DNA of 64,000 nucleotides from Laetmonice hystrix (lineage: Eukaryota), in assembly GCA_965235115.1 (NCBI GenBank), contig OZ249436.1:682001-746000 (forward strand). Reading direction: 5' to 3'. The notes beneath the pieces were generated by a model. It made no database searches, had not been told where the DNA came from, and saw only the letters and a list, made by a program, of their open reading frames with translations. Shown here piece after piece: positions 1 to 64,000 of the stretch; within the stretch, counting starts at the first letter, position 1; every line of letters starts with the position of its first letter. A program made the position numbers and the translations under genes.

Positions 1-748
1 TATTATGTGTTAAGGTACCGAAATGTAACCAAGTGGTGTGTATTTAAAGAGACGAGTGCTGCAGTATGTACTAAAAGCAAATGTCTGAATTCTAGGCCAA
101 CCTTCCGGACTTGTTTTGACACAATCATAATAGTCTTCCTTCTTTCCATCTTCATCTTTTAAAATAGTTTGGTAAGAAGCTGTGCAGCACGATCATTTTT
201 TTGTGGTAGCCAGGTAAAAAAATTGGCTTTTTTTTATAACAAGAACTACCGGTAACTTCCACAAGAGCCAAAACTACCTTCAAAAGTTTAGGATGCACAA
301 AGAATCCTGCAGACTACATGAGGACATAATGACATATCACTCTGGACTTCAAGTAATGACCCCACTAATTTAACTTCTTACTAATCAAATTCAAAATATA
401 ACCAGCCACTTTACTCTTCAGTTTGTCCACCTGATACGGACCCGTCGATGGTCTAAGTACTGGAAAACTAGCTGACTCATCAAATAAATACCTCTAGTCA
501 CAAATCAGTTTAAGCAAGGCCTTATACTACAACTTGGGGCACACTTTCTTCAAACAATTCCGTCTGTGCACAAAAGTCTGCTCAATTTTCCTAATCAGTC
601 ATCAGTTTCTTACGTTTACTGACCTAGAAGAAAGGTAATATGGTTAGAAAATATTGATCTTAACAGAAAAACACCGATGTGATGTCTGTTCTGTCTTGTG
701 TTTGGTTGTCACTGCTGCCATCACAACTGAACCGTTCCTACATCACAG

Positions 749-1110
749 TGATTGTAGACCAGTCTTACTAACACCAGCTCGCGATTGTAGACCAGTCTTA
801 CTAACACCAGCTCGCGATTGTAGACCAGTCTTACTAACACCAGCTCGCGATTGTAGACCAGTCTTACTAACACCAGCTCGCGATTGTAGACCAGTCTTAC
901 TAACACCAGCTCGCGATTGTAGACCAGTCTTACTAACACCAGCTCGCGATTGTAGACCAGTCTTACTAACACCAGCTCGCGATTGTAGACCAGTCTTACT
1001 AACACCAGCTCGCGATTGTAGACCAGTCTTACTAACACCAGCTCGCGATTGTAGACCAGTCTTACTAACACCAGCTCGTGATTGTAGACCAGTCTTACTA
1101 ACACCAGCTC
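749..1110. repeat. Minisatellite, 33-bp unit x~11
   Basis: gattgtagaccagtcttactaacaccagctcgc repeated. Confidence 0.95.
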
Positions 1111-1426
1111 TATGTACTCAGACAGGCAATGTATCAAGGTTTCATTCGACTGTCATATAAGACGTGTTAGTAAGATAGGTCCCAGGTCGACAAGGCTTTT
1201 CCTCAATCCCCCGAGATTTCTCTTTTAAATACAGACAGGCATCCAAGAACATCCACTGACACTGCGTTAATATCCAACTGGATCCAGGAATGAAAAAACG
1301 CTTGGACGTGGCCCGAGGTCTCGGCTGGCGACTGTGTCCGATAGTCTCACACAAAGTGAGGCAGCTCCAAGCTTGGCCAGTGTCTCCACAGATGCACTAT
1401 TGAAATTTGGTTAGACCGCTCACAAA

Positions 1427-1497
1427 TTACTTTCTAGAAGCAGATTTCTTTTTATCCAGAAGCTTCTTTTCTGCAGCATCCTTGGCAGTTTCTTTAA
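1427..1497 (-). CDS. PDAP1: PDAP1 terminal coding exon 6 (to TAA)
   Basis: ttgcag acceptor, phase-compatible; LKETAKDAAEKKLLDKKKSASRK*; total CDS 615 nt = 204 aa. Confidence 0.8.
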
Positions 1498-1883
1498 CTG
1501 CAAAGATCAATGAAAAGGACTTTGTGAAATAACATACATGAGTGTCTATGAAAAAACAGATTACAAGAATACAGATTTAACTTTCACCTGACTTGATTTC
1601 ATTCAACGACATTTGATTTTCTTTAATTCAATAACATTTCTACATAGATGAAACCAGCATTTTATGCCTCTGACCTCCATAAATACCCGAGATCATATAT
1701 TGCTGTTAGAAATTAGGGTTTGGTTTCTTAATTGTCATTCTTAAAATTGTACAAAGTGTACAAACAGGAACATAAATCTGACACAGTTTTGAGGCAAAAA
1801 TTCTGAAACTGAAGTGAAATTTGATTCAAGATAACTTGATTTGCACAAAGAATAATATTGAGGAAAACTTGATTGACACTCAC

Positions 1884-2035
1884 GTTGAAGCTCCTCTTGC
1901 CTTTTCTTCTGCTGTTCCTCCCTTTGTTTCTTGATGATGGCTAAACGAGCTAAATCAGCACGAGCCTCATCCGTCTTTCCTGCCAGGTGCATCTTGCGAT
2001 AGTGTGCCGCTGCCTGCTGTTTCTGAAGTTCTTCC
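1884..2035 (-). CDS. PDAP1: PDAP1 coding exon 5
   Basis: [40 protein letters not shown], the hallmark PP28 motif; atcag acceptor, C|GTGAGT donor. Confidence 0.93.
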
Positions 2036-2479
2036 CTGATACAACAACAAAATTAATACTTGAAAACTCAGTAAACAACCGTAATCTGAGGGATAGTTTC
2101 TGAAGTTCTTCCCTGATACAACAACAAAATTAATACTTGAAAACTCAGTAAACAACCCTAATCTGAGGGATAGTTTCTGAAGTTCTTCCCTGATACAACA
2201 GCAAAATTAATACTTGAAAACTCAGTAAACAACCCTAATCTGAGGGATAGTTTCTGAAGTTCTTCCCTGATACAACAGCAAAATTAATACTTGAAAACTC
2301 AGTAAACAACCCTAATCTGAGGGATAGTTTCTGAAGTTCTTCCCTGATACAACAACAAAATTAATACTTGAAAACTCAGTAAACAACACTAATCTGAGGG
2401 ATAGTTTCTGAAGTTCTTCCCTGATGCAACAACAAAATTAATACTTGAAAACTCAGTAAACAACCCTAATCTGAGGGAT
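2021..2479. repeat. Minisatellite, 77-bp unit x~6, containing the PDAP1 exon 5 acceptor
   Basis: Unit contains ttctgaagttcttccctgatac (minus strand: tatcag|GGAAGAACTTCAGAA). Confidence 0.95.
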
Positions 2480-2760
2480 TCCAGAATTCTCGTAATAAGC
2501 TAACGTGATTTGGAGTTTTAAGTCTCTCTACTACATCTCCATCGAGAGAAACCATGATTTGTTAACAAAAGCTAAAGAAAAGATGAGGACGATGATACAC
2601 ATTTAATATGCAAAGTATTTGGCACAGAATTCCTGAATATCACGCCAGTTTAATACAACAGGAAATATTAGTACCGTTCTCTGCCTCCAGATGTAGTGAC
2701 TATCCCACGCCAGTTTTAATAATTATGCAGAATTTTAAAAACAAGAAATTGTCCACAAAC

Positions 2761-2885
2761 CTTTCTCTCCGACTAAGCTGAGGCTTATCAACTTCAGTGG
2801 GGTCTAACTGTGATACCTTCTTTGACTTTGACACCACATGGTTTGGGTTGGCAGTTTCTATCAAATGAGAAACACCCTTTTTCTT
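2761..2885 (-). CDS. PDAP1: PDAP1 coding exon 4
   Basis: KKKGVSHLIETANPNHV...KKVSQLD...QLSRRER matches the PP28 domain (KGVEGLIDIENPNRV...KKVTQLD...ELSRRER); cag acceptor, AG|GTTTGT donor. Confidence 0.92.
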
Positions 2886-3421
2886 CTGAAATGCAGAAAG
2901 TGAACAATAAGTCAGTAGCATATAGTGGGGGTATGCACAATCTGTAATACCATTTAAATCCTTATTATACTACATCATTCAATACGCCTCCATGAGGCAT
3001 AAATAGATTGATACATTTATTATACAAAGTTTCACATTGTACGAGTCACACTTTTTCCATTAAAGTGAATGTGAACTAGAAAGCTGCAAAACAGTCCGAA
3101 ATCAGCATCCCTAAAAAATGTTTTGTCTGATGCCTGGGGGTTGTAACTATAGAATGCTATCACTAATTACTTTATTTTGAGTATATTTCTTTGCAAATTT
3201 TGCAAGCTAAATTGGACATCCCATTGAATTAAAAAAGACAAATGTCTCTTCCCCAGTTTGTAAGATTGTTTTCATTAGTTATGGGAAAACAACGATCTTT
3301 GTACCTAAGGTATAAGATGAATGTCCTATCTGATATGTTGGCCAACCACATGTGACTCAGGATAAGAGATAGGAATATTTTACCACTTTCGTAAAATTAT
3401 TGTGTTGAACTTTCCAGTTAC

Positions 3422-3562
3422 CTCTTCTCGTTCTTCTTCTTCTTCACTACTACTTTCTTCTGACGACCCCTCAGCTGGATCCTTTGGTGGTTTCTTACTC
3501 TTGGCAGCAGCTTTTTCCTCATCTGAGTCTTCTTCAGAATCACTGGCTAAACCCCTCTCTCT
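3422..3562 (-). CDS. PDAP1: PDAP1 coding exon 3 (acidic, Ser-rich)
   Basis: tttcag acceptor, GAG|GTAACT donor, 141 nt phase 0-0; RERGLASDSEEDSDEEK...SSSEEEEEREE. Confidence 0.85.
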
Positions 3563-3827
3563 CTGAAATAAATGATCCGTATAAATCATATGTACCCGGT
3601 ATATAATAATTGTTAACACACTTGTACCACACTTGAAATCCAGGGTGCAACTGAGAAATCCATTCATATATTTGGAGTCACCAGTTTATTTTTTGAACAC
3701 CATTTCTATTTCCAATGTTAATTCTGTACCCGTACAAGTTTATAATTTTGAAAACCAAACTACTTGTACCAATTCTCCTAGAGCTGGTTAAATAGTTCTT
3801 TGGATTTTCACTGGTGTGAATGTTGTG

Positions 3828-4538
3828 AAACATTGTGCCTCTCAGTGTTACACAATTGTACTCACTGGTGTGAATGTTGTGAGACATTGTGCCTCTCAGT
3901 GTCCACTGGTGTGAATGTTGTGAGACATTGTGCCTCTCAGTGTTACACCATTGTACTCACCCTCCACTGGTGTGAACGCTGTGAGACATTGTGCCTCTCA
4001 GTGTTACCCAATTGTACTCACCGTCCACTGGTGTGAATGTTGCGAGACATTGTGCCTCTCAGTGTTACCCAATTGTACTCACCGTCCACTGGTGTGAATG
4101 TTGTGAGACATTGTACCTCTCAGTGTCCACTGGTGTGAATGTTGTGAGACATTGTACCTCTCAGTGTCCACTGGTGTGAATGTTGTGAGACATTGTACCT
4201 CTCAGTGTCCACTGGTGTGAATGTTGTGAGACATTGTACCTCTCAGTGTCCACTGGTGTGAATGTTGCGAGACATTGTGCCTCTCAGTGTTACCCAATTG
4301 TACTCACCCTCCACTGGTGTGAATGTTGTGAGACATTGTACCTCTCAGTGTCCACGGGTATGAATGCTGCGAGACATTGTGCCTCTCAGTGTTACCCAAT
4401 TGTACTCACCCTCAACTGGTGTGAATGTTGTGAGACATTGTGCCTCTCAGTGTTACCCAATTGTACTCACCCTCCACTGGTGTGAATGTTGTGAGACATT
4501 GAGCCTCTCAGTGTTACACAATTGTACTCACCCTCCAC
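3828..4538. repeat. Compound minisatellite (~61-bp and ~39-bp units) containing the PDAP1 exon 2 donor
   Basis: Repeated attgtactcaccctccactggtgtgaatgttgtgagacattg. Confidence 0.93.
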
Positions 4539-4647
4539 TCCCTTTCCTTTTCTTTCTTTATTTCCGCCTTGTGCAGTTCTTCCTCATTTGTGAAATGCCT
4601 GCGTTTCCCTTTGTGGCTTTTCTTTCCACCACGGCCATGGCTACCTC
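4532..4647 (-). CDS. PDAP1: PDAP1 coding exon 2
   Basis: tag acceptor, AGG|GTGAGT donor; encodes GSHGRGGKKSHKGKRRHFTNEEELHKAEIKKEKEREWR, resembling the PDAP1 N-terminus (GGRKGGHKGRARQYT). Confidence 0.88.
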
Positions 4648-4897
4648 CTAATAAATTCAAGAACATTAAGTCAGTCAAAGTTTTCACTTATACTGACATG
4701 ACCGACAGTGGTGGCAGTGAGATGCGTGCAATCAGGCACCATTGCTTGCCCAAATTACGATCAAGGAGCACGAATAGGCCTACCCCAGCGCACAAGCAAA
4801 AGAAAGTGCAGGGGTCGAAAAATCCAGTACATCTGCGGTGTCATAGGTCATGCCATGCCCACGGCTATGACTGATTTAAAAGCAAGATGTTGATTAA

Positions 4898-5139
4898 AGG
4901 TACGCTCTATTGAATTCGGTTTCCGCGTGGGACTGCATGCGATGGCCCAGTGTCGCGTGCCCGTTCTGGGAATTGAACGCCCCGTTCCCACGACCTGTCG
5001 CAGCCCACGGTACAGCGGTGAGTCCCCCAGTCGCTGTGCGCTTGCTCGGGGAACGGAGCGTTCAATTTATAGAACGGGTACGTGACGCTGGGCCATCGCT
5101 GCAGTCCGACGCGGTAATCGAATTCAATAGAGTGTCACT
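4898..5139. mobile_element. MITE with long imperfect TIRs, TTAA TSD, AG...CT ends (Kolobok-like)
   Basis: ttaa|aggtacgctctattgaattcgg ... cgaattcaatagagtgtcact|ttaa; arms pair over roughly 90 bp. Confidence 0.75.
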
Positions 5140-5451
5140 TTAAGATAATAACTGGACCAACATGGGTCTAGAACAACTAGTAAAATAGGATGTGATCTGA
5201 CTCAGGCCAGGGTTTCTCAGCAGCTGAGAGACGCTTATGATGTCACAGAGTCACTTGGCCCACACACAGTAAGCCGTACGTAGAGGACAGTGTGACGTCA
5301 CTCGTCAGTGAGTGGTGAGCATGATGACACCACACTTCACTGACACATGGGTCAGAGATTAGGCCTAGTGTTAGACTACTTTGAAGAGATAAAACTTTAT
5401 AGTCCATTAAATTACTTTTTTCTACTTTAATGTAATACGTTTAACGCTTAC

Positions 5452-5461
5452 CCTTCGGCAT
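5452..5461 (-). CDS. PDAP1: PDAP1 (28 kDa heat- and acid-stable phosphoprotein) coding exon 1, ATG CCG AAG G
   Basis: ATG followed by G|GTAAGC donor; gives the MPKG start typical of PDAP1 and joins in frame to the 4532-4647 exon. Confidence 0.8.
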
Positions 5462-5677
5462 CTCTAGTTCGAGATACGTGACCAGACCAAAAGAACTCCA
5501 AAAATCTGTCTGAAGTTGCGAAATTACGGCACCTCACGAACTTCACGAACATACGGAAATGGTGCGTTACCCATGCGCTATATTACCCACGTATCACCCG
5601 TACTTCCGGTTTAAACATTACCTCGAAGAAAGGAAAGTACGGAAGGTTTGCGAAGGTCTTGAAGAAACGTCTGGATC
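5462..5677. promoter_or_regulatory. Putative bidirectional promoter and 5' UTRs between PDAP1 and BUD31
   Basis: Divergent start codons ~216 bp apart; CpG-containing; ETS-like ACTTCCGGT at ~5602-5610. Confidence 0.65.
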
Positions 5678-5771
5678 ATGCCTAAAGTGAAGAGAAGTAA
5701 GAAACCACCACCAGATGGATGGGAACTCATTGAACCAACACTTGATGAACTCGATCAAAAGATGAGAGAGG
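5678..5771 (+). CDS. BUD31: BUD31 (G10 spliceosomal protein) coding exon 1
   Basis: [31 protein letters not shown], near-identical to the BUD31 N-terminus; G|GTAAGA donor. Confidence 0.96.
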
Positions 5772-6176
5772 GTAAGATTAAGTTTCGAAAGCCCGACCAA
5801 ACTGATGCCAGTGATGCCGATGGTCGATAATTGGGGACACGAAGTCCACATGACATGATACAGTTAGGCCTAGCCGTAGTCAGCAGGAGTGGTACAAGGA
5901 ACTAGACTCTAGTGAGGTTTTTGCAAAGCGAGTTTTTCCCCCAGAATCGTCGCCTGAGGTTTTTGCAAAGCGAGTTTTTCCCCCAGTATCGTCGCCAAAC
6001 GACCAAGGTCTGGAACCATAGTCATAGATAGGCCTAGAATGTCTGCAGCCAGGGATTTTTAGCTTTAGACTTAGTTGAGAGACTGAGCCCTAGGCTAGGC
6101 TAGGCCTAACGTTAGGGGCTGTCTATAAAATTACGTAAGTCGTAACGCTTGGCCCTGGCTGGGGGGTGGGTGGTAT

Positions 6177-6547
6177 CCAGTCACTGTGAGCGTCTGCCAC
6201 TGTGAGCGGCAGTCACTGTGAGCGGCAGTTAGGCCTACTGTGAGCGGCTTGAGCGGACATGTGATGAGCCACCCCGTAACACAGCGTGTCCCTTGCCGGG
6301 CGCCTCGAGCAGAGCGGCGAGGGGCGGACATGACCGGGCGTAGCCTATACATCCCGGATCATGTAGCCCTAGTACTATATAATATACACGATCCTTGCGG
6401 ACATGGCGACTGGCGGACATGTTGTGTTACCAATTAGATTATATGTGAAACATCTAGCATGCTATCCATGCGCTCATAATCATATGTGACTGTGACCGCC
6501 GCTCACAACAACTGCCGCTCACAGTTGCTGCCGCTCACAGTAACTGG
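6177..6547. mobile_element. Foldback/MITE-like element with inverted arms built of short ctgtgagcggcag repeats
   Basis: ccagtcactgtgagcg... versus ...cgctcacagtaactgg; TSD not resolved. Confidence 0.5.
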
Positions 6548-8989
6548 TATTCGGGTGGGTACTCCAACAAGTCAGAGTCCTAGTCATTCCGTCCATACGG
6601 ACTCTGACCATCGAGTACAAATGCGCCAGCGACTGCTATGCTGCCGGGGTTCTATCTCGGTCCTATCGCGCATCATCGCCTCAAAGTCATGTTTTAGACC
6701 ACTTTTGGCACTGAAACTTGCTGAGAGTACACAAAACAGGTTACTTCAACAGATGCGTAAATGTATTTTGTTGGATGTTATCTTAGTAGGTGAAATTCTC
6801 AGTTTGTTTGGTCAAATACAGTGCAGCGCGGGTGACGAGCGGTGACCCAGTTTATCGGGTGTGCGTATTTTCCACTTCTACAGTTGATCCGGAACGGACC
6901 GCATAAGTAGGTCGCGCTACCTGTTCAAGCAGACGCTGACGGCACAGAGTGAAGCTATCCGTTTCGGGTACCAGTAGCGATCTAACTTTTATCAGTTCCC
7001 GGTCACTCGGTGCACCGCAGATGGCTGACGGAGCTACGGACCCGACTTGCTCGTAAACAACCGGACCGTGTGGACGTTATATTTGTCCAATAATTATAAT
7101 CAAGGTCGAAATAGAAACTTCAATACTGTGGCTCTCTACGAAAATTGATTTCATGCTTCTTGGAAGGAGTTTAGTACCAAAACGAAGGCCGCAAAGTTGC
7201 GATAACGGACCTCTTCGCAGAGCGTCCAAGAGTCGCTAGGCCAGCGTCACTTGACAACTAAACGGTGTTCTGGAAGACACCGTTTAGAAACTGAACTAGG
7301 GGGTGGGGGGATCTCTATCAAAATCGGCCGCTCGTAATAACCTACCGCCAACGGGCGTAGCACGGCCAGATAGGAAAGTGAAAGAAAACAAAAATGAATT
7401 GATAACTCTGTGTTATATAACATTGTGCATCTCGGCCATGCCCACTGTACGCACAGGCTTTTTACAGATGAGCCAGCACCACAAAAAAAAAAATTTACGG
7501 GACCGGAAAAGTAGCTGATAAAGTTGGCATAGGCCTCAAATTCCCGTAAATGAAATGGAAAAGGAATTTCATAGTCTTAAATGATTCTGCATCAACTTCC
7601 ACAACATTTTTTTGATTGCTTACCTAGCGCTCAGTGAAGGATTCAAAACGTAAACAAAAGGCTAGCCATGCTCGTCACTACTACTACGTAGTGACTGGAG
7701 AAAAGTACGGGAAAAGTGTGAAAAGTACTTCCAAAAACTGTGAAAACTCGCCAGAACACGTCCTCGTAGGCCCCTAACCGGTTGGTAACGGTCGGTAAAG
7801 TAAACAGGGATAAAAAAAAAAGAATAATTTCCCTAAGTGGCTAGCACTTAGAGTGAAGTCGTTGAGTCTGAGAGGCAGAATGCCATTCCAACTGGGACGC
7901 AGCCCATTTATAGGAAAAGGTCATGACCTTGACCGCCATTTGTCCGAGATGCGTCACATGACCCGCTTGCTCTGGTTGGTGAGCGACTGCTCACGACATA
8001 GTTGTCAGGGACCTGCCGCAAGCCCTGCCCCTAGATACGCTCTAGCTTGCCGAAGCCAGAAAACCTACGTTACGCATTATAAATAGTCTTTTTTAACATG
8101 TAGACGTGTAAAAGATCCAAAAACGGCCCCGTTAACGTTTTTCCTTTCCTAAAATGATTGCAGGGATATATCTAGGTCGATTTGTAACGGCGGCCCACCG
8201 TGCCCCCAACAGGCTCCGCCACTCCATGCCCTTTTTTGCCCCAAAAGCCGCCACTGGTGCCTTTCTTACAACCAAAGATCCGCCAGTGGTGCCCTTATAA
8301 TACTGCCACACATGCCTAGTGACTGCTGCGAATTGACTGCAGTTTTAAGTGTATCAGCGTTCTTGCCAGCCTTTTTCAGCGTAGCGGGCCGCTACGCTGT
8401 GTATTTAGGCCACTACACTGTCTTTGAGGCCGCTACGTTGTCTCTTGACCAGCGTAGCGGCAAAAACCTGTCTAAATTCAACAGAACCCACAGGAATACC
8501 GGTAAAATGTTGCTTCGTTACTGTCCAGTTTAACAAACCTTTCTCATCTGACTATCTAGACCGCAAGATAAGGCTCTAAAATAGCCTAAATTACCTGAGC
8601 TTGGGGTTTGCCCCTCCTGTACCCCTAACCAGGGCTCTGCCCTTAGTTTGACCACTACGCTGTCGACAATTTCTGGCGAGAACCCTGTGTATACTACTGG
8701 TGAAGATATTTTAATGAGGCATAACCACAGATCATAGGGGAAGGAAGGTTTGAATTATTTGTTAAATAATTTTGACATCAGATGCACAGAAGACTGTGTC
8801 CTGTGCCTTAGAAGACTTTGTGTGTTCAAATGCCCATTCGACACATAGTGCCCTTTTTCGGATATGGGGGCCATGACCTTTTGAAATCCTAGCTATATCC
8901 CTGAATTGATGTTTCGACAATGGCATTTTTAGCTGAGACTGAACCACGCAAGGGGGAAGCTCATGAACTTATCAATTGAACTGTTACAG

Positions 8990-9112
8990 CTGAGACTGAA
9001 CCACACGAAGGGAAGCGAAAGGTTGAGGCGCTGTGGCCCATCTTCAAAATACATCACCAGAAGTCGCGGTACCTGTATGACCTTTTCTACAGACGTAAAG
9101 CCATCAGCCGAG
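8990..9112 (+). CDS. BUD31: BUD31 coding exon 2
   Basis: ttacag acceptor; [48 protein letters not shown] donor. Confidence 0.96.
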
Positions 9113-9430
9113 GTGAGTACTAATACACGGGGAGTGGGCAGCAGGGGAGTCCTGGCCAGTACGAGACAGACAACTGAGACACAGTTTTACAACGAGACAT
9201 ACTGTCATGGCAGCAACAAGTATTATGGCACTATTTTCAGATAAAGTAATTGGGGGTTTTATTTTCCAGCTGATCAGAGGATAGCCACCATTTTTATGCT
9301 GCCAGTTAGCAGATTTTTTCTTTTTGGTGCAGGATAACTGGAAATGATGATAAATGGGTTTTTAAATCCGTGTAATATTCTATGCCATGTACTGACGAAG
9401 TAGGTATCATCTTGTTTTTTTTCCTTCCAG

Positions 9431-9597
9431 AACTGTATGAGTATTGTATGAGGGAAGGCATAGCAGACAGGAATTTGATTGCGAAGTGGAAGAAGCAGGG
9501 TTACGAGAACTTATGCTGTCTGCGCTGCATCCAGGCCCGAGACACAAACTTTGGTACAAACTGTATATGCCGAGTTCCTAAAGGAAAGCTTGAAGAG
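9431..9597 (+). CDS. BUD31: BUD31 coding exon 3
   Basis: ttccag acceptor; [64 protein letters not shown] donor. Confidence 0.97.
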
Positions 9598-10171
9598 GTG
9601 AGTCTGTATAACCTTTCCATATTGAGGCGAGCCTGTGTAACCTTTCCATATTGAGGTGAGTCTGTATAACCTTTCCATATTGAGGCGAGCCTGTGTAACC
9701 TTTCCATATTGAGGTGAGCCTGTATAACCTTTCCATATTGAGGTGAGTCTGTATAACCTTTCCATATTGAGGTGAGTCTGTATAACCTTTCCATATTGAG
9801 GTGAGTCTGTATAACCTTTCCATATTGAGGTGAGTCTGTATAACCTTTCCATATTGAGGTGAGTCTGTATAACCTTTCCATATTGAGGTGAGCCTGTATA
9901 ACCTTTCCATATTGAGGTGAGCCTGTATAACCTTTCCATATTGAGGTGAGCCTGTATAACCTTTCCATATTGAGGTGAGCCTGTATAACCTTTCCATATT
10001 GAGGTGAGCCTGTATAACCTTTCCATATTGAGGTGAGCCTGTATAACCTTTCCATATTGAGGTGAGCCTGTATAACCTTTCCATATTGAGGTGAGCCTGT
10101 ATAACCTTTCCATATTGAGGCGAGCCTGTATAACCTTTCCATATTGAGGTGAGCCTGTATAACCTTTCCAT
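9595..10171. repeat. Minisatellite, 29-bp unit x~20, starting at the BUD31 exon 3 donor and filling most of intron 3
   Basis: gaggtgag(t/c)ctgtataacctttccatatt repeated. Confidence 0.96.
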
Positions 10172-10210
10172 AAATCCTTAGGTATAATATGGTAACTTCT
10201 TATCTTTCAG

Positions 10211-10261
10211 GGTAAAATTGTTGAGTGTGTACACTGTGGGTGTCGAGGTTGTTCAGGATGA
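10211..10261 (+). CDS. BUD31: BUD31 terminal coding exon 4
   Basis: tttcag acceptor; GKIVECVHCGCRGCSG*; total 435 nt = 144 aa, the canonical BUD31 length. Confidence 0.96.
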   Translation, partial: GKIVECVHCGCRGCSG

Positions 10262-10286
10262 GATGTTTGCAGCGGGTAAAGAGTTG

Positions 10287-10442
10287 GAAGATTCAAGTTG
10301 ACAGTCATCAGGCCATCTACATTACTGAAGACGAGGATGGAAGATTCAAGTTGACAGTCATCGGGCCATCTACATTACTGAAGACGAGGATGGAAGATTC
10401 AAGTTGACAGTCATCAGGCTATCTACATTACTGAAGACGAGG
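10287..10442. repeat. ~55-bp unit x~3 in the BUD31 3' UTR
   Basis: gaagattcaagttgacagtcatcaggccatctacattactgaagacgagga repeated. Confidence 0.85.
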
Positions 10443-11018
10443 AAACAGTGCTCACATAATGTGTACACTATCAAACCATGGTCAGCCCTCATTGTATTGC
10501 ACAGTGAGGAAGAAAAATTGTTTGAAATTTATTGGTAGTATTGGCATATTAATGTAGTGAACTTGTATTCAGTCAACATGAAAACATATATGAAAACAAG
10601 ATCAGATACATGTAGTTCAGTTTTGAAAGCAGATTAAACTCTTATGTAACAATTAGTTTCTATGTGATGATGTGTTGATCTACATTTTGTTTACCAGTAA
10701 TTTATGTAGATTAAGCAACTATTATAGATTTAGGGGAGCCCCGGTTGTACTAAGGGCAAGGCGCTAAAGTTTATGGTTATGTTCCCTTGGTCTGAAAAGA
10801 TCTGGTTTGGTTGTAAACTCACTTTTTTAACAATATGTAAAGATGTTCACAACTGCGTACCCAGCCACACAAGTCAGATAAATGTAACCCTTATCTGTGA
10901 GGACAAAAACTTATATATGTACATTCTAACAAAGAGGTCAACGCCAGGAGCAAGTTCTGGAGATTATTGTCAGAAGATGTACAAAGTCTGGTGTCGAGGC
11001 TGATATTCTGGGTGTTAA

Positions 11019-11577
11019 AGGGAAATGTGATTGTTCAAAGCACCACCTAGTGAGTCGCATTGGTACCACTAGGGAAATGTGAGTATTCAAAGTGCCGCGT
11101 AGTGAGCTTTATCAGAAAAATGTTTGGCTTATTTATGCAGTCAACTAGCTAGTTTGATGTGGAAATCAGTAGTATTTTTTAAACCATGAACCAAACTGTG
11201 CCAGAACCTGTCTACTCCATTGAATGAGCAATACCCGTGTTTTACCAAGGCACCGACTGTTTGGCAGGCTGTAACTTTTTTTTAATTCGGTGACCCCCAT
11301 TTTTTTGGGTTTTAAACTATCAGTCTTCATCCACTTTATCTTGTCACCGAATTTCAGGAGAAAATCAGTGGTCGTGTTTTAACTATTAGTCAAAATGTCT
11401 GAAAAATCCCGTTTTTTCCATTGAAACCTATAGTAAAGACCCATTTTTTATGGAGGCCTGTATAAAAAAATCTAATTCGGTGACGTGGTTTTTTTGTTTC
11501 TTTGTACTCCTAGGGACAAAGGCTATCCCCCATAAAAATATTTTGAAAATTCCAGTGGTTGATTCGAACAATTCCCT
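11019..11577. mobile_element. Non-autonomous TTAA-TSD DNA transposon (Kolobok-like) inserted in a minisatellite unit
   Basis: ttaa|agggaa...ttccct|ttaa; the flanks rejoin as one unit of the adjacent 48-bp repeat. Confidence 0.7.
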
Positions 11578-11581
11578 TTAA

Positions 11582-13104
11582 TGCACCAGTGATTAAGTAT
11601 TGGTGTCGAGGCTGATATTCTGTGTGTTACTGCACCAGTGATGAGTATTGGTGTCGAGGCTGATATTCTGTGTGTTACTGCACCAGTGATGAGTACATGT
11701 ATTGGTGTCGAGGCTGATATTCTGTGTGTTACTGCACCAGTGGTGAGTATTGGTGTCGAGGCTGATATTCTGTGTGTTACTGCACCAGTGATGAGTATTG
11801 GTGTCGAGGCTGATATTCTGTGTGTTACTGCACCGGTGATGAGTACATGTATTGGTGTCGAGGCTGATATTCCGTGTGTTACTGCACCAGTGATGAGTAC
11901 ATGTATTGGTGTCGAGGCTGATATTCTGTGTGTTACTGCACCAGTGATGAGTATTGGTGTCGAGGCTGATATTCCGTGTGTTACTGCACCAGTGATGAGT
12001 ACATGTATTGGTGTCGAGGCTGATATTCTGTGTGTTACTGCACCAGTGATGACTATTGGTGTCGAGGCTGATATTCCGTGTGTTACTGCACCAGTGATGA
12101 GTACATGTATTGGTGTCGAGGCTGATATTCCGTGTGTTACTGCACCAGTGATGAGTATTGGTGTCGAGGCTGATATTCTGTGTGTTACTGCACCAGTGAT
12201 GAGTATTGGTGTCGAGGCTGATATTCTGTGTGTTACTGCACCAGTGGTGAGTACATGTATTGGTGTCGAGGCTGATATTCTGTGTGTTACTGCACCAGTG
12301 ATGAGTACATGTATTGGTGTCGAGGCTGATATTCTGTGTGTTACTGCACCAGTGATGAGTACATGTATTGGTGTCGAGGCTGATATTCTGTGTGTTACTG
12401 CACCAGTGATGAGTACATGTATCGGTGTCGAGGCTGATATTCTGTGTGTTACTGCACCAGTGATGAGTATTGGTGTCGAGGCTGATATTCTGTGTGTTAC
12501 TGCACCAGTGATGAGTATTGGTGTCGAGGCTGATATTCTGTGTGTTACTGCACCAGTGATGAGTATTGGTGTCGAGGCTGATATTCTGTGTGTTGCTGCA
12601 CCAGTGATGAGTACATGTATTGGTGTCGAGGCTGATATTCCGTGTGTTACTGCACCAGTGATGAGTACGTGTATTGGTGTCGAGGCTGATATTCTGTGTG
12701 TTACTGCACCAGTGGTGAGTATTGGTGTCGAGGCTGATATTCTGTGTGTTACTGCACCAGTGATGAGTATTGGTGTCGAGGCTGATATTCTGTGTGTTAC
12801 TGCACCAGTGATGAGTATTGGTGTCGAGGCTGATATTCTGTGTGTTACTGCACCAGTGATGAGTATTGGTGTCGAGGCTGATATTCCGTGTGTTACTGCA
12901 CCAGTGATGAGTATTGGTGTCGAGGCTGATATTCTGTGTGTTACTGCACCAGTGATGAGTATTGGTGTCGAGGCTGATATTCTGTGTGTTACTGCACCAG
13001 TGATGAGTATTGGTGTCGAGGCTGATATTCCGTGTGTTACTGCACCAGTGATAAGTATTGGTGTCGAGGCTGATATTCTGTGTGTTACTGCACCAGTGAT
13101 GAGT
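11582..13104. repeat. Minisatellite, 48/54-bp units x~30
   Basis: tattggtgtcgaggctgatattctgtgtgttactgcaccagtgatgag with or without tacatg. Confidence 0.96.
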
Positions 13105-13405
13105 AAGTACGGGGAATGTTGTATGTGTTCAGTGTATGCATGTGAAAAAACCCTTTTCATTGGAGATATGAATGTTCTTCCAATGTCAGGTGTATCTGTA
13201 AAACCGTAAGAACAGTTCCAAGAATAGGAGGAAGGCCGGTTAAATCATCAGGCATTCATGTGTATTTGCCTTTTGTACATATTAGTTGATAAACTCTTTG
13301 AACTAATTGATGCCTTCTTGTGTGAACACATTTATGATATAGTTACCCATGAATATAGAGCTCCTCCGATCTCTGACACAGCTTACATTGACCAATATTA
13401 CATGC

Positions 13406-14463
13406 AGGAATGGGTACTATTTGTAATATAGAGCCCCTAGGATTTCATAGACGATTGGTATAACATACTGGAATGGGTACTGTTTGTAATATAGAGCCCC
13501 TAGGATTTCATAGACGATTGGTATTACATACTGGAATGGGTACTATTTGTAATATAGAGCCCCTAGGATTTCATAGACGATTGGTATTACATACTGGAAT
13601 GGGTACTATTTGTAATATAGAGCCCCTAGGATTTCATAGACGATTGGTATTACATACTGGAATGGGTACTGTTTGTAATATAGAGCCCCTAGGATTTCAT
13701 AGACGATTGGTATTACATACTGGAATGGGTACTATTTGTAATATAGAGCCCCTAGGATTTCATAGACGATTGGTATTACATACTGGAATGGGTACTATTT
13801 GTAATATAGAGCCCCTAGGATTTCATAGACGATTGGTATTACATACTGGAATGGGTACTATTTGTAATATAGAGCCCCTAGGATTTCATAGACGATTGGT
13901 ATTACATACTGGAATGGGTACTATTTGTAATATAGAGCCCCTAGGATTTCATAGACGATTGGTATTACATACTGGAATGGGTACTGTTTGTAATATAGGG
14001 CCCTAGGATGTCATAGACGATTGGTATTACATACTGGAATGGGTACTATTTGTAATATAGAGCCCCTAGGATTTCATAGACGATTGGTATTACATACTGG
14101 AATGGGTACTGTTTGTAATATAGAGCCCTAGGATGTCATAGACGATTGGTATTACATACTGGAATGGGTACTATTTGTAATATAGAGCCCCTAGGATGTC
14201 ATAGACGATTGGTATTACATACTGGAATGGGTACTGTTTGTAATATAGAGCCCCTAGGATTTCATAGACGATTGGTATTACATACTGGAATGGGTACTGT
14301 TTGTAATATAGAGCCCTAGGATGTCATAGACGATTGGTATTACATACTGGAATGGGTACTGTTTGTAATATAGAGCCCTAGGATGTCATAGACGATTGGT
14401 ATTACATACTGGAATGGGTACTGTTTGTAATATAGAGCCCTAGGATGTCATAGACGATTGGTA
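13406..14463. repeat. Minisatellite, 63-bp unit x~17
   Basis: ggaatgggtactatttgtaatatagagcccctaggatttcatagacgattggtattacatact repeated. Confidence 0.96.
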
Positions 14464-14466
14464 CTA

Positions 14467-14660
14467 CAGTGGAGTCCGGTTAGAACGAAGACGCTTATAA
14501 CGAATTCCCGCATATACACATATATAGCGAAGTCAGTCTCAGGAACGGAATCAGTCTCTGTTATGTTTAATATAATTTAGTCAGGATATAACGAATTTTC
14601 GCTTATAACGAAGGCCTTTCTAGCCCCAAAGTGACCAACTTCACGGCTATAGCCAAGTAT
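14467..14660. mobile_element. Probable end of a Tc1/mariner-type non-autonomous element (other end not found)
   Basis: ta|cagtggagtccggttagaacgaa with repeated ttataacgaa subterminal motifs; right boundary approximate. Confidence 0.45.
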
Positions 14661-15317
14661 GTCAAGTGGCAACTGACCCAAGACGGCAGGTGTGACCGCC
14701 GGGCGGGAGGGAATGGACACATGTCATTACGTAATGGGGGGGGGGGGGGAGGGTTACTGACTGCCTTGCCACAGGCCCATGTTTAGCTTGCCTACTGGGG
14801 GTGACTTGTGACGAAAAGAGCTACTTGTCGCCGACTTGGCCAAAAAGAAATGCCGACTTTTGTCACCTGGGGGCCATGGTCTGTAGGCCGAGGTCTACCT
14901 GTCTGAGAAGAGAAGCCACTTCAGTCTATATCTCACATTGGTATCCTGGAGGTATGAACCCCTATAGACCCTACTAAATAGACTCAACTCACCCCCCCCC
15001 CTCCCCGCACACACAGACCGCTGTTTTCTCCAGGCCTGGGAACAAGGTTTTTTTTCCACACTGCAGTAGTTTGGTTATGACACTAACTGGAGCAGAGCTT
15101 TGTTAGGCTTCCTCAGAACTGTGCTTTAGAGACTCGACGAGTAATTTTGTATCACGACTACGACACTGAGATATTATTTATCCTTTATTTTCCTCACAAA
15201 AACATGGTAACATTCATACAACCGTTGCTGTTCCTCAGAACACAACATGGATAGGTTTCACGTTAATATATATAATATATATATTATCTCATAACAAGAA
15301 ACGAGTTCTTGGTACAT

Positions 15318-15680
15318 GCTTTCATGCTAACAAAACATGAACTCTCTGCGAGTTCATGCTAGGCTTTCATGCTAACAAAACATGAACTCTCTGCGAGTTC
15401 ATGCGAGTTCATGCTAGGCTTTCATGCTAACAAAACATGAACTCTCTGCGAGTTCATGCTAGGCTTTCATGCTAACAAAACATGAACTCTCTGCGAGTTC
15501 ATGCTAGGCTTTCATGCTAACAAAACATGAACTCTCTGCGAGTTCATGCTAGGCTTTCATGCTAACAAAACATGAACTCTCTGCGAGTTCATGCTAGGCT
15601 TTCATGCTGACAAAACATGAACTCTCTGCGAGTTCATGCTAGGCTTTCATGCTAACAAAACATGAACTCTCTGCGAGTTC
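15318..15680. repeat. Minisatellite, 43-bp unit x~8 with internal hairpin
   Basis: gctttcatgctaacaaaacatgaactctctgcgagttcatgcta; catgaactc...gagttcatg inverted. Confidence 0.92.
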
Positions 15681-15744
15681 TGGCAGTCATATATAAACCA
15701 TTCAAACACCAGAATCACCCACACATACATGTTAAAATCATGCA

Positions 15745-16548
15745 ACAGGTGGTCACATGATCTACAGTCAGAACATTTGCTTTCTTCCGGTAAATCAGGG
15801 GTTACTTCACTATTTGTTTAAACTTTTTATATTATCATCGAGTTGTGAATTATTGCACGTAAAGCTCTGTTCTTACCAACAGGTGGTCACATGATCTACA
15901 GTCAGAACACTTGCTTTCTTCCGGTAAATCAAGGGTTACTTCAACATTTGTTTAAACTTTTTATATTATCATCGAGTTGTGAATTATTGCACGTAAAGCT
16001 CTGTTCTTACCAACAGGTGGTCACAGGATCTACAGTCAGAACACTTGCTTTCTTCCGGTAAATCAGGGGTTACTTCACTATTTGTTTAAACTTTTTATAT
16101 TATCATCGAGTTGTGAATTATTGCACGTAAAGCTCTGTTCTTACCAACAGGTGGTCACATGATCTACAGTCAGAACACTTGCTTTCTTCCGGTAAATCAA
16201 GGGTTACTTCAACATTTGTTTAAACTTTTTATATTATCATCGAGTTGTGAATTATTGCACGTAAAGCTCTGTTCTTACCAACAGGTGGTCACATGATCTA
16301 CAGTCAGAACACTTGCTTTCTTCCGGTAAATCAGGGGTTACGTCACCATTTGTTTAAACTTTTTATATTATCATCGAGTTGTGAATTATTGCACGTAAAG
16401 CTCTGTTCTTACCAACACGTGGTCACAGGATCTACAGTCAGAACACTTGCTTTCTTCTGGTAAATCAGGGGTTACTTTACCATTTGTTTAAACTTTTTAT
16501 ATTATCATCGAGTTGTGAATTATTGCACGTAAAGCTCTGTTCTTACCA
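15745..16548. repeat. Tandem repeat, 134-bp unit x6
   Basis: aacaggtggtcacatgatctacagtcagaac...ctctgttcttacc repeated. Confidence 0.93.
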
Positions 16549-17317
16549 GCAGAAGTTTTAAATCAATGTCCATCCAACAAATCAGCACCCAACTAATCAC
16601 TAATCAACTTTACACAAGTCACACTTTCCTCCACTGTCTGTTTGACCGGTTAAAGAGATAACGTCATCAACAAGACAAACACCCACGTCATCCACGTTAG
16701 TAGCAGTGCCAGTGAGCAGAGATTCTTTGCCAGTTAGCATCTAGGTTAAAAAAAATCAATAAGTCATCAATTCTGAAATTGCACATTTACTGATGTAACT
16801 AACACGTGTACATCATAGACTTCCGTATGCAAGCAGTGGAGTGCTACCATCTGATGTTATAATCCGGAAATCATGGCTCAAATACAATCACATCAAAATC
16901 AGAACCGTCATCACCTGGACAGGTAAGTGGTTTCTCTCCCTCCGTGGATTACAAATACACCCATTCGTATAGCATAAGGCCTAGGTGGAATATCTCTACG
17001 GTAAATATATGACGCACCTCCTAAAAACATTGATTCCGTCGGTCTCACCAACATCCTGTCTACATAGAGACAGTGACAGATACCGAGAACAGTTCTAGGA
17101 ATAGACGATATGGTGACCCTGTAGTAGGAACAACCTTCATATATAACATCTCCAAAATACTGATAAAAGTATCACTCCAGACTTGATAATAATCATGTAC
17201 ATTTCTATCTACTTGTATTCATCCTGAAATGTACACAGCGATTAGGTTACGGCGATTTCATTATGTACATGGATTCACTTTAAAAAAAACACACTCTTCA
17301 ACATCACTGGCACACAA

Positions 17318-17603
17318 TGCAACTTGTCAAGTTTCTCTTTGTGATTCAACATCACTGGCACACAGTTCATGCAACTTGTCAACTTTCCCTTTGTGATTCA
17401 ACATCACTGGCACACAGTTCATGCAACTTGTCAAGTTTCCCTTTGTGATTCAACATCACTGGCACACAGTTCATGCAACTTGTCAAGTTTCCCTTTGTGA
17501 TTCAACATCACTGGCACACAGTTCATGCAACTTGTCAAGTTTCCCTTTGTGATTCAACATCACTGGCACACAGTTCATACAACTTGTCAACTTTCCCTTT
17601 GTG
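17318..17603. repeat. Minisatellite, 52-bp unit x~5.5, just 3' of the CRLF3 stop
   Basis: ttcaacatcactggcacacagttcatgcaacttgtcaagtttccctttgtga repeated. Confidence 0.92.
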
Positions 17604-17638
17604 AAATAATTCTCTATGAAAGATCACGTTTGTAAGCA

Positions 17639-17925
17639 TCATTCCACGCCCAGTTTCCATCCAAGTGTAGTAAATTTCATAGCGAAGTAAAGGTTGACAG
17701 CGGTGCTGACCTGCCCCATTGCCATGCCGATGGCTGAGGGCAGCCCCTCATTGTTCTGCCCCACCTGATCTATGCTCCAATCAAATGTCACAATCTTCTC
17801 ATCCACCTCAATCGATACCCTGACCTTGCCAGACGTAAGAGTTTCTGTGTCGAAGGACAGGACAGAACCTCGCTTTAATGCCGGTAACTTTGTCAGTTTC
17901 TGCTGTCCATCAATGAACACGCGAC
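17639..17925 (-). CDS. CRLF3: CRLF3 terminal coding exon 7
   Basis: GRVFIDGQQKLTKLPALKRGSVLSFDTE...VTFDW...LYFAMKFTTLGWKLGVE*; matches the CRLF3 C-terminus; total 1413 nt = 470 aa. Confidence 0.92.
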
Positions 17926-17942
17926 CTGTAGAAAAAAAAAAA

Positions 17943-18519
17943 GAGATAATAAACGGAACTATAGAAAATCATCTTCATATAAACCTTTGATAGAATAACC
18001 AGAGATAATAAACGGAACTATAGAAAATCATGTTTATATAAACCTTTGATAGAATAACCAGAGATAATAAACGGAACTATAGAAAATCACGTTTATATAA
18101 ACCTTTGATAGAATAACCAGAGACAATAAACGGAACTATAGAAAATCATGTTTATATAAACCTTTGATAGAATAACCAGAGATAATAAACGGAACTATAG
18201 AAAATCATGTTTATATAAACCTTTGATAGAATAACCAGAGATAATAACGGAACTATAGAAAATCATGTTTATATAAACCTTTGATAGAATAACCAGAGAC
18301 AATAAACGGAACTATAGAAAATCACGTTCATATAAACCTTTGATAGAATAACCAGAGATAATAAACGGAACTATAGAAAATCATGTTCATATAAACCTTT
18401 GATAGAATAACCAGAGATAATAAACGGAACTATAGAAAATCATGTTTATATAAACCTTTGATAGAATAACCAGAGATAATAAACGGAACTATAGAAAATC
18501 ACGTTTATATAAACCTTTG
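17943..18519. repeat. Minisatellite, 59-bp unit x~10, abutting the pyrimidine tract of the last CRLF3 acceptor
   Basis: agagataataaacggaactatagaaaatcatgtttatataaacctttgatagaataacc repeated. Confidence 0.94.
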
Positions 18520-18675
18520 AGAATAGGTTCTTGGAACAAAAATGATCCTAAATTTTCTAGATATCATATAATTTTATCAAAATAGGATCACACATACCAT
18601 TTCTTCTTGCCCTCATTAGAAATCAAACGTGACTTTAAGGAAGATACTCATTCAAGTCTGACTACGAGTTCTTAC

Positions 18676-18957
18676 CATCTGCACCGACGAATATAACGCC
18701 AGGACCTAAAAGCGTTGGACAATTATCTACCACCGTCAATGCGACACCCTCTGTTGCTGGCTTTTCCTCCTCCTCTGTCTGCGTCGAGGCTCTCCGCAGA
18801 GTGGAGTTTGCCTCTAGCACCTTAAAGATAATCGACTGGCCACAGGTGTAGGCACTTCCTCTGGAGTAGAGAGTGGAGTTTTCTCTGTCGCTGGCCACAC
18901 GCTCGCTAATCTTGTTCTCATTACTGGTGAGAAAACCGGGTACATCTTCCTGCCACT
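18676..18957 (-). CDS. CRLF3: CRLF3 coding exon 6 (SPRY-like domain, start)
   Basis: EWQEDVPGF...TLYSRGSAYTCGQSIIFKV (cf. VLYSRAPTYFCGQTLTFRV); tacag acceptor, G|GTAAGA donor. Confidence 0.9.
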
Positions 18958-19032
18958 CTGTACAGAGAGACCGGAGGGAGGATAAATAACTGGGACGGAA
19001 CTCGTATTGTTAACATGTTCTGTCAACAGTCG

Positions 19033-19303
19033 AAATGTTACCTCGGATACAAGTAAATGTCACCTCGGATACAAGTAAATGTTACCTCGGATACAAGTAA
19101 ATGTTACCTCGGATACAAGTAAATGTTACCTCACATACAAGTAAATGTTACCTCGGATACAAGTAAATGTTACCTCGGATACAAGTAAATGTTACCTCGG
19201 ATACAAGTAAATGTTACCTCGGATACAAGTAAATGTTACCTCGGATACAAGTAAATGTTACCTCGGATACAAGTAAATGTTACCTCGGATACAAGTAAAT
19301 GAT
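19033..19303. repeat. Minisatellite, 22-bp unit x~12
   Basis: aaatgttacctcggatacaagt repeated. Confidence 0.93.
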
Positions 19304-19437
19304 ACCCTGTCAAATAGCTAGAAGCCTTTCAAACAATTTTCTCAATTGGGCAACAATTTCCTCTGAGGTACAACATTTCTCTTTTTATCACTATCGCAAT
19401 CTGATTATGTTCTAATAACAAAACAATGGTTGGTTAC

Positions 19438-19699
19438 CATAGTGATGCACTGTTGTCATGGCAGCCACTTTCTCACTCCAAGGACTCCAGACTACAGCGC
19501 CATCTGCCCGCCCCCTCACGCGAAACGTGTACGGCACCAGGGGGCGCAAATGTCTGAGAGTGAAGCTGGTGTTTGGTCCCACGTAGGCCTCCGTAAAGGT
19601 ATGAACAGTGCTGCCCGCTGCCTCATTCTCCTCACCATAGTGGTACTGGAGACAGAACTCCGTCATGTCAGCATGTTCTTGGCCGTCGTCATCCTCAAC
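19438..19699 (-). CDS. CRLF3: CRLF3 coding exon 5 (FN3 domain with WSxWS motif)
   Basis: VEDDD...YVGPNTSFTLRHLRPLVPYTFRVRGRADGAVVWSPWS; gtcag acceptor, G|GTAACC donor. Confidence 0.92.
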
Positions 19700-22600
19700 C
19701 TGACATACAGACAGAATATAACAGATAATTACACTACAAGTCAACCTACACTAGTGGTGCTCCTGCTGTCGGTCGTCATCCTCAACCTGACATACAGACA
19801 GAATATAACAAATAATAACACTACAAGTCAACCTACACTAGTGGTGCTCCTGCTGTCAGTCGTCATCCTCAACCTGACATACAGACAGAATATAACAAAT
19901 AATAACACTACAAGTCAACCTACACTAGTGGTGCTCCTGCTGTCAGTCGTCATCCTCAACCTGACATACAGACAGAATATAACAAATAATTACACTACAA
20001 GTCAACCTACACTAGTGGTGCTCCTGCTGTCAGTCGTCATCCTCAACCTGACATACAGACAGAATATAACAAATAATAACACTACAAGTCAACCTACACT
20101 AGTGGTGCTCCTGCTGTCAGTCGTCATCCTCAACCTGACATACAGACAGAATATAACAAATAATAACACTACAAGTCAACCTACACTAGTGGTGCTCCTG
20201 CTGTCAGTCGTCATCCTCAACCTGACATACAGACAGAATATAACAACACTACAAGTCAACCTACACTAGTGGTGCTCCTGCTGTCAGTCGTCATCCTCAA
20301 CCTGACATACAGACAGAATATAACAGATAATAACACTACAAGTCAACCTACACTAGTGGTGCTCCTGCTGTCGGTCGTCATCCTCAACCTGACATACAGA
20401 CAAAATATAACAAATAATTACACTATGAGTCAACCTACACTAGTGGTGCTCCTGCTGTCAGTCGTCATCCTCAACCTGACATACAGACAAAATATAACAA
20501 ATAACAAGCTTGTGAAGCTTATAGCCCCCACCACAAACTATGGATTCTTAAAAAAACGATGCACGACTTCAATTGATCTTTGAAGGGCAAAGGAAATATT
20601 GTCAAATGAAACTTGGTAAACTTAGTAAAGTTCTATGCAGTTATATGTACAGCTTGATGGCATTATCCGGCGTAAAGATGCATGTGTCTGCAATAACTAT
20701 GCAGTTATGTACAGTTTGATAGTGTTATCCGACATGAAGTGTTTTGTAGATATGCTTGACCTCGATTGACCTTTAGAGGTCAGTTATGTACAGTTTGATA
20801 GCGTTGTCTGGCGTGAACCAACTGATAGGGACAAATTATCTGTGGGTCCGGGAACTATGCGTACTTTTGGCACGCTTGTTGCCCCTCATGCCTTCTGTCA
20901 GCAAGAACGAAATCCAGAAAATTGTTAAAGAGTTATTGCTTCGAACTTCTTTAAATCCAAGATGGTCACCAAGCAGCCATTTTTAATGATATATTTGACC
21001 TGTGTCCTCCTTAGACTGTCCCTGGTTATTATGTAATGTTTCATGCAAGATTAGATGTTGTTAAATTTTCAACTGGTTTGGAGGTACAGGCCATTAAAAT
21101 ATGCATGACCTTGATTGACCTTTCAAGGTGGCTCAAGGTCATGGAAAATGGCGCCAAATGAAACTTCATATATGACTTCCTATCTATCAATAATAATAAC
21201 TGTTGCCTTATCTTGCACCGTTTTCGAGATATGAGCCAAAACAGTGTTATGGGGGGAGTAAAATATTAATATGGCCGCCATGTCGCCATATTTCCTCTGA
21301 TCTGGAAATACATTGGCATATACATTGCCCCTCATATACACCTTCTTTCCACCAAATTTGAAAGAAATCGGGATCGTTTTGTCTTGAGTTATTGCTCCAA
21401 ATGTGTTTACATCCAAGATGGCCACCACGCGGCCATTTTGACTGATGTCAAAAATATCTTTGACCTGCCTCATCCGTGGACTGTCCCGGATCATGATGTA
21501 ATGTTTCATGCAAGATTATGTCGTTATCTTTAACTGTTTTGAAGATCCAGGCTATTGCAAATATGCACGACCTTGATTGACCTTTCAAGGTCGCTCAAGG
21601 TCATCGAAAATGGCGCCAAATGAAACTTTATATATGACTTCCTATCTATCAATAATAGTAACTATTGCGTCATCTTGCACCGTTTTCGAGATATAAGCCA
21701 AAACAGTGTCATTGTCGGGGTCAAGAAACAAATATGGCCGCCATCTCGCCATTTTGGATCTGAATTGAAATTTTATTGTGATGAATATTGGCCCTCATTA
21801 TGCCTCATCTCTGCACCATGTTTGAAAGAAATCGTGATTGTTTTGGCTGAGTTATTGCTCAAAATGTGTTTTCATCCAAAATGGCCGCCAAGCGGCCATT
21901 TTGAATGATATCAAAAATCTGTTTGACGTGCATCATCCTCAGTTCATCCCTGATCCTTGTGTGAAGTTTCAAAGAAATCGACCCATACACTTCTGAGAAA
22001 TCGCTGTCTACGGACATACGGACGGACGGACGGCCGTACGGACGGACGGACGGAGGTCGAATTATAAGCCCCCCGTTGTGGGGGCTAATAACACTACAAG
22101 TCAACCTACACTAGTGGTGCTCCTGCTGTCAGTCGTCATCCTCCACCTGACATACAGACAGAATATAACAAACAATAACACTACAAGTCAACCTACACTA
22201 GTGGTGCTCCTGCTGTCAGTCGTCATCCTCCACCTGACATACAGACAAAATATAACAAATAATAACACTACAAGTCAACCTACACTAGTGGTGCTCCTGC
22301 TGTCAGTCGTCATCCTCAACCTGACATACAGACAGAATATAACAGATAATTACACTACAAGTCAACCTACACTAGTGGTGCTCCTGCTGTCAGTCGTCAT
22401 CCTCAACCTGACATACAGACAAAATATAACAAATAATAACACTACAAGTCAACCTACACTAGTGGTGCTCCTGCTGTCAGTCGTCATCCTCAACCTGACA
22501 TACAGACAGAATATAACAGATAATTACACTACAAGTCAACCTACACTAGTGGTGCTCCTGCTGTCAGTCGTCATCCTCAACCTGACATACAGACAGAATA

Positions 22601-24017
22601 TAACAAATAATAACACTACAAGTCAACCTACACTAGTGGTGCTCCTGCTGTCAGTCGTCATCCTCAACCTGACATACAGACAGAATATAACAACACTACA
22701 AGTCAACCTACACTAGTGGTGCTCCTGCTGTCAGTCGTCATCCTCAACCTGACATACAGACAAAATATAACAAATAATAACACTACAAGTCAACCTACAC
22801 TAGTGGTGCTCCTGCTGTCAGTCGTCATCCTCAACCTGACATACAGACAAAATATAACAAATAATAACACTACAAGTCAACCTACACTAGTGGTGCTCCT
22901 GCTGTCAGTCGTCATCCTCAACCTGACATACAGACAGAATATAACAGATAATTACACTACAAGTCAACCTACACTAGTGGTGCTCCTGCTGTCAGTCGTC
23001 ATCCTCAACCTGACATACAGACAGAATATAACAAATAATAACACTACAAGTCAACCTACACTAGTGGTGCTCCTGCTGTCAGTTGTCATCCTCAACCTGA
23101 CATACAGACAGAATATAACAGATAATTACACTACAATCAACCTACACTAGTGGTGCTCCTGCTGTCAGTCGTCATCCTCAACCTGACATACAGACAAAAT
23201 ATAACAAATAATTACACTACAAGTCAACCTACACTAGTGGTGCTCCTGCTGTCAGTCGTCATCCTCAACCTGACATACAGACAAAATATAACAAATAATA
23301 ACACTACAAGTCAACCTACACTAGTGGTGCTCCTGCTGTCAGTCGTCATCCTCAACCTGACATACAGACAGAATATAACAAATAATTAAACAAGTCAACC
23401 TACACTAGTGGTGCTCCTGCTGTCGGTCGTCATCCTCAACCTGACATACAGACAAAATATAACAAATAATAACACTACAAGTCAACCTACACTAGTGGTG
23501 CTCCTGCTGTCAGTCGTCATCCTCAACCTGACATACAGACAGGATGTAACAAATAATAACACTACAAGTCAACCTACACTAGTGGTGCTCCTGCTGTCGG
23601 TCGTCATCCTCAACCTGACATACAGACAGAATATAATAACACTAGAAGTCAACCTACACTAGTGGTGCTCCTGCTGTCAGTCGTCATCCTCAACCTGACA
23701 TACAGACAGAATATAACAGATAATAACACTACAAGTCAACCTACACTAGTGGTGCTCCTGCTGTCAGTCGTCATCCTCAACCTGACATACAGACAGAATA
23801 TAACAGATAATAACACTACAAGTCAATCTACACTAGTGGTGCTCCTGCTGTCAGTCGTCATCCTCAACCTGACATACAGACAGAATATAACAAATAATAA
23901 CACTACAAGTCAACCTACAGTAGTGGTGCTCCTGCTGTCAGTCGTCATCCTCAACCTGACATACAGACAAAATATAACAAATAATAACACTACAAGTTAA
24001 CCTACACTAGTGGTGCT
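19685..24017. repeat. Minisatellite, 87-bp unit x~30, containing the CRLF3 exon 5 acceptor, split by an insertion at ~20503-22088
   Basis: gtcgtcatcctcaacctgacatacagacagaatataac... identical to the exon/intron boundary at 19685-19740. Confidence 0.96.
20503..22088 (-). mobile_element. DINE-1/HINE-like non-autonomous Helentron
   Basis: On the minus strand: TTAGCCCCCAC subterminal repeat with nearby inverted copy GGGGGGCT, a (GTCC)n microsatellite, internal ~470-bp duplications, 3' GTGGGGGCTATAA plus AAGCTT-CAC-AAGCTT hairpin and CTTGTT end; inserted at TT with no clear TSD. Confidence 0.75.
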
Positions 24018-24191
24018 ATTTCACAATATTTATAATTTGGTTTTGAAAACAGCACATTCTGAGAGGTTCCTATGAAAAACCATTACTCTAACAATCACAT
24101 GAACATCTCAATAGGCAATGAAAGACTACAAAATTATTTTTCCAGCCATTATGGGCTTAAGTCCTAAAGTTTACTCTGTCCAATGACCCAC

Positions 24192-24369
24192 CTCTGACCA
24201 CTTGACCAGAAGGCTTCCTGGCCGCTCCTCAATGGTGGTGAGTTGTACAGGAGGTCTGGCCATGACGCGGCCATAGTCTGTGACATCAGTTAGTAGTTGC
24301 TGGGTGAGAACCTCGGGGACACTGACCAGTATAGAGGCGACATCTGACAGTGAGGGCACCTCGGGCAGG
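24192..24369 (-). CDS. CRLF3: CRLF3 coding exon 4
   Basis: SLPEVPSLSDVASILV...RPPVQLTTIEERPGSLLVKWSE matches CRLF3 (PPVQIEELIEKPGGIIVRW); cag acceptor, GAG|GTGGGT donor. Confidence 0.9.
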
Positions 24370-24642
24370 CTGCAGGTAGGATACGATTGGTGATGAGACA
24401 GAGTCATGGAGAAAACCCCCTAGAAAACGGATGTTGGTCGTACTTATAAAAGGTATACAGGACACGAGAAGTACAAGACCCTGTCGGAGTCACATCCCCC
24501 AACTGGGTTGGGACTAATTATCTTTGGGTCCAGGAACTATGTGTCCGTATCGATGTAGGGTAAATTAGATGCCCCCTGCCCCTTCAGGTTGGGAGCGAAA
24601 AACCATCTCCTAAAGATTTTCGATGAAAACCCAGTCCACTAA

Positions 24643-25085
24643 AGCCAAATAAAAAAAATTACTTGTTTAGCGTCCACCTCGTCAAATTTTTCCAGGTCGG
24701 GGGTGGGAGGTTTTTATTTTTATTTTTTACTCTATGAATAAAGTGGCGACATGACCGTAGGAAGAAGACACCCATGGTATTCATGGTCAGACGGCAAGTT
24801 AGGGAGGTATGGAAGACTATGAAAACTTCCAAGCTAGAATTTGAAGAAGAAAACATGAAAATTCTTTTTAAGTCTTTGTTCAAGTAAAAATTGTGCACGT
24901 TCCACACAGACGACGGTTGAGGCTTATTTTAAATTTCACAGGTCGTTAATGGGTTTACAAAGCGCATTATACACTGTTCTTAGGCGGAAAGACGTTGTTT
25001 TGACAGTTTTTACACTTTACTTTTTTTTTTTTTTTTTAAATAGGTCGGGCGGGGATGCTAAACAAGTAACTTTTTTTATTTGGCC
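24643..25085. mobile_element. MITE, PIF/Harbinger-like (TAA flanks)
   Basis: taa|agccaaataaaaaaaattacttgtttagcgtcc ... ggatgctaaacaagtaactttttttatttggcc|taa. Confidence 0.65.
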
Positions 25086-25112
25086 TAATGGGCTTAGTGC
25101 CTTTAACTGTTA

Positions 25113-25668
25113 AATTACTCACCTGCTGAGTGCATTATCTTTGGACTTGTCCTTAAACTGGTAAAATACACACCTGCTGAGTGCATTATCTTGGGACTTG
25201 TCCTTAAACTGGTAAATTACACACCTGCTGAGTGCATTATCTTTGGACTTGTCCTTAAACTGGTAAATTACACACCTGCTGAGTGCATTATCTTTGGACT
25301 TGTCCTTAAACTGGTAAATTACACACCTGCTGAGTGCGATATCTTTTGACTTGTCCTTAAACTGGTAAATTACACACCTGCTGAGTGCATTATCTTTGGA
25401 CTTGTCCTTAAACTGGTAAATTACACACCTGCTGAGTGCATTATCTTTGGACTTGTCCTTAAACTGGTAAATTACACACCTGCTGAGTGCATTATCTTTG
25501 GACTTGTCCTTAAACTGGTAAATTACACACCTGCTGAGTGCATTATCTTTGGACTTGTCCTTAAACTGGTAAATTATTCACCTGCTGAGTGCATTACCTT
25601 TAGACTTGTCCTTAAACCTTTAAATTACTTACCTGCTGAGTGCGATATCTTTGGACTTGTCCTTAAAC
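25113..25668. repeat. Minisatellite, 51-bp unit x~11, containing the 3' part of CRLF3 exon 3 and its donor
   Basis: cacctgctgagtgcattatctttggacttgtccttaaactggtaaattaca repeated. Confidence 0.95.
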
Positions 25669-25720
25669 TTTGTCATGGCATCTTTTGCCGATTCGTGATC
25701 ACCCGACAGCAAAGCTTTGC
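25633..25720 (-). CDS. CRLF3: CRLF3 coding exon 3
   Basis: ttttcag acceptor, AG|GTAAGT donor, 88 nt phase 1-2, bridges exons 2 and 4 in frame. Confidence 0.82.
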
Positions 25721-25994
25721 CTGAAAAAAATTTAATGAACTATTAAAGATTAATTCAGGAGTTCCCCAACTGGAATACTCTGGACTTGATTTTCATGCTA
25801 AAAGTCGTTTCCAGTTGTGGCAAGATAAAACACTTTGCCCTGTGTCACCAAATTCTAAAATGCCTAAAACAACTTTTCAAGAGTTTTAAATATGCAGCCA
25901 AATGTAACTTTCTTTCCCTTCTGAACTTTCAAAAATGTGTTGAAAAAACAGGAACTATAGAATTTTCCGTTCTAGCATCTTTGGAATGACCTCA

Positions 25995-26270
25995 CTAACC
26001 CTAATCACTCAGAGATAACTGACCTTGGTGGAGAATGGGTTCGTTAGGGTTAGGGTTAGTAACCTAATCCTAACTAACCTTAATCACTTGGAGGTAACTG
26101 ACCTTGGTTGAGAATGGGTTAGTTAGGGTTAGGGTTAGTAACCTAACCCTAATCACTCGGAGGTAACTGACCTTGGTGGAGAATGGGTTCGTTAGGGTTA
26201 GGGTTAGTAATTAGGTTACTAACCCTAACTAACCCTAATCACTCGGAGGTAACTGACCTTGGTTGAGAAT
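25995..26270. repeat. ~69-86-bp degenerate units x~4 containing the CRLF3 exon 2 donor and TTAGGG/CCCTAA motifs
   Basis: taactgaccttggttgagaatgg...gttagggttagggttagtaacctaaccctaatcactc. Confidence 0.88.
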
Positions 26271-26465
26271 GCTGGCTGTGGTGGACATGTTAGATTGGAT
26301 GAGTTGCTCACACTGGAGTAGTGGAGTGAGTGCTTTCTGCTCTAACTGGTCAACCTGGGCCTGGAGGACCTCCAGGCGACCCTCCAGCGTCGACACCACC
26401 TCTTTCTTCAGTTTATCAAAATGGGCCTCAAGTTCTTGCCGCGATGACTTTGCACTTCCCATAAC
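26258..26465 (-). CDS. CRLF3: CRLF3 coding exon 2 (coiled coil)
   Basis: aag acceptor, G|GTCAGT donor; VMGSAKSSRQELEAHFDKLKKEVVSTLEGRLEVLQAQVDQLEQKALTPLLQCEQLI. Confidence 0.85.
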
Positions 26466-26646
26466 CTTGAGGACATAAATTTTAGTTTTTAAAACTGGGA
26501 ACATGTAACATAAATATGGTTGGGTGAGGTTAACTTTCAAGTTAATGTTCATCATCAACTCATTAAAGAGTAATAGTGGGTTTGGGTTAATGTCAAATGT
26601 TTAATAAGTTAGGGAGCTATTTCCCACTCTGTCCCCCAACTCGGCT

Positions 26647-27350
26647 GATCCCTGTCCCCACATCCTGCTAATATAATTACCACTTGGTTGATAGATCCCT
26701 GTCCCCACATCCTGCTAATATAATTACCACTTGGTTGATAGATCCCTGTCCCCACATCCTGCTAATATAATTACCACTTAGTGGATAGATCCCTGTCCCC
26801 ACATCCTGCTAATATAATTACCACTTGGTTGATAGATCCCTGTCCCCACATCCTGCTAATATAATTACCACTTGGTTGATAGATCCCTGTCCCCACATCC
26901 TGCTAATATAATTACCACTTAGTTGATAGATCCCTGTCCCCACATCCTGCTAATATAATTACCACTTGGTTGATAGATCCCTGTCCCCACATCCTACTAA
27001 TATAATTACCACTTGGTTGATAGATCCCTGTCCCCACATCCTGCTAATATAATTACCACTTAGTTGATAGATCCCTGTCCCCACATCCTACTAATATAAT
27101 TACCACTCGGTTGATAGATCCCTGTCCCCACATCCTGCTAATATAATTACCACTCGGTTGATAGATCCCTGTCCCCACATCCTACTAATATAATTACCAC
27201 TTGGTTGATAGATCCCTGTCCCCACATCCTACTAATATAATTACCACTTGGTTGATAGATCCCTGTCCCCACATCCTACTAATATAATTACCACTTAGTT
27301 GATAGATCCCTGTCCCCACATCCTGCTAATATAATTACCACTTGGTTGAT
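26647..27350. repeat. Minisatellite, 47-bp unit x~15
   Basis: gatccctgtccccacatcctgctaatataattaccacttggttgata repeated. Confidence 0.95.
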
Positions 27351-27454
27351 ACATCACACGACAATTATCAATGAACTGCCAGTCAGCCAACATGATGAAG
27401 AAAATAGCTGTCAAAATGACACCATTTACTGCTGACATTTTGTCGAATGCCTAC

Positions 27455-27562
27455 CTGGGTCTTAGATAGATCCAGAGCTGCCAATCTCTGCGAGAGCTTC
27501 AACTGATGTTCCTTGGCACAATCAATAGTCTCAATGACACCATTTAAAATATCTTCCTCCAT
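27455..27562 (-). CDS. CRLF3: CRLF3 (cytokine receptor-like factor 3) first coding exon
   Basis: tgcag|G ATG; MEEDILNGVIETIDCAKEHQLKLSQRLAALDLSKTQ; CAG|GTAGGC donor; acceptor just upstream implies a 5' UTR exon. Confidence 0.75.
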
Positions 27563-28553
27563 CCTGCAACAAACAATGGTGTCATCAGTGCTGACATTAC
27601 AATGGCAAGACAAATTTCCAGTAACACCTCAAGCTAAATCTATATGCCAGTATATGATACAGCAGCAAACCGCTTCATTCAGGATGTAAGAACAATAATC
27701 GCAATACATAACAAAAACTTTGTTTTTTAAATTCAAGACACATCACATGTAGGTATGGATACACATTCAGGCAACATTCTGACAAGTAACAGTAATCATA
27801 TATTGGATGCAATCCAATAAAATTCATGATTCTTGGTCACATGACCAAACTTCTGCTGGTCAAATAGCTTCTGCCTAATAATTTGACCAAGAATCATGAA
27901 TTCTCAATCTGTGTGTGTGTGTGTGGGGGGGGTGTAACCAGTTGTCAGTTGCTAATCTCCCATCATGCAGAGTGGCTTGCTCCAATACCCCATCTGCCAC
28001 ACATCACAGAAATACCTGATGAAATATTAGCGAGCGCAGCGAGCCGAGCAGCGGCTCGCGAAGCGAGCTCTATGACAACACGTGTGAAAGGGTAGCCAAG
28101 GTGACACATACCGTCTCACAAAAAAATTTCGTCACATAAAGCCAGAACCGGAAAAACCATGGAGCAAAACCATGGAGCAAATCCATGGAGGGTCATGTGA
28201 CCCTTGCAGCGCGTGTGTGATTTGTGACGTCACAGTGAACAGTCGCGTGAGTGTTTGTTCACTGTGACGCCACAATATCCTGACGTCCGTGCTGCTAAAG
28301 TGACCAGTCCTGACATTGTATATTGTTAAAGTATATATTGTAGGCCTCACGTCGCTGCGCTCGGGCTCTAGGTAGCACCTACATCATATTAGAAACTACA
28401 TTTGCGGAGGGAAATCAGCTATCGTCGTTGGCCACTTTCGGGATGATTCGAAATACTTCGGGTGTTTCTGACTAGCACTAGGTACTTCCCTTCTAACATA
28501 GCTGCTGCAGATGATTTTTCCGAAGATTTAGATGTTTGTGCAGTACCCAACCT

Positions 28554-28845
28554 CAATCTAATTAAAATTAGATCTTAGTTATTTCGCATGCGCTCCATAC
28601 TAGGATCTAACGGCATCCCGTATGGGGTCACCTCAGGCTGCCCTTTGACCCAGATTCAAGTGTGCCGTTGAAAATGCCTACGAGCGCACACCGAAGATTT
28701 CGTAGGCGACTCGCTGATTGGCTGAATCCAGAGGTCAACCTGAGGTGACCCCTAATGGGGTGTCCTTAGATCTAGGTATGGAGCGGGAAGCACTGACACA
28801 GCCGAGAGAGACGCGGAATACCAAGATCTAATTTTAATTAGATTG
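28554..28845. mobile_element. MITE with 10-bp TSD (Mutator/MULE-like)
   Basis: tacccaacct|caatctaattaaaattagatctt ... aagatctaattttaattagattg|tacccaacct; additional inner inverted repeats. Confidence 0.8.
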
Positions 28846-29066
28846 TACCCAACCTGTGGCAGAGATTGAATGAAGGGAACGATCTCTGTCCGGAGAGTGG
28901 GCAGTTGCCTAACTGACAAAGTAAGAAACATGTCACTGAAGCCATGGTAGTTCAAATACCTCAATGCATATCATAACAACGGGCATACTTTAGTTTATGA
29001 CAGGCACAGACATTTTTGGATCCACATTTTTTGCCTGACTTTTTCAACCTCACGATATCCTGTCTA

Positions 29067-29952
29067 CAGACCTGCCAAGTCCCCCGGTTTCACCAGGGGA
29101 CTCCCGGTTTTTAACCTAATCCCCCGTCCCCCCGGTATGTCACAATTTTCTCATGGTGAATTGAAAACTCATGTATGCACACAAAACACAAGAAAAAAGA
29201 TAGATGTTTGGACAATTTTAAGTTTAAAATATAATGAAAAAAATAATTTTGAGTATGTTTTTATGTAGCATAGGCCCCTAAAAAAACTATATGCAACGTA
29301 GAACACTAAAAAAGGATACATAAAGAGTAAAGAAACAACATTAATAAGCTGATGTCTTAGGACAGTTTCAAGTTTCAGTGTTCTAACCAGAAATATTTCC
29401 CACAGTGGGGGAAAGGTGATGGACAAACACCGAAGGTGTGCAGTCATGATCGCTGAAGGCGCGAAGCCCACCAGAGGGGGGTCTGGGTAGGTTCTCCCCC
29501 GGGAAAATTTTAAAAAACATGCTCTTTAAAATTAAATGGGACATTCTGGTGCATTTGAGATGAATAAAGACGGCGGAAGGAGTTGTCAGTGCAGGGGAGC
29601 GACGCCGCCCCGCAGTCCAGTTATAACCCTGAGTTTAAAATATAAATAAGAACTAATTTTGAGTGTTTTTATTTTAAATTTATTAAACTGATGGTATGTA
29701 AGTTGTGTACTTCATGTGTAGATACTAGAATGTAGTGGCTCCTACTGTTTCTCCCCCACTGACATAGGTCTATATCAGCTTCATAATGTAATCTTCAGGT
29801 TTTCCCCAAAAATCTCCAGGTTTTCCCCCAAAATCTCCAGGTTTTTCTCCCAAAATCTTCAGGTTTTCCTCCCAATTTCCAGGTTTTTGGACATCAACTT
29901 TTAAAAATCTCCCGGTTTCTTCTCTCTGTAGCCGTGTAGGTTGGCAGGTCTG
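29067..29952. mobile_element. Non-autonomous TIR element, hAT-like (CAG...CTG)
   Basis: cagacctgccaa ... ttggcaggtctg; repeated ctcccggtttt subterminal motifs; no clear TSD. Confidence 0.55.
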
Positions 29953-31599
29953 GGCCTCTGGCTCTGCCCCGCTCGTGAACGGCCTGGCCCTGGTGCGGCC
30001 TCATAACCCCTCATCTGGTGTCACTCAATAAATCATGTCACGCAATCAGAGCAAATCATAATCTGGACGATAAAGAAACATACCTGCAGGTAAAGACTTG
30101 GAAACTAACTAAATAACAGGGAACTATCGGTCGACAACAAGGGAGTCACCGGTGTGTGACACGGTACTTCCCCACTCATGATCCGCCCGCTTAGTGGATC
30201 AAATACTTTTAGCTGAACCAAGCTGCTGCAATCGTTTCTTCATAGTTCACTCAGCGTCCGCTAGAGCCTGTAGAGCCATCTGGCGACAAACATAGGCCAT
30301 CACCTCTAACCACAGGGGCTAACGATAGTACCACAAAAAGATGAAAAAAGTCTGTGTGTTGGTCATCCAAATTGAAATTTGCTTGTAGGCCATGCGTCTC
30401 TCGAGTCTCACAAAGCCTGCAGAGATTCAGTGCCCGGTGGGCATTTACCACTGCCAGGTGGCAACCCAGTACTACGGCAGTAGCGTGCGCTTGGGGTGCT
30501 CAATTTGCCCAATTTTTTTTTTTGGCGCTTGTTGCCCATATCCCCCTCCCAATTTGCAGCGCCTACGACGTTGGTAATGTAGGTCTATACTTAGACGTAG
30601 AGTACTCTAGCCTCAGGTCTATACTAGAATGATCAAAGCAGGCGCCTACATTACTGTTACTCTGTAGGCTAGGTCTGCTTTCATACTCATCGCAGCATTC
30701 CAGACGGATTTATAAGGTGTTTCCCGGCTCCATCGCTTAGTGGCTCTGTGGTCGACCACAGACTGACACAGTGACAGAGCCACCAAGCGAGGGAACACGG
30801 AAACTGCAGGCTTAGCTGACGGCGGCCTCATAACGTTAGTTCAGCTGGTTGTGATGGGTATTTCAAACCTCCTTGCAGCATTGGTCAAAACAGAACCTTT
30901 CTGGAAACGTTTGTCATGCAACTAAACTTGGTTTAAGTACCAAATTTATCAATGATTTTGCCGGCATCTGGGAATTACAATGTAGCAGTTTCAAAGTGAT
31001 CACCAAGGATGAGAGCAGCAGGTGCCCGGTCACGTGACCCTGCAGTGTAGTAAAAACAACAATGCCATGACTGGAGCGGCGTGCGGAGGAGGCTAGGGCA
31101 CAGATTTTGTCCTATTGTTGATTACTTGTCGGTGAAGAGAGGCCGTCGACATGATTTACTTGTTGGTAAGTGTTGGTGTGACAGACTCAGAGAATTACAT
31201 GCCCTATATCTAGTTTAGAGTCCACAAATTGAAGTTGTGAAGGGTCGTGATTTTAGACAGTTTAGTTGTGAAGTTTTGCCAGGTCACACAACTGAACCCA
31301 CAGACACACTGCCACACTCGGTGAACGACGCATGTAGTGATGATTGATGGTGTGTTCGGTGTGTTCGTGATATTGTGACCATGCCTTGTTGGCAGTGGTT
31401 ATTCTGCCGTCAGACGGCAGAATAGATAAATTAGTTTGACTAATTACCGACACGAAACAATGTGTTTGGGTTAGGGTAAAGGTTAGGCCTAGGCTAGGGG
31501 GGACTGGTTAGTGTTACTGAACAGTTTAGTCCCAAAATTGTTGTTAATTAGGCACTAATTAGATAATCCGCTATTCTGCCATCAGACATCATCCAATAA

Positions 31600-31759
31600 G
31601 GGGCCGTTCAAAAATTACGTAACGCTATTTTGGGCCAAATCTGACACCCCACCCCCCCCACCCCCCGTAACGCTCTGCAATGGTACTTCAGCACTGTCCG
31701 TAACGTTTGGACATACACCCCCCCACCCCCCGAGCGTTACGTAATTTTTGAACGGCCCC
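31600..31759. mobile_element. PIF/Harbinger MITE, perfect 26-bp TIR, TAA TSD
   Basis: taa|ggggccgttcaaaaattacgtaacgc ... gcgttacgtaatttttgaacggcccc|taa. Confidence 0.85.
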
Positions 31760-31848
31760 TAAGAATCCAGGGGCCCGTTTCCCTAAGCCAGGACATCCCC
31801 AAGTGGGGACATCCACGATTCAGAGACATCCCGTTTCACTAAAATGTG

Positions 31849-32112
31849 GGGGCCTCGGGTGGCCGAATGGTCTAAGGTGTTGGCTCATGGCGCCTAGGAC
31901 CATCGCCTCACACCGCTGCGATCCGGGTTCGATCCCCGGCCAGGGCTGCATGTGTGAAAGGTTTGTCAGTCAGTTCCTTCCCGAAGGTCGGTGGTTTCCT
32001 CCGGGCACTCCGGTTTCCTCCACCAAGAAAAACTGACTTTCATCATCATCTTCACCGCCGTGATATGACCCTGGCTGTTGCAAGGCGTAAAACCCCAAAT
32101 ACCCTACCCACC
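31849..32112 (+). mobile_element. tRNA-derived SINE with V-SINE-like core and 12-bp TSD
   Basis: A box TGGCCGAATGG, B box GGTTCGATCCC, core ggtttcctccgggcactccggtttcctcc, simple-repeat tail; flanked by cactaaaatgtg on both sides. Confidence 0.85.
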
Positions 32113-32590
32113 CACTAAAATGTGCTTGAAATTAACATTGCCTGAATTGGAGATGTTGCTGGGAGGGACGACGTTTTAGTGGAAGTGGGGATGTCCCCAA
32201 ATCAGAGATGTCGCAGGGATGCCCCTGTATTGCAGTCACATGACCCATCCATACGCCGGCACAATAACCACTGCCTACATCGTTATCCAAGTATTACATC
32301 AGGCCTTGTGTTTAGAAAAATGCAGGTGGGTGAAAAACAGCTCGTCTAGATCAACTTGTTATAAATGGGCTAGGCGAGCTGTTTTTTTTATTCCAGAAAT
32401 AATTCTTAGAGTATATAAATGTTCTCAGAGATGAATAGCCTGTTCATTGTTTATAAGAAGATGGGCTATCACTTATTGGTCAAGTTATATCTGTGCACAG
32501 GTGAGCAATTTTTGGGGGTTAATTTTGGCCAGGTGGGTGGTTTTTTAGCTCGCCTCGATGGCATTTCATGCAAGCGATGGCGAGCATGAG

Positions 32591-33390
32591 CAGGGTGTAA
32601 AATTGGGGGTGAGATAGAGTGCGCCCTCTGGGCGCAGAGGCCCCCTGTCCAATGCGCCCGGATGTAGTTCAGTGCGCCCGGATCATTTTAAAGTGCGCCA
32701 TAGTGACAGTGGCGAAACCCCCCCCCCCCCATGTAAAAACACATTTTTCTAAACAATAATTTGTGCATGTGTAATGCAGACAATGCATACAAGTTTTGAT
32801 TTTTATTCCCACCCGGCACTCACTAGTAGTCAGTGACTACAGTCACTATATTGACACTGACTAGGTCATCGCTGCTGCTGTTGGCCTCCTGGGCCAGGTT
32901 TTTAGTTTGGAAACAGTCTTAAGATTCAAATCTTAAGACTGAACTCTTGTTTCAGAGCTTCTTATTGGTCCTTCAAATGAAGTCAGCCAATGAGAGACCA
33001 TAACACAAGTCAGCCTTAAGATTCCAGTCTTAAGATTGGTAAAATGAACTAAAAACCGGGGCCTGGGGTGCAGGTGACAACCTTCTGCCAGTGACGGACA
33101 GCTTGGCTGGGGTCGAAAATGTCCACCGTGTCCACCCCTAGTGTGGAATGGAATAATCAATCACTGCGCTCTGGATGGATCATCCCATGCCATGAATAGG
33201 GAAGGCAGAGTACACAATCTGCGGACTGCTGTGACACACGTGTGGCTCGCCCAGTTTTAGAAGGTCATCGCTGGCGCAAGACGGCAAATCATCCAATGCG
33301 CCCGCTGGGCACATAGGGTCATCATGTGGATGCGCCCGGGGCAAAAATAATGCGGCATGCCGCATGCCGCACCGCTAATTTTACACCCTG
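32591..33390. mobile_element. Non-autonomous TIR element, CAG...CTG ends, 5-bp TSD atgag (hAT5-like)
   Basis: atgag|cagggtgtaaaatt ... aattttacaccctg|atgag. Confidence 0.7.
32892..33062. mobile_element. Nested Harbinger-like MITE (CTG TSD)
   Basis: ctg|ggccaggtttttagtt ... aactaaaaaccggggc|ctg, with internal tcttaaga repeats. Confidence 0.55.
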
Positions 33391-33400
33391 ATGAGCGATG

Positions 33401-33702
33401 TTGCAGCTTGTGTTGTGAATGTGATAGAGTAGATCAGTCAATGGATCATTCTTGCAGCTTGTGTTGTGAATGTGAGTAGATCAGTCAATGGATCATTCTT
33501 GCAGCTTGTGTTGTGAATGTGATAGAGTAGATCAGTCAATGGATCATTCTTGCAGCTTGTGTTGTGAATGTGATAGAGTAGATCAGTCAATGGATCATTC
33601 TTGCAGCTTGTGTTGTGAATGTGATAGAGTAGATCAGTCAATGGATCATTCTTGCAGCTTGTGTTGTGAATGTGATAGAGTAGATCAGTCAATGGATCAT
33701 TC
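33401..33702. repeat. Minisatellite, ~51-bp unit x6
   Basis: ttgcagcttgtgttgtgaatgtgatagagtagatcagtcaatggatcattc repeated. Confidence 0.93.
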
Positions 33703-34565
33703 ACTTCCATTGGGGACAACTTGGATAATATTAATGTGGCGATAGTTCCTGAGTCTTTAAAAGTTAAATCAGGCCAGTGTCACATACTCAGATCTCCGCC
33801 AGTCTCAGATCTCCGGGAGCATGGTTTCCTATTTAGATGCAGAATCAGACAAAGTGAGCACACATGAGTCGCTGTTTGGCCTCATATCTCTGGCCGTCTG
33901 CTAGCTGATGGGCGGTGGAGTTTTCTTTCAAACAAGAATAAACGACAGCCTCGATCGGCAAATGTTTGCCCAAATATCACACAGGAGATGAGAGTTCTTA
34001 CATGTAACTCAACTGAGACTCAACTCAACTGAGGCATGTTAACCACCACTTCAAATATTGCATCGACTATATATATCTGGAAAAGTAGGGTTTTACTTAA
34101 TATTTACCTACTGCTATTACCTTTATGACTGGCAAATGGAAGAATACTACATTTGTTTAGGCAAAAGACACAGTTTTATTTGCGTGAGAAGTGCTGAAAA
34201 TTTCTCGATGGGAGTTTGCATTGACTGTACTCTGACGGTCAAAGCTTCTCGGAGTAGTGGTCAGAGTGACTCAGCACGACTAATTGGAGTAGGCCCACCC
34301 CCCAGACTTGGCCAGGAGTATGGTACTGTAATCATTTATACACAGCTAGTAATTAAGTCAGCTGAAAGAATTTATAATTTATAAATATTCAAAACGCTAA
34401 GTCATGTTATTAATCCAGTCAAATCGATTTTTTTTAAATGTGTATTTGCACAAGACTTGTAAATTACATTTAATATAAATCAAAGGAAATTGTTGGTATT
34501 CGTCATCAATCAAGTCAGTCAAACCATGAGTCTGGAGTGGGAAGGTTTAAAATGGTTCAGTCCTC

Positions 34566-35757
34566 GCCTAGCACACTGACACTGTTATATGCTAACTATG
34601 AGAGTGCTTGCTATTCTAGCCATGTCAATCCTAGCCTAGGCCACTGACACTGTTATATGCTAACTATGAGAGTGCTTGCTATACTAGCCATGTCAATCCT
34701 AGCCTAGCCCACTGCCACTGTTATATGCTAACTATGAGAGTGCTTGCTATTTTAGCCATGTCAATCCTAGCCTAGCACACTGACACTGTTATATGCTAAC
34801 TATGAGAGTGCTTGCTATTCTAGCCATGTCAATCCTAGCCTAGCTCACTGACACTGTGCTAACTATGGTAGTGCTTGCTATTCCAGCTATGTCAATCCTA
34901 GCCTAGCTCACTGACACTGTTATATGCTAACTATGAGAGTGCTTGCTATTTTAGCCATGTCAATCCTAGCCTAGCACACTGACACTGTTATATGCTAACT
35001 ATGAGAGTGCTTGCTATTCCAGCCATGTCAATCCTAGCCTAGCCCACTGCCACTGTGCTAACTATGACAGTGCTTGCTATTCTAGCCATGTCAATCCTAG
35101 CCTAGCACACTGACACTGTTATATGCTAACTATGAGAGTGCTTGCTATTCCAGCCATGTCAATCCTAGCCTAGCCCACTGCCACTGTGCTAACTATGAGT
35201 GTGCTTGCTATTCTAGCCATGTCAATCCTAGCCTAGCCCACTGCCACTGTGCTAACTATGAGTGTACTTGCTATTCAAGCCATGTCAATCCTAGCCTAGC
35301 ACACTGACACTGTTATATGCTAACTATGAGTGTGCTTGCTATTCTAGCCATGTCAATCCTAGCCCAGCTCACTGACACTGTTAGATGCTGACTATGAGAG
35401 TGTTTGCTATTCTAGCTATGTCAATCCTAGCCTAGGCCACTGACACTGTTAGATGCTAACTATGGGTGTACTTGCTATTCTAGCCATGTCAATCCTAGCC
35501 TAGGCCACTGACACTGTTAGATGCTAACTATGGGTGTACTTGCTATTCTAGCCATGTCAATCCTAGCCTAGGCCACTGACACTGTTATATGCTGACTATG
35601 AGTGTGCTTGCTATTCTAGCCATGTCAATCCTAGCCTAGCCCACTGACACTGTTAGATGCTAACTATGGGTGTACTTGCTATTCTAGCCATGTCAATCCT
35701 AGCCTAGCCCACTGACACTGTGCTAACTATGAGTGTGCTTGCTATTCTAGCCATGTC
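34566..35757. repeat. Minisatellite, 65/70-bp units x~17
   Basis: cactgacactgttatatgctaactatgagagtgcttgctattctagccatgtcaatcctagcctag repeated. Confidence 0.94.
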
Positions 35758-35961
35758 ATTAATAATATGTGGCCAGAGAATCCTGATAATGTTGATAAAA
35801 TGCTTCCATGTTAATAGAATTGTTTCAGTGATGGTTTGTTTAGATTATGTAGTATAATAATATAGTGAACTCCAAGTGTGTAGATCTATCAATCATACAT
35901 GTATGTTAATATTGAAATATTGTTTTGGTTTCAGGGATGCTCAGCTACCATGTAAGCTGTC

Positions 35962-37957
35962 ATGGTGTCAAAACTAGCTGCGGGAAAAGCTGGGGCGCCA
36001 CGGCGTGGTAAGCAGCGTGCTCCTGTACCCGAGGAGCCACCTCGTCGGGTCCCCGAGCCGCAGGCAGGTTCCAGTGCAGACAGAGCCCAAGGCAGGACTG
36101 TCCAAAGTGAGAGGGCAGCCAGTGCACCTAGTAATGGAAAGGGTTCAAGGGTTGCAGATGCCCAAACAAGGACAGCAAGTGCAAATCATAGGTCAGGTGG
36201 TGCACATGGCCAAGAGAGCAGTTCTGGGGGAGTTGTTGTTCCAGGATCATCTCGAGGTAGGGCCAAGGCCAGTAAGACTGCCCAGGGTGGAGGTCATGGC
36301 AGTCGGTCTGCGGGCCGAGCAGGGGGTAGAAAACCCATGGGAGGATCTCCAGTAAGGGTTGTAGCGGGACGCCCTGGCCATGGTGGGAGTCAGCAGACAC
36401 GCCCGGTACCGGAAGCCTTGGCAGTATCTGCACGGACAGAACCTTCTCATGAGCGGGGTAAGGGTTCAGAGCCAAAAGACAGGCATCAGAGACAAGGACA
36501 GTCTCAGACAAGGCAAGTACAGTCGCTTGCACAATCTCAGACAAGGCCAGCTCAAGGTTCCTCCAGGCAGGTTCAAGGATCCTCTGCAAGCAGTGCCACG
36601 CGGGGTCAGCGTCAAATGGATCCAAAGGAGAGATACCTGAGGAAGGCCCAAATGGTGCAGGCGGCAAAGGTAAAGGCGGAGGCACCCAGTCCACCTGTTC
36701 ATGGTGGTCAGGGTCACAAAGCTGGCAGATCGGGGGAAGGAAAGGCCACAGGAAATGGTGGTAATGTGTCACGCGGTGGTTCAACTGGAAACCCAGGAGC
36801 AGTAGGAGGTGTTGAGACCAGGAGACCAACGGACCAAAGGAATATCAGCAGCCCAAGAAGTCCAACAGAGTCAAAAGGTCCCAAATATACGAAGAATGGC
36901 TCTAAGAGTGTCACAGTGGGTGTAACCAGTGGAGCAAGAGTGAAAGATTCTACAGATCAAAGTGCAAGTAGTTCAAGAACTACCAATCTAGAAAGTCAAG
37001 GAAATAGTGTTGAAAGTGGTCGGATTGTAAGTACTATTGATGCTATTGTTGAAGTTAGAAATCCTGTATCTGTGCCGGTAACTGGGGAACCGTCTGAGAA
37101 CAGACCTGATACTTCGACTGTTACAGTGGCTGCTGTCATTGAAGCAGTTCCTAATATGGGCAATGAGATGCTGAACCAAGCACAGCCTTCTGAAGGTACT
37201 GGCCAAAATGGGGAGGCTGGTCAGGGAAATTTGGACCAACTCATGGACAACAGTGTAGCGCGAATAACGGTGAATGCTCGAGGTGAGGTGGCACGGAACA
37301 AAATTACGCAAGGTGCCGTTTCTTTAGATCCTTCAGCTTCAGGATCACCAGGTGCTGTGGCTGTGTCTCGACCTTTGTTCTCAGCATCAAGGATGGCACC
37401 AATTGTTCCGGCTCCTCAAGGAAACAGCCTTCTGCCATCTTCCAATGCCTTGAACAGGGAGGCCAGTGATGGTGTCATAGAACCAAGCACCCTTCAGCTG
37501 GATATAGTGAGTCGGGGAGTAGATAGTGGAGGGGCAAGCCCTGAGCACAGCCCAATTCAGACTCAGCACCTAAATGCCGGTGTCAGTGGCAGCAGGACTG
37601 ACAACAACCAGGCTTTACCTGATATACTCAATTCTCACATTTTACCCCCATATACAGTCCGTCAGAATCAACACAGGTCCGCGCGACAGAACAACCGTAT
37701 ACGAAACAACCAGCAAAGACCTGCCAACCAACGGGTTGCTGCGAACCCACCGGGGATGACCCAGCTAGAGGATGCAGAGAAAGGGTGCTGTAACCACGAG
37801 TGTTGCCTGAGTTGTGTTACTGTGATGACTACATTCCGATGGGTGTTAGTGTCTCTAGCCATGTTAGGAGTTTGTTGTGTTGTGACGGGCATCATCCTTG
37901 GAGCCTTACACATGACTGTCGGTTCAAGCTTCCTCACCCTTTCCCTTATGTTTATTG
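35962..37957 (+). CDS. Uncharacterised membrane protein, large first coding exon (Gly/Ser/Gln/Arg-rich disordered region, Cys cluster, TM helix 1 and start of TM2)
   Basis: 2-kb non-repetitive ORF; acceptor tttcag at 35934, in-frame TAA 9 nt before the ATG; hydrophobic WVLVSLAMLGVCCVVTGIILGAL; ATTG|GTAAGT donor. Confidence 0.85.
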
Positions 37958-38484
37958 GTAAGTACAACATTATTAAACCAATATTATTTGTTGTAACCCA
38001 TATTATTTATCATGAAGAAGGACTTATAATCTTACTAAAAAAAAGCCTTATACTGTAAAGTGGGGATATTTTGAACTATGTGGTCCTTTCATTCAGCCAT
38101 AATAACATTGGAATGCACTAAAACACATTTTATTTACCTTAAAAGTTCTTTCTTCTTCCTAATATATTGGAATTTCGACTAATAGAATATTTCTCAGAGG
38201 AAAATAGCTCCTCAATAAATTTCCAAACATGGCCTCCATGTTTTTTAAGGTTTTACAAGCAAACTTTTTTTCTGAGGGATTAATTTATGCCACCAACCTT
38301 AGCTTAAGAGTACAGTATAGGCCGTACATACAGACTAAGAGGAAAAACTGAACCTATTTGTCAGCTGACTTTATATAATAGCAAATTATCAGAACTGCAA
38401 ATAAAACATTTATAGGCTTTTTGGGATTACTTTGAACAGTATCCCTCAATTTCCAAAATTGCTAAAGTGAAGCAAACACCACCT

Positions 38485-39752
38485 CCCATTGTAAGAGGGC
38501 CAACCCATTGCTTTACCTGGGCAATAAACAAAACAATGGCACGTCTTGGTCTCCAGACCCAGGTATCAGGGCGGCATCCCATTGTGACAGGGCCAACCCA
38601 TTGCTTTACCTGGGCAATGAAAACAATGGCAATGTCTTGGTCTCCAGACCCAGGTATCAGCCGCATCCCATTGTGACAGGGCCAACCCATTGCTTTACCT
38701 GGGCAATGAAAACAATGGCAATGTCTTGGTCTCCAGACCCAGGTATCAGCCGCATCCCATTGTGACAGGGCCAACCCATTGCTTTACCTGGGCAAAGAAA
38801 ACAATGGCCAGCATGTCTTGGTCTCCAGACCCAGGTATCAGCCGCATCCCATTGTAAGAGGGCCAACCCATTGCTTTACCTGGGCAATGAAAACAATGGC
38901 ATGTCTTGGTCTCCAGACCCAGGTATGAGCCGCATCCCATTGTGACAGGGCCAACCCATTGCTTTACCTGGGCAAAGAAAACAATGGCCAGCATGTCTTG
39001 GTCTCCAGACCCAGGTATCAGGGCCGCATCCCATTGTAAGAGGGCCAACCCATTGCTTTACCTGGGCAATGAAAACAATGGCATGTCTTGGTCTCCAGAC
39101 CCAGGTATCAGCCGCATCCCATTGTAAGAGGGCCAACCCATTGCTTTACCTGGGCAAAGAAAACAATGGCCAGCATGTCTTGGTCTCCAGACCCAGGTAT
39201 CAGCCGCATCCCATTGTAAGAGGGCCAACCCATTGCTTTACCTGGGCAAAGAAAACAATGGCCAGCATGTCTTGGTCTCCAGACCCAGGTATCAGGGCCG
39301 CATCCCATTGTAAGAGGGCCAACCCATTGCTTTACCTGGGCAATGAAAACAATGGCATGTCTTGGTCTCCAGACCCAGGTATCAGCCGCATCCCATTGTA
39401 AGAGGGCCAACCCATTGCTTTACCTGGGCAAAGAAAACAATGGCCAGCATGTCTTGGTCTCCAGACCCAGGTATCAGGGCCGCATCCCATTGTAAGAGGG
39501 CCAACCCATTGCTTTACCTGGGCAATGAAAACAATGGCATGTCTTGGTCTCCAGACCCAGGTATCAGCCGCATCCCATTGTAAGAGGGCCAACCCATTGC
39601 TTTACCTGGGCAAAGAAAACAATGGCATGTCTTGGTCTCCAGACCCAGGTATCAGCCGCATCCCATTGTGACAGGGCCAACCCATTGCTTTACCTGGGCA
39701 AAGAAAACAATGGCAGGTCTTGGTCTCCAGACCCAGGTATCAGCCGCATCCC
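38485..39752. repeat. Minisatellite, ~88-94-bp units x~14
   Basis: cccattgtaagagggccaacccattgctttacctgggcaa...ctccagacccaggtatcagccgcat repeated. Confidence 0.94.
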
Positions 39753-40070
39753 AAATCTTGATTAATTTTACGAGGAAAAGGTATGGCCTTTACAATTACA
39801 GGGAAGATTATATAAATGGTAATTTTAGACCTGGCAGCACTACCATCTTGGCATCCTCGGCAACAAACGTTTTTCATTGATCCTAAGTTTTATTTAATCA
39901 TTTTAATGTTCCTGGTGCTGGTTCCTGTACAGCCTAGGTCTGGCATGGATGGTGAATGAATCATAAAGAGGAAGGTAAAATATTAAATAAGGTTTTAAAA
40001 AATCATTAACTATACATAACGAGTATATGGGTTTCCCGAGATTATACTTGGCTCAGGGTTATGTTTATGT

Positions 40071-41742
40071 ATCACACAGATTTACACAATGAGTAGGATT
40101 GTGGCAGTCATTCTATGAACAAGTAGGATTGTGGCAGTCATTCTATGAACAAGTAAGATTGTGACAGTCATTCTATGAACAAGTAGGATTGTGGCAGTCA
40201 TTCTATGAACAAGTAGGATTGTGGCAGTCATTCTATGAACAAGTAGGATTGTGGCAGTCATTCTATGAACAAGTAGGATTGTGGCAGTCATTCTATGAAC
40301 AAGTAGGATTGTGGCAATCATTCCATGAACTAATCACACAGATTTACACAATGAGTAGGATTGTGGCAGTCATTCTATGAACTAATCGCACAGATTTACA
40401 CAATGAGTAGGATTGTGGCAGTCATTCTATGAACAAGTAGGATTGTGGCAGTCATTCTATGAACTGATCACACAGATTTACACAATGAGTAGGGTTGTGG
40501 CAGTTATTCTATGAACTGATCACACAGATTTACACAATGAGTAGGATTGTGGCAGTCATTCTATGAACAAGTAAGATTGTGGCAGTCATTCTATGAACAA
40601 GTAGGATTGTGGCAGTCATTCTATGAACAAGTAAGATTGTGGCAGTCATTCTATGAACAAGTAAGATTGTGGCAGTCATTCTATGAACAAGTAGGATTGT
40701 GGCAGTCATTCTGTGAACAAGTAGGATTGTGGCAGTCATTCTATGAACAAGTAGGATTGTGGCAGTCATTCTATGAACAAGTAGGATTGTGGCAGTCATT
40801 CTATGAACAAGTAGGATTGTGGCAGTCATTCTATGAACTAATCACACAGATTTACACAATGAGTAGGATTGTGGCAGTCATTCTATGAACAAGTAGGATT
40901 GTGGCAGTCATTCTATGAACGAGTAGGATTGTGGCAGTCATTCTATGAACAAGTAGGATTGTGACAGTCATTCTATGAACAAGTAGGATTGTGGCAGTCA
41001 TTCTGTGAACAAGTAGGATTGTGGCAGTCATTCTATTCACAAGTAGGATTGTGGCAGTCATTCTATGAACAAGTAGGATTGTGGCAGTTATTCCATGAAC
41101 TAATCGCACAGATTTACACAATGAGTAGGATTGTGGCAGTCATTCTATGAACAAGTAGGATTGTGGCAGTCATTCTATGAACAAGTAGGATTGTGGCAGT
41201 CATTCCATGAACTAATCGCACAGATTTACACAATGAGTAGGATTGTGGCAGTCATTCTATGAACAAGTAGGATTGTGACAGTCATTCTATGAACAAGTAG
41301 GATTGTGGCAGTCATTCTGTGAACAAGTAGGATTGTGGCAGTCATTCTATGAACAAGTAGGATTGTGGCAGTCATTCTATGAACAAGTAGGATTGTGGCA
41401 GTCATTCTATGAACAAGTAGGATTGTGGCAGTCATTCTATGAACAAGTAGGATTGTGGCAGTCATTCTATGAACAAGTAGGATTGTGGCAGTCATTCTAT
41501 GAACAAGTAGGATTGTGGCAGTCATTCTATGAACTAATCACACAGATTTACACAATGAGTAGGATTGTGGCAGTCATTCTATGAACAAGTAGGATTGTGG
41601 CAGTCATTCTGTGAACAAGTAGGATTGTGGCAGTCATTCTGTGAACAAGTAGGATTGTGGCAGTCATTCTATGAACAAGTAGGATTGTGGCAGTCATTCT
41701 ATGAACAAGTAGGATTGTGGCAGTCATTCTATGAACTGATCA
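40071..41742. repeat. Compound minisatellite, 30-bp unit with interspersed ~49-bp variant
   Basis: agtaggattgtggcagtcattctatgaaca repeated. Confidence 0.95.
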
Positions 41743-43350
41743 GAATCTGACCTGACCCGCCCAGTTTTAGTGATCTCATACAATTGTGCTGGGTTGGGGA
41801 AAGGTGTGCTGGCGTGGTCGGAGAACTAGACTGTGACTGGCCAATATGGTGCCTTGTGGCCACCTCGCCAGGTTTGACAGTGGGATAGGGCACAGGGCAG
41901 CGTGCCCATCCGTGATACAGCCTGACAGATATAGGTTGATGTGTGCGAGCCGTGCCAATTAGAACATGTCAGGATGAAATTGTTTTAATATAGCGGGGGT
42001 GGTGAACAACCGATGGTCGGGAGTCTGTGCTAGTAGACAGGTCAAGGCATGCCCTTGTTATTTCTTTATACTCTGAATAATACTGGGATTGCCAAAGTCT
42101 GAATTTCAGATTTTTCCCCATTAAAGAAGGATCTCATGTGATTGGTATTCTAAGATGTGATACTGAGGGAGGCCAGAAGGAAGTCAGTGTATGATGGTGT
42201 CCTTTGAACCAGCTGCCAGCATAAATAGCTACATGCCAACCAGATGCCAGTCTCTGGCGACGTTCTGTTACCGTGACCGACCCTTGGGATGTACTGCTCA
42301 ACTAGGCTTGAGAACACTGAACTCATGAACCTGCCAGATTCTGTCAAGTTCTACAGAGGTACCGGTGCCAGCGTTTCACAGACTTTGCCAGGGACAACTT
42401 AGCATCCTATAATAGATCAGTGTACTACCGCAATCTTCCCTGTAAAAGCCGCACTTTTTCCTCCGAAAGGATTATCAGGCTTCGGGGATGTGGCTGTGTG
42501 TTCATGAGCACTTGGGTCTAGAGACCAATACCTGCCATCGTTTTCAATGCTCAGGTAAAGCACGTTATGTACGTGGCGGTGCCTTATACACAGAATATTA
42601 TGTACGTGGGGGTGCCTTATACACGGAATATTATGTATGTGGGGGTGCCTTATACACAGAATATTATGTACGTGGGGGTGCCTCATAGTACACGGAATAT
42701 TATGTACGTGGCGGTGCCTTATACACGGAATATTATGTACGTGGCGGTGCCTTATACACAGAATATTATGTACGTGGGGGTGCCTTATACACGGAATATT
42801 ATGTACGTGGGGGTGCCTTATACATGGAATTATGTACGTGGCGGTGCCTTATACACGGAATATTATGTACGTGAGGGTGCCTTATACACGGAATATTATG
42901 TACGTGGGGGTGCCTTATACACGGAATATTATGTACGTGGGGGTGCCTTATACACGGAATATTATGTACGTGGGGGTGCCTTATACACGGAATATTATGT
43001 ACGTGGCAGTGCCTTATAGTACACGGAATATTATGTACGTGAGGGTGCCTTATACACGGAATATTATGTACGTGGCGGTGCCTTATACACAGAATATTAT
43101 GTACGTGGGGGTGCCTTATACACGGAATATTATGTACGTGGGGGTGCCTTATACACGGAATATTATGTACGTGGGGGTGCCTTATACACGGAATATTATG
43201 TACGTGAGGGTGCCTTATACACAGAATATTATGTACGTGGCGGTGCCTTATACACGGAATATTATGTACGTGGTGGTGCCTTATACACGGAATATTATGT
43301 ATGTGGCAGTGCCTTATACACTGAATATTTTTACATGGCAGTGCCTTATA

Positions 43351-43524
43351 CAGTCAGACCTCGTTTATCCGAACAGCTTGGTGCCCATTAAAATGGTTCG
43401 GATTGTGAAATATACGTATTACTAAATCATTTTAAATAGAAAATGGTAGAAGAGGTTACCAGAAAGGGTGTTCGGATTGTGAGGTATACGGATTACAGAA
43501 GCACGGATTAACGAGGTCTGACTG
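43351..43524. mobile_element. Tc1/mariner-type MITE (174 bp), TA TSD, copy 1
   Basis: ta|cagtcagacctcgtt ... aacgaggtctgactg|ta. Confidence 0.88.
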
Positions 43525-44155
43525 TACACGGAATATTATGTACGTGGCGGTGCCTTATACACAGAATATTATGTACGTGGGGGTGCCTTATACACGGAAT
43601 ATTATGTACGTGGCGGTGCCTTATACACGGAATATTATGTACGTGGCGGTGCCTTATACACGGAATATTATGTACGTGGCGGTGCCTTATAGTACACGGA
43701 ATATTATGTATGTGGCGGTGCCTTATACACGGAATATTATGTACGTGGCGGTGCCTTATACACGGAATATTATGTACGTGGCGGTGCCTTATACACGGAA
43801 TATTATGTACGTGGCGGTGCCTTATACACGGAATATTATGTACGTGGCGGTGCCTTATACACGGAATATTATGTACGTGGGGGTGCCTTATACACGGAAT
43901 ATTATGTACGTGGCGGTGCCTTATACACGGAATATTATGTACGTGGGGGTGCCTTATACACGGAATATTATGTACGTGGGGGTGCCTTATACACGGAATA
44001 TTATGTACGTGAGGGTGCCTTATACACAGAATATTATGTACGTGGCGGTGCCTTATACACGGAATATTATGTACGTGGTGGTGCCTTATACACGGAATAT
44101 TATGTATGTGGCAGTGCCTTATACACTGAATATTTTTACATGGCGGTGCCTTATA

Positions 44156-44329
44156 CAGTCAGACCTCGTTTATCCGAACAGCTTGGTGCCCATTAAAATG
44201 GTTCGGATTGTGAAATATACGTATTACTGAATCATTTTAAATAGAAAATGGTAGAAGAGGTTACCAGAAAGGGTGTTCGGATTGTGAGGTATACGGATTA
44301 CAGAAGCACGGATTAACGAGGTCTGACTG
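44156..44329. mobile_element. Tc1/mariner-type MITE (174 bp), TA TSD, copy 2
   Basis: Near-identical to copy 1, 805 bp downstream, same flanks. Confidence 0.88.
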
Positions 44330-45486
44330 TACACGGAATATTATGTACGTGGCGGTGCCTTATACACAGAATATTATGTACGTCGGGGTGCCTTATACAC
44401 AGAATATTATGTACGTGGCGGTGCCTTATACACGGAATATTATGTACGTGGCGGTGCCTTATACACGGAATATTATGTACGTGGGGGTGCCTTATACACG
44501 GAATATTATGTACGTGGGGGTGCCTTATACACAGAATATTATGTACGTGGCGGTGCCTTATACACGGAATATTATGTACGTGGGGGTGCCTTATACACGG
44601 AATATTATGTACGTGGCGGTGCCTTATAGTACACGGAATATTATGTACGTGGCGGTGCCTTATAGTACACGGAATATTATGTACGTGGCGGTGCCTTATA
44701 CACGGAATATTATGTACGTGGCGGTGCCTTATACACGGAATATTATGTACGTGGCGGTGCCTTATACACAGAATATTATGTACATGGCGGTGCCTTATAC
44801 ACAGAATATTATGTACGTGGGGGTGCCTTATACACAGAATATTATGTACGTGGCAGTGCCTTATACACGGAATATTATGTACGTGGCGGTGCCTTATACA
44901 CGGAATATTATGTACGTGGGGGTGCCTCATAGTACACGGAATATTATGTATGTGGCGGTGCCTTATACACGGAATATTATGTACGTGGCGGTGCCTTATA
45001 CACGGAATATTATGTACGTGGCGGTGCCTTATACACGGAATATTATGTACGTGGCGGTGCCTTATACACGGAATATTATGTACGTGGCGGTGCCTTATAC
45101 ACGGAATATTATGTACGTGGCGGTGCCTTATACACGGAATATTATGTACGTGGCGGTGCCTTATACACGGAATATTATGTACGTGGCGGTGCCTTATACA
45201 TGGAATATTATGTACGTGGCGGTGCCTTATAGTTATACACGGAATATTATCGTATTCTCATATCCAGGGCATTTATCCACTGCTGCCTGTCTACAGTTTA
45301 AAAGCCTGGAAGTCTAGATAGTTCTAGTAAAAGAACTATAATGTTCATCACAAGCCCAAAATTTGTGCCAGTTTTCTATCTTTTTTCTCAAAAGAAAACA
45401 AAGTTGGCAATTTGTATGTCAGTTGATACAAATCTGAGAGAAATTTGTTTTTTTGATGTTGAACCAATGGTTCGGCTGATTATCGT

Positions 45487-45731
45487 GATTTGAGGTTCAC
45501 AATGTGCACTAGGCCCGGTCAGTTATGACCTAGGTCAGACAGTGAGAGATTTGAGGTTCACAGTGTGCACTAGGCCCGGTCAGTTATGACCTAGGTCAGA
45601 CAGTGAGAGATTTGAGGTTCACAGTGTGCACTAGGCCCGGTCAGTTATGACCTAGGTCAGACAGTGAGAGATTTGAGGTTCACAGTGTGCACTAGGCCCG
45701 GTCAGTTATGACCTAGGTCAGACAGTGAGAG
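45487..45731. repeat. 61-bp unit x4
   Basis: gatttgaggttcacagtgtgcactaggcccggtcagttatgacctaggtcagacagtgaga repeated. Confidence 0.92.
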
Positions 45732-45862
45732 AAAGGACTTGTTAACGTCACTCTGCCTGAGGCTATACTATACAGGTCTGTGTCCAGAACAGATCATATA
45801 GACCCACAGTCGTTATGGTTACTACAGACTCAGGGGCAACAAATTGTAGACTGGTTAAACAT

Positions 45863-48800
45863 GTGGATGAACTGAGTTCATGGTGTCAGAGATTGAGTTT
45901 CTCTGAGTGGATGAACTGAGTTCATGCTGTCAGAGATTGAGTTTCTCTGAGTGGATGAACTGAGTTCATGGTGTCAGAGATTGAGTTTCTCTGAGTGGAT
46001 GAATGTAGTTCATGGTGTCAGAGATTGAGTTTCTCTGAGTGGATGAATGTAGTTCATGGTGTCAGAGATTGAGTTTCTCTGAGTGGATGAATGTAGTTCA
46101 TGGTGTCAGAGATTGAGTTTCTCTGAGTGGATGAACTGAGTTCATGGTGTCAGAGATTGAGTTTCTCTGAGTGGATGAATGTAGTTCATGGTGTCAGAGA
46201 TTGAGTTTCTCTGAGTGGATGAACTGAGTTCATGGTGTCAGAGATTGAGTTTCTCTGAGTGGATGAACTGAGTTCATGGTGTCAGAGATTGAGTTTCTCT
46301 GAGTGGATGAACTGAGTTCATGGTGTCAGAGATTGAGTTTCTCTGAGTGGATGAACTGAGTTCATGGTGTCAGAGATTGAGTTTCTCTGAGTGGATGAAC
46401 TGAGTCCATGGTGTCAGAGATTGAGTTTCTCTGAGTGGATGAACTGAGTTCATGGTGTCAGAGATTGAGTTTCTCTGAGGGGATGAACTGAGTTCATGGT
46501 GTCAGAGATTGAGTTTCTCTGAGTGGATAAACTGAGTTCATGGTGTCAGAGATTGAGTTTCTCTGAGTGGATGAAGTGAGTTCATGGTGTCAGAGATTGA
46601 GTTTGTCTGAGTGGATAAACTGAGTTCATGGTGTCAGAGAATGAGTTTCTCTGAGTGGATGAACTGAGTTCATGGTGTCAGAGATTCAGTTTCTCTGAGT
46701 GGATGAACTGAGTTCATGGTGTCAGAGATTGAGTTTCTCTGAGTCAGTGGATGAACTGAGTTCATGGTGTCAGAGATTGAGTTTCTCTGAGTGGATGAAC
46801 TGAGTTCCTGGTGTCAGAGATTGAGTTTCTCTGAGTGGATGAATGTAGTTCATGGTGTCAGAGATTGAGTTTCTCTGAGTGGATGAATGTAGTTCATGGT
46901 GTCAGAGATTGAGTTTCTCTGAGTGGATGAACTGAGTTCATGGTGTCAGAGATTGAGTTTCTCTGAGTGGATGAATGTAGTTCATGGTGTCAGAGATTGA
47001 GTTTCTCTGAGTGGATGAATGTAGTTCATGGTGTCAGAGATTGAGTTTCTCTGAGTGGATGAAGTGAGTTCATGGTGTCAGAGATTGAGTTTCTCTGAGT
47101 GGATGAACTGAGTTCATGGTGTCAGAGATTGAGTTTCTCTGAGTGGATGAATGTAGTTCATGGTGTCAGAGATTGAGTTTCTCTGAGTGGATGAATGTAG
47201 TTCATGGTGTCAGAGATTGAGTTTCTCTGAGTGGATGAATGTAGTTCATGGTGTCAGAGATTGAGTTTCTCTGAGTGGATGAACTGAGTTCATGGTGTCA
47301 GAGATTGAGTTTCTCTGAGTGGATGAAGTGAGTTCATGGTGTCAGAGATTGAGTTTCTCTGAGTGGATGAAGTGAGTTCATGGTGTCAGAGATTGAGTTT
47401 CTCTGAGTGGATGAACTGAGTTCATGGTTTCAGGGATTGAGTTTCTCTGAGTGGATGAACTGAGTTCATGGTGTCAGAGATTGAGTTTCTCTGAGTGGAT
47501 GAAGTGAGTTCATGCTGTCAGAGATTGAGTTTCTCTGAGTGGATGAACTGAGTTCATGGTGTCAGAGATTGAGTTTCTCTGAGTGGATGAATGTAGTTCA
47601 TGGTGTCAGGGATTGAGTTTCTCTGAGTGGATAAACTGAGTTCATGGTGTCAGAGATTGAGTTTCTCTGAGTGGATGAACTGAGTTCATGGTGTCAGAGA
47701 ATGAGTTTCTCTGAGTGGATGAACTGAGTTCATGGTGTCAGAGATTGAGTTTCTCTGAGTGGATGAAGTGAGTTCATGGTGTCAGAGATTGAGTTTCTCT
47801 GAGTGGATGAAGTGAGTTCATGGTGTCAGAGATTGAGTTTCTCTGAGTGGATGAAGTGAGTTCATGGTGTCAGAGATTGAGTTTCTCTGAGTGGATGAAG
47901 TGAGTTCATGGTGTCAGAGATTGAGTTTCTCTGAGTGGATGAACTGAGTTCATGGTTTCAGGGATTGAGTTTCTCTGAGTGGATGAACTGAGTTCATGGT
48001 GTCAGAGATTGAGTTTCTCTGAGTGGATGAAGTGAGTTCATGGTGTCAGAGATTGAGTTTCTCTGAGTGGATGAACTGAGTTCATGGTGTCAGAGATTGA
48101 GTTTCTCTGAGTGGATGAATGTAGTTCATGGTGTCAGAGATTGAGTTTCTCTGAGTGGATGAAGTGAGTTCATGGTGTCAGAGATTGAGTTTCTCTGAGT
48201 GGATGAACTGAGTTCATGGTTTCAGGGATTGAGTTTCTCTGAGTGGATGAACTGAGTTCATGGTGTCAGAGATTGAGTTTCTCTGAGTGGATGAAGTGAG
48301 TTCATGGTGTCAGAGATTGAGTTTCTCTGAGTGGATGAACTGAGTTCATGGTGTCAGAGATTGAGTTTCTCTGAGTGGATGAATGTAGTTCATGGTGTCA
48401 GAGATTGAGTTTCTCTGAGTGGATGAAGTGAGTTCATGGTGTCAGAGATTGAGTTTCTCTGAGTGGATGAAGTGAGTTCATGGTGTCAGAGATTGAGTTT
48501 CTCTGAGTGGATGAAGTGAGTTCATGGTGTCAGAGATTGAGTTTCTCTGAGTGGATGAATGTAGTTCATGGTGTCAGAGAATGAGTTTCTCTGAGTGGAT
48601 GAACTGAGTTCATGGTGTCAGAGATTGAGTTTCTCTGAGTGGATGAACTGAGTTCATGGTGTCAGAGATTGAGTTTCTCTGAGTGGATGAACTGAGTTCA
48701 TGGTGTCAGAGAATGAGTTTCTCTGAGTGGATGAAGTGAGTTCATGGTGTCAGAGATTGAGTTTCTCTGAGTGGATGAATGTAGTTCATGGTGTCAGAGA

Positions 48801-49191
48801 TTGAGTTTCTCTGAGTGGATGAATGTAGTTCATGGTGTCAGAGATTGAGTTTCTCTGAGTGGATGAATGTAGTTCATGGTGTCAGAGATTGAGTTTCTCT
48901 GAGTGGATGAACTGAGTTCATGGTGTCAGAGATTGAGTTTCTCTGAGTGGATGAATGTAGTTCATGGTGTCAGAGATTGAGTTTCTCTGAGTGGATGAAC
49001 TGAGTTCATGGTGTCAGAGATTGAGTTTCTCTGAGTGGATGAAGTGAGTTCATGGTGTCAGAGATTGAGTTTCTCTGAGTGGATGAACTGAGTTCATGGT
49101 GTCAGAGATTGAGTTTCTCTGAGTGGATGAAGTGAGTTCATGGTGTCAGAGATTGAGTTTCTCTGAGTGGATGAACTGAGTTCATGGTGTC
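45863..49191. repeat. Minisatellite, 44-bp unit x~75
   Basis: gtggatgaactgagttcatggtgtcagagattgagtttctctga repeated. Confidence 0.97.
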
Positions 49192-50142
49192 GCAGACGGC
49201 AGAGATTTGAGTAGACCGACAGGGATCTGCCATGTACAGTGTGTCCCCACAAACGATGTACACCCTGCGCCCTCAGATCATAAAGGGAACAAATGCTGTT
49301 ATTGACCATTTTTTCCTCAGATCCTGCCAGGCCCCCATAGATTTACAAGTCGTCACCGGGGCTGTGTCTGAATGCTTTGAATAGCTTCACGCAATGTGTA
49401 GGCCTGGTTGTTTCGTCCATCATAGGCTGGTGAACTATGCCTGCCTTCCGACAATTCATCCACCCTAAACCGACCCCCCCGACCCAGTGTAGGCAGACTG
49501 TATGCAAACATCAGGGATAGCAACATTGTCATCATATAATTGTGGTATTCTTGGCCCAGAGTCGAGGTGTGAGTCTATCATGACTATCACAAAGCACGTT
49601 TTGTTGAACACAGAGGCAGTCGTCAATGTACACGGTGTCCGTGGGACCAGGTGGATTGGAAGCACAGGTTATTTTACAGTTACCTAGTCAGACCAGCAGA
49701 CACCTTTGTTTAAAAGGGCGGTGGAGCGTACTGTGGTTTATTAGACATCCACTTTCTTTTAATTATTATTTCTGAGCAGACAGTAGCCAACACGGTTGGT
49801 TGACCTGAGTTGATATGGTATTGGACCTAAGTGGTGTTTTGAGGCTTTCCTTTTAATAAATAAACCACTTGACAGTGGGCAGGACGGGAGGTGTTATAAA
49901 TCAGTGTGACAGCTCGGCGTGACTATTGACAGACCTGTGTTATTTATTGACACAATTATTAGGTTATTATGGGATCAAACTGGTGAGGTTCTACAGGCAC
50001 TGACATGCTCCAGTTGATAGAAAACATGCTAGGTTTTAGTGTGTGACTGTCATTGTTATAAAGTTAGGAATTCCTAAATTATTATACCAGGATCTCCTTA
50101 AAAATATTCTCCAAAATGCCTACCCCTAATTATTAGAGATAC

Positions 50143-52898
50143 CTGTTGGGCAGTGATTGGAGGTGTGTGGTGGGCAGTGATTGGAGGTGTGTGGTGGGCA
50201 GTGATTGGAGGTGTGTGGTGTGTGGTGGGCAGTGATTGGAGACCTGTGTGTGGTGGGCAGTGATTGGAGGTGTGTGGTGGGCAGTGATTGGAGGTGTGTG
50301 GTGGGCAGTGATTGGAGGTGTGTGGTGTGTGGTGGGCAGTGATTGGAGACCTGTGTGTGGTGGGCAGTGATTGGAGGTGTGTGGTGGGCAGTGATTGGAG
50401 GTGTGTGGTGGGCAGTGATTGGAGGTGTGTGGTGGGCAGTGATTGGAGGTGTGTGGTGGGCAGTGATTGGAGGTGTGTGGTGGGCAGTGATTGGAGGTGT
50501 GTGGTGGGCAGTGATTGGAGGTGTGTGGTGGGCAGTGATTGGAGGTGTGTGGTGGGCAGTGATTGGAGGTGTGTGGTGGGCAGTGATTGGAGGTGTGTGG
50601 TGGGCAGTGATTGGAGGTGTGTGGTGGGCAGTGATTGGAGGTGTGTGGTGGGCAGTGATTGGAGGTGTGTGGTGGGCAGTGATTGGAGGTGTGTGGTGGG
50701 CAGTGATTGGAGGTGTGTGGTGGGCAGTGATTGGAGGTGTGTGGTGGGCAGTGATTGGAGGTGTGTGGTGGGCAGTGATTGGAGGTGTGTGGTGGGCAGT
50801 GATTGGAGGTGTGTGGTGGGCAGTGATTGGAGGTGTGTGGTGGGCAGTGATTGGAGGTGTGTGGTGGGCAGTGATTGGAGGTGTGTGGTGGGCAGTGATT
50901 GGAGGTGTGTGGTGGGCAGTGATTGGAGGTGTGTGGTGGGCAGTGATTGGAGGTGTGTGGTGGGCAGTGATTGGAGGTGTGTGGTGGGCAGTGATTGGAG
51001 GTGTGTGGTGGGCAGTGATTGGAGGTGTGTGGTGGGCAGTGATTGGAGGTGTGTGGTGGGCATTGATTGGAGGTGTGTGGTGGGCAGTGATTGGAGGTGT
51101 GTGGTGGGCAGTGATTGGAGGTGTGTGGTGGGCAGTGATTGGAGGTGTGTGGTGGGCAGTGATTGGAGGTGTGTGGTGGGCAGTGATTGGAGGTGTGTGG
51201 TGGGCAGTGATTGGAGGTGTGTGGTGGGCAGTGATTGGAGGTGTGTGGTGGGCAGTGATTGGAGGTGTGTGGTGGGCAGTGATTGGAGGTGTGTGGTGGG
51301 CAGTGATTGGAGGTGTGTGGTGGGCAGTGATTGGAGGTGTGTGGTGGGCAGTGATTGGAGGTGTGTGGTGGGCAGTGATTGGAGGTGTGTGGTGGGCAGT
51401 GATTGGAGGTGTGTGGTGGGCAGTGATTGGAGGTGTGTGGTGGGCAGTGATTGGAGGTGTGTGGTGGGCAGTGATTGGAGGTGTGTGGTGGGCAGTGATT
51501 GGAGGTGTGTGGTGGGCAGTGATTGGAGGTGTGTGGTGGGCAGTGATTGGAGGTGTGTGGTGGGCAGTGATTGGAGGTGTGTGGTGGGCAGTGATTGGAG
51601 GTGTGTGGTGGGCAGTGATTGGAGGTGTGTGGTGGGCAGTGATTGGAGGTGTGTGGTGGGCAGTGATTGGAGGTGTGTGGTGGGCAGTGATTGGAGGTGT
51701 GTGGTGGGCAGTGATTGGAGGTGTGTGGTGGGCAGTGATTGGAGGTGTGTGGTGGGCAGTGATTGGAGGTGTGTGGTGGGCAGTGATTGGAGGTGTGTGG
51801 TGGGCAGTGATTGGAGGTGTGTGGTGGGCAGTGATTGGAGGTGTGTGGTGGGCAGTGATTGGAGGTGTGTGGTGGGCAGTGATTGGAGGTGTGTGGTGGG
51901 CAGTGATTGGAGGTGTCTGGTGGGCAGTGATTGGAGGTGTGTGGTGGGCAGTGATTGGAGGTGTGTGGTGGGCAGTGATTGGAGGTGTGTGGTGGGCAGT
52001 GATTGGAGGTGTGTGGTGGGCAGTGATTGGAGGTGTGTGGTGGGCAGTGATTGGAGGTGTGTGGTGGGCAGTGATTGGAGGTGTGTGGTGGGCAGTGATT
52101 GGAGGTGTGTGGTGGGCAGTGATTGGAGGTGTGTGGTGGGCAGTGATTGGAGGTGTGTGGTGGGCAGTGATTGGAGGTGTGTGGTGGGCAGTGATTGGAG
52201 GTGTGTGGTGGGCAGTGATTGGAGGTGTGGGGTGGGCAGTGATTGGAGGTGTGTGGTGGGCAGTGATTGGAGGTGTCTGTTGGGCAGTGATTGGAGGTGT
52301 GTGGTGGGCAGTGATTGGAGGTGTGTGGTGGGCAGTGATTGGAGGTGTGTGGTGGGCAGTGATTGGAGGTGTGTGGTGGGCAGTGATTGGAGGTGTGTGG
52401 TGGGCAGTGATTGGAGGTGTGTGGTGGGCAGTGATTGGAGGTGTGTGGTGGGCAGTGATTGGAGGTGTGTGGTGGGCAGTGATTGGAGGTGTGTGGTGGG
52501 CAGTGATTGGAGGTGTCTGGTGGGCAGTGATTGGAGGTGTGTGGTGGGCAGTGATTGGAGGTGTGTGGTGGGCAGTGATTGGAGGTGTGTGGTGGGCAGT
52601 GATTGGAGGTGTGTGGTGGGCAGTGATTGGAGGTGTGTGGTGGGCAGTGATTGGAGGTGTGTGGTGGGCAGTGATTGGAGGTGTGTGGTGGGCAGTGATT
52701 GGAGGTGTGTGGTGGGCAGTGATTGGAGGTGTGTGGTGGGCAGTGATTGGAGGTGTGTGGTGGGCAGTGATTGGAGGTGTGTGGTGGGCAGTGATTGGAG
52801 GTGTGGGGTGGGCAGTGATTGGAGGTGTGTGGTGGGCAGTGATTGGAGGTGTCTGTTGGGCAGTGATTGGAGGTGTGTGGTGGGCAGTGATTGGCAGT
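50143..52898. repeat. G-rich minisatellite, 24-bp unit x~115
   Basis: ggtgggcagtgattggaggtgtgt repeated. Confidence 0.98.
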
Positions 52899-54162
52899 GA
52901 GTGACCGCTTGGTATACTGACAGCACACACCTGCCCCCCCCCCCCCCCCCCCCCCCCACCTGCCCACTGAGTACAATCTGCCGCTGAGCAGCTCACCTGT
53001 AAAGTTTGGGTTACCGATTGGGTCACAGGCTGCCAGACCTTACAGCAATGATGTAATCCCTGGCTCAGCTGGACAAAGTTGGACTCCTGCACATCCCAGT
53101 TCTATATCTATATCTATGTCTTTTTTCTCTTCAACTGATCCTTTGGAAGTCGTGGTTGTGGGCGTGGACATGCTACACATGGTATAGACTTGGGTAGATT
53201 TAGAAACACTGAAAGTCGTTGCCAGGATTATGGCCAATAGATCACGTCTTGTGGTGTCGAGATTGTATGAACGGCCACTCTGACATGTCACAGCCTAGTG
53301 GGTAAACTATAGACCCCGTTAAAATATGTGCTTCTTTATTCCTTTAATCTTGGAACCATGACGTCTTGAAGAATGTGAAACTGCATCTGTTGAGGCCGAG
53401 GTTGAAAGAACCTTTTGAAGTTGTCAGTGATATGGGAAGTCGGTGCCCAAACGCTGTCTCATCAAGTACCTGAGTGTCACCTATAAATGACATTTAGATT
53501 TTGTACCGCAATCACTGCCACAACAATTTGCCAAATGTTACAGAAAATACATTAAACTAGGTTACAGAATGAGTAGGTCAAAATTTAAAAAAACGAAAAG
53601 AATGATTCATCAGTAAGTGTAAAGGATGGCTAATGAAATATTGACAGTGAGACGGATGACAGACGCAAGGTTGTTGGATTGAAGTCGCTTTAGTTGGCCA
53701 TAGCAGGTCATTATGGTGTCAATAATTGCAAACAAGCGTGAATCATTAATGAACTGAACAAAAATCATCCAGCAAAATGGTTTTGATCTTTTGGCGTGTT
53801 GGTATGTTTATTTAATGGTCGTAGTGTGAACCAGATATTTTTTTTGTTGATCTGATCATTGAAATGCTTTGCCCATAAGTTTTTACGTAAGATATTTGTT
53901 GAGAAACAGTTCAAAAGTTCATGGAAAACTTAACAAAACAACCAGAAAGTTCGCAGTTTCGTATGATCGTAAGGCACTTTGAAGTTTTCAATGTAGGCTG
54001 TGAATTACTGAGGGCTTGAGTTGAGACTCTCTAGGACTGCTGCTTTTACTTCCTACAGATTTTGGTGAGAGGGTCACTATCCGAGTGCTATGTCACATAG
54101 GAGGTCATCAGAAAGCAGGATATACTTTAAGGGTGGCTGCTTTCCAACTCCCAATATTTTGA

Positions 54163-55199
54163 ACTCGTAACTCTTGTCTCGATATTTGTGATGATTCCGT
54201 TGATAAAGAAGTCGTAACTCTTGTCTCAGTATTTGTGATGATTCCGTTGATAAAGAAGTCGTAACTCTTGTCTCAGTATTTGTGATGATTCCGTTGATAA
54301 AGAAGTCGTAACTCTTGTCTCAGTATTTGTGATGATTCCGTTGATAAAGAACTCGTAACTCTTGTCTTGGTATTTGTGATGATTCCGTTGATAAAGAAGT
54401 CGTAACTCTTGTCTCAGTATTTGTGATGATTCCGTTGATAAAGAAGTCGTAACTCTTGTCTCCGTATTTGTGATGATTCCGTTGATAAAGAAGTCGTAAC
54501 TCTTGTCTCCGTATTTGTGATGATTCCGTTGATAAAGAAGTCGTAGCTCTTGTCTCAGTATTTGTGATGATTCCGTTGATAAAGAAGTCGTAACTCTTGT
54601 CTCCGTATTTGTGATGATTCCGTTGATAAAGAAGTCGTAACTCTTGTCTCAGTATTTGTGATGATTCCGTTGATAAAGAAGTCGTAACTCTTGTCTCGGT
54701 ATTTGTGATGATTCCGTTGATAAAGAAGTCGTAGCTCTTGTCTCAGTATTTGTGATGATTCCGTTGATAAAGAAGTCGTAACTCTTGTCTCAGTATTTGT
54801 GATGATTCCGTTGATAAAGAAGTCGTAACTCTTGCCTCAGTATTTGTGATGATTCCGTTGATAAAGAAGTCGTAACTCTTGTCTCAGTATTTGTGATGAT
54901 TCCGTTGATAAAGAAGTCGTAACTCTTGTCTCAGTATTTGTGATGATTCCGTTGATAAAGAAGTCGTAACTCTTGTCTCAGTATTTGTGATGATTCCGTT
55001 GATAAAGAAGTCGTAACTCTTGTCTCAGTATTTGTGATGATTCCGTTGATAAAGAAGTCGTAACTCTTGTCTCAGTATTTGTGATGATTCCGTTGATAAA
55101 GAAGTCGTAACTCTTGTCTCAGTATTTGTGATGATTCCGTTGATAAAGAAGTCGTAACTCTTGTCTCAGTATTTGTGATGATTCCGTTGATAAAGAAGT
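54163..55199. repeat. Minisatellite, 47-bp unit x~22, ending ~55 bp before the 55256 acceptor
   Basis: gtcgtaactcttgtctcagtatttgtgatgattccgttgataaagaa repeated. Confidence 0.96.
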
Positions 55200-55255
55200 T
55201 GCAGAATGTTGACTGTGGTATGATTTCTGTGTATTGATTGATGTTTTACTTACAG

Positions 55256-55417
55256 GTCTGGGGGTGATGCTGGTCGTGGTAGTAGGGGTAGGGTGGAAGT
55301 GTACACCCCCTGGACACGAACCCTGTCATCTCTTGTTTAATCTGGGCGACCACTCTACACGGGACATCTGCCGGTCAGTCCACCGCCGTCACCGGGACCG
55401 GTCACACTGGTATGGAG
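55256..55417 (+). CDS. Second coding exon of the same membrane protein (completes TM2)
   Basis: ttacag acceptor, phase 1 matches; FLTLSLMFI-G-LGVMLVVVVGVGWKCTPPGHEPCHLLFNLG...WYG; G|GTACGT donor; downstream exon not identified. Confidence 0.8.
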
Positions 55418-55617
55418 GTACGTGCGTTTTCATTTCTCTGCTCCGTCACTGGAACCTGTCACACTCGTTCGTTTTTCATTTCTCTCCTCCGTCACCGGGA
55501 CCGGTCACACTCGTCCGTTTTCATTTCTCTCCTCCGTCACACCGGGACCGGTCACAGTCGTCCGTTTTCATTTCTCTGCTCCGTCACCGGGACCAGTCAC
55601 ACTAGTCCGTTTTCATT
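55382..55617. repeat. Degenerate ~44-bp repeat x~5 derived from the 3' end of the 55256-55417 exon
   Basis: ccgtcaccgggaccggtcacac + tcgtccgttttcatttctct. Confidence 0.85.
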
Positions 55618-55684
55618 TATATGTGTAAAGCAGTAGTTTTAACATTGAGGTAAGGAGTTGAGAGTTTTAACTATTACATGTTTA

Positions 55685-56081
55685 GGCCACTTAAAATTAA
55701 TTGAAATAAATGAATTTAAATAAATTAATAATTAAAATTAACAATTAATAATTGTTTTACATGGCCGGCCGCCTCAATTTTTTGGCGCCGCCTCGATTTT
55801 TTTTATATTTTATATTTTTCAAAAAGTCCGTTTTTTTCATCCCCAAAACCGTCTCCCACAGTTCTGTCAGGGTGTTACAGTTAAAGTGACCCTCAAGGTA
55901 TAGAAGGGCTGTACAAAATGTTGAGATATTGAGAAATTAAAAGTCTTTTTCCAGTATTGGTGATCTCTGCTGTCCTTCTTCTTGTCGAGGAAAAATATAA
56001 AATATAAAATATAAAATGCCCTACTCACCAACATTTCAGAAGTTGGAGTCATGTAAAACAATTTAATAATTTTAAGTGGCC
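55685..56081. mobile_element. PIF/Harbinger-like MITE, TTA TSD, inserted in a ~63-bp tandem repeat (55620-56186)
   Basis: tta|ggccacttaaaatta ... taattttaagtggcc|tta. Confidence 0.72.
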
Positions 56082-56553
56082 TTATGTAAAGCGGTAGCTT
56101 TAACATTGAGGTAAGGAGTTGAGAGTTTTAACTATTACATATATATGTAAAGCGGTAGCTTTAACATTGAGGTAAGGAGTTGAGAGGTGGAGAGTTGGTC
56201 GGGTATGAGTGACCTTGATTGAGGTCATTGTGAAGGTGAGCGGCCGGTTTCACAACTCGAGTTTACCTGTTCTCAGACCTGTGATCCGTTAATACTGGAC
56301 TCATTTTGTCCACGCTTCAGGCTCACTTTGTATCTGTCATATTTCGGTGGGTTTATGAATGGCAGGTGGGAAACTACATGTACAATAGTGGCATAACGTG
56401 GGCCAAGTCGATGCAGCTGAGTGAGCCAGTGGTAATGGGGGTAGATTACTTCCTACCAGTGTCATGAAGTACTTGGTAGGGGGTGGGGGTGAGGGAAGTC
56501 AGGCAGAACTCTACAGTAACGGTATCTATGACAGCTGCAGGGCCTGGTCCACT

Positions 56554-56679
56554 GGCCCGGCCGCCCGGCCCGCAGGGTCTGGCCCGGCCCGCCCACCTGA
56601 CCCGCCCGGCCCGCCCGGCCCGGCCCGCCCGGCCCACCTGACCCGCCCGGCCCGGCCCGGCCCGGCCCGGCCCGGCCCG
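56554..56679. repeat. GC-rich (CCCGG)n-like microsatellite
   Basis: ggcccggcccggcccgcccgg run. Confidence 0.85.
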
Positions 56680-57325
56680 TTTTGGGCATTTTCTCGTTAT
56701 GATTGGCCGTAAAATAAAAAATCACTAGTACAGGATTTGGATAAATAATGATGACATAAAAGATACCTTTGTTATGGTTTCTTATTTCCGTCGTGGTTTT
56801 CGTAAAGTCAATACCATGCCAAAGTATTTGATATTGTCATAAATGTTTCTCTGCTATTGTCTGGAAAAAAAACTTGAAGGGATAGGCCAAATAGAGTAGG
56901 CGCAGTCAGATTGCCGAGAAGACCTTTTGGCTCACCTGGTTTAAGGCGTTATAGTGAGGAGCGTGACTTAAGGTGTGTGTCTGACAAAAAACATACACAC
57001 AAACAAAAAAAAACGGTGCGGATCCAATGTAACTTCACTGTTCGCAGTTTTATACAGTCTGGTTATGTGGGAGTATGGCAGGAAGGGTTGATGACTCATG
57101 TCAAAAAGAAAATGGGTGTGGAAACGCGTTCAAGAAATGTAGACAAATATGTCTCTGTCCATTAGATTTTTTTTTTTTAATTTAAACTTGGCAGTGGTAG
57201 AAGTGTTAATGTAGCGGTAAGTAATGTTCTGTTATGATAGTGGTTGTGTCACTGGTCGTTGAAGGAATGTTTACATTAAAAAACCGCACTTTATGATGGC
57301 GTGTGATACAGGGTCATAACGTATA

Positions 57326-57860
57326 ACCTGGAACCTGCTGGAACCTGCTGGAACCTGCTGGAACCACACAGTTACCGCTTTCTACAACCAGATGGAACCA
57401 CACAGTTAACCACTTTCTACAACCAGATGGAACCACACAGTTACCGCTGGCTTTCTACAACCAGCTTGAACCACACAGTTAACCACTTTCTACAACCAGC
57501 TGGAACCACACAGTTACCGCTTTCTACAACCAGCTGGAACCACACAGTTACCGCTTTCTACAACCAGCTGGAACCACACAGTTACCGCTTTCTACAACCA
57601 GCTGGAACCACACAGTTACCGCTTTCTACAACCAGCTGGAACCACATAGTTACCGCTTTCTACAACCAGCTGGAACCACACAGTTACCGCTTTCTACAAC
57701 CAGCTGGAACCACACAGTTACCGCTTTCTACAACCAGCTGGAACCACACAGTTACCGCTTTCTACAACCAGCTGGAACCACACAGTTACCGCTTTCTACA
57801 ACCAGCTGGAACCACACAGTTACCGCTTTCTACAACCAGCTGGAACCACACAGTTACCGC
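57326..57860. repeat. Minisatellite, 34-bp unit x~14
   Basis: ctggaaccacacagttaccgctttctacaaccag repeated. Confidence 0.94.
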
Positions 57861-58854
57861 TGGCTTTCCACATATCCACAAACACCAACACATGGAAACC
57901 CTCGTTTAGATAAAGCCCTACTGTCATGTTGATCAGCGACATCACAGTGGTCACCCGTGTGGATGTTGTAGTTGTATACAGCCATTGTATTGATGAGACC
58001 TTAGAGGCCCTTGTCAGACCCCCCACCCCCCCACCCCCTTCCAGTCTTGGCGGTTTGTGCCGCCTCCAGGGGTCCCGTTACTCGGCGCTATATCACAAAA
58101 TCTACCTATTCTGTGGCTGGCGATGACTGGAGCACTGTAGAAGTCACCGTTTCAATGATGGGTTTGACTTGTCAATATATACCGGAGATATTTTATGGTA
58201 AATTAGCAACGAAAAACAGTCAAGTCTCCACAGTTTTAATCTGGCGTTGATTACGTACAACGTCCAACCCGTACCCGACCGTAATCTAGATACAACTACA
58301 TGTATACAGCCTGGCACACTGCTAACCTTAGGTTTTTTGTTTATCTATTATGAAGCGTAGCCTCCTAACCCCAGGGCCTTCTCGGTTACAGTGACTGTTG
58401 TTGGTGTAGAGAACAAGCCTACTGAACAGTCCTGTTAAATCCTCGGCCCCGCTGGTGTGTGTGAGTGTTAGCGGCGGACGGGGATGGCTGAACGTGATGG
58501 GGTAGTGTTTGGGTATGGGGTGGGGGTACGGGGGTGAGGGTGAGGGGGTGTAGAGGGTCTATACTGGGCCAGACGTTGTAGAAGTCCAGCTGTGACGATC
58601 GTGATCAGAAGTTAGGAAGGCGATCGTGTGAGAAGTTACCGCTGAAGTCATCCAAGTGTTCGATGGCCTGCTGACCCAGAACAGAGGCATGGAAAGTTAG
58701 CAGGCTGGTACGTGGCATGCACGGTCATGGTCCACTCAGCAGGTGCCACCAATTCTTTCAACTTCCCATCCCCCCTAACAAAAAAATGTGATTTATACCA
58801 GGCCGCACGGATAGTAGAGCGGCATACCTCATTCCCCAAATCATGTCCAGTCCC

Positions 58855-59289
58855 TGTGTGATATGGGAGAGAGATTGTCGAGAAGTTTGTGTGATATGGG
58901 AGAGAGATTGTCGAGAAGTTTGTGTGATATGGGAGAGAGATTGTCGAGAAGTCTGTGTGATATGGGAGAGAGATTGTCGAGAAGTTTGTGTGATATGGGA
59001 GAGAGATTGTCGAGAAGTTTGTGTGATATGGGAGAGAGATTGTCGAGAAGTTTGTGTGATATGGGAGAGAGATTGTCGAGAAGTCTGTGTGATATGGGAG
59101 AGAGATTGTCGAGAAGTTTGTGTGATATGGGAGAGAGATTGTCGAGAAGTTCGTGTGATATGGGAGAGAGATTGTCGAGAAGTTGGTGTGATATGGGAGA
59201 GAGATTGTCGAGAAGTTGGTGTGATATGGGAGAGAGATTGTCGAGAAGTTTGTGTGATATGGGAGAGAGATTGTCGAGAAGTCTGTGTG
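58855..59289. repeat. Minisatellite, 33-bp unit x13
   Basis: tgtgtgatatgggagagagattgtcgagaagtt repeated. Confidence 0.95.
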
Positions 59290-59567
59290 TCCCACTGCCA
59301 TTGTAACACAGGCCTCAAAGTGTGCTGCATTCTAACTTCTGATCGTCCTGTCACGTTTTACTCCAAGTATCTTCAGTCTGGATGAGGTTTCAGAAAATAT
59401 TGATCTAATTAAATATTTGACGAATACGTCAGAAAAAACATAAACTGGTTTGCTAACGGAAACGGAATTCTATTGACTTCATTGTCAAATGTTTATTACC
59501 CAGTGCCATTTGAGGCTTTTTAAAGACCTGAGATTTACGGCAAGAAGTGCTCTGATTCAGTATCTAG

Positions 59568-62223
59568 CCATGTGAAACCGTGGACAGGTCAGCTAGCTCC
59601 CCAAGTATTGTTCTACAGGCCCCGGGACCCGACACGGTGAACGACCCCGCCAGTCTGTAAACCGTGGACAGGTCAGCTAGCTCCCCAAGTATTGTTCTAC
59701 AGGCCCCTTGACCCGACACGGTGAACGACCCCGCCAGTCTGTACACAGGGTGAACCATGTAAAACCGTGGACAGGTCAGCTAGCTCCCCAAGTATTGTTC
59801 TACAGGCCTCTGGACCCGACACGGTGAACGACCCCGCCAGTCTGTACACAGGGTGAACCATGTGAAACCGTGGACAGGTCAGCTAGCTCCCCAAGTATTG
59901 TTCTACAGGTCCCTTGACCCGACACGGTGAACGACCCCGCCAGTCTGTACACAGGGTGAACCATGTAAAACCGTGGACAGGTCAGCTAGCTCCCCAAGTA
60001 TTGTTCTACAGGCCCCTTGACCCGACACGGTGAACGACCCCGCCAGTCTGTACACAGGATGAACCATGTAAAACCGTGGACAGGTCAGCTAGCTCCCCAA
60101 GTATTGTTCTACAGGCCCCTTGACCCGACACGGTGAACGACCCCGCCAGTCTGTACACAGGGTGAACCATGTAAAACCGTGGACAGGTCAGCTAGCTCCC
60201 CAAGTATTGTTCTACAGGCCCCTTGACCCGACACGGTGAACGACCCCGCCAGTTTGTACACAGGGTGAACCATGTAAAACCGTGGACAGGTCAGCTAGCT
60301 CCCCAAGTATTGTTCTACAGGCCACGTGACCCGACACGGTGAACGACCCCGCCAGTCTGTACACAGGATGAACCATGTAAAACCGTGGACAGGTCAGCTA
60401 GCTCCCCAAGTATTGTTCTACAGGTCCCTTGAACCGACACGGTGAACGACCCCGCCAGTCTGTACACAGGGTGAACCATGTAAAACCGTGGACAGGTCAG
60501 CTAGCTCCCCAAGTATTGTTCTACAGGTCCCTTGACCCAACACGGTGAACGACCCCGCCAGTCTGTACACAGGGTGAACCATGTAAAACCGTGGACAGGT
60601 CAGCTAGCTCCCCAAGTATTGTTCTACAGGCCCCGGGACCCGACACGGTGAACGACCACGCCAGTCTGTACACAGGGTGAACCATGTAAAACCGTGGACA
60701 GGTCAGCTAGCTCCCCAAGTATTGTTCTACAGGCCCCGGGACCCGACACGGTGAACGACCCCGCCAGTCTGTACACAGGGTGAACCATGTAAAACCGTGG
60801 ACAGGTCAGCTAGCTCCCCAAGTATTGTTCTACAGGTCACGTGACCCGACACGGTGAACGACCCCGCCAGTCTGTACACAGGGTGAACCATGTAAAACCG
60901 TGGACAGGTCAGCTAGCTCCCCAAGTATTGTTCTACAGGTCCCTTGACCCGACACGGTGAACGACCCCGCCAGTCTGTACACAGGGTGAACCATGTAAAA
61001 CCGTGGACAGGTCAGCTAGCTCCCCAAGTATTGTTCTACAGGTCACCTGACCCGACACGGTGAACGACCCCGCCAGTCTGTACACGGGGTAAACCATTTA
61101 AAACCGTGGACAGGTCAGCTAGCTCCCCAAGTATTGTTCTACAGGTCACGTGACCCGACACGGTGAACGACCCCGCCAGTCTGTACACAGGGTGAACCAT
61201 GTAAAACCGTGGACAGGTCAGCTAGCTCCCCAAGTATTGTTCTACAGGCCCCTTGTCCCGACACGGTGAACGACCCCGCCAGTCTGTACACAGGGTGAAC
61301 CATGTAAAACCGTGGACAGGTCAGCTAGCTCCCCAAGTATTGTTCTACAGGCCCCTTGACCCGACACGGTGAACGACCCTGCCAGTCTGTACACAGGGTG
61401 AACCATGTAAAACCGTGGACAGGTCAGCTAGCTCCCCAAGTATTGTTCTACAGGTCCCTGGACCCGACACGGTGAACGACCCCGCCAGTCTGTACACAGG
61501 GTGAACCATGTAAAACCGTGGACAGGTCAGCTAGCTCCCCAAGTATTGTTCTACAGGTCCCTTGACCCGACACGGTGAACGACCCCGCCAGTCTGTACAC
61601 AGGGTGAACCATGTAAAACCGTGGACAGGTCAGCTAGCTCCCCAAGTATTGTTCTACAGGTCCCTGGACCCGACACGGTGAACGACCCCGCCAGTCTGTA
61701 CACAGGGTGAACCATGTAAAACCGTGGACAGGTCAGCTAGCTCCCCAAGTATTGTTCTACAGGCCCCTAGACCCGACACGGTGAACGACCCCGCCAGTCT
61801 GTACACAGGGTGAACCATGTAAAACCGTGGACAGGTCAGCTAGCTCCCCAAGTATTGTTCTACAGGTCCCTGGACCCGACACGGTGAACGACCCCGCCAG
61901 TCTGCACACAGGGTGAACCATGTAAAACCGTGGACAGGTCAGCTAGCTCCCCAAGTATTGTTCTACAGGTCCCTTGACCCGACACGGTGAACGACCCCGC
62001 CAGTCTGTACACAGGGTGAACCATGTAAAACCGTGGACAGGTCAGCTAGCTCCCCAAGTATTGTTCTACAGGTCCCTTGACCCGACACGGTGAACGACCC
62101 CGCCAGTCTGTACACAGGGTGAACCATGTAAAACCGTGGACAGGTCAGCTAGCTCCCCAAGTATTGTTCTACAGGCCCCGGGACCCGACACGGTGAACGA
62201 CCCCGCCAGTTTGTACACAGGGT
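59568..62223. repeat. Tandem repeat, 103-bp unit x~26
   Basis: ccatgtaaaaccgtggacaggtcagctagctccccaagtattgttctacagg...ccgccagtctgtacacagggtgaa repeated. Confidence 0.97.
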
Positions 62224-62814
62224 TCAATCAGAAGGAATCGTGAACGTATGAACAATCTTTGTTAGTGTTAGCCACGTCAGCTGGAGGTAATCCCACATGT
62301 GTGTCTGTAGCTGAGATGGCAAAGGTAGAATCTGGTCGTCACATGTGTGTCTGCGTACGGAGGTGTTGTACTCATTACGTAATGAACGGGACGAATGGCC
62401 CTGCTTTATTTAACTACAATGTTGGAGAGTTCAAAAGTACCAGTTGTATGGGAAGTATCCCCCCTTCTCCCCTATTGAAAATTCTGGACCATGACCCCGC
62501 GACGGGAAAATGCCCAGGGCCCTCATCTCAATCCCCCCCCCCCATTACCAGGTGAGTGGGTACAGGTGATCACTGATGTGCTGTCAGGAATCCTCCCTCA
62601 GGTCATGGCTGACTCTGTCGTCTCACAAAGACTTTAACGGTCACTTGGTCAGCATAGACACAAAGACTGACGTCAGTCGGTCAGTCGGCCACAAACGTCA
62701 TTCTTGGGTCACTTATCCAAGCCGACAACTAAAAACGTTTGGAAAACATTCAGATGAGAAACGATATAATGTATGACTAAAACGTTTTGATCACGTTTCT
62801 GTGAGCCGGGATTA

Positions 62815-63223
62815 TACAGGCATACAGACAAAGGATTCTGAGGATACATGTGGGAATAAAACTGTTTTTATCAAGTGTTTAGATAGAAAAGGCACAGGTA
62901 AATACAGACAAAGGATTCTGAGGATACATGTGGGAATAAAACTGTTTTTTATCAAGTGTTTAGATAGAAAAGGCGCAGGTAAATACAGACAAAGGATTCT
63001 GAGGATACATGTGGGAATAAAACTGTTTTTTATCAAGTGTTTAGATAGAAAAGGCACAGGTAAATACAGACAAAGGATTCTGAGGATACATATGGGAATA
63101 AAACTGTTTTTATCAAGTGTTTAGATAGAAAAGGCGCAGGTAAATACAGACAAAGGATTCTGAGGATACATCTAGGGATAAAACTGTTTTTATCAAGTGT
63201 TTAGATAGAAAAGGCGCAGGTAA
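62815..63223. repeat. ~80-bp unit x5
   Basis: caggtaaatacagacaaaggattctgaggatacatgtgggaataaaactg... repeated. Confidence 0.92.
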
Positions 63224-63632
63224 TATGACCCGCTCAGATGATAACTCAAAGGAAACTAAAACGTGAAACTTGAGTGTGACCAAGTCGTGAGACCAGCAGC
63301 AGAAGAATTATTAGAGTGAAACATGAATGCGGAACTCAAGTATTAATTTAGTGGAAAAAGAAACGGCAGCAAACGTTAAAAAAAACAGGCCACCGACTTC
63401 GTGACGAGCTAACGGGTCATTATACTCGACGTGAACAGCAACCAGTAAGGTGGTGAATTTATTATCGTCTTGACGGCCACAGAAATACTCCTGTAGACTC
63501 GGATAAATGTAGTCTTTACCATTAGACATTATTAAATGTGAGCTCGTATATTCTCATAAATTCATCTTTCTCCGTTATGAATGTATCTCCCAGTTTAAAC
63601 AAGCATGTTTAAAAAGGAAAGTCGCCATTATA

Positions 63633-64000
63633 TTGGTGTTTATGTTTCTTTGTGTCCTTTGTAAACAAGAAGTATTATTATACCGCAGAAACTACCAATT
63701 GTAAGTCACACTCTAAATGTGTTATGTTGGTGTTTATGTTTGTAAACAAGAAGTATTATTGTACCGCAGAAACTACCAATTGTGAGTCACACTGTAAATG
63801 TGTTATGTTGGTGTTTATGTTTGTAAACAAGAAGTATTATTATACCGCAGAAACTACCAATTGTGAGTCACACTCTAAATGTGTTATGTTGGTGTTTATG
63901 TTTGTAAACAAGAAGTATTATTGTACCGCAGAAACTACCAATTGTGAGTCACACTGTAAATGTGTTATGTTGGTGTTTATGTTTCTTTGTGTCCTTTGTA
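63633..64000. repeat. ~88-bp unit x~4, runs off the window end
   Basis: ttggtgtttatgtttgtaaacaagaagtattattataccgcagaaactaccaattg... repeated. Confidence 0.9.

Follow-up and report, generated by a model that had tools for sequence, protein, structure and literature searches.

Minisatellites that duplicate splice sites at exon-intron boundaries near a lophotrochozoan chromosome end

In the window, the whole 64,000-nucleotide stretch of DNA analyzed here, 6 of 32 coding junctions (19%; 8 by the loosest count) lie in the end unit of a tandem array that carries a true splice site. These are the PDAP1 exon 5 acceptor and exon 2 donor, the BUD31 exon 3 donor, and the CRLF3 exon 5 acceptor and exon 3 and exon 2 donors. 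The six are "mirage" minisatellites: each is an array, spans an exon-intron boundary, duplicates a splice site, and is private to its locus. They probably arose as a by-product of tandem repeats being born at a high rate in this region. Our best reading is that minisatellites are born at a high rate in short subtelomeric introns and are tolerated because the innermost splice site is used. Comparison with a random-placement null suggests that mirages need no special mechanism.

Gene models of the window

Gene models were rebuilt by coordinates and gave the 32 coding junctions.

1427..5461, minus strand: PDAP1; coding exons 5452-5461, 4532-4647, 3422-3562, 2761-2885, 1884-2035, and about 1427-1497
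5678..10260, plus strand: BUD31; coding exons 5678-5771, 8990-9112, 9431-9597, and 10211-10260
17639..27562, minus strand: CRLF3; coding exons 27455-27562, 26258-26465, 25633-25720, 24192-24369, 19438-19699, 18676-18957, and about 17639-17925
35935..55417, plus strand: unnamed membrane-protein gene; exons 35935-37957 and 55256-55417; homologues in Owenia, Lineus, Tubulanus, and Dimorphilus

PDAP1 has an open frame of 204 amino acids with a match to Pfam PP28, and its exon 1-2 joint is present in sequencing run X4. BUD31 has an open frame of 144 amino acids, a match to Pfam BUD31, and a spliced record in the same run. The frame of CRLF3 is also open, with a weak Pfam fn3 match and a 45% match to Lineus CRLF3 on exon 5; its start codon was read from the sequence. 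All three frames close without new introns or exons. The membrane-protein gene had no Pfam matches. Arrays make up 75% of its 17.3-kb intron, its donor at 55417 was positioned by the Owenia homologue, and no next exon was found between that donor and the end of the window. Exon candidates at about 39.9, 42.5, 49.3, and 54.1 kb were rejected, as the Owenia homologue joins 37957 directly to 55256.

Arrays that carry a splice site in their end unit

The six arrays run head to tail, with units of 29-87 bp in 4-32 copies and 3-36 bp of exon per unit. They are listed here with the insertion that interrupts one of them.

2019..2479, minus strand: array at the PDAP1 exon 5 acceptor (2035); 77 bp x 6.0; 17 bp of exon in the end unit; 5 AG decoys
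3863..4539, minus strand: array at the PDAP1 exon 2 donor (4532); 61/41-bp composite; 8 bp of exon in the end unit; 7 GT decoys
9595..10172, plus strand: array at the BUD31 exon 3 donor (9597); 29 bp x 19.9; 19 decoys (16 GT, 3 GC)
19685..24017, minus strand: array at the CRLF3 exon 5 acceptor (19699); 87 bp, 9.5 + 22.4 copies; 15 bp of exon in the end unit; 31 AG decoys
20505..22085, no strand assigned: insertion splitting the CRLF3 87-bp array into two blocks; 1.58-kb dispersed repeat with (ACGG)n and a short GC hairpin at its end
25100..25669, minus strand: array at the CRLF3 exon 3 donor (25633); 51 bp x 11.2; 36 bp of exon in the end unit; 10 GT decoys, mostly weakened
25989..26271, minus strand: array at the CRLF3 exon 2 donor (26258); repeat steps irregular (34-86 bp), with TTAGGG-like motifs; exon part of the end unit 14 bp; 4 GT decoys

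The BUD31 array occupies 575 of the 613 bases of its intron, and exact matching places 3 bp of exon in its unit, although the true length is probably 5. Unit lengths in the window show no frame pattern (51, 57, and 87 are divisible by 3, whereas 29, 61, 77, and 86 are not).

Four further features touch or approach a junction in part.

8931..8960, plus strand: one extra, diverged copy of the beginning of BUD31 exon 2, preceded by an AG; lies 57 bp before the real acceptor
55421..55618, plus strand: array at the end of the membrane-gene exon; 45 bp x 4.3; 23 bp of exon end plus intron
17942..18520, minus strand: array adjoining CRLF3 exon 7; 59 bp x 9.8; 16 bp from the exon 7 acceptor, with no splice site inside
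54161..55199, plus strand: membrane-gene intronic array; 47 bp x 22; stops 56 bp before the acceptor at 55256

The extra copy at BUD31 exon 2 has about 27 bp of exon in common with the real site and, of the intron, only the AG; it is one copy and not an array. Its acceptor scores 2.2 bits versus 7.5 for the real site, and it is in frame, but a stop follows. The unit at the membrane-gene exon end skips the 12 nucleotides that hold the donor, so that there are no decoy donors and the boundary itself is absent. A sequence-only reading of this DNA had counted at least eight array-end junctions, about a quarter of some 31, spread over all four genes. The six arrays in PDAP1, BUD31, and CRLF3 stand, while BUD31 exon 2 and the donorless membrane-gene array are partial cases. 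It had also placed two arrays against acceptors; the one at 17942 is a true abutment, but the one at 54161-55199 is a weak one.

The units arose locally. Among 40 array units from the window we found no common sequence except between the halves of the split 87-bp array and in one marginal 27-bp match between two 16-bp units. Three of three units searched genome-wide hit their own locus only, apart from one 47-bp partial match, in a search that skips very common words. We therefore reject seeding by one transposon family, as the sequence-only reading had done: none of the three units searched occurs at many sites, and the units include exon bases from the gene in which they lie.

The arrays are real as far as depth and contig breaks can test this. 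In three DNA-like runs from one sample, depth was 135-565 in two array-edge bins versus about 30-60 in single-copy bins, a rise of 4- to 10-fold in all three runs, and the contigs of these runs end inside arrays. The runs come from a single sample, probably the assembled one, and no contig crosses an array, as might be the case if the arrays were artefacts of assembly. However, the differences between copies are structured (93-99% matches), a dispersed element interrupts one array, and array density tracks chromosome position. We consider an artefact extremely improbable.

Decoy sites and the site that is used

The expectation that the real site must be picked out among decoys was borne out: the arrays hold 77 decoy splice sites, 74 of them with an intact GT or AG. 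Up to about 30 near-identical decoys had been claimed, which is correct for CRLF3 exon 5, where 30 of 31 decoy acceptors equal the real one in score, but not for every array: 9 of 10 donor decoys at CRLF3 exon 3 and 13 of 19 at BUD31 exon 3 fall more than 1 bit below the real site. The CRLF3 exon 5 array is thus a good case in which to ask how splicing settles on the final acceptor among so many equals. Such arrays also mislead annotation, because decoy copies yield exon-like protein matches.

Contigs of run X4, taken as spliced from its joints alone, join at 4532, 8990, and 9597, the exon-adjacent site at three of the eight named junctions and at all three examined. The PDAP1 donor at 4532 is joined to exon 3 and the BUD31 donor at 9597 to exon 4, and the BUD31 record begins exon 2 at the real acceptor, not at the extra copy. 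No decoy joint was present among the X4 matches listed, and such contigs drop rare forms and cannot reveal rare decoy use. We infer that the innermost site is also used at the other junctions, including acceptors inside multi-copy arrays. Once the exon-joined copy is used, all other copies of an (intron + exon)n array become intron. The arrays do extend only into the intron, as had been noted, but this is a consequence of array geometry and needs no further explanation.

It is very unlikely that the decoys are functional, whether by tuning expression through unproductive splicing or by adding protein modules. Splicing of human ABCA7 makes use of a decoy donor and responds to VNTR length, according to the passages available from that report (PMC5954066), and three units of the window (51, 57, and 87 bp) are multiples of 3. 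However, translation of decoy use gives a truncated or frameshifted protein for 74 of 74 intact decoys, and every in-frame decoy runs into a stop. Many donor decoys have decayed, the membrane-gene unit has no donor, and the X4 matches point the same way within their limits.

A repeat-rich chromosome end with short introns

The window lies 0.68-0.75 Mb from the telomere, and telomeric repeats are present at the contig start. Locus-specific tandem arrays make up 0.486 of its DNA. Repeat cover is 0.38 at less than 1 Mb from contig ends (4 loci), 0.17 at 1-2 Mb (6 loci), and 0.04-0.10 beyond 2 Mb (91 loci). No telomeric repeat was found at the start of contig C5, for which distance to the contig end serves as a proxy. 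Thus the window sits in a subtelomeric zone with 38-49% of array DNA versus 4-10% in interiors. When each array is collapsed to one unit, 10 of the 15 complete introns of the window are 390 bp or shorter.

In introns this short, a randomly placed unit of 30-90 bp would therefore often cover an exon edge, at 1.6-3 of the 32 junctions by chance. The first duplication may come from slippage or strand-invasion repair, after which unequal exchange would amplify and homogenize the copies. A unit that spans a junction would grow into an (intron + exon)n series, all of which but the exon-joined copy would be intronic if the innermost site is used; this would be the most upstream donor, as in human F7, or the acceptor nearest the next donor, by exon definition. 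Rare decoy use would lead to a premature stop or frameshift, and NMD would remove most such transcripts. The arrays would then be tolerated passengers, with the 6 of 32 in this window representing the upper tail.

Junction overlap compared with chance

We compared observed and expected numbers of junction-spanning arrays using an event-based null, in which each array was collapsed to one unit and placed at random. The outside sample comprised 116 stretches totaling about 298 kb of the 627-Mb genome. In this sample, 157 of 297 junctions were placed by the end of a Pfam hit and splice-site score alone and may hold errors, and one acceptor (L112) was shifted 16 bp by hand. We left out 15 of 30 kinase loci (those with full-domain or near-full hits), introns shorter than 60 bp, and junction calls with a pair margin below 4 or a single-site score below 6. 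Searches for the AMP-binding and myosin families gave no matches closer than 1 Mb to a contig end, and their results were set aside.

Within the window, six spanned junctions were observed versus 1.59 expected over whole introns (P 0.004), 2.22 within 400 bp (P 0.014), and 2.95 within 200 bp (P 0.051); with the membrane-gene array counted, the seven gave P 0.001-0.03. This 2- to 4-fold excess is nominally significant under most nulls, but the window was chosen for the pattern. Outside, 4 of 297 junctions were spanned versus 5.7-6.4 expected, a count that rejects a genome-wide excess of 2.5-fold (P about 0.001) and of 2-fold (P 0.011); interior loci gave 1 of 219 versus 2.8-3.1. The proposal of a genome-wide process favoring junction DNA is not supported by these counts. 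The test named for it in advance, overlap above that expected from minisatellite density, fails outside the window and shows a nominal excess only inside. The alternative offered at the same time, random array birth followed by filtering, fits the data.

We also considered junction-biased birth confined to subtelomeres or to this chromosome end, in which polymerase pausing, R-loops, or the repair of breaks at splice sites would roughly double seeding, an effect that would show only where repeats expand. In addition to the window excess, the pooled count for the window and other ends (less than 1 Mb) is nine versus 4.3-6.5 expected (P 0.02-0.18). Several arrays begin within 40 bp of a junction, and GC skew shows an excess of G on the host gene's sense strand in array-rich stretches. 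However, independent loci less than 1 Mb from contig ends gave 3 of 60 spanned junctions versus 2.7-3.6 expected, a small sample with a ratio of 0.8-1.1 and a 95% interval reaching 2.5-3.3, in which a 2.5-fold effect has P 0.02-0.10. A SNRNP200 stretch, chosen unseen, had 1 of 28 junctions spanned and three arrays beginning 16-37 bp inside short introns. A junction peak in 16-mer profiles was looked for in every locus set and none was found: the window had 0.19 at the junction versus 0.21 at intron bases 1-40, and the interior 0.005 versus 0.016-0.027. The 16-mer null for the window (P 0.30-0.31 near, 0.08 all, 0.01 far) is lenient, as the first units of spanning arrays themselves sit in the near-exon background, and the event-based null was relied on. 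Furthermore, the exon share is 22% or less in 7 of 10 spanning units and departs from a uniform distribution (KS P 0.012), as would be expected of units born in the intron that overrun the edge. We regard junction-biased birth as unlikely. Equally doubtful is an extended form of it for the subtelomeres of this worm, in which a transcription- or splicing-linked lesion would make duplications about twice as likely across junctions as in neighboring intron, and a strict innermost-site rule would let an exon sit behind 30 equal-scoring acceptors. If that were true, these loci would offer a natural system for studying how acceptors are chosen and for observing intron gain as it happens.

A smooth gradient, as opposed to a junction effect, could also arise if arrays were born at random and survived better beside exons, where DNA would be old and protected, while deletions and transposons turned over the deep intron. 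This is possible, though we hold it only tentatively; it is compatible with the by-product reading and would account for the residual window excess. Window seeding rates fall from 0.21 (bases 1-40) to 0.14 (41-400) and 0.06 (beyond 400), the excess shrinks when the null is restricted to near-exon DNA, and BUD31 intron 1 is, by depth, largely high-copy DNA with small arrays only. However, other subtelomeric loci are without a clear gradient (0.10, 0.06, 0.11, 0.02, 0.10, 0.06), and transposon content is mapped in part only.

Comparison with known systems

In the amphioxus passages available to us, mirage minisatellites are described in Adh3, the globins BflGb6 and BflGb9, troponin C, and PGBD5, with units of 10-160 bp, intact GT/AG copies, and normal splicing, and are proposed as a route of intron gain (PMC3087553, PMC3902484). 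The arrays here are alike in having locus-specific units across an exon-intron boundary, at donors or acceptors, with duplicated splice sites. They differ in copy number (up to 31, versus 3-6 in the globins as described there), in their host, a lophotrochozoan and probably an annelid rather than a cephalochordate, and in being tied to a subtelomeric repeat zone. The named protein matches included none from amphioxus. Copy-number polymorphism or somatic instability is a further trait of mirages; the data here come from one sample, whose contigs break inside the arrays. The null test of junction overlap belongs to this analysis and not to those passages. In the literature searched, which holds few subscription journals, we found no mirages reported from annelids or from any other lophotrochozoan.

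Single human loci, again as given in the passages available, offer further parallels. The first unit of the 37-bp VNTR in F7 intron 7 spans the donor, identical pseudo-sites are silent, and the most upstream donor is chosen (PMC1557585), as at PDAP1 exon 2 and BUD31 exon 3; unlike F7, which is one locus with a donor only, this window has donors and acceptors, several per gene. The 25-bp VNTR of ABCA7 intron 18 begins at the donor, and use of the donor of the next unit causes a frameshift and premature stop (PMC5954066). Our donor arrays likewise start at the donor with the same predicted outcome, although decoy use and a length effect were measured at ABCA7, whereas the outcome here is predicted from sequence. 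Human segmental duplications also carry variable internal tandem repeats at their exon-intron boundaries (PMC2812944); unlike the repeats in that account, the arrays here show no new intron or exon. Human VNTRs are enriched in subtelomeres, with a 21-fold figure for those of GC above 60% in the part of the report available (PMC7608644). Long-unit repeats accumulate near chromosome ends here as well, with mostly moderate GC content. Together, these comparisons add a lophotrochozoan to amphioxus and single human loci as hosts of mirage minisatellites. Repeat-rich chromosome ends combined with short ancestral introns offer a plain explanation for the clustering of mirages.

Gene models and chromosome setting

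We rebuilt the four window genes by coordinates and obtained 32 coding junctions. The named protein matches are lophotrochozoan: Lineus for CRLF3, Lingula (best named match) for CCT4 and Owenia (best named match) for the membrane gene. The source is probably an annelid. The membrane gene encodes an unnamed lophotrochozoan membrane protein, for which a Pfam search gave no match. Its 17.3-kb intron (37958-55255) holds seven unrelated arrays totalling 12.9 kb and measures 4.7 kb when each array is collapsed to one unit. The PDAP1 and BUD31 genes sit head to head (window 5461-5678), with start codons ~217 bp apart. Human PDAP1 and BUD31 are head-to-head neighbours as well, which would point to an ancient pairing of genes that share a promoter.

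The assembly spans 627 Mb in 35 contigs. Contig C1 opens with telomeric repeats, and therefore the window (G000:C1:682001-746000) lies ~0.7 Mb from a chromosome tip. Tandem repeats with units of at least 10 bp, merged into 40 arrays, occupy 31,091 of the 64,000 window bases. Repeat cover is 0.38 within 1 Mb of a contig end, 0.17 at 1-2 Mb and 0.04-0.10 beyond, and array births per collapsed kb number 1.4-1.5 near contig ends versus 0.47 inside. The strong positional change is thus one of repeat density. In the array-rich stretches at 10-14 kb, 22-24 kb and 40-54 kb, GC skew tracks the host-gene strand (G-rich sense), and in the membrane-gene intron it reaches as high as +0.8.

Arrays at splice junctions

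The arrays are real mirage minisatellites, a kind described in amphioxus whose units span an exon-intron boundary, in a new taxon. An alignment test of every window junction found that 6/32 form the terminal unit of an array.

Window junctions that are array end units (coding exons)
PDAP1 (-) exon 5 acceptor, 77-bp unit
PDAP1 (-) exon 2 donor, 61/41-bp unit
BUD31 (+) exon 3 donor, 29-bp unit
CRLF3 (-) exon 5 acceptor, 87-bp unit
CRLF3 (-) exon 3 donor, 51-bp unit
CRLF3 (-) exon 2 donor, irregular unit

The sequence-only reading had counted at least eight such junctions. These six stand, but the BUD31 exon 2 acceptor has a single diverged extra copy, 57 bp upstream, and the membrane-gene array fuses 23 bp of exon end to intron DNA, with the 12 nt carrying the donor absent. 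The loss of exactly these 12 nt from the unit (55385-55618, one case) possibly means that the decoy was lost before amplification. The extra BUD31 copy is drifting, since a second haplotype, in sequencing run X1, differs there at two points, a single substitution and a deletion of 1 bp (8950-8952). Units are specific to their own loci, bearing out the earlier view that the arrays are not one transposon family.

Across ten spanning arrays (the six in the window plus sampled loci L043, L097, L101 and L104), exon sequence makes up no more than 22% of the unit in seven, and the distribution is skewed from uniform (KS P 0.012). Selection against exon-rich units may explain this, as may less frequent array birth within exons.

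The CRLF3 exon 2 array (25989-26271) contains telomere-like TTAGGG motifs in both orientations. Inside the 87-bp array sits a 1.58-kb dispersed element (20505-22085) that terminates in (ACGG)n and a GC hairpin, possibly resembling non-autonomous Helentron-like elements of marine invertebrates. Further arrays start ~25 bp past the BUD31 stop (10285-10443) and ~35 bp past the CRLF3 stop (17297-17604); the PDAP1 stop is ~315 bp away from an array.

Junction overlap compared with chance

For the null, each array was collapsed to one unit, and a unit of the same length was placed randomly in the intron plus junction zone. Against the six observed in the window, 1.59 were expected over whole introns (P 0.004), 2.22 with the null within 400 bp (P 0.014) and 2.95 within 200 bp (P 0.051). 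Because the window had been picked for its junction-array pattern, we built an independent set from genome Pfam searches (kinases, chaperonins, DEAD, Ras), with exons fetched with flanks unseen, and a SNRNP200 stretch annotated by tblastn. Of the 297 junctions obtained, phase-matched pairs placed 140, and the hit end together with a splice score placed the other 157. Only four were spanned, versus 5.7-6.4 expected.

Independent spanned junctions
L097 donor, 70-bp unit
L101 acceptor, 86-bp unit
SNRNP200 donor, 60-bp unit
L043 acceptor, 93-bp unit

A genome-wide process preferring junction DNA, one of two alternatives raised from the sequence alone, is not supported by this count. A 2.5-fold genome-wide excess is rejected on the 297 junctions (P about 0.001), and in none of the sets did a separate 16-mer profile peak at the junction. 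Array birth could instead be modestly biased toward junctions in subtelomeres, where a 2-fold excess is compatible with the independent counts (P 0.08-0.22, not rejected), but junctions less than 1 Mb from a contig end gave 3/60 spanned versus 2.7-3.6 expected, and we regard such a bias as unlikely. Counts were 0/18 at 1-2 Mb and 1/219 in the interior (2.8-3.1 expected). In SNRNP200 (L113, G000:C5:486100-494250), arrays swell three introns to 0.8-2.0 kb, beginning 16-37 bp past the donor and leaving it uncovered; the remaining ten introns measure 94-245 bp. The arrays are probably best explained by a dense birth of repeats in the short introns of this subtelomeric region, tolerated through splice-site choice.

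Decoy sites and splice-site use

GT or AG is intact in 74 of the 77 decoys (extra splice-site copies), and use of any of the 74 is computed to give a truncated or frameshifted protein. The earlier picture of up to ~30 near-identical decoys holds at CRLF3 exon 5, where 30/31 decoy acceptors score equal to the real, exon-adjacent one, but many donor decoys are weaker than the real site (CRLF3 exon 3, 9/10; BUD31 exon 3, 13/19) under a matrix whose training set included these real sites, slightly favouring them.

Four sequencing runs from one sample contain window DNA and were mapped over 4460-9670. Three are DNA-like: their depth reaches 135-565 at array edges versus ~30-60 in single-copy bins and their contigs terminate within arrays, so that the reads contain the array DNA in multiple copies. 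Contigs of run X4 are spliced: PDAP1 exon 1 is joined to 2, with 4532 running on into exon 3, and BUD31 exons 2 and 3 are covered starting at the real acceptor, with the exon 3 donor leading to exon 4. Among the matches listed, the exon-adjacent site is used at the three junctions covered within 4460-9670 (two donors in arrays and the BUD31 exon 2 acceptor with its single extra copy), as seen in contigs that are blind to rare decoy use.

Array polarity

The sequence-only reading stressed that the arrays extend only into the intron; amplification geometry would yield this. Amplifying a unit over an acceptor would produce (intron+exon)n and then the rest of the exon, and use of the last acceptor copy would render all other copies intronic, with donors as the mirror image. 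As the polarity follows from array geometry, a directional process is unnecessary; what the scheme requires is that splicing pick the innermost site. Acceptor choice may rest on exon definition, in which the acceptor nearest the next donor yields the normal exon, and slips would mostly be cleared by NMD. In human F7, the most upstream donor wins (PMC1557585).

Comparison with known systems

Our literature searches found no report of mirage minisatellites in lophotrochozoans. VNTRs are enriched in human subtelomeres (PMC7608644), boundary repeats occur across human duplicated genes (PMC2812944), and human F7 (PMC1557585) and ABCA7 (PMC5954066) are single-locus cases. Amphioxus mirages are described as tandem units over the exon-intron boundary with duplicated splice signals, normal splicing and length instability (PMC3087553, PMC3902484). 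The window arrays fit this description in their boundary-spanning units and duplicated splice signals, and the spliced contigs keep the normal site at the three junctions covered.
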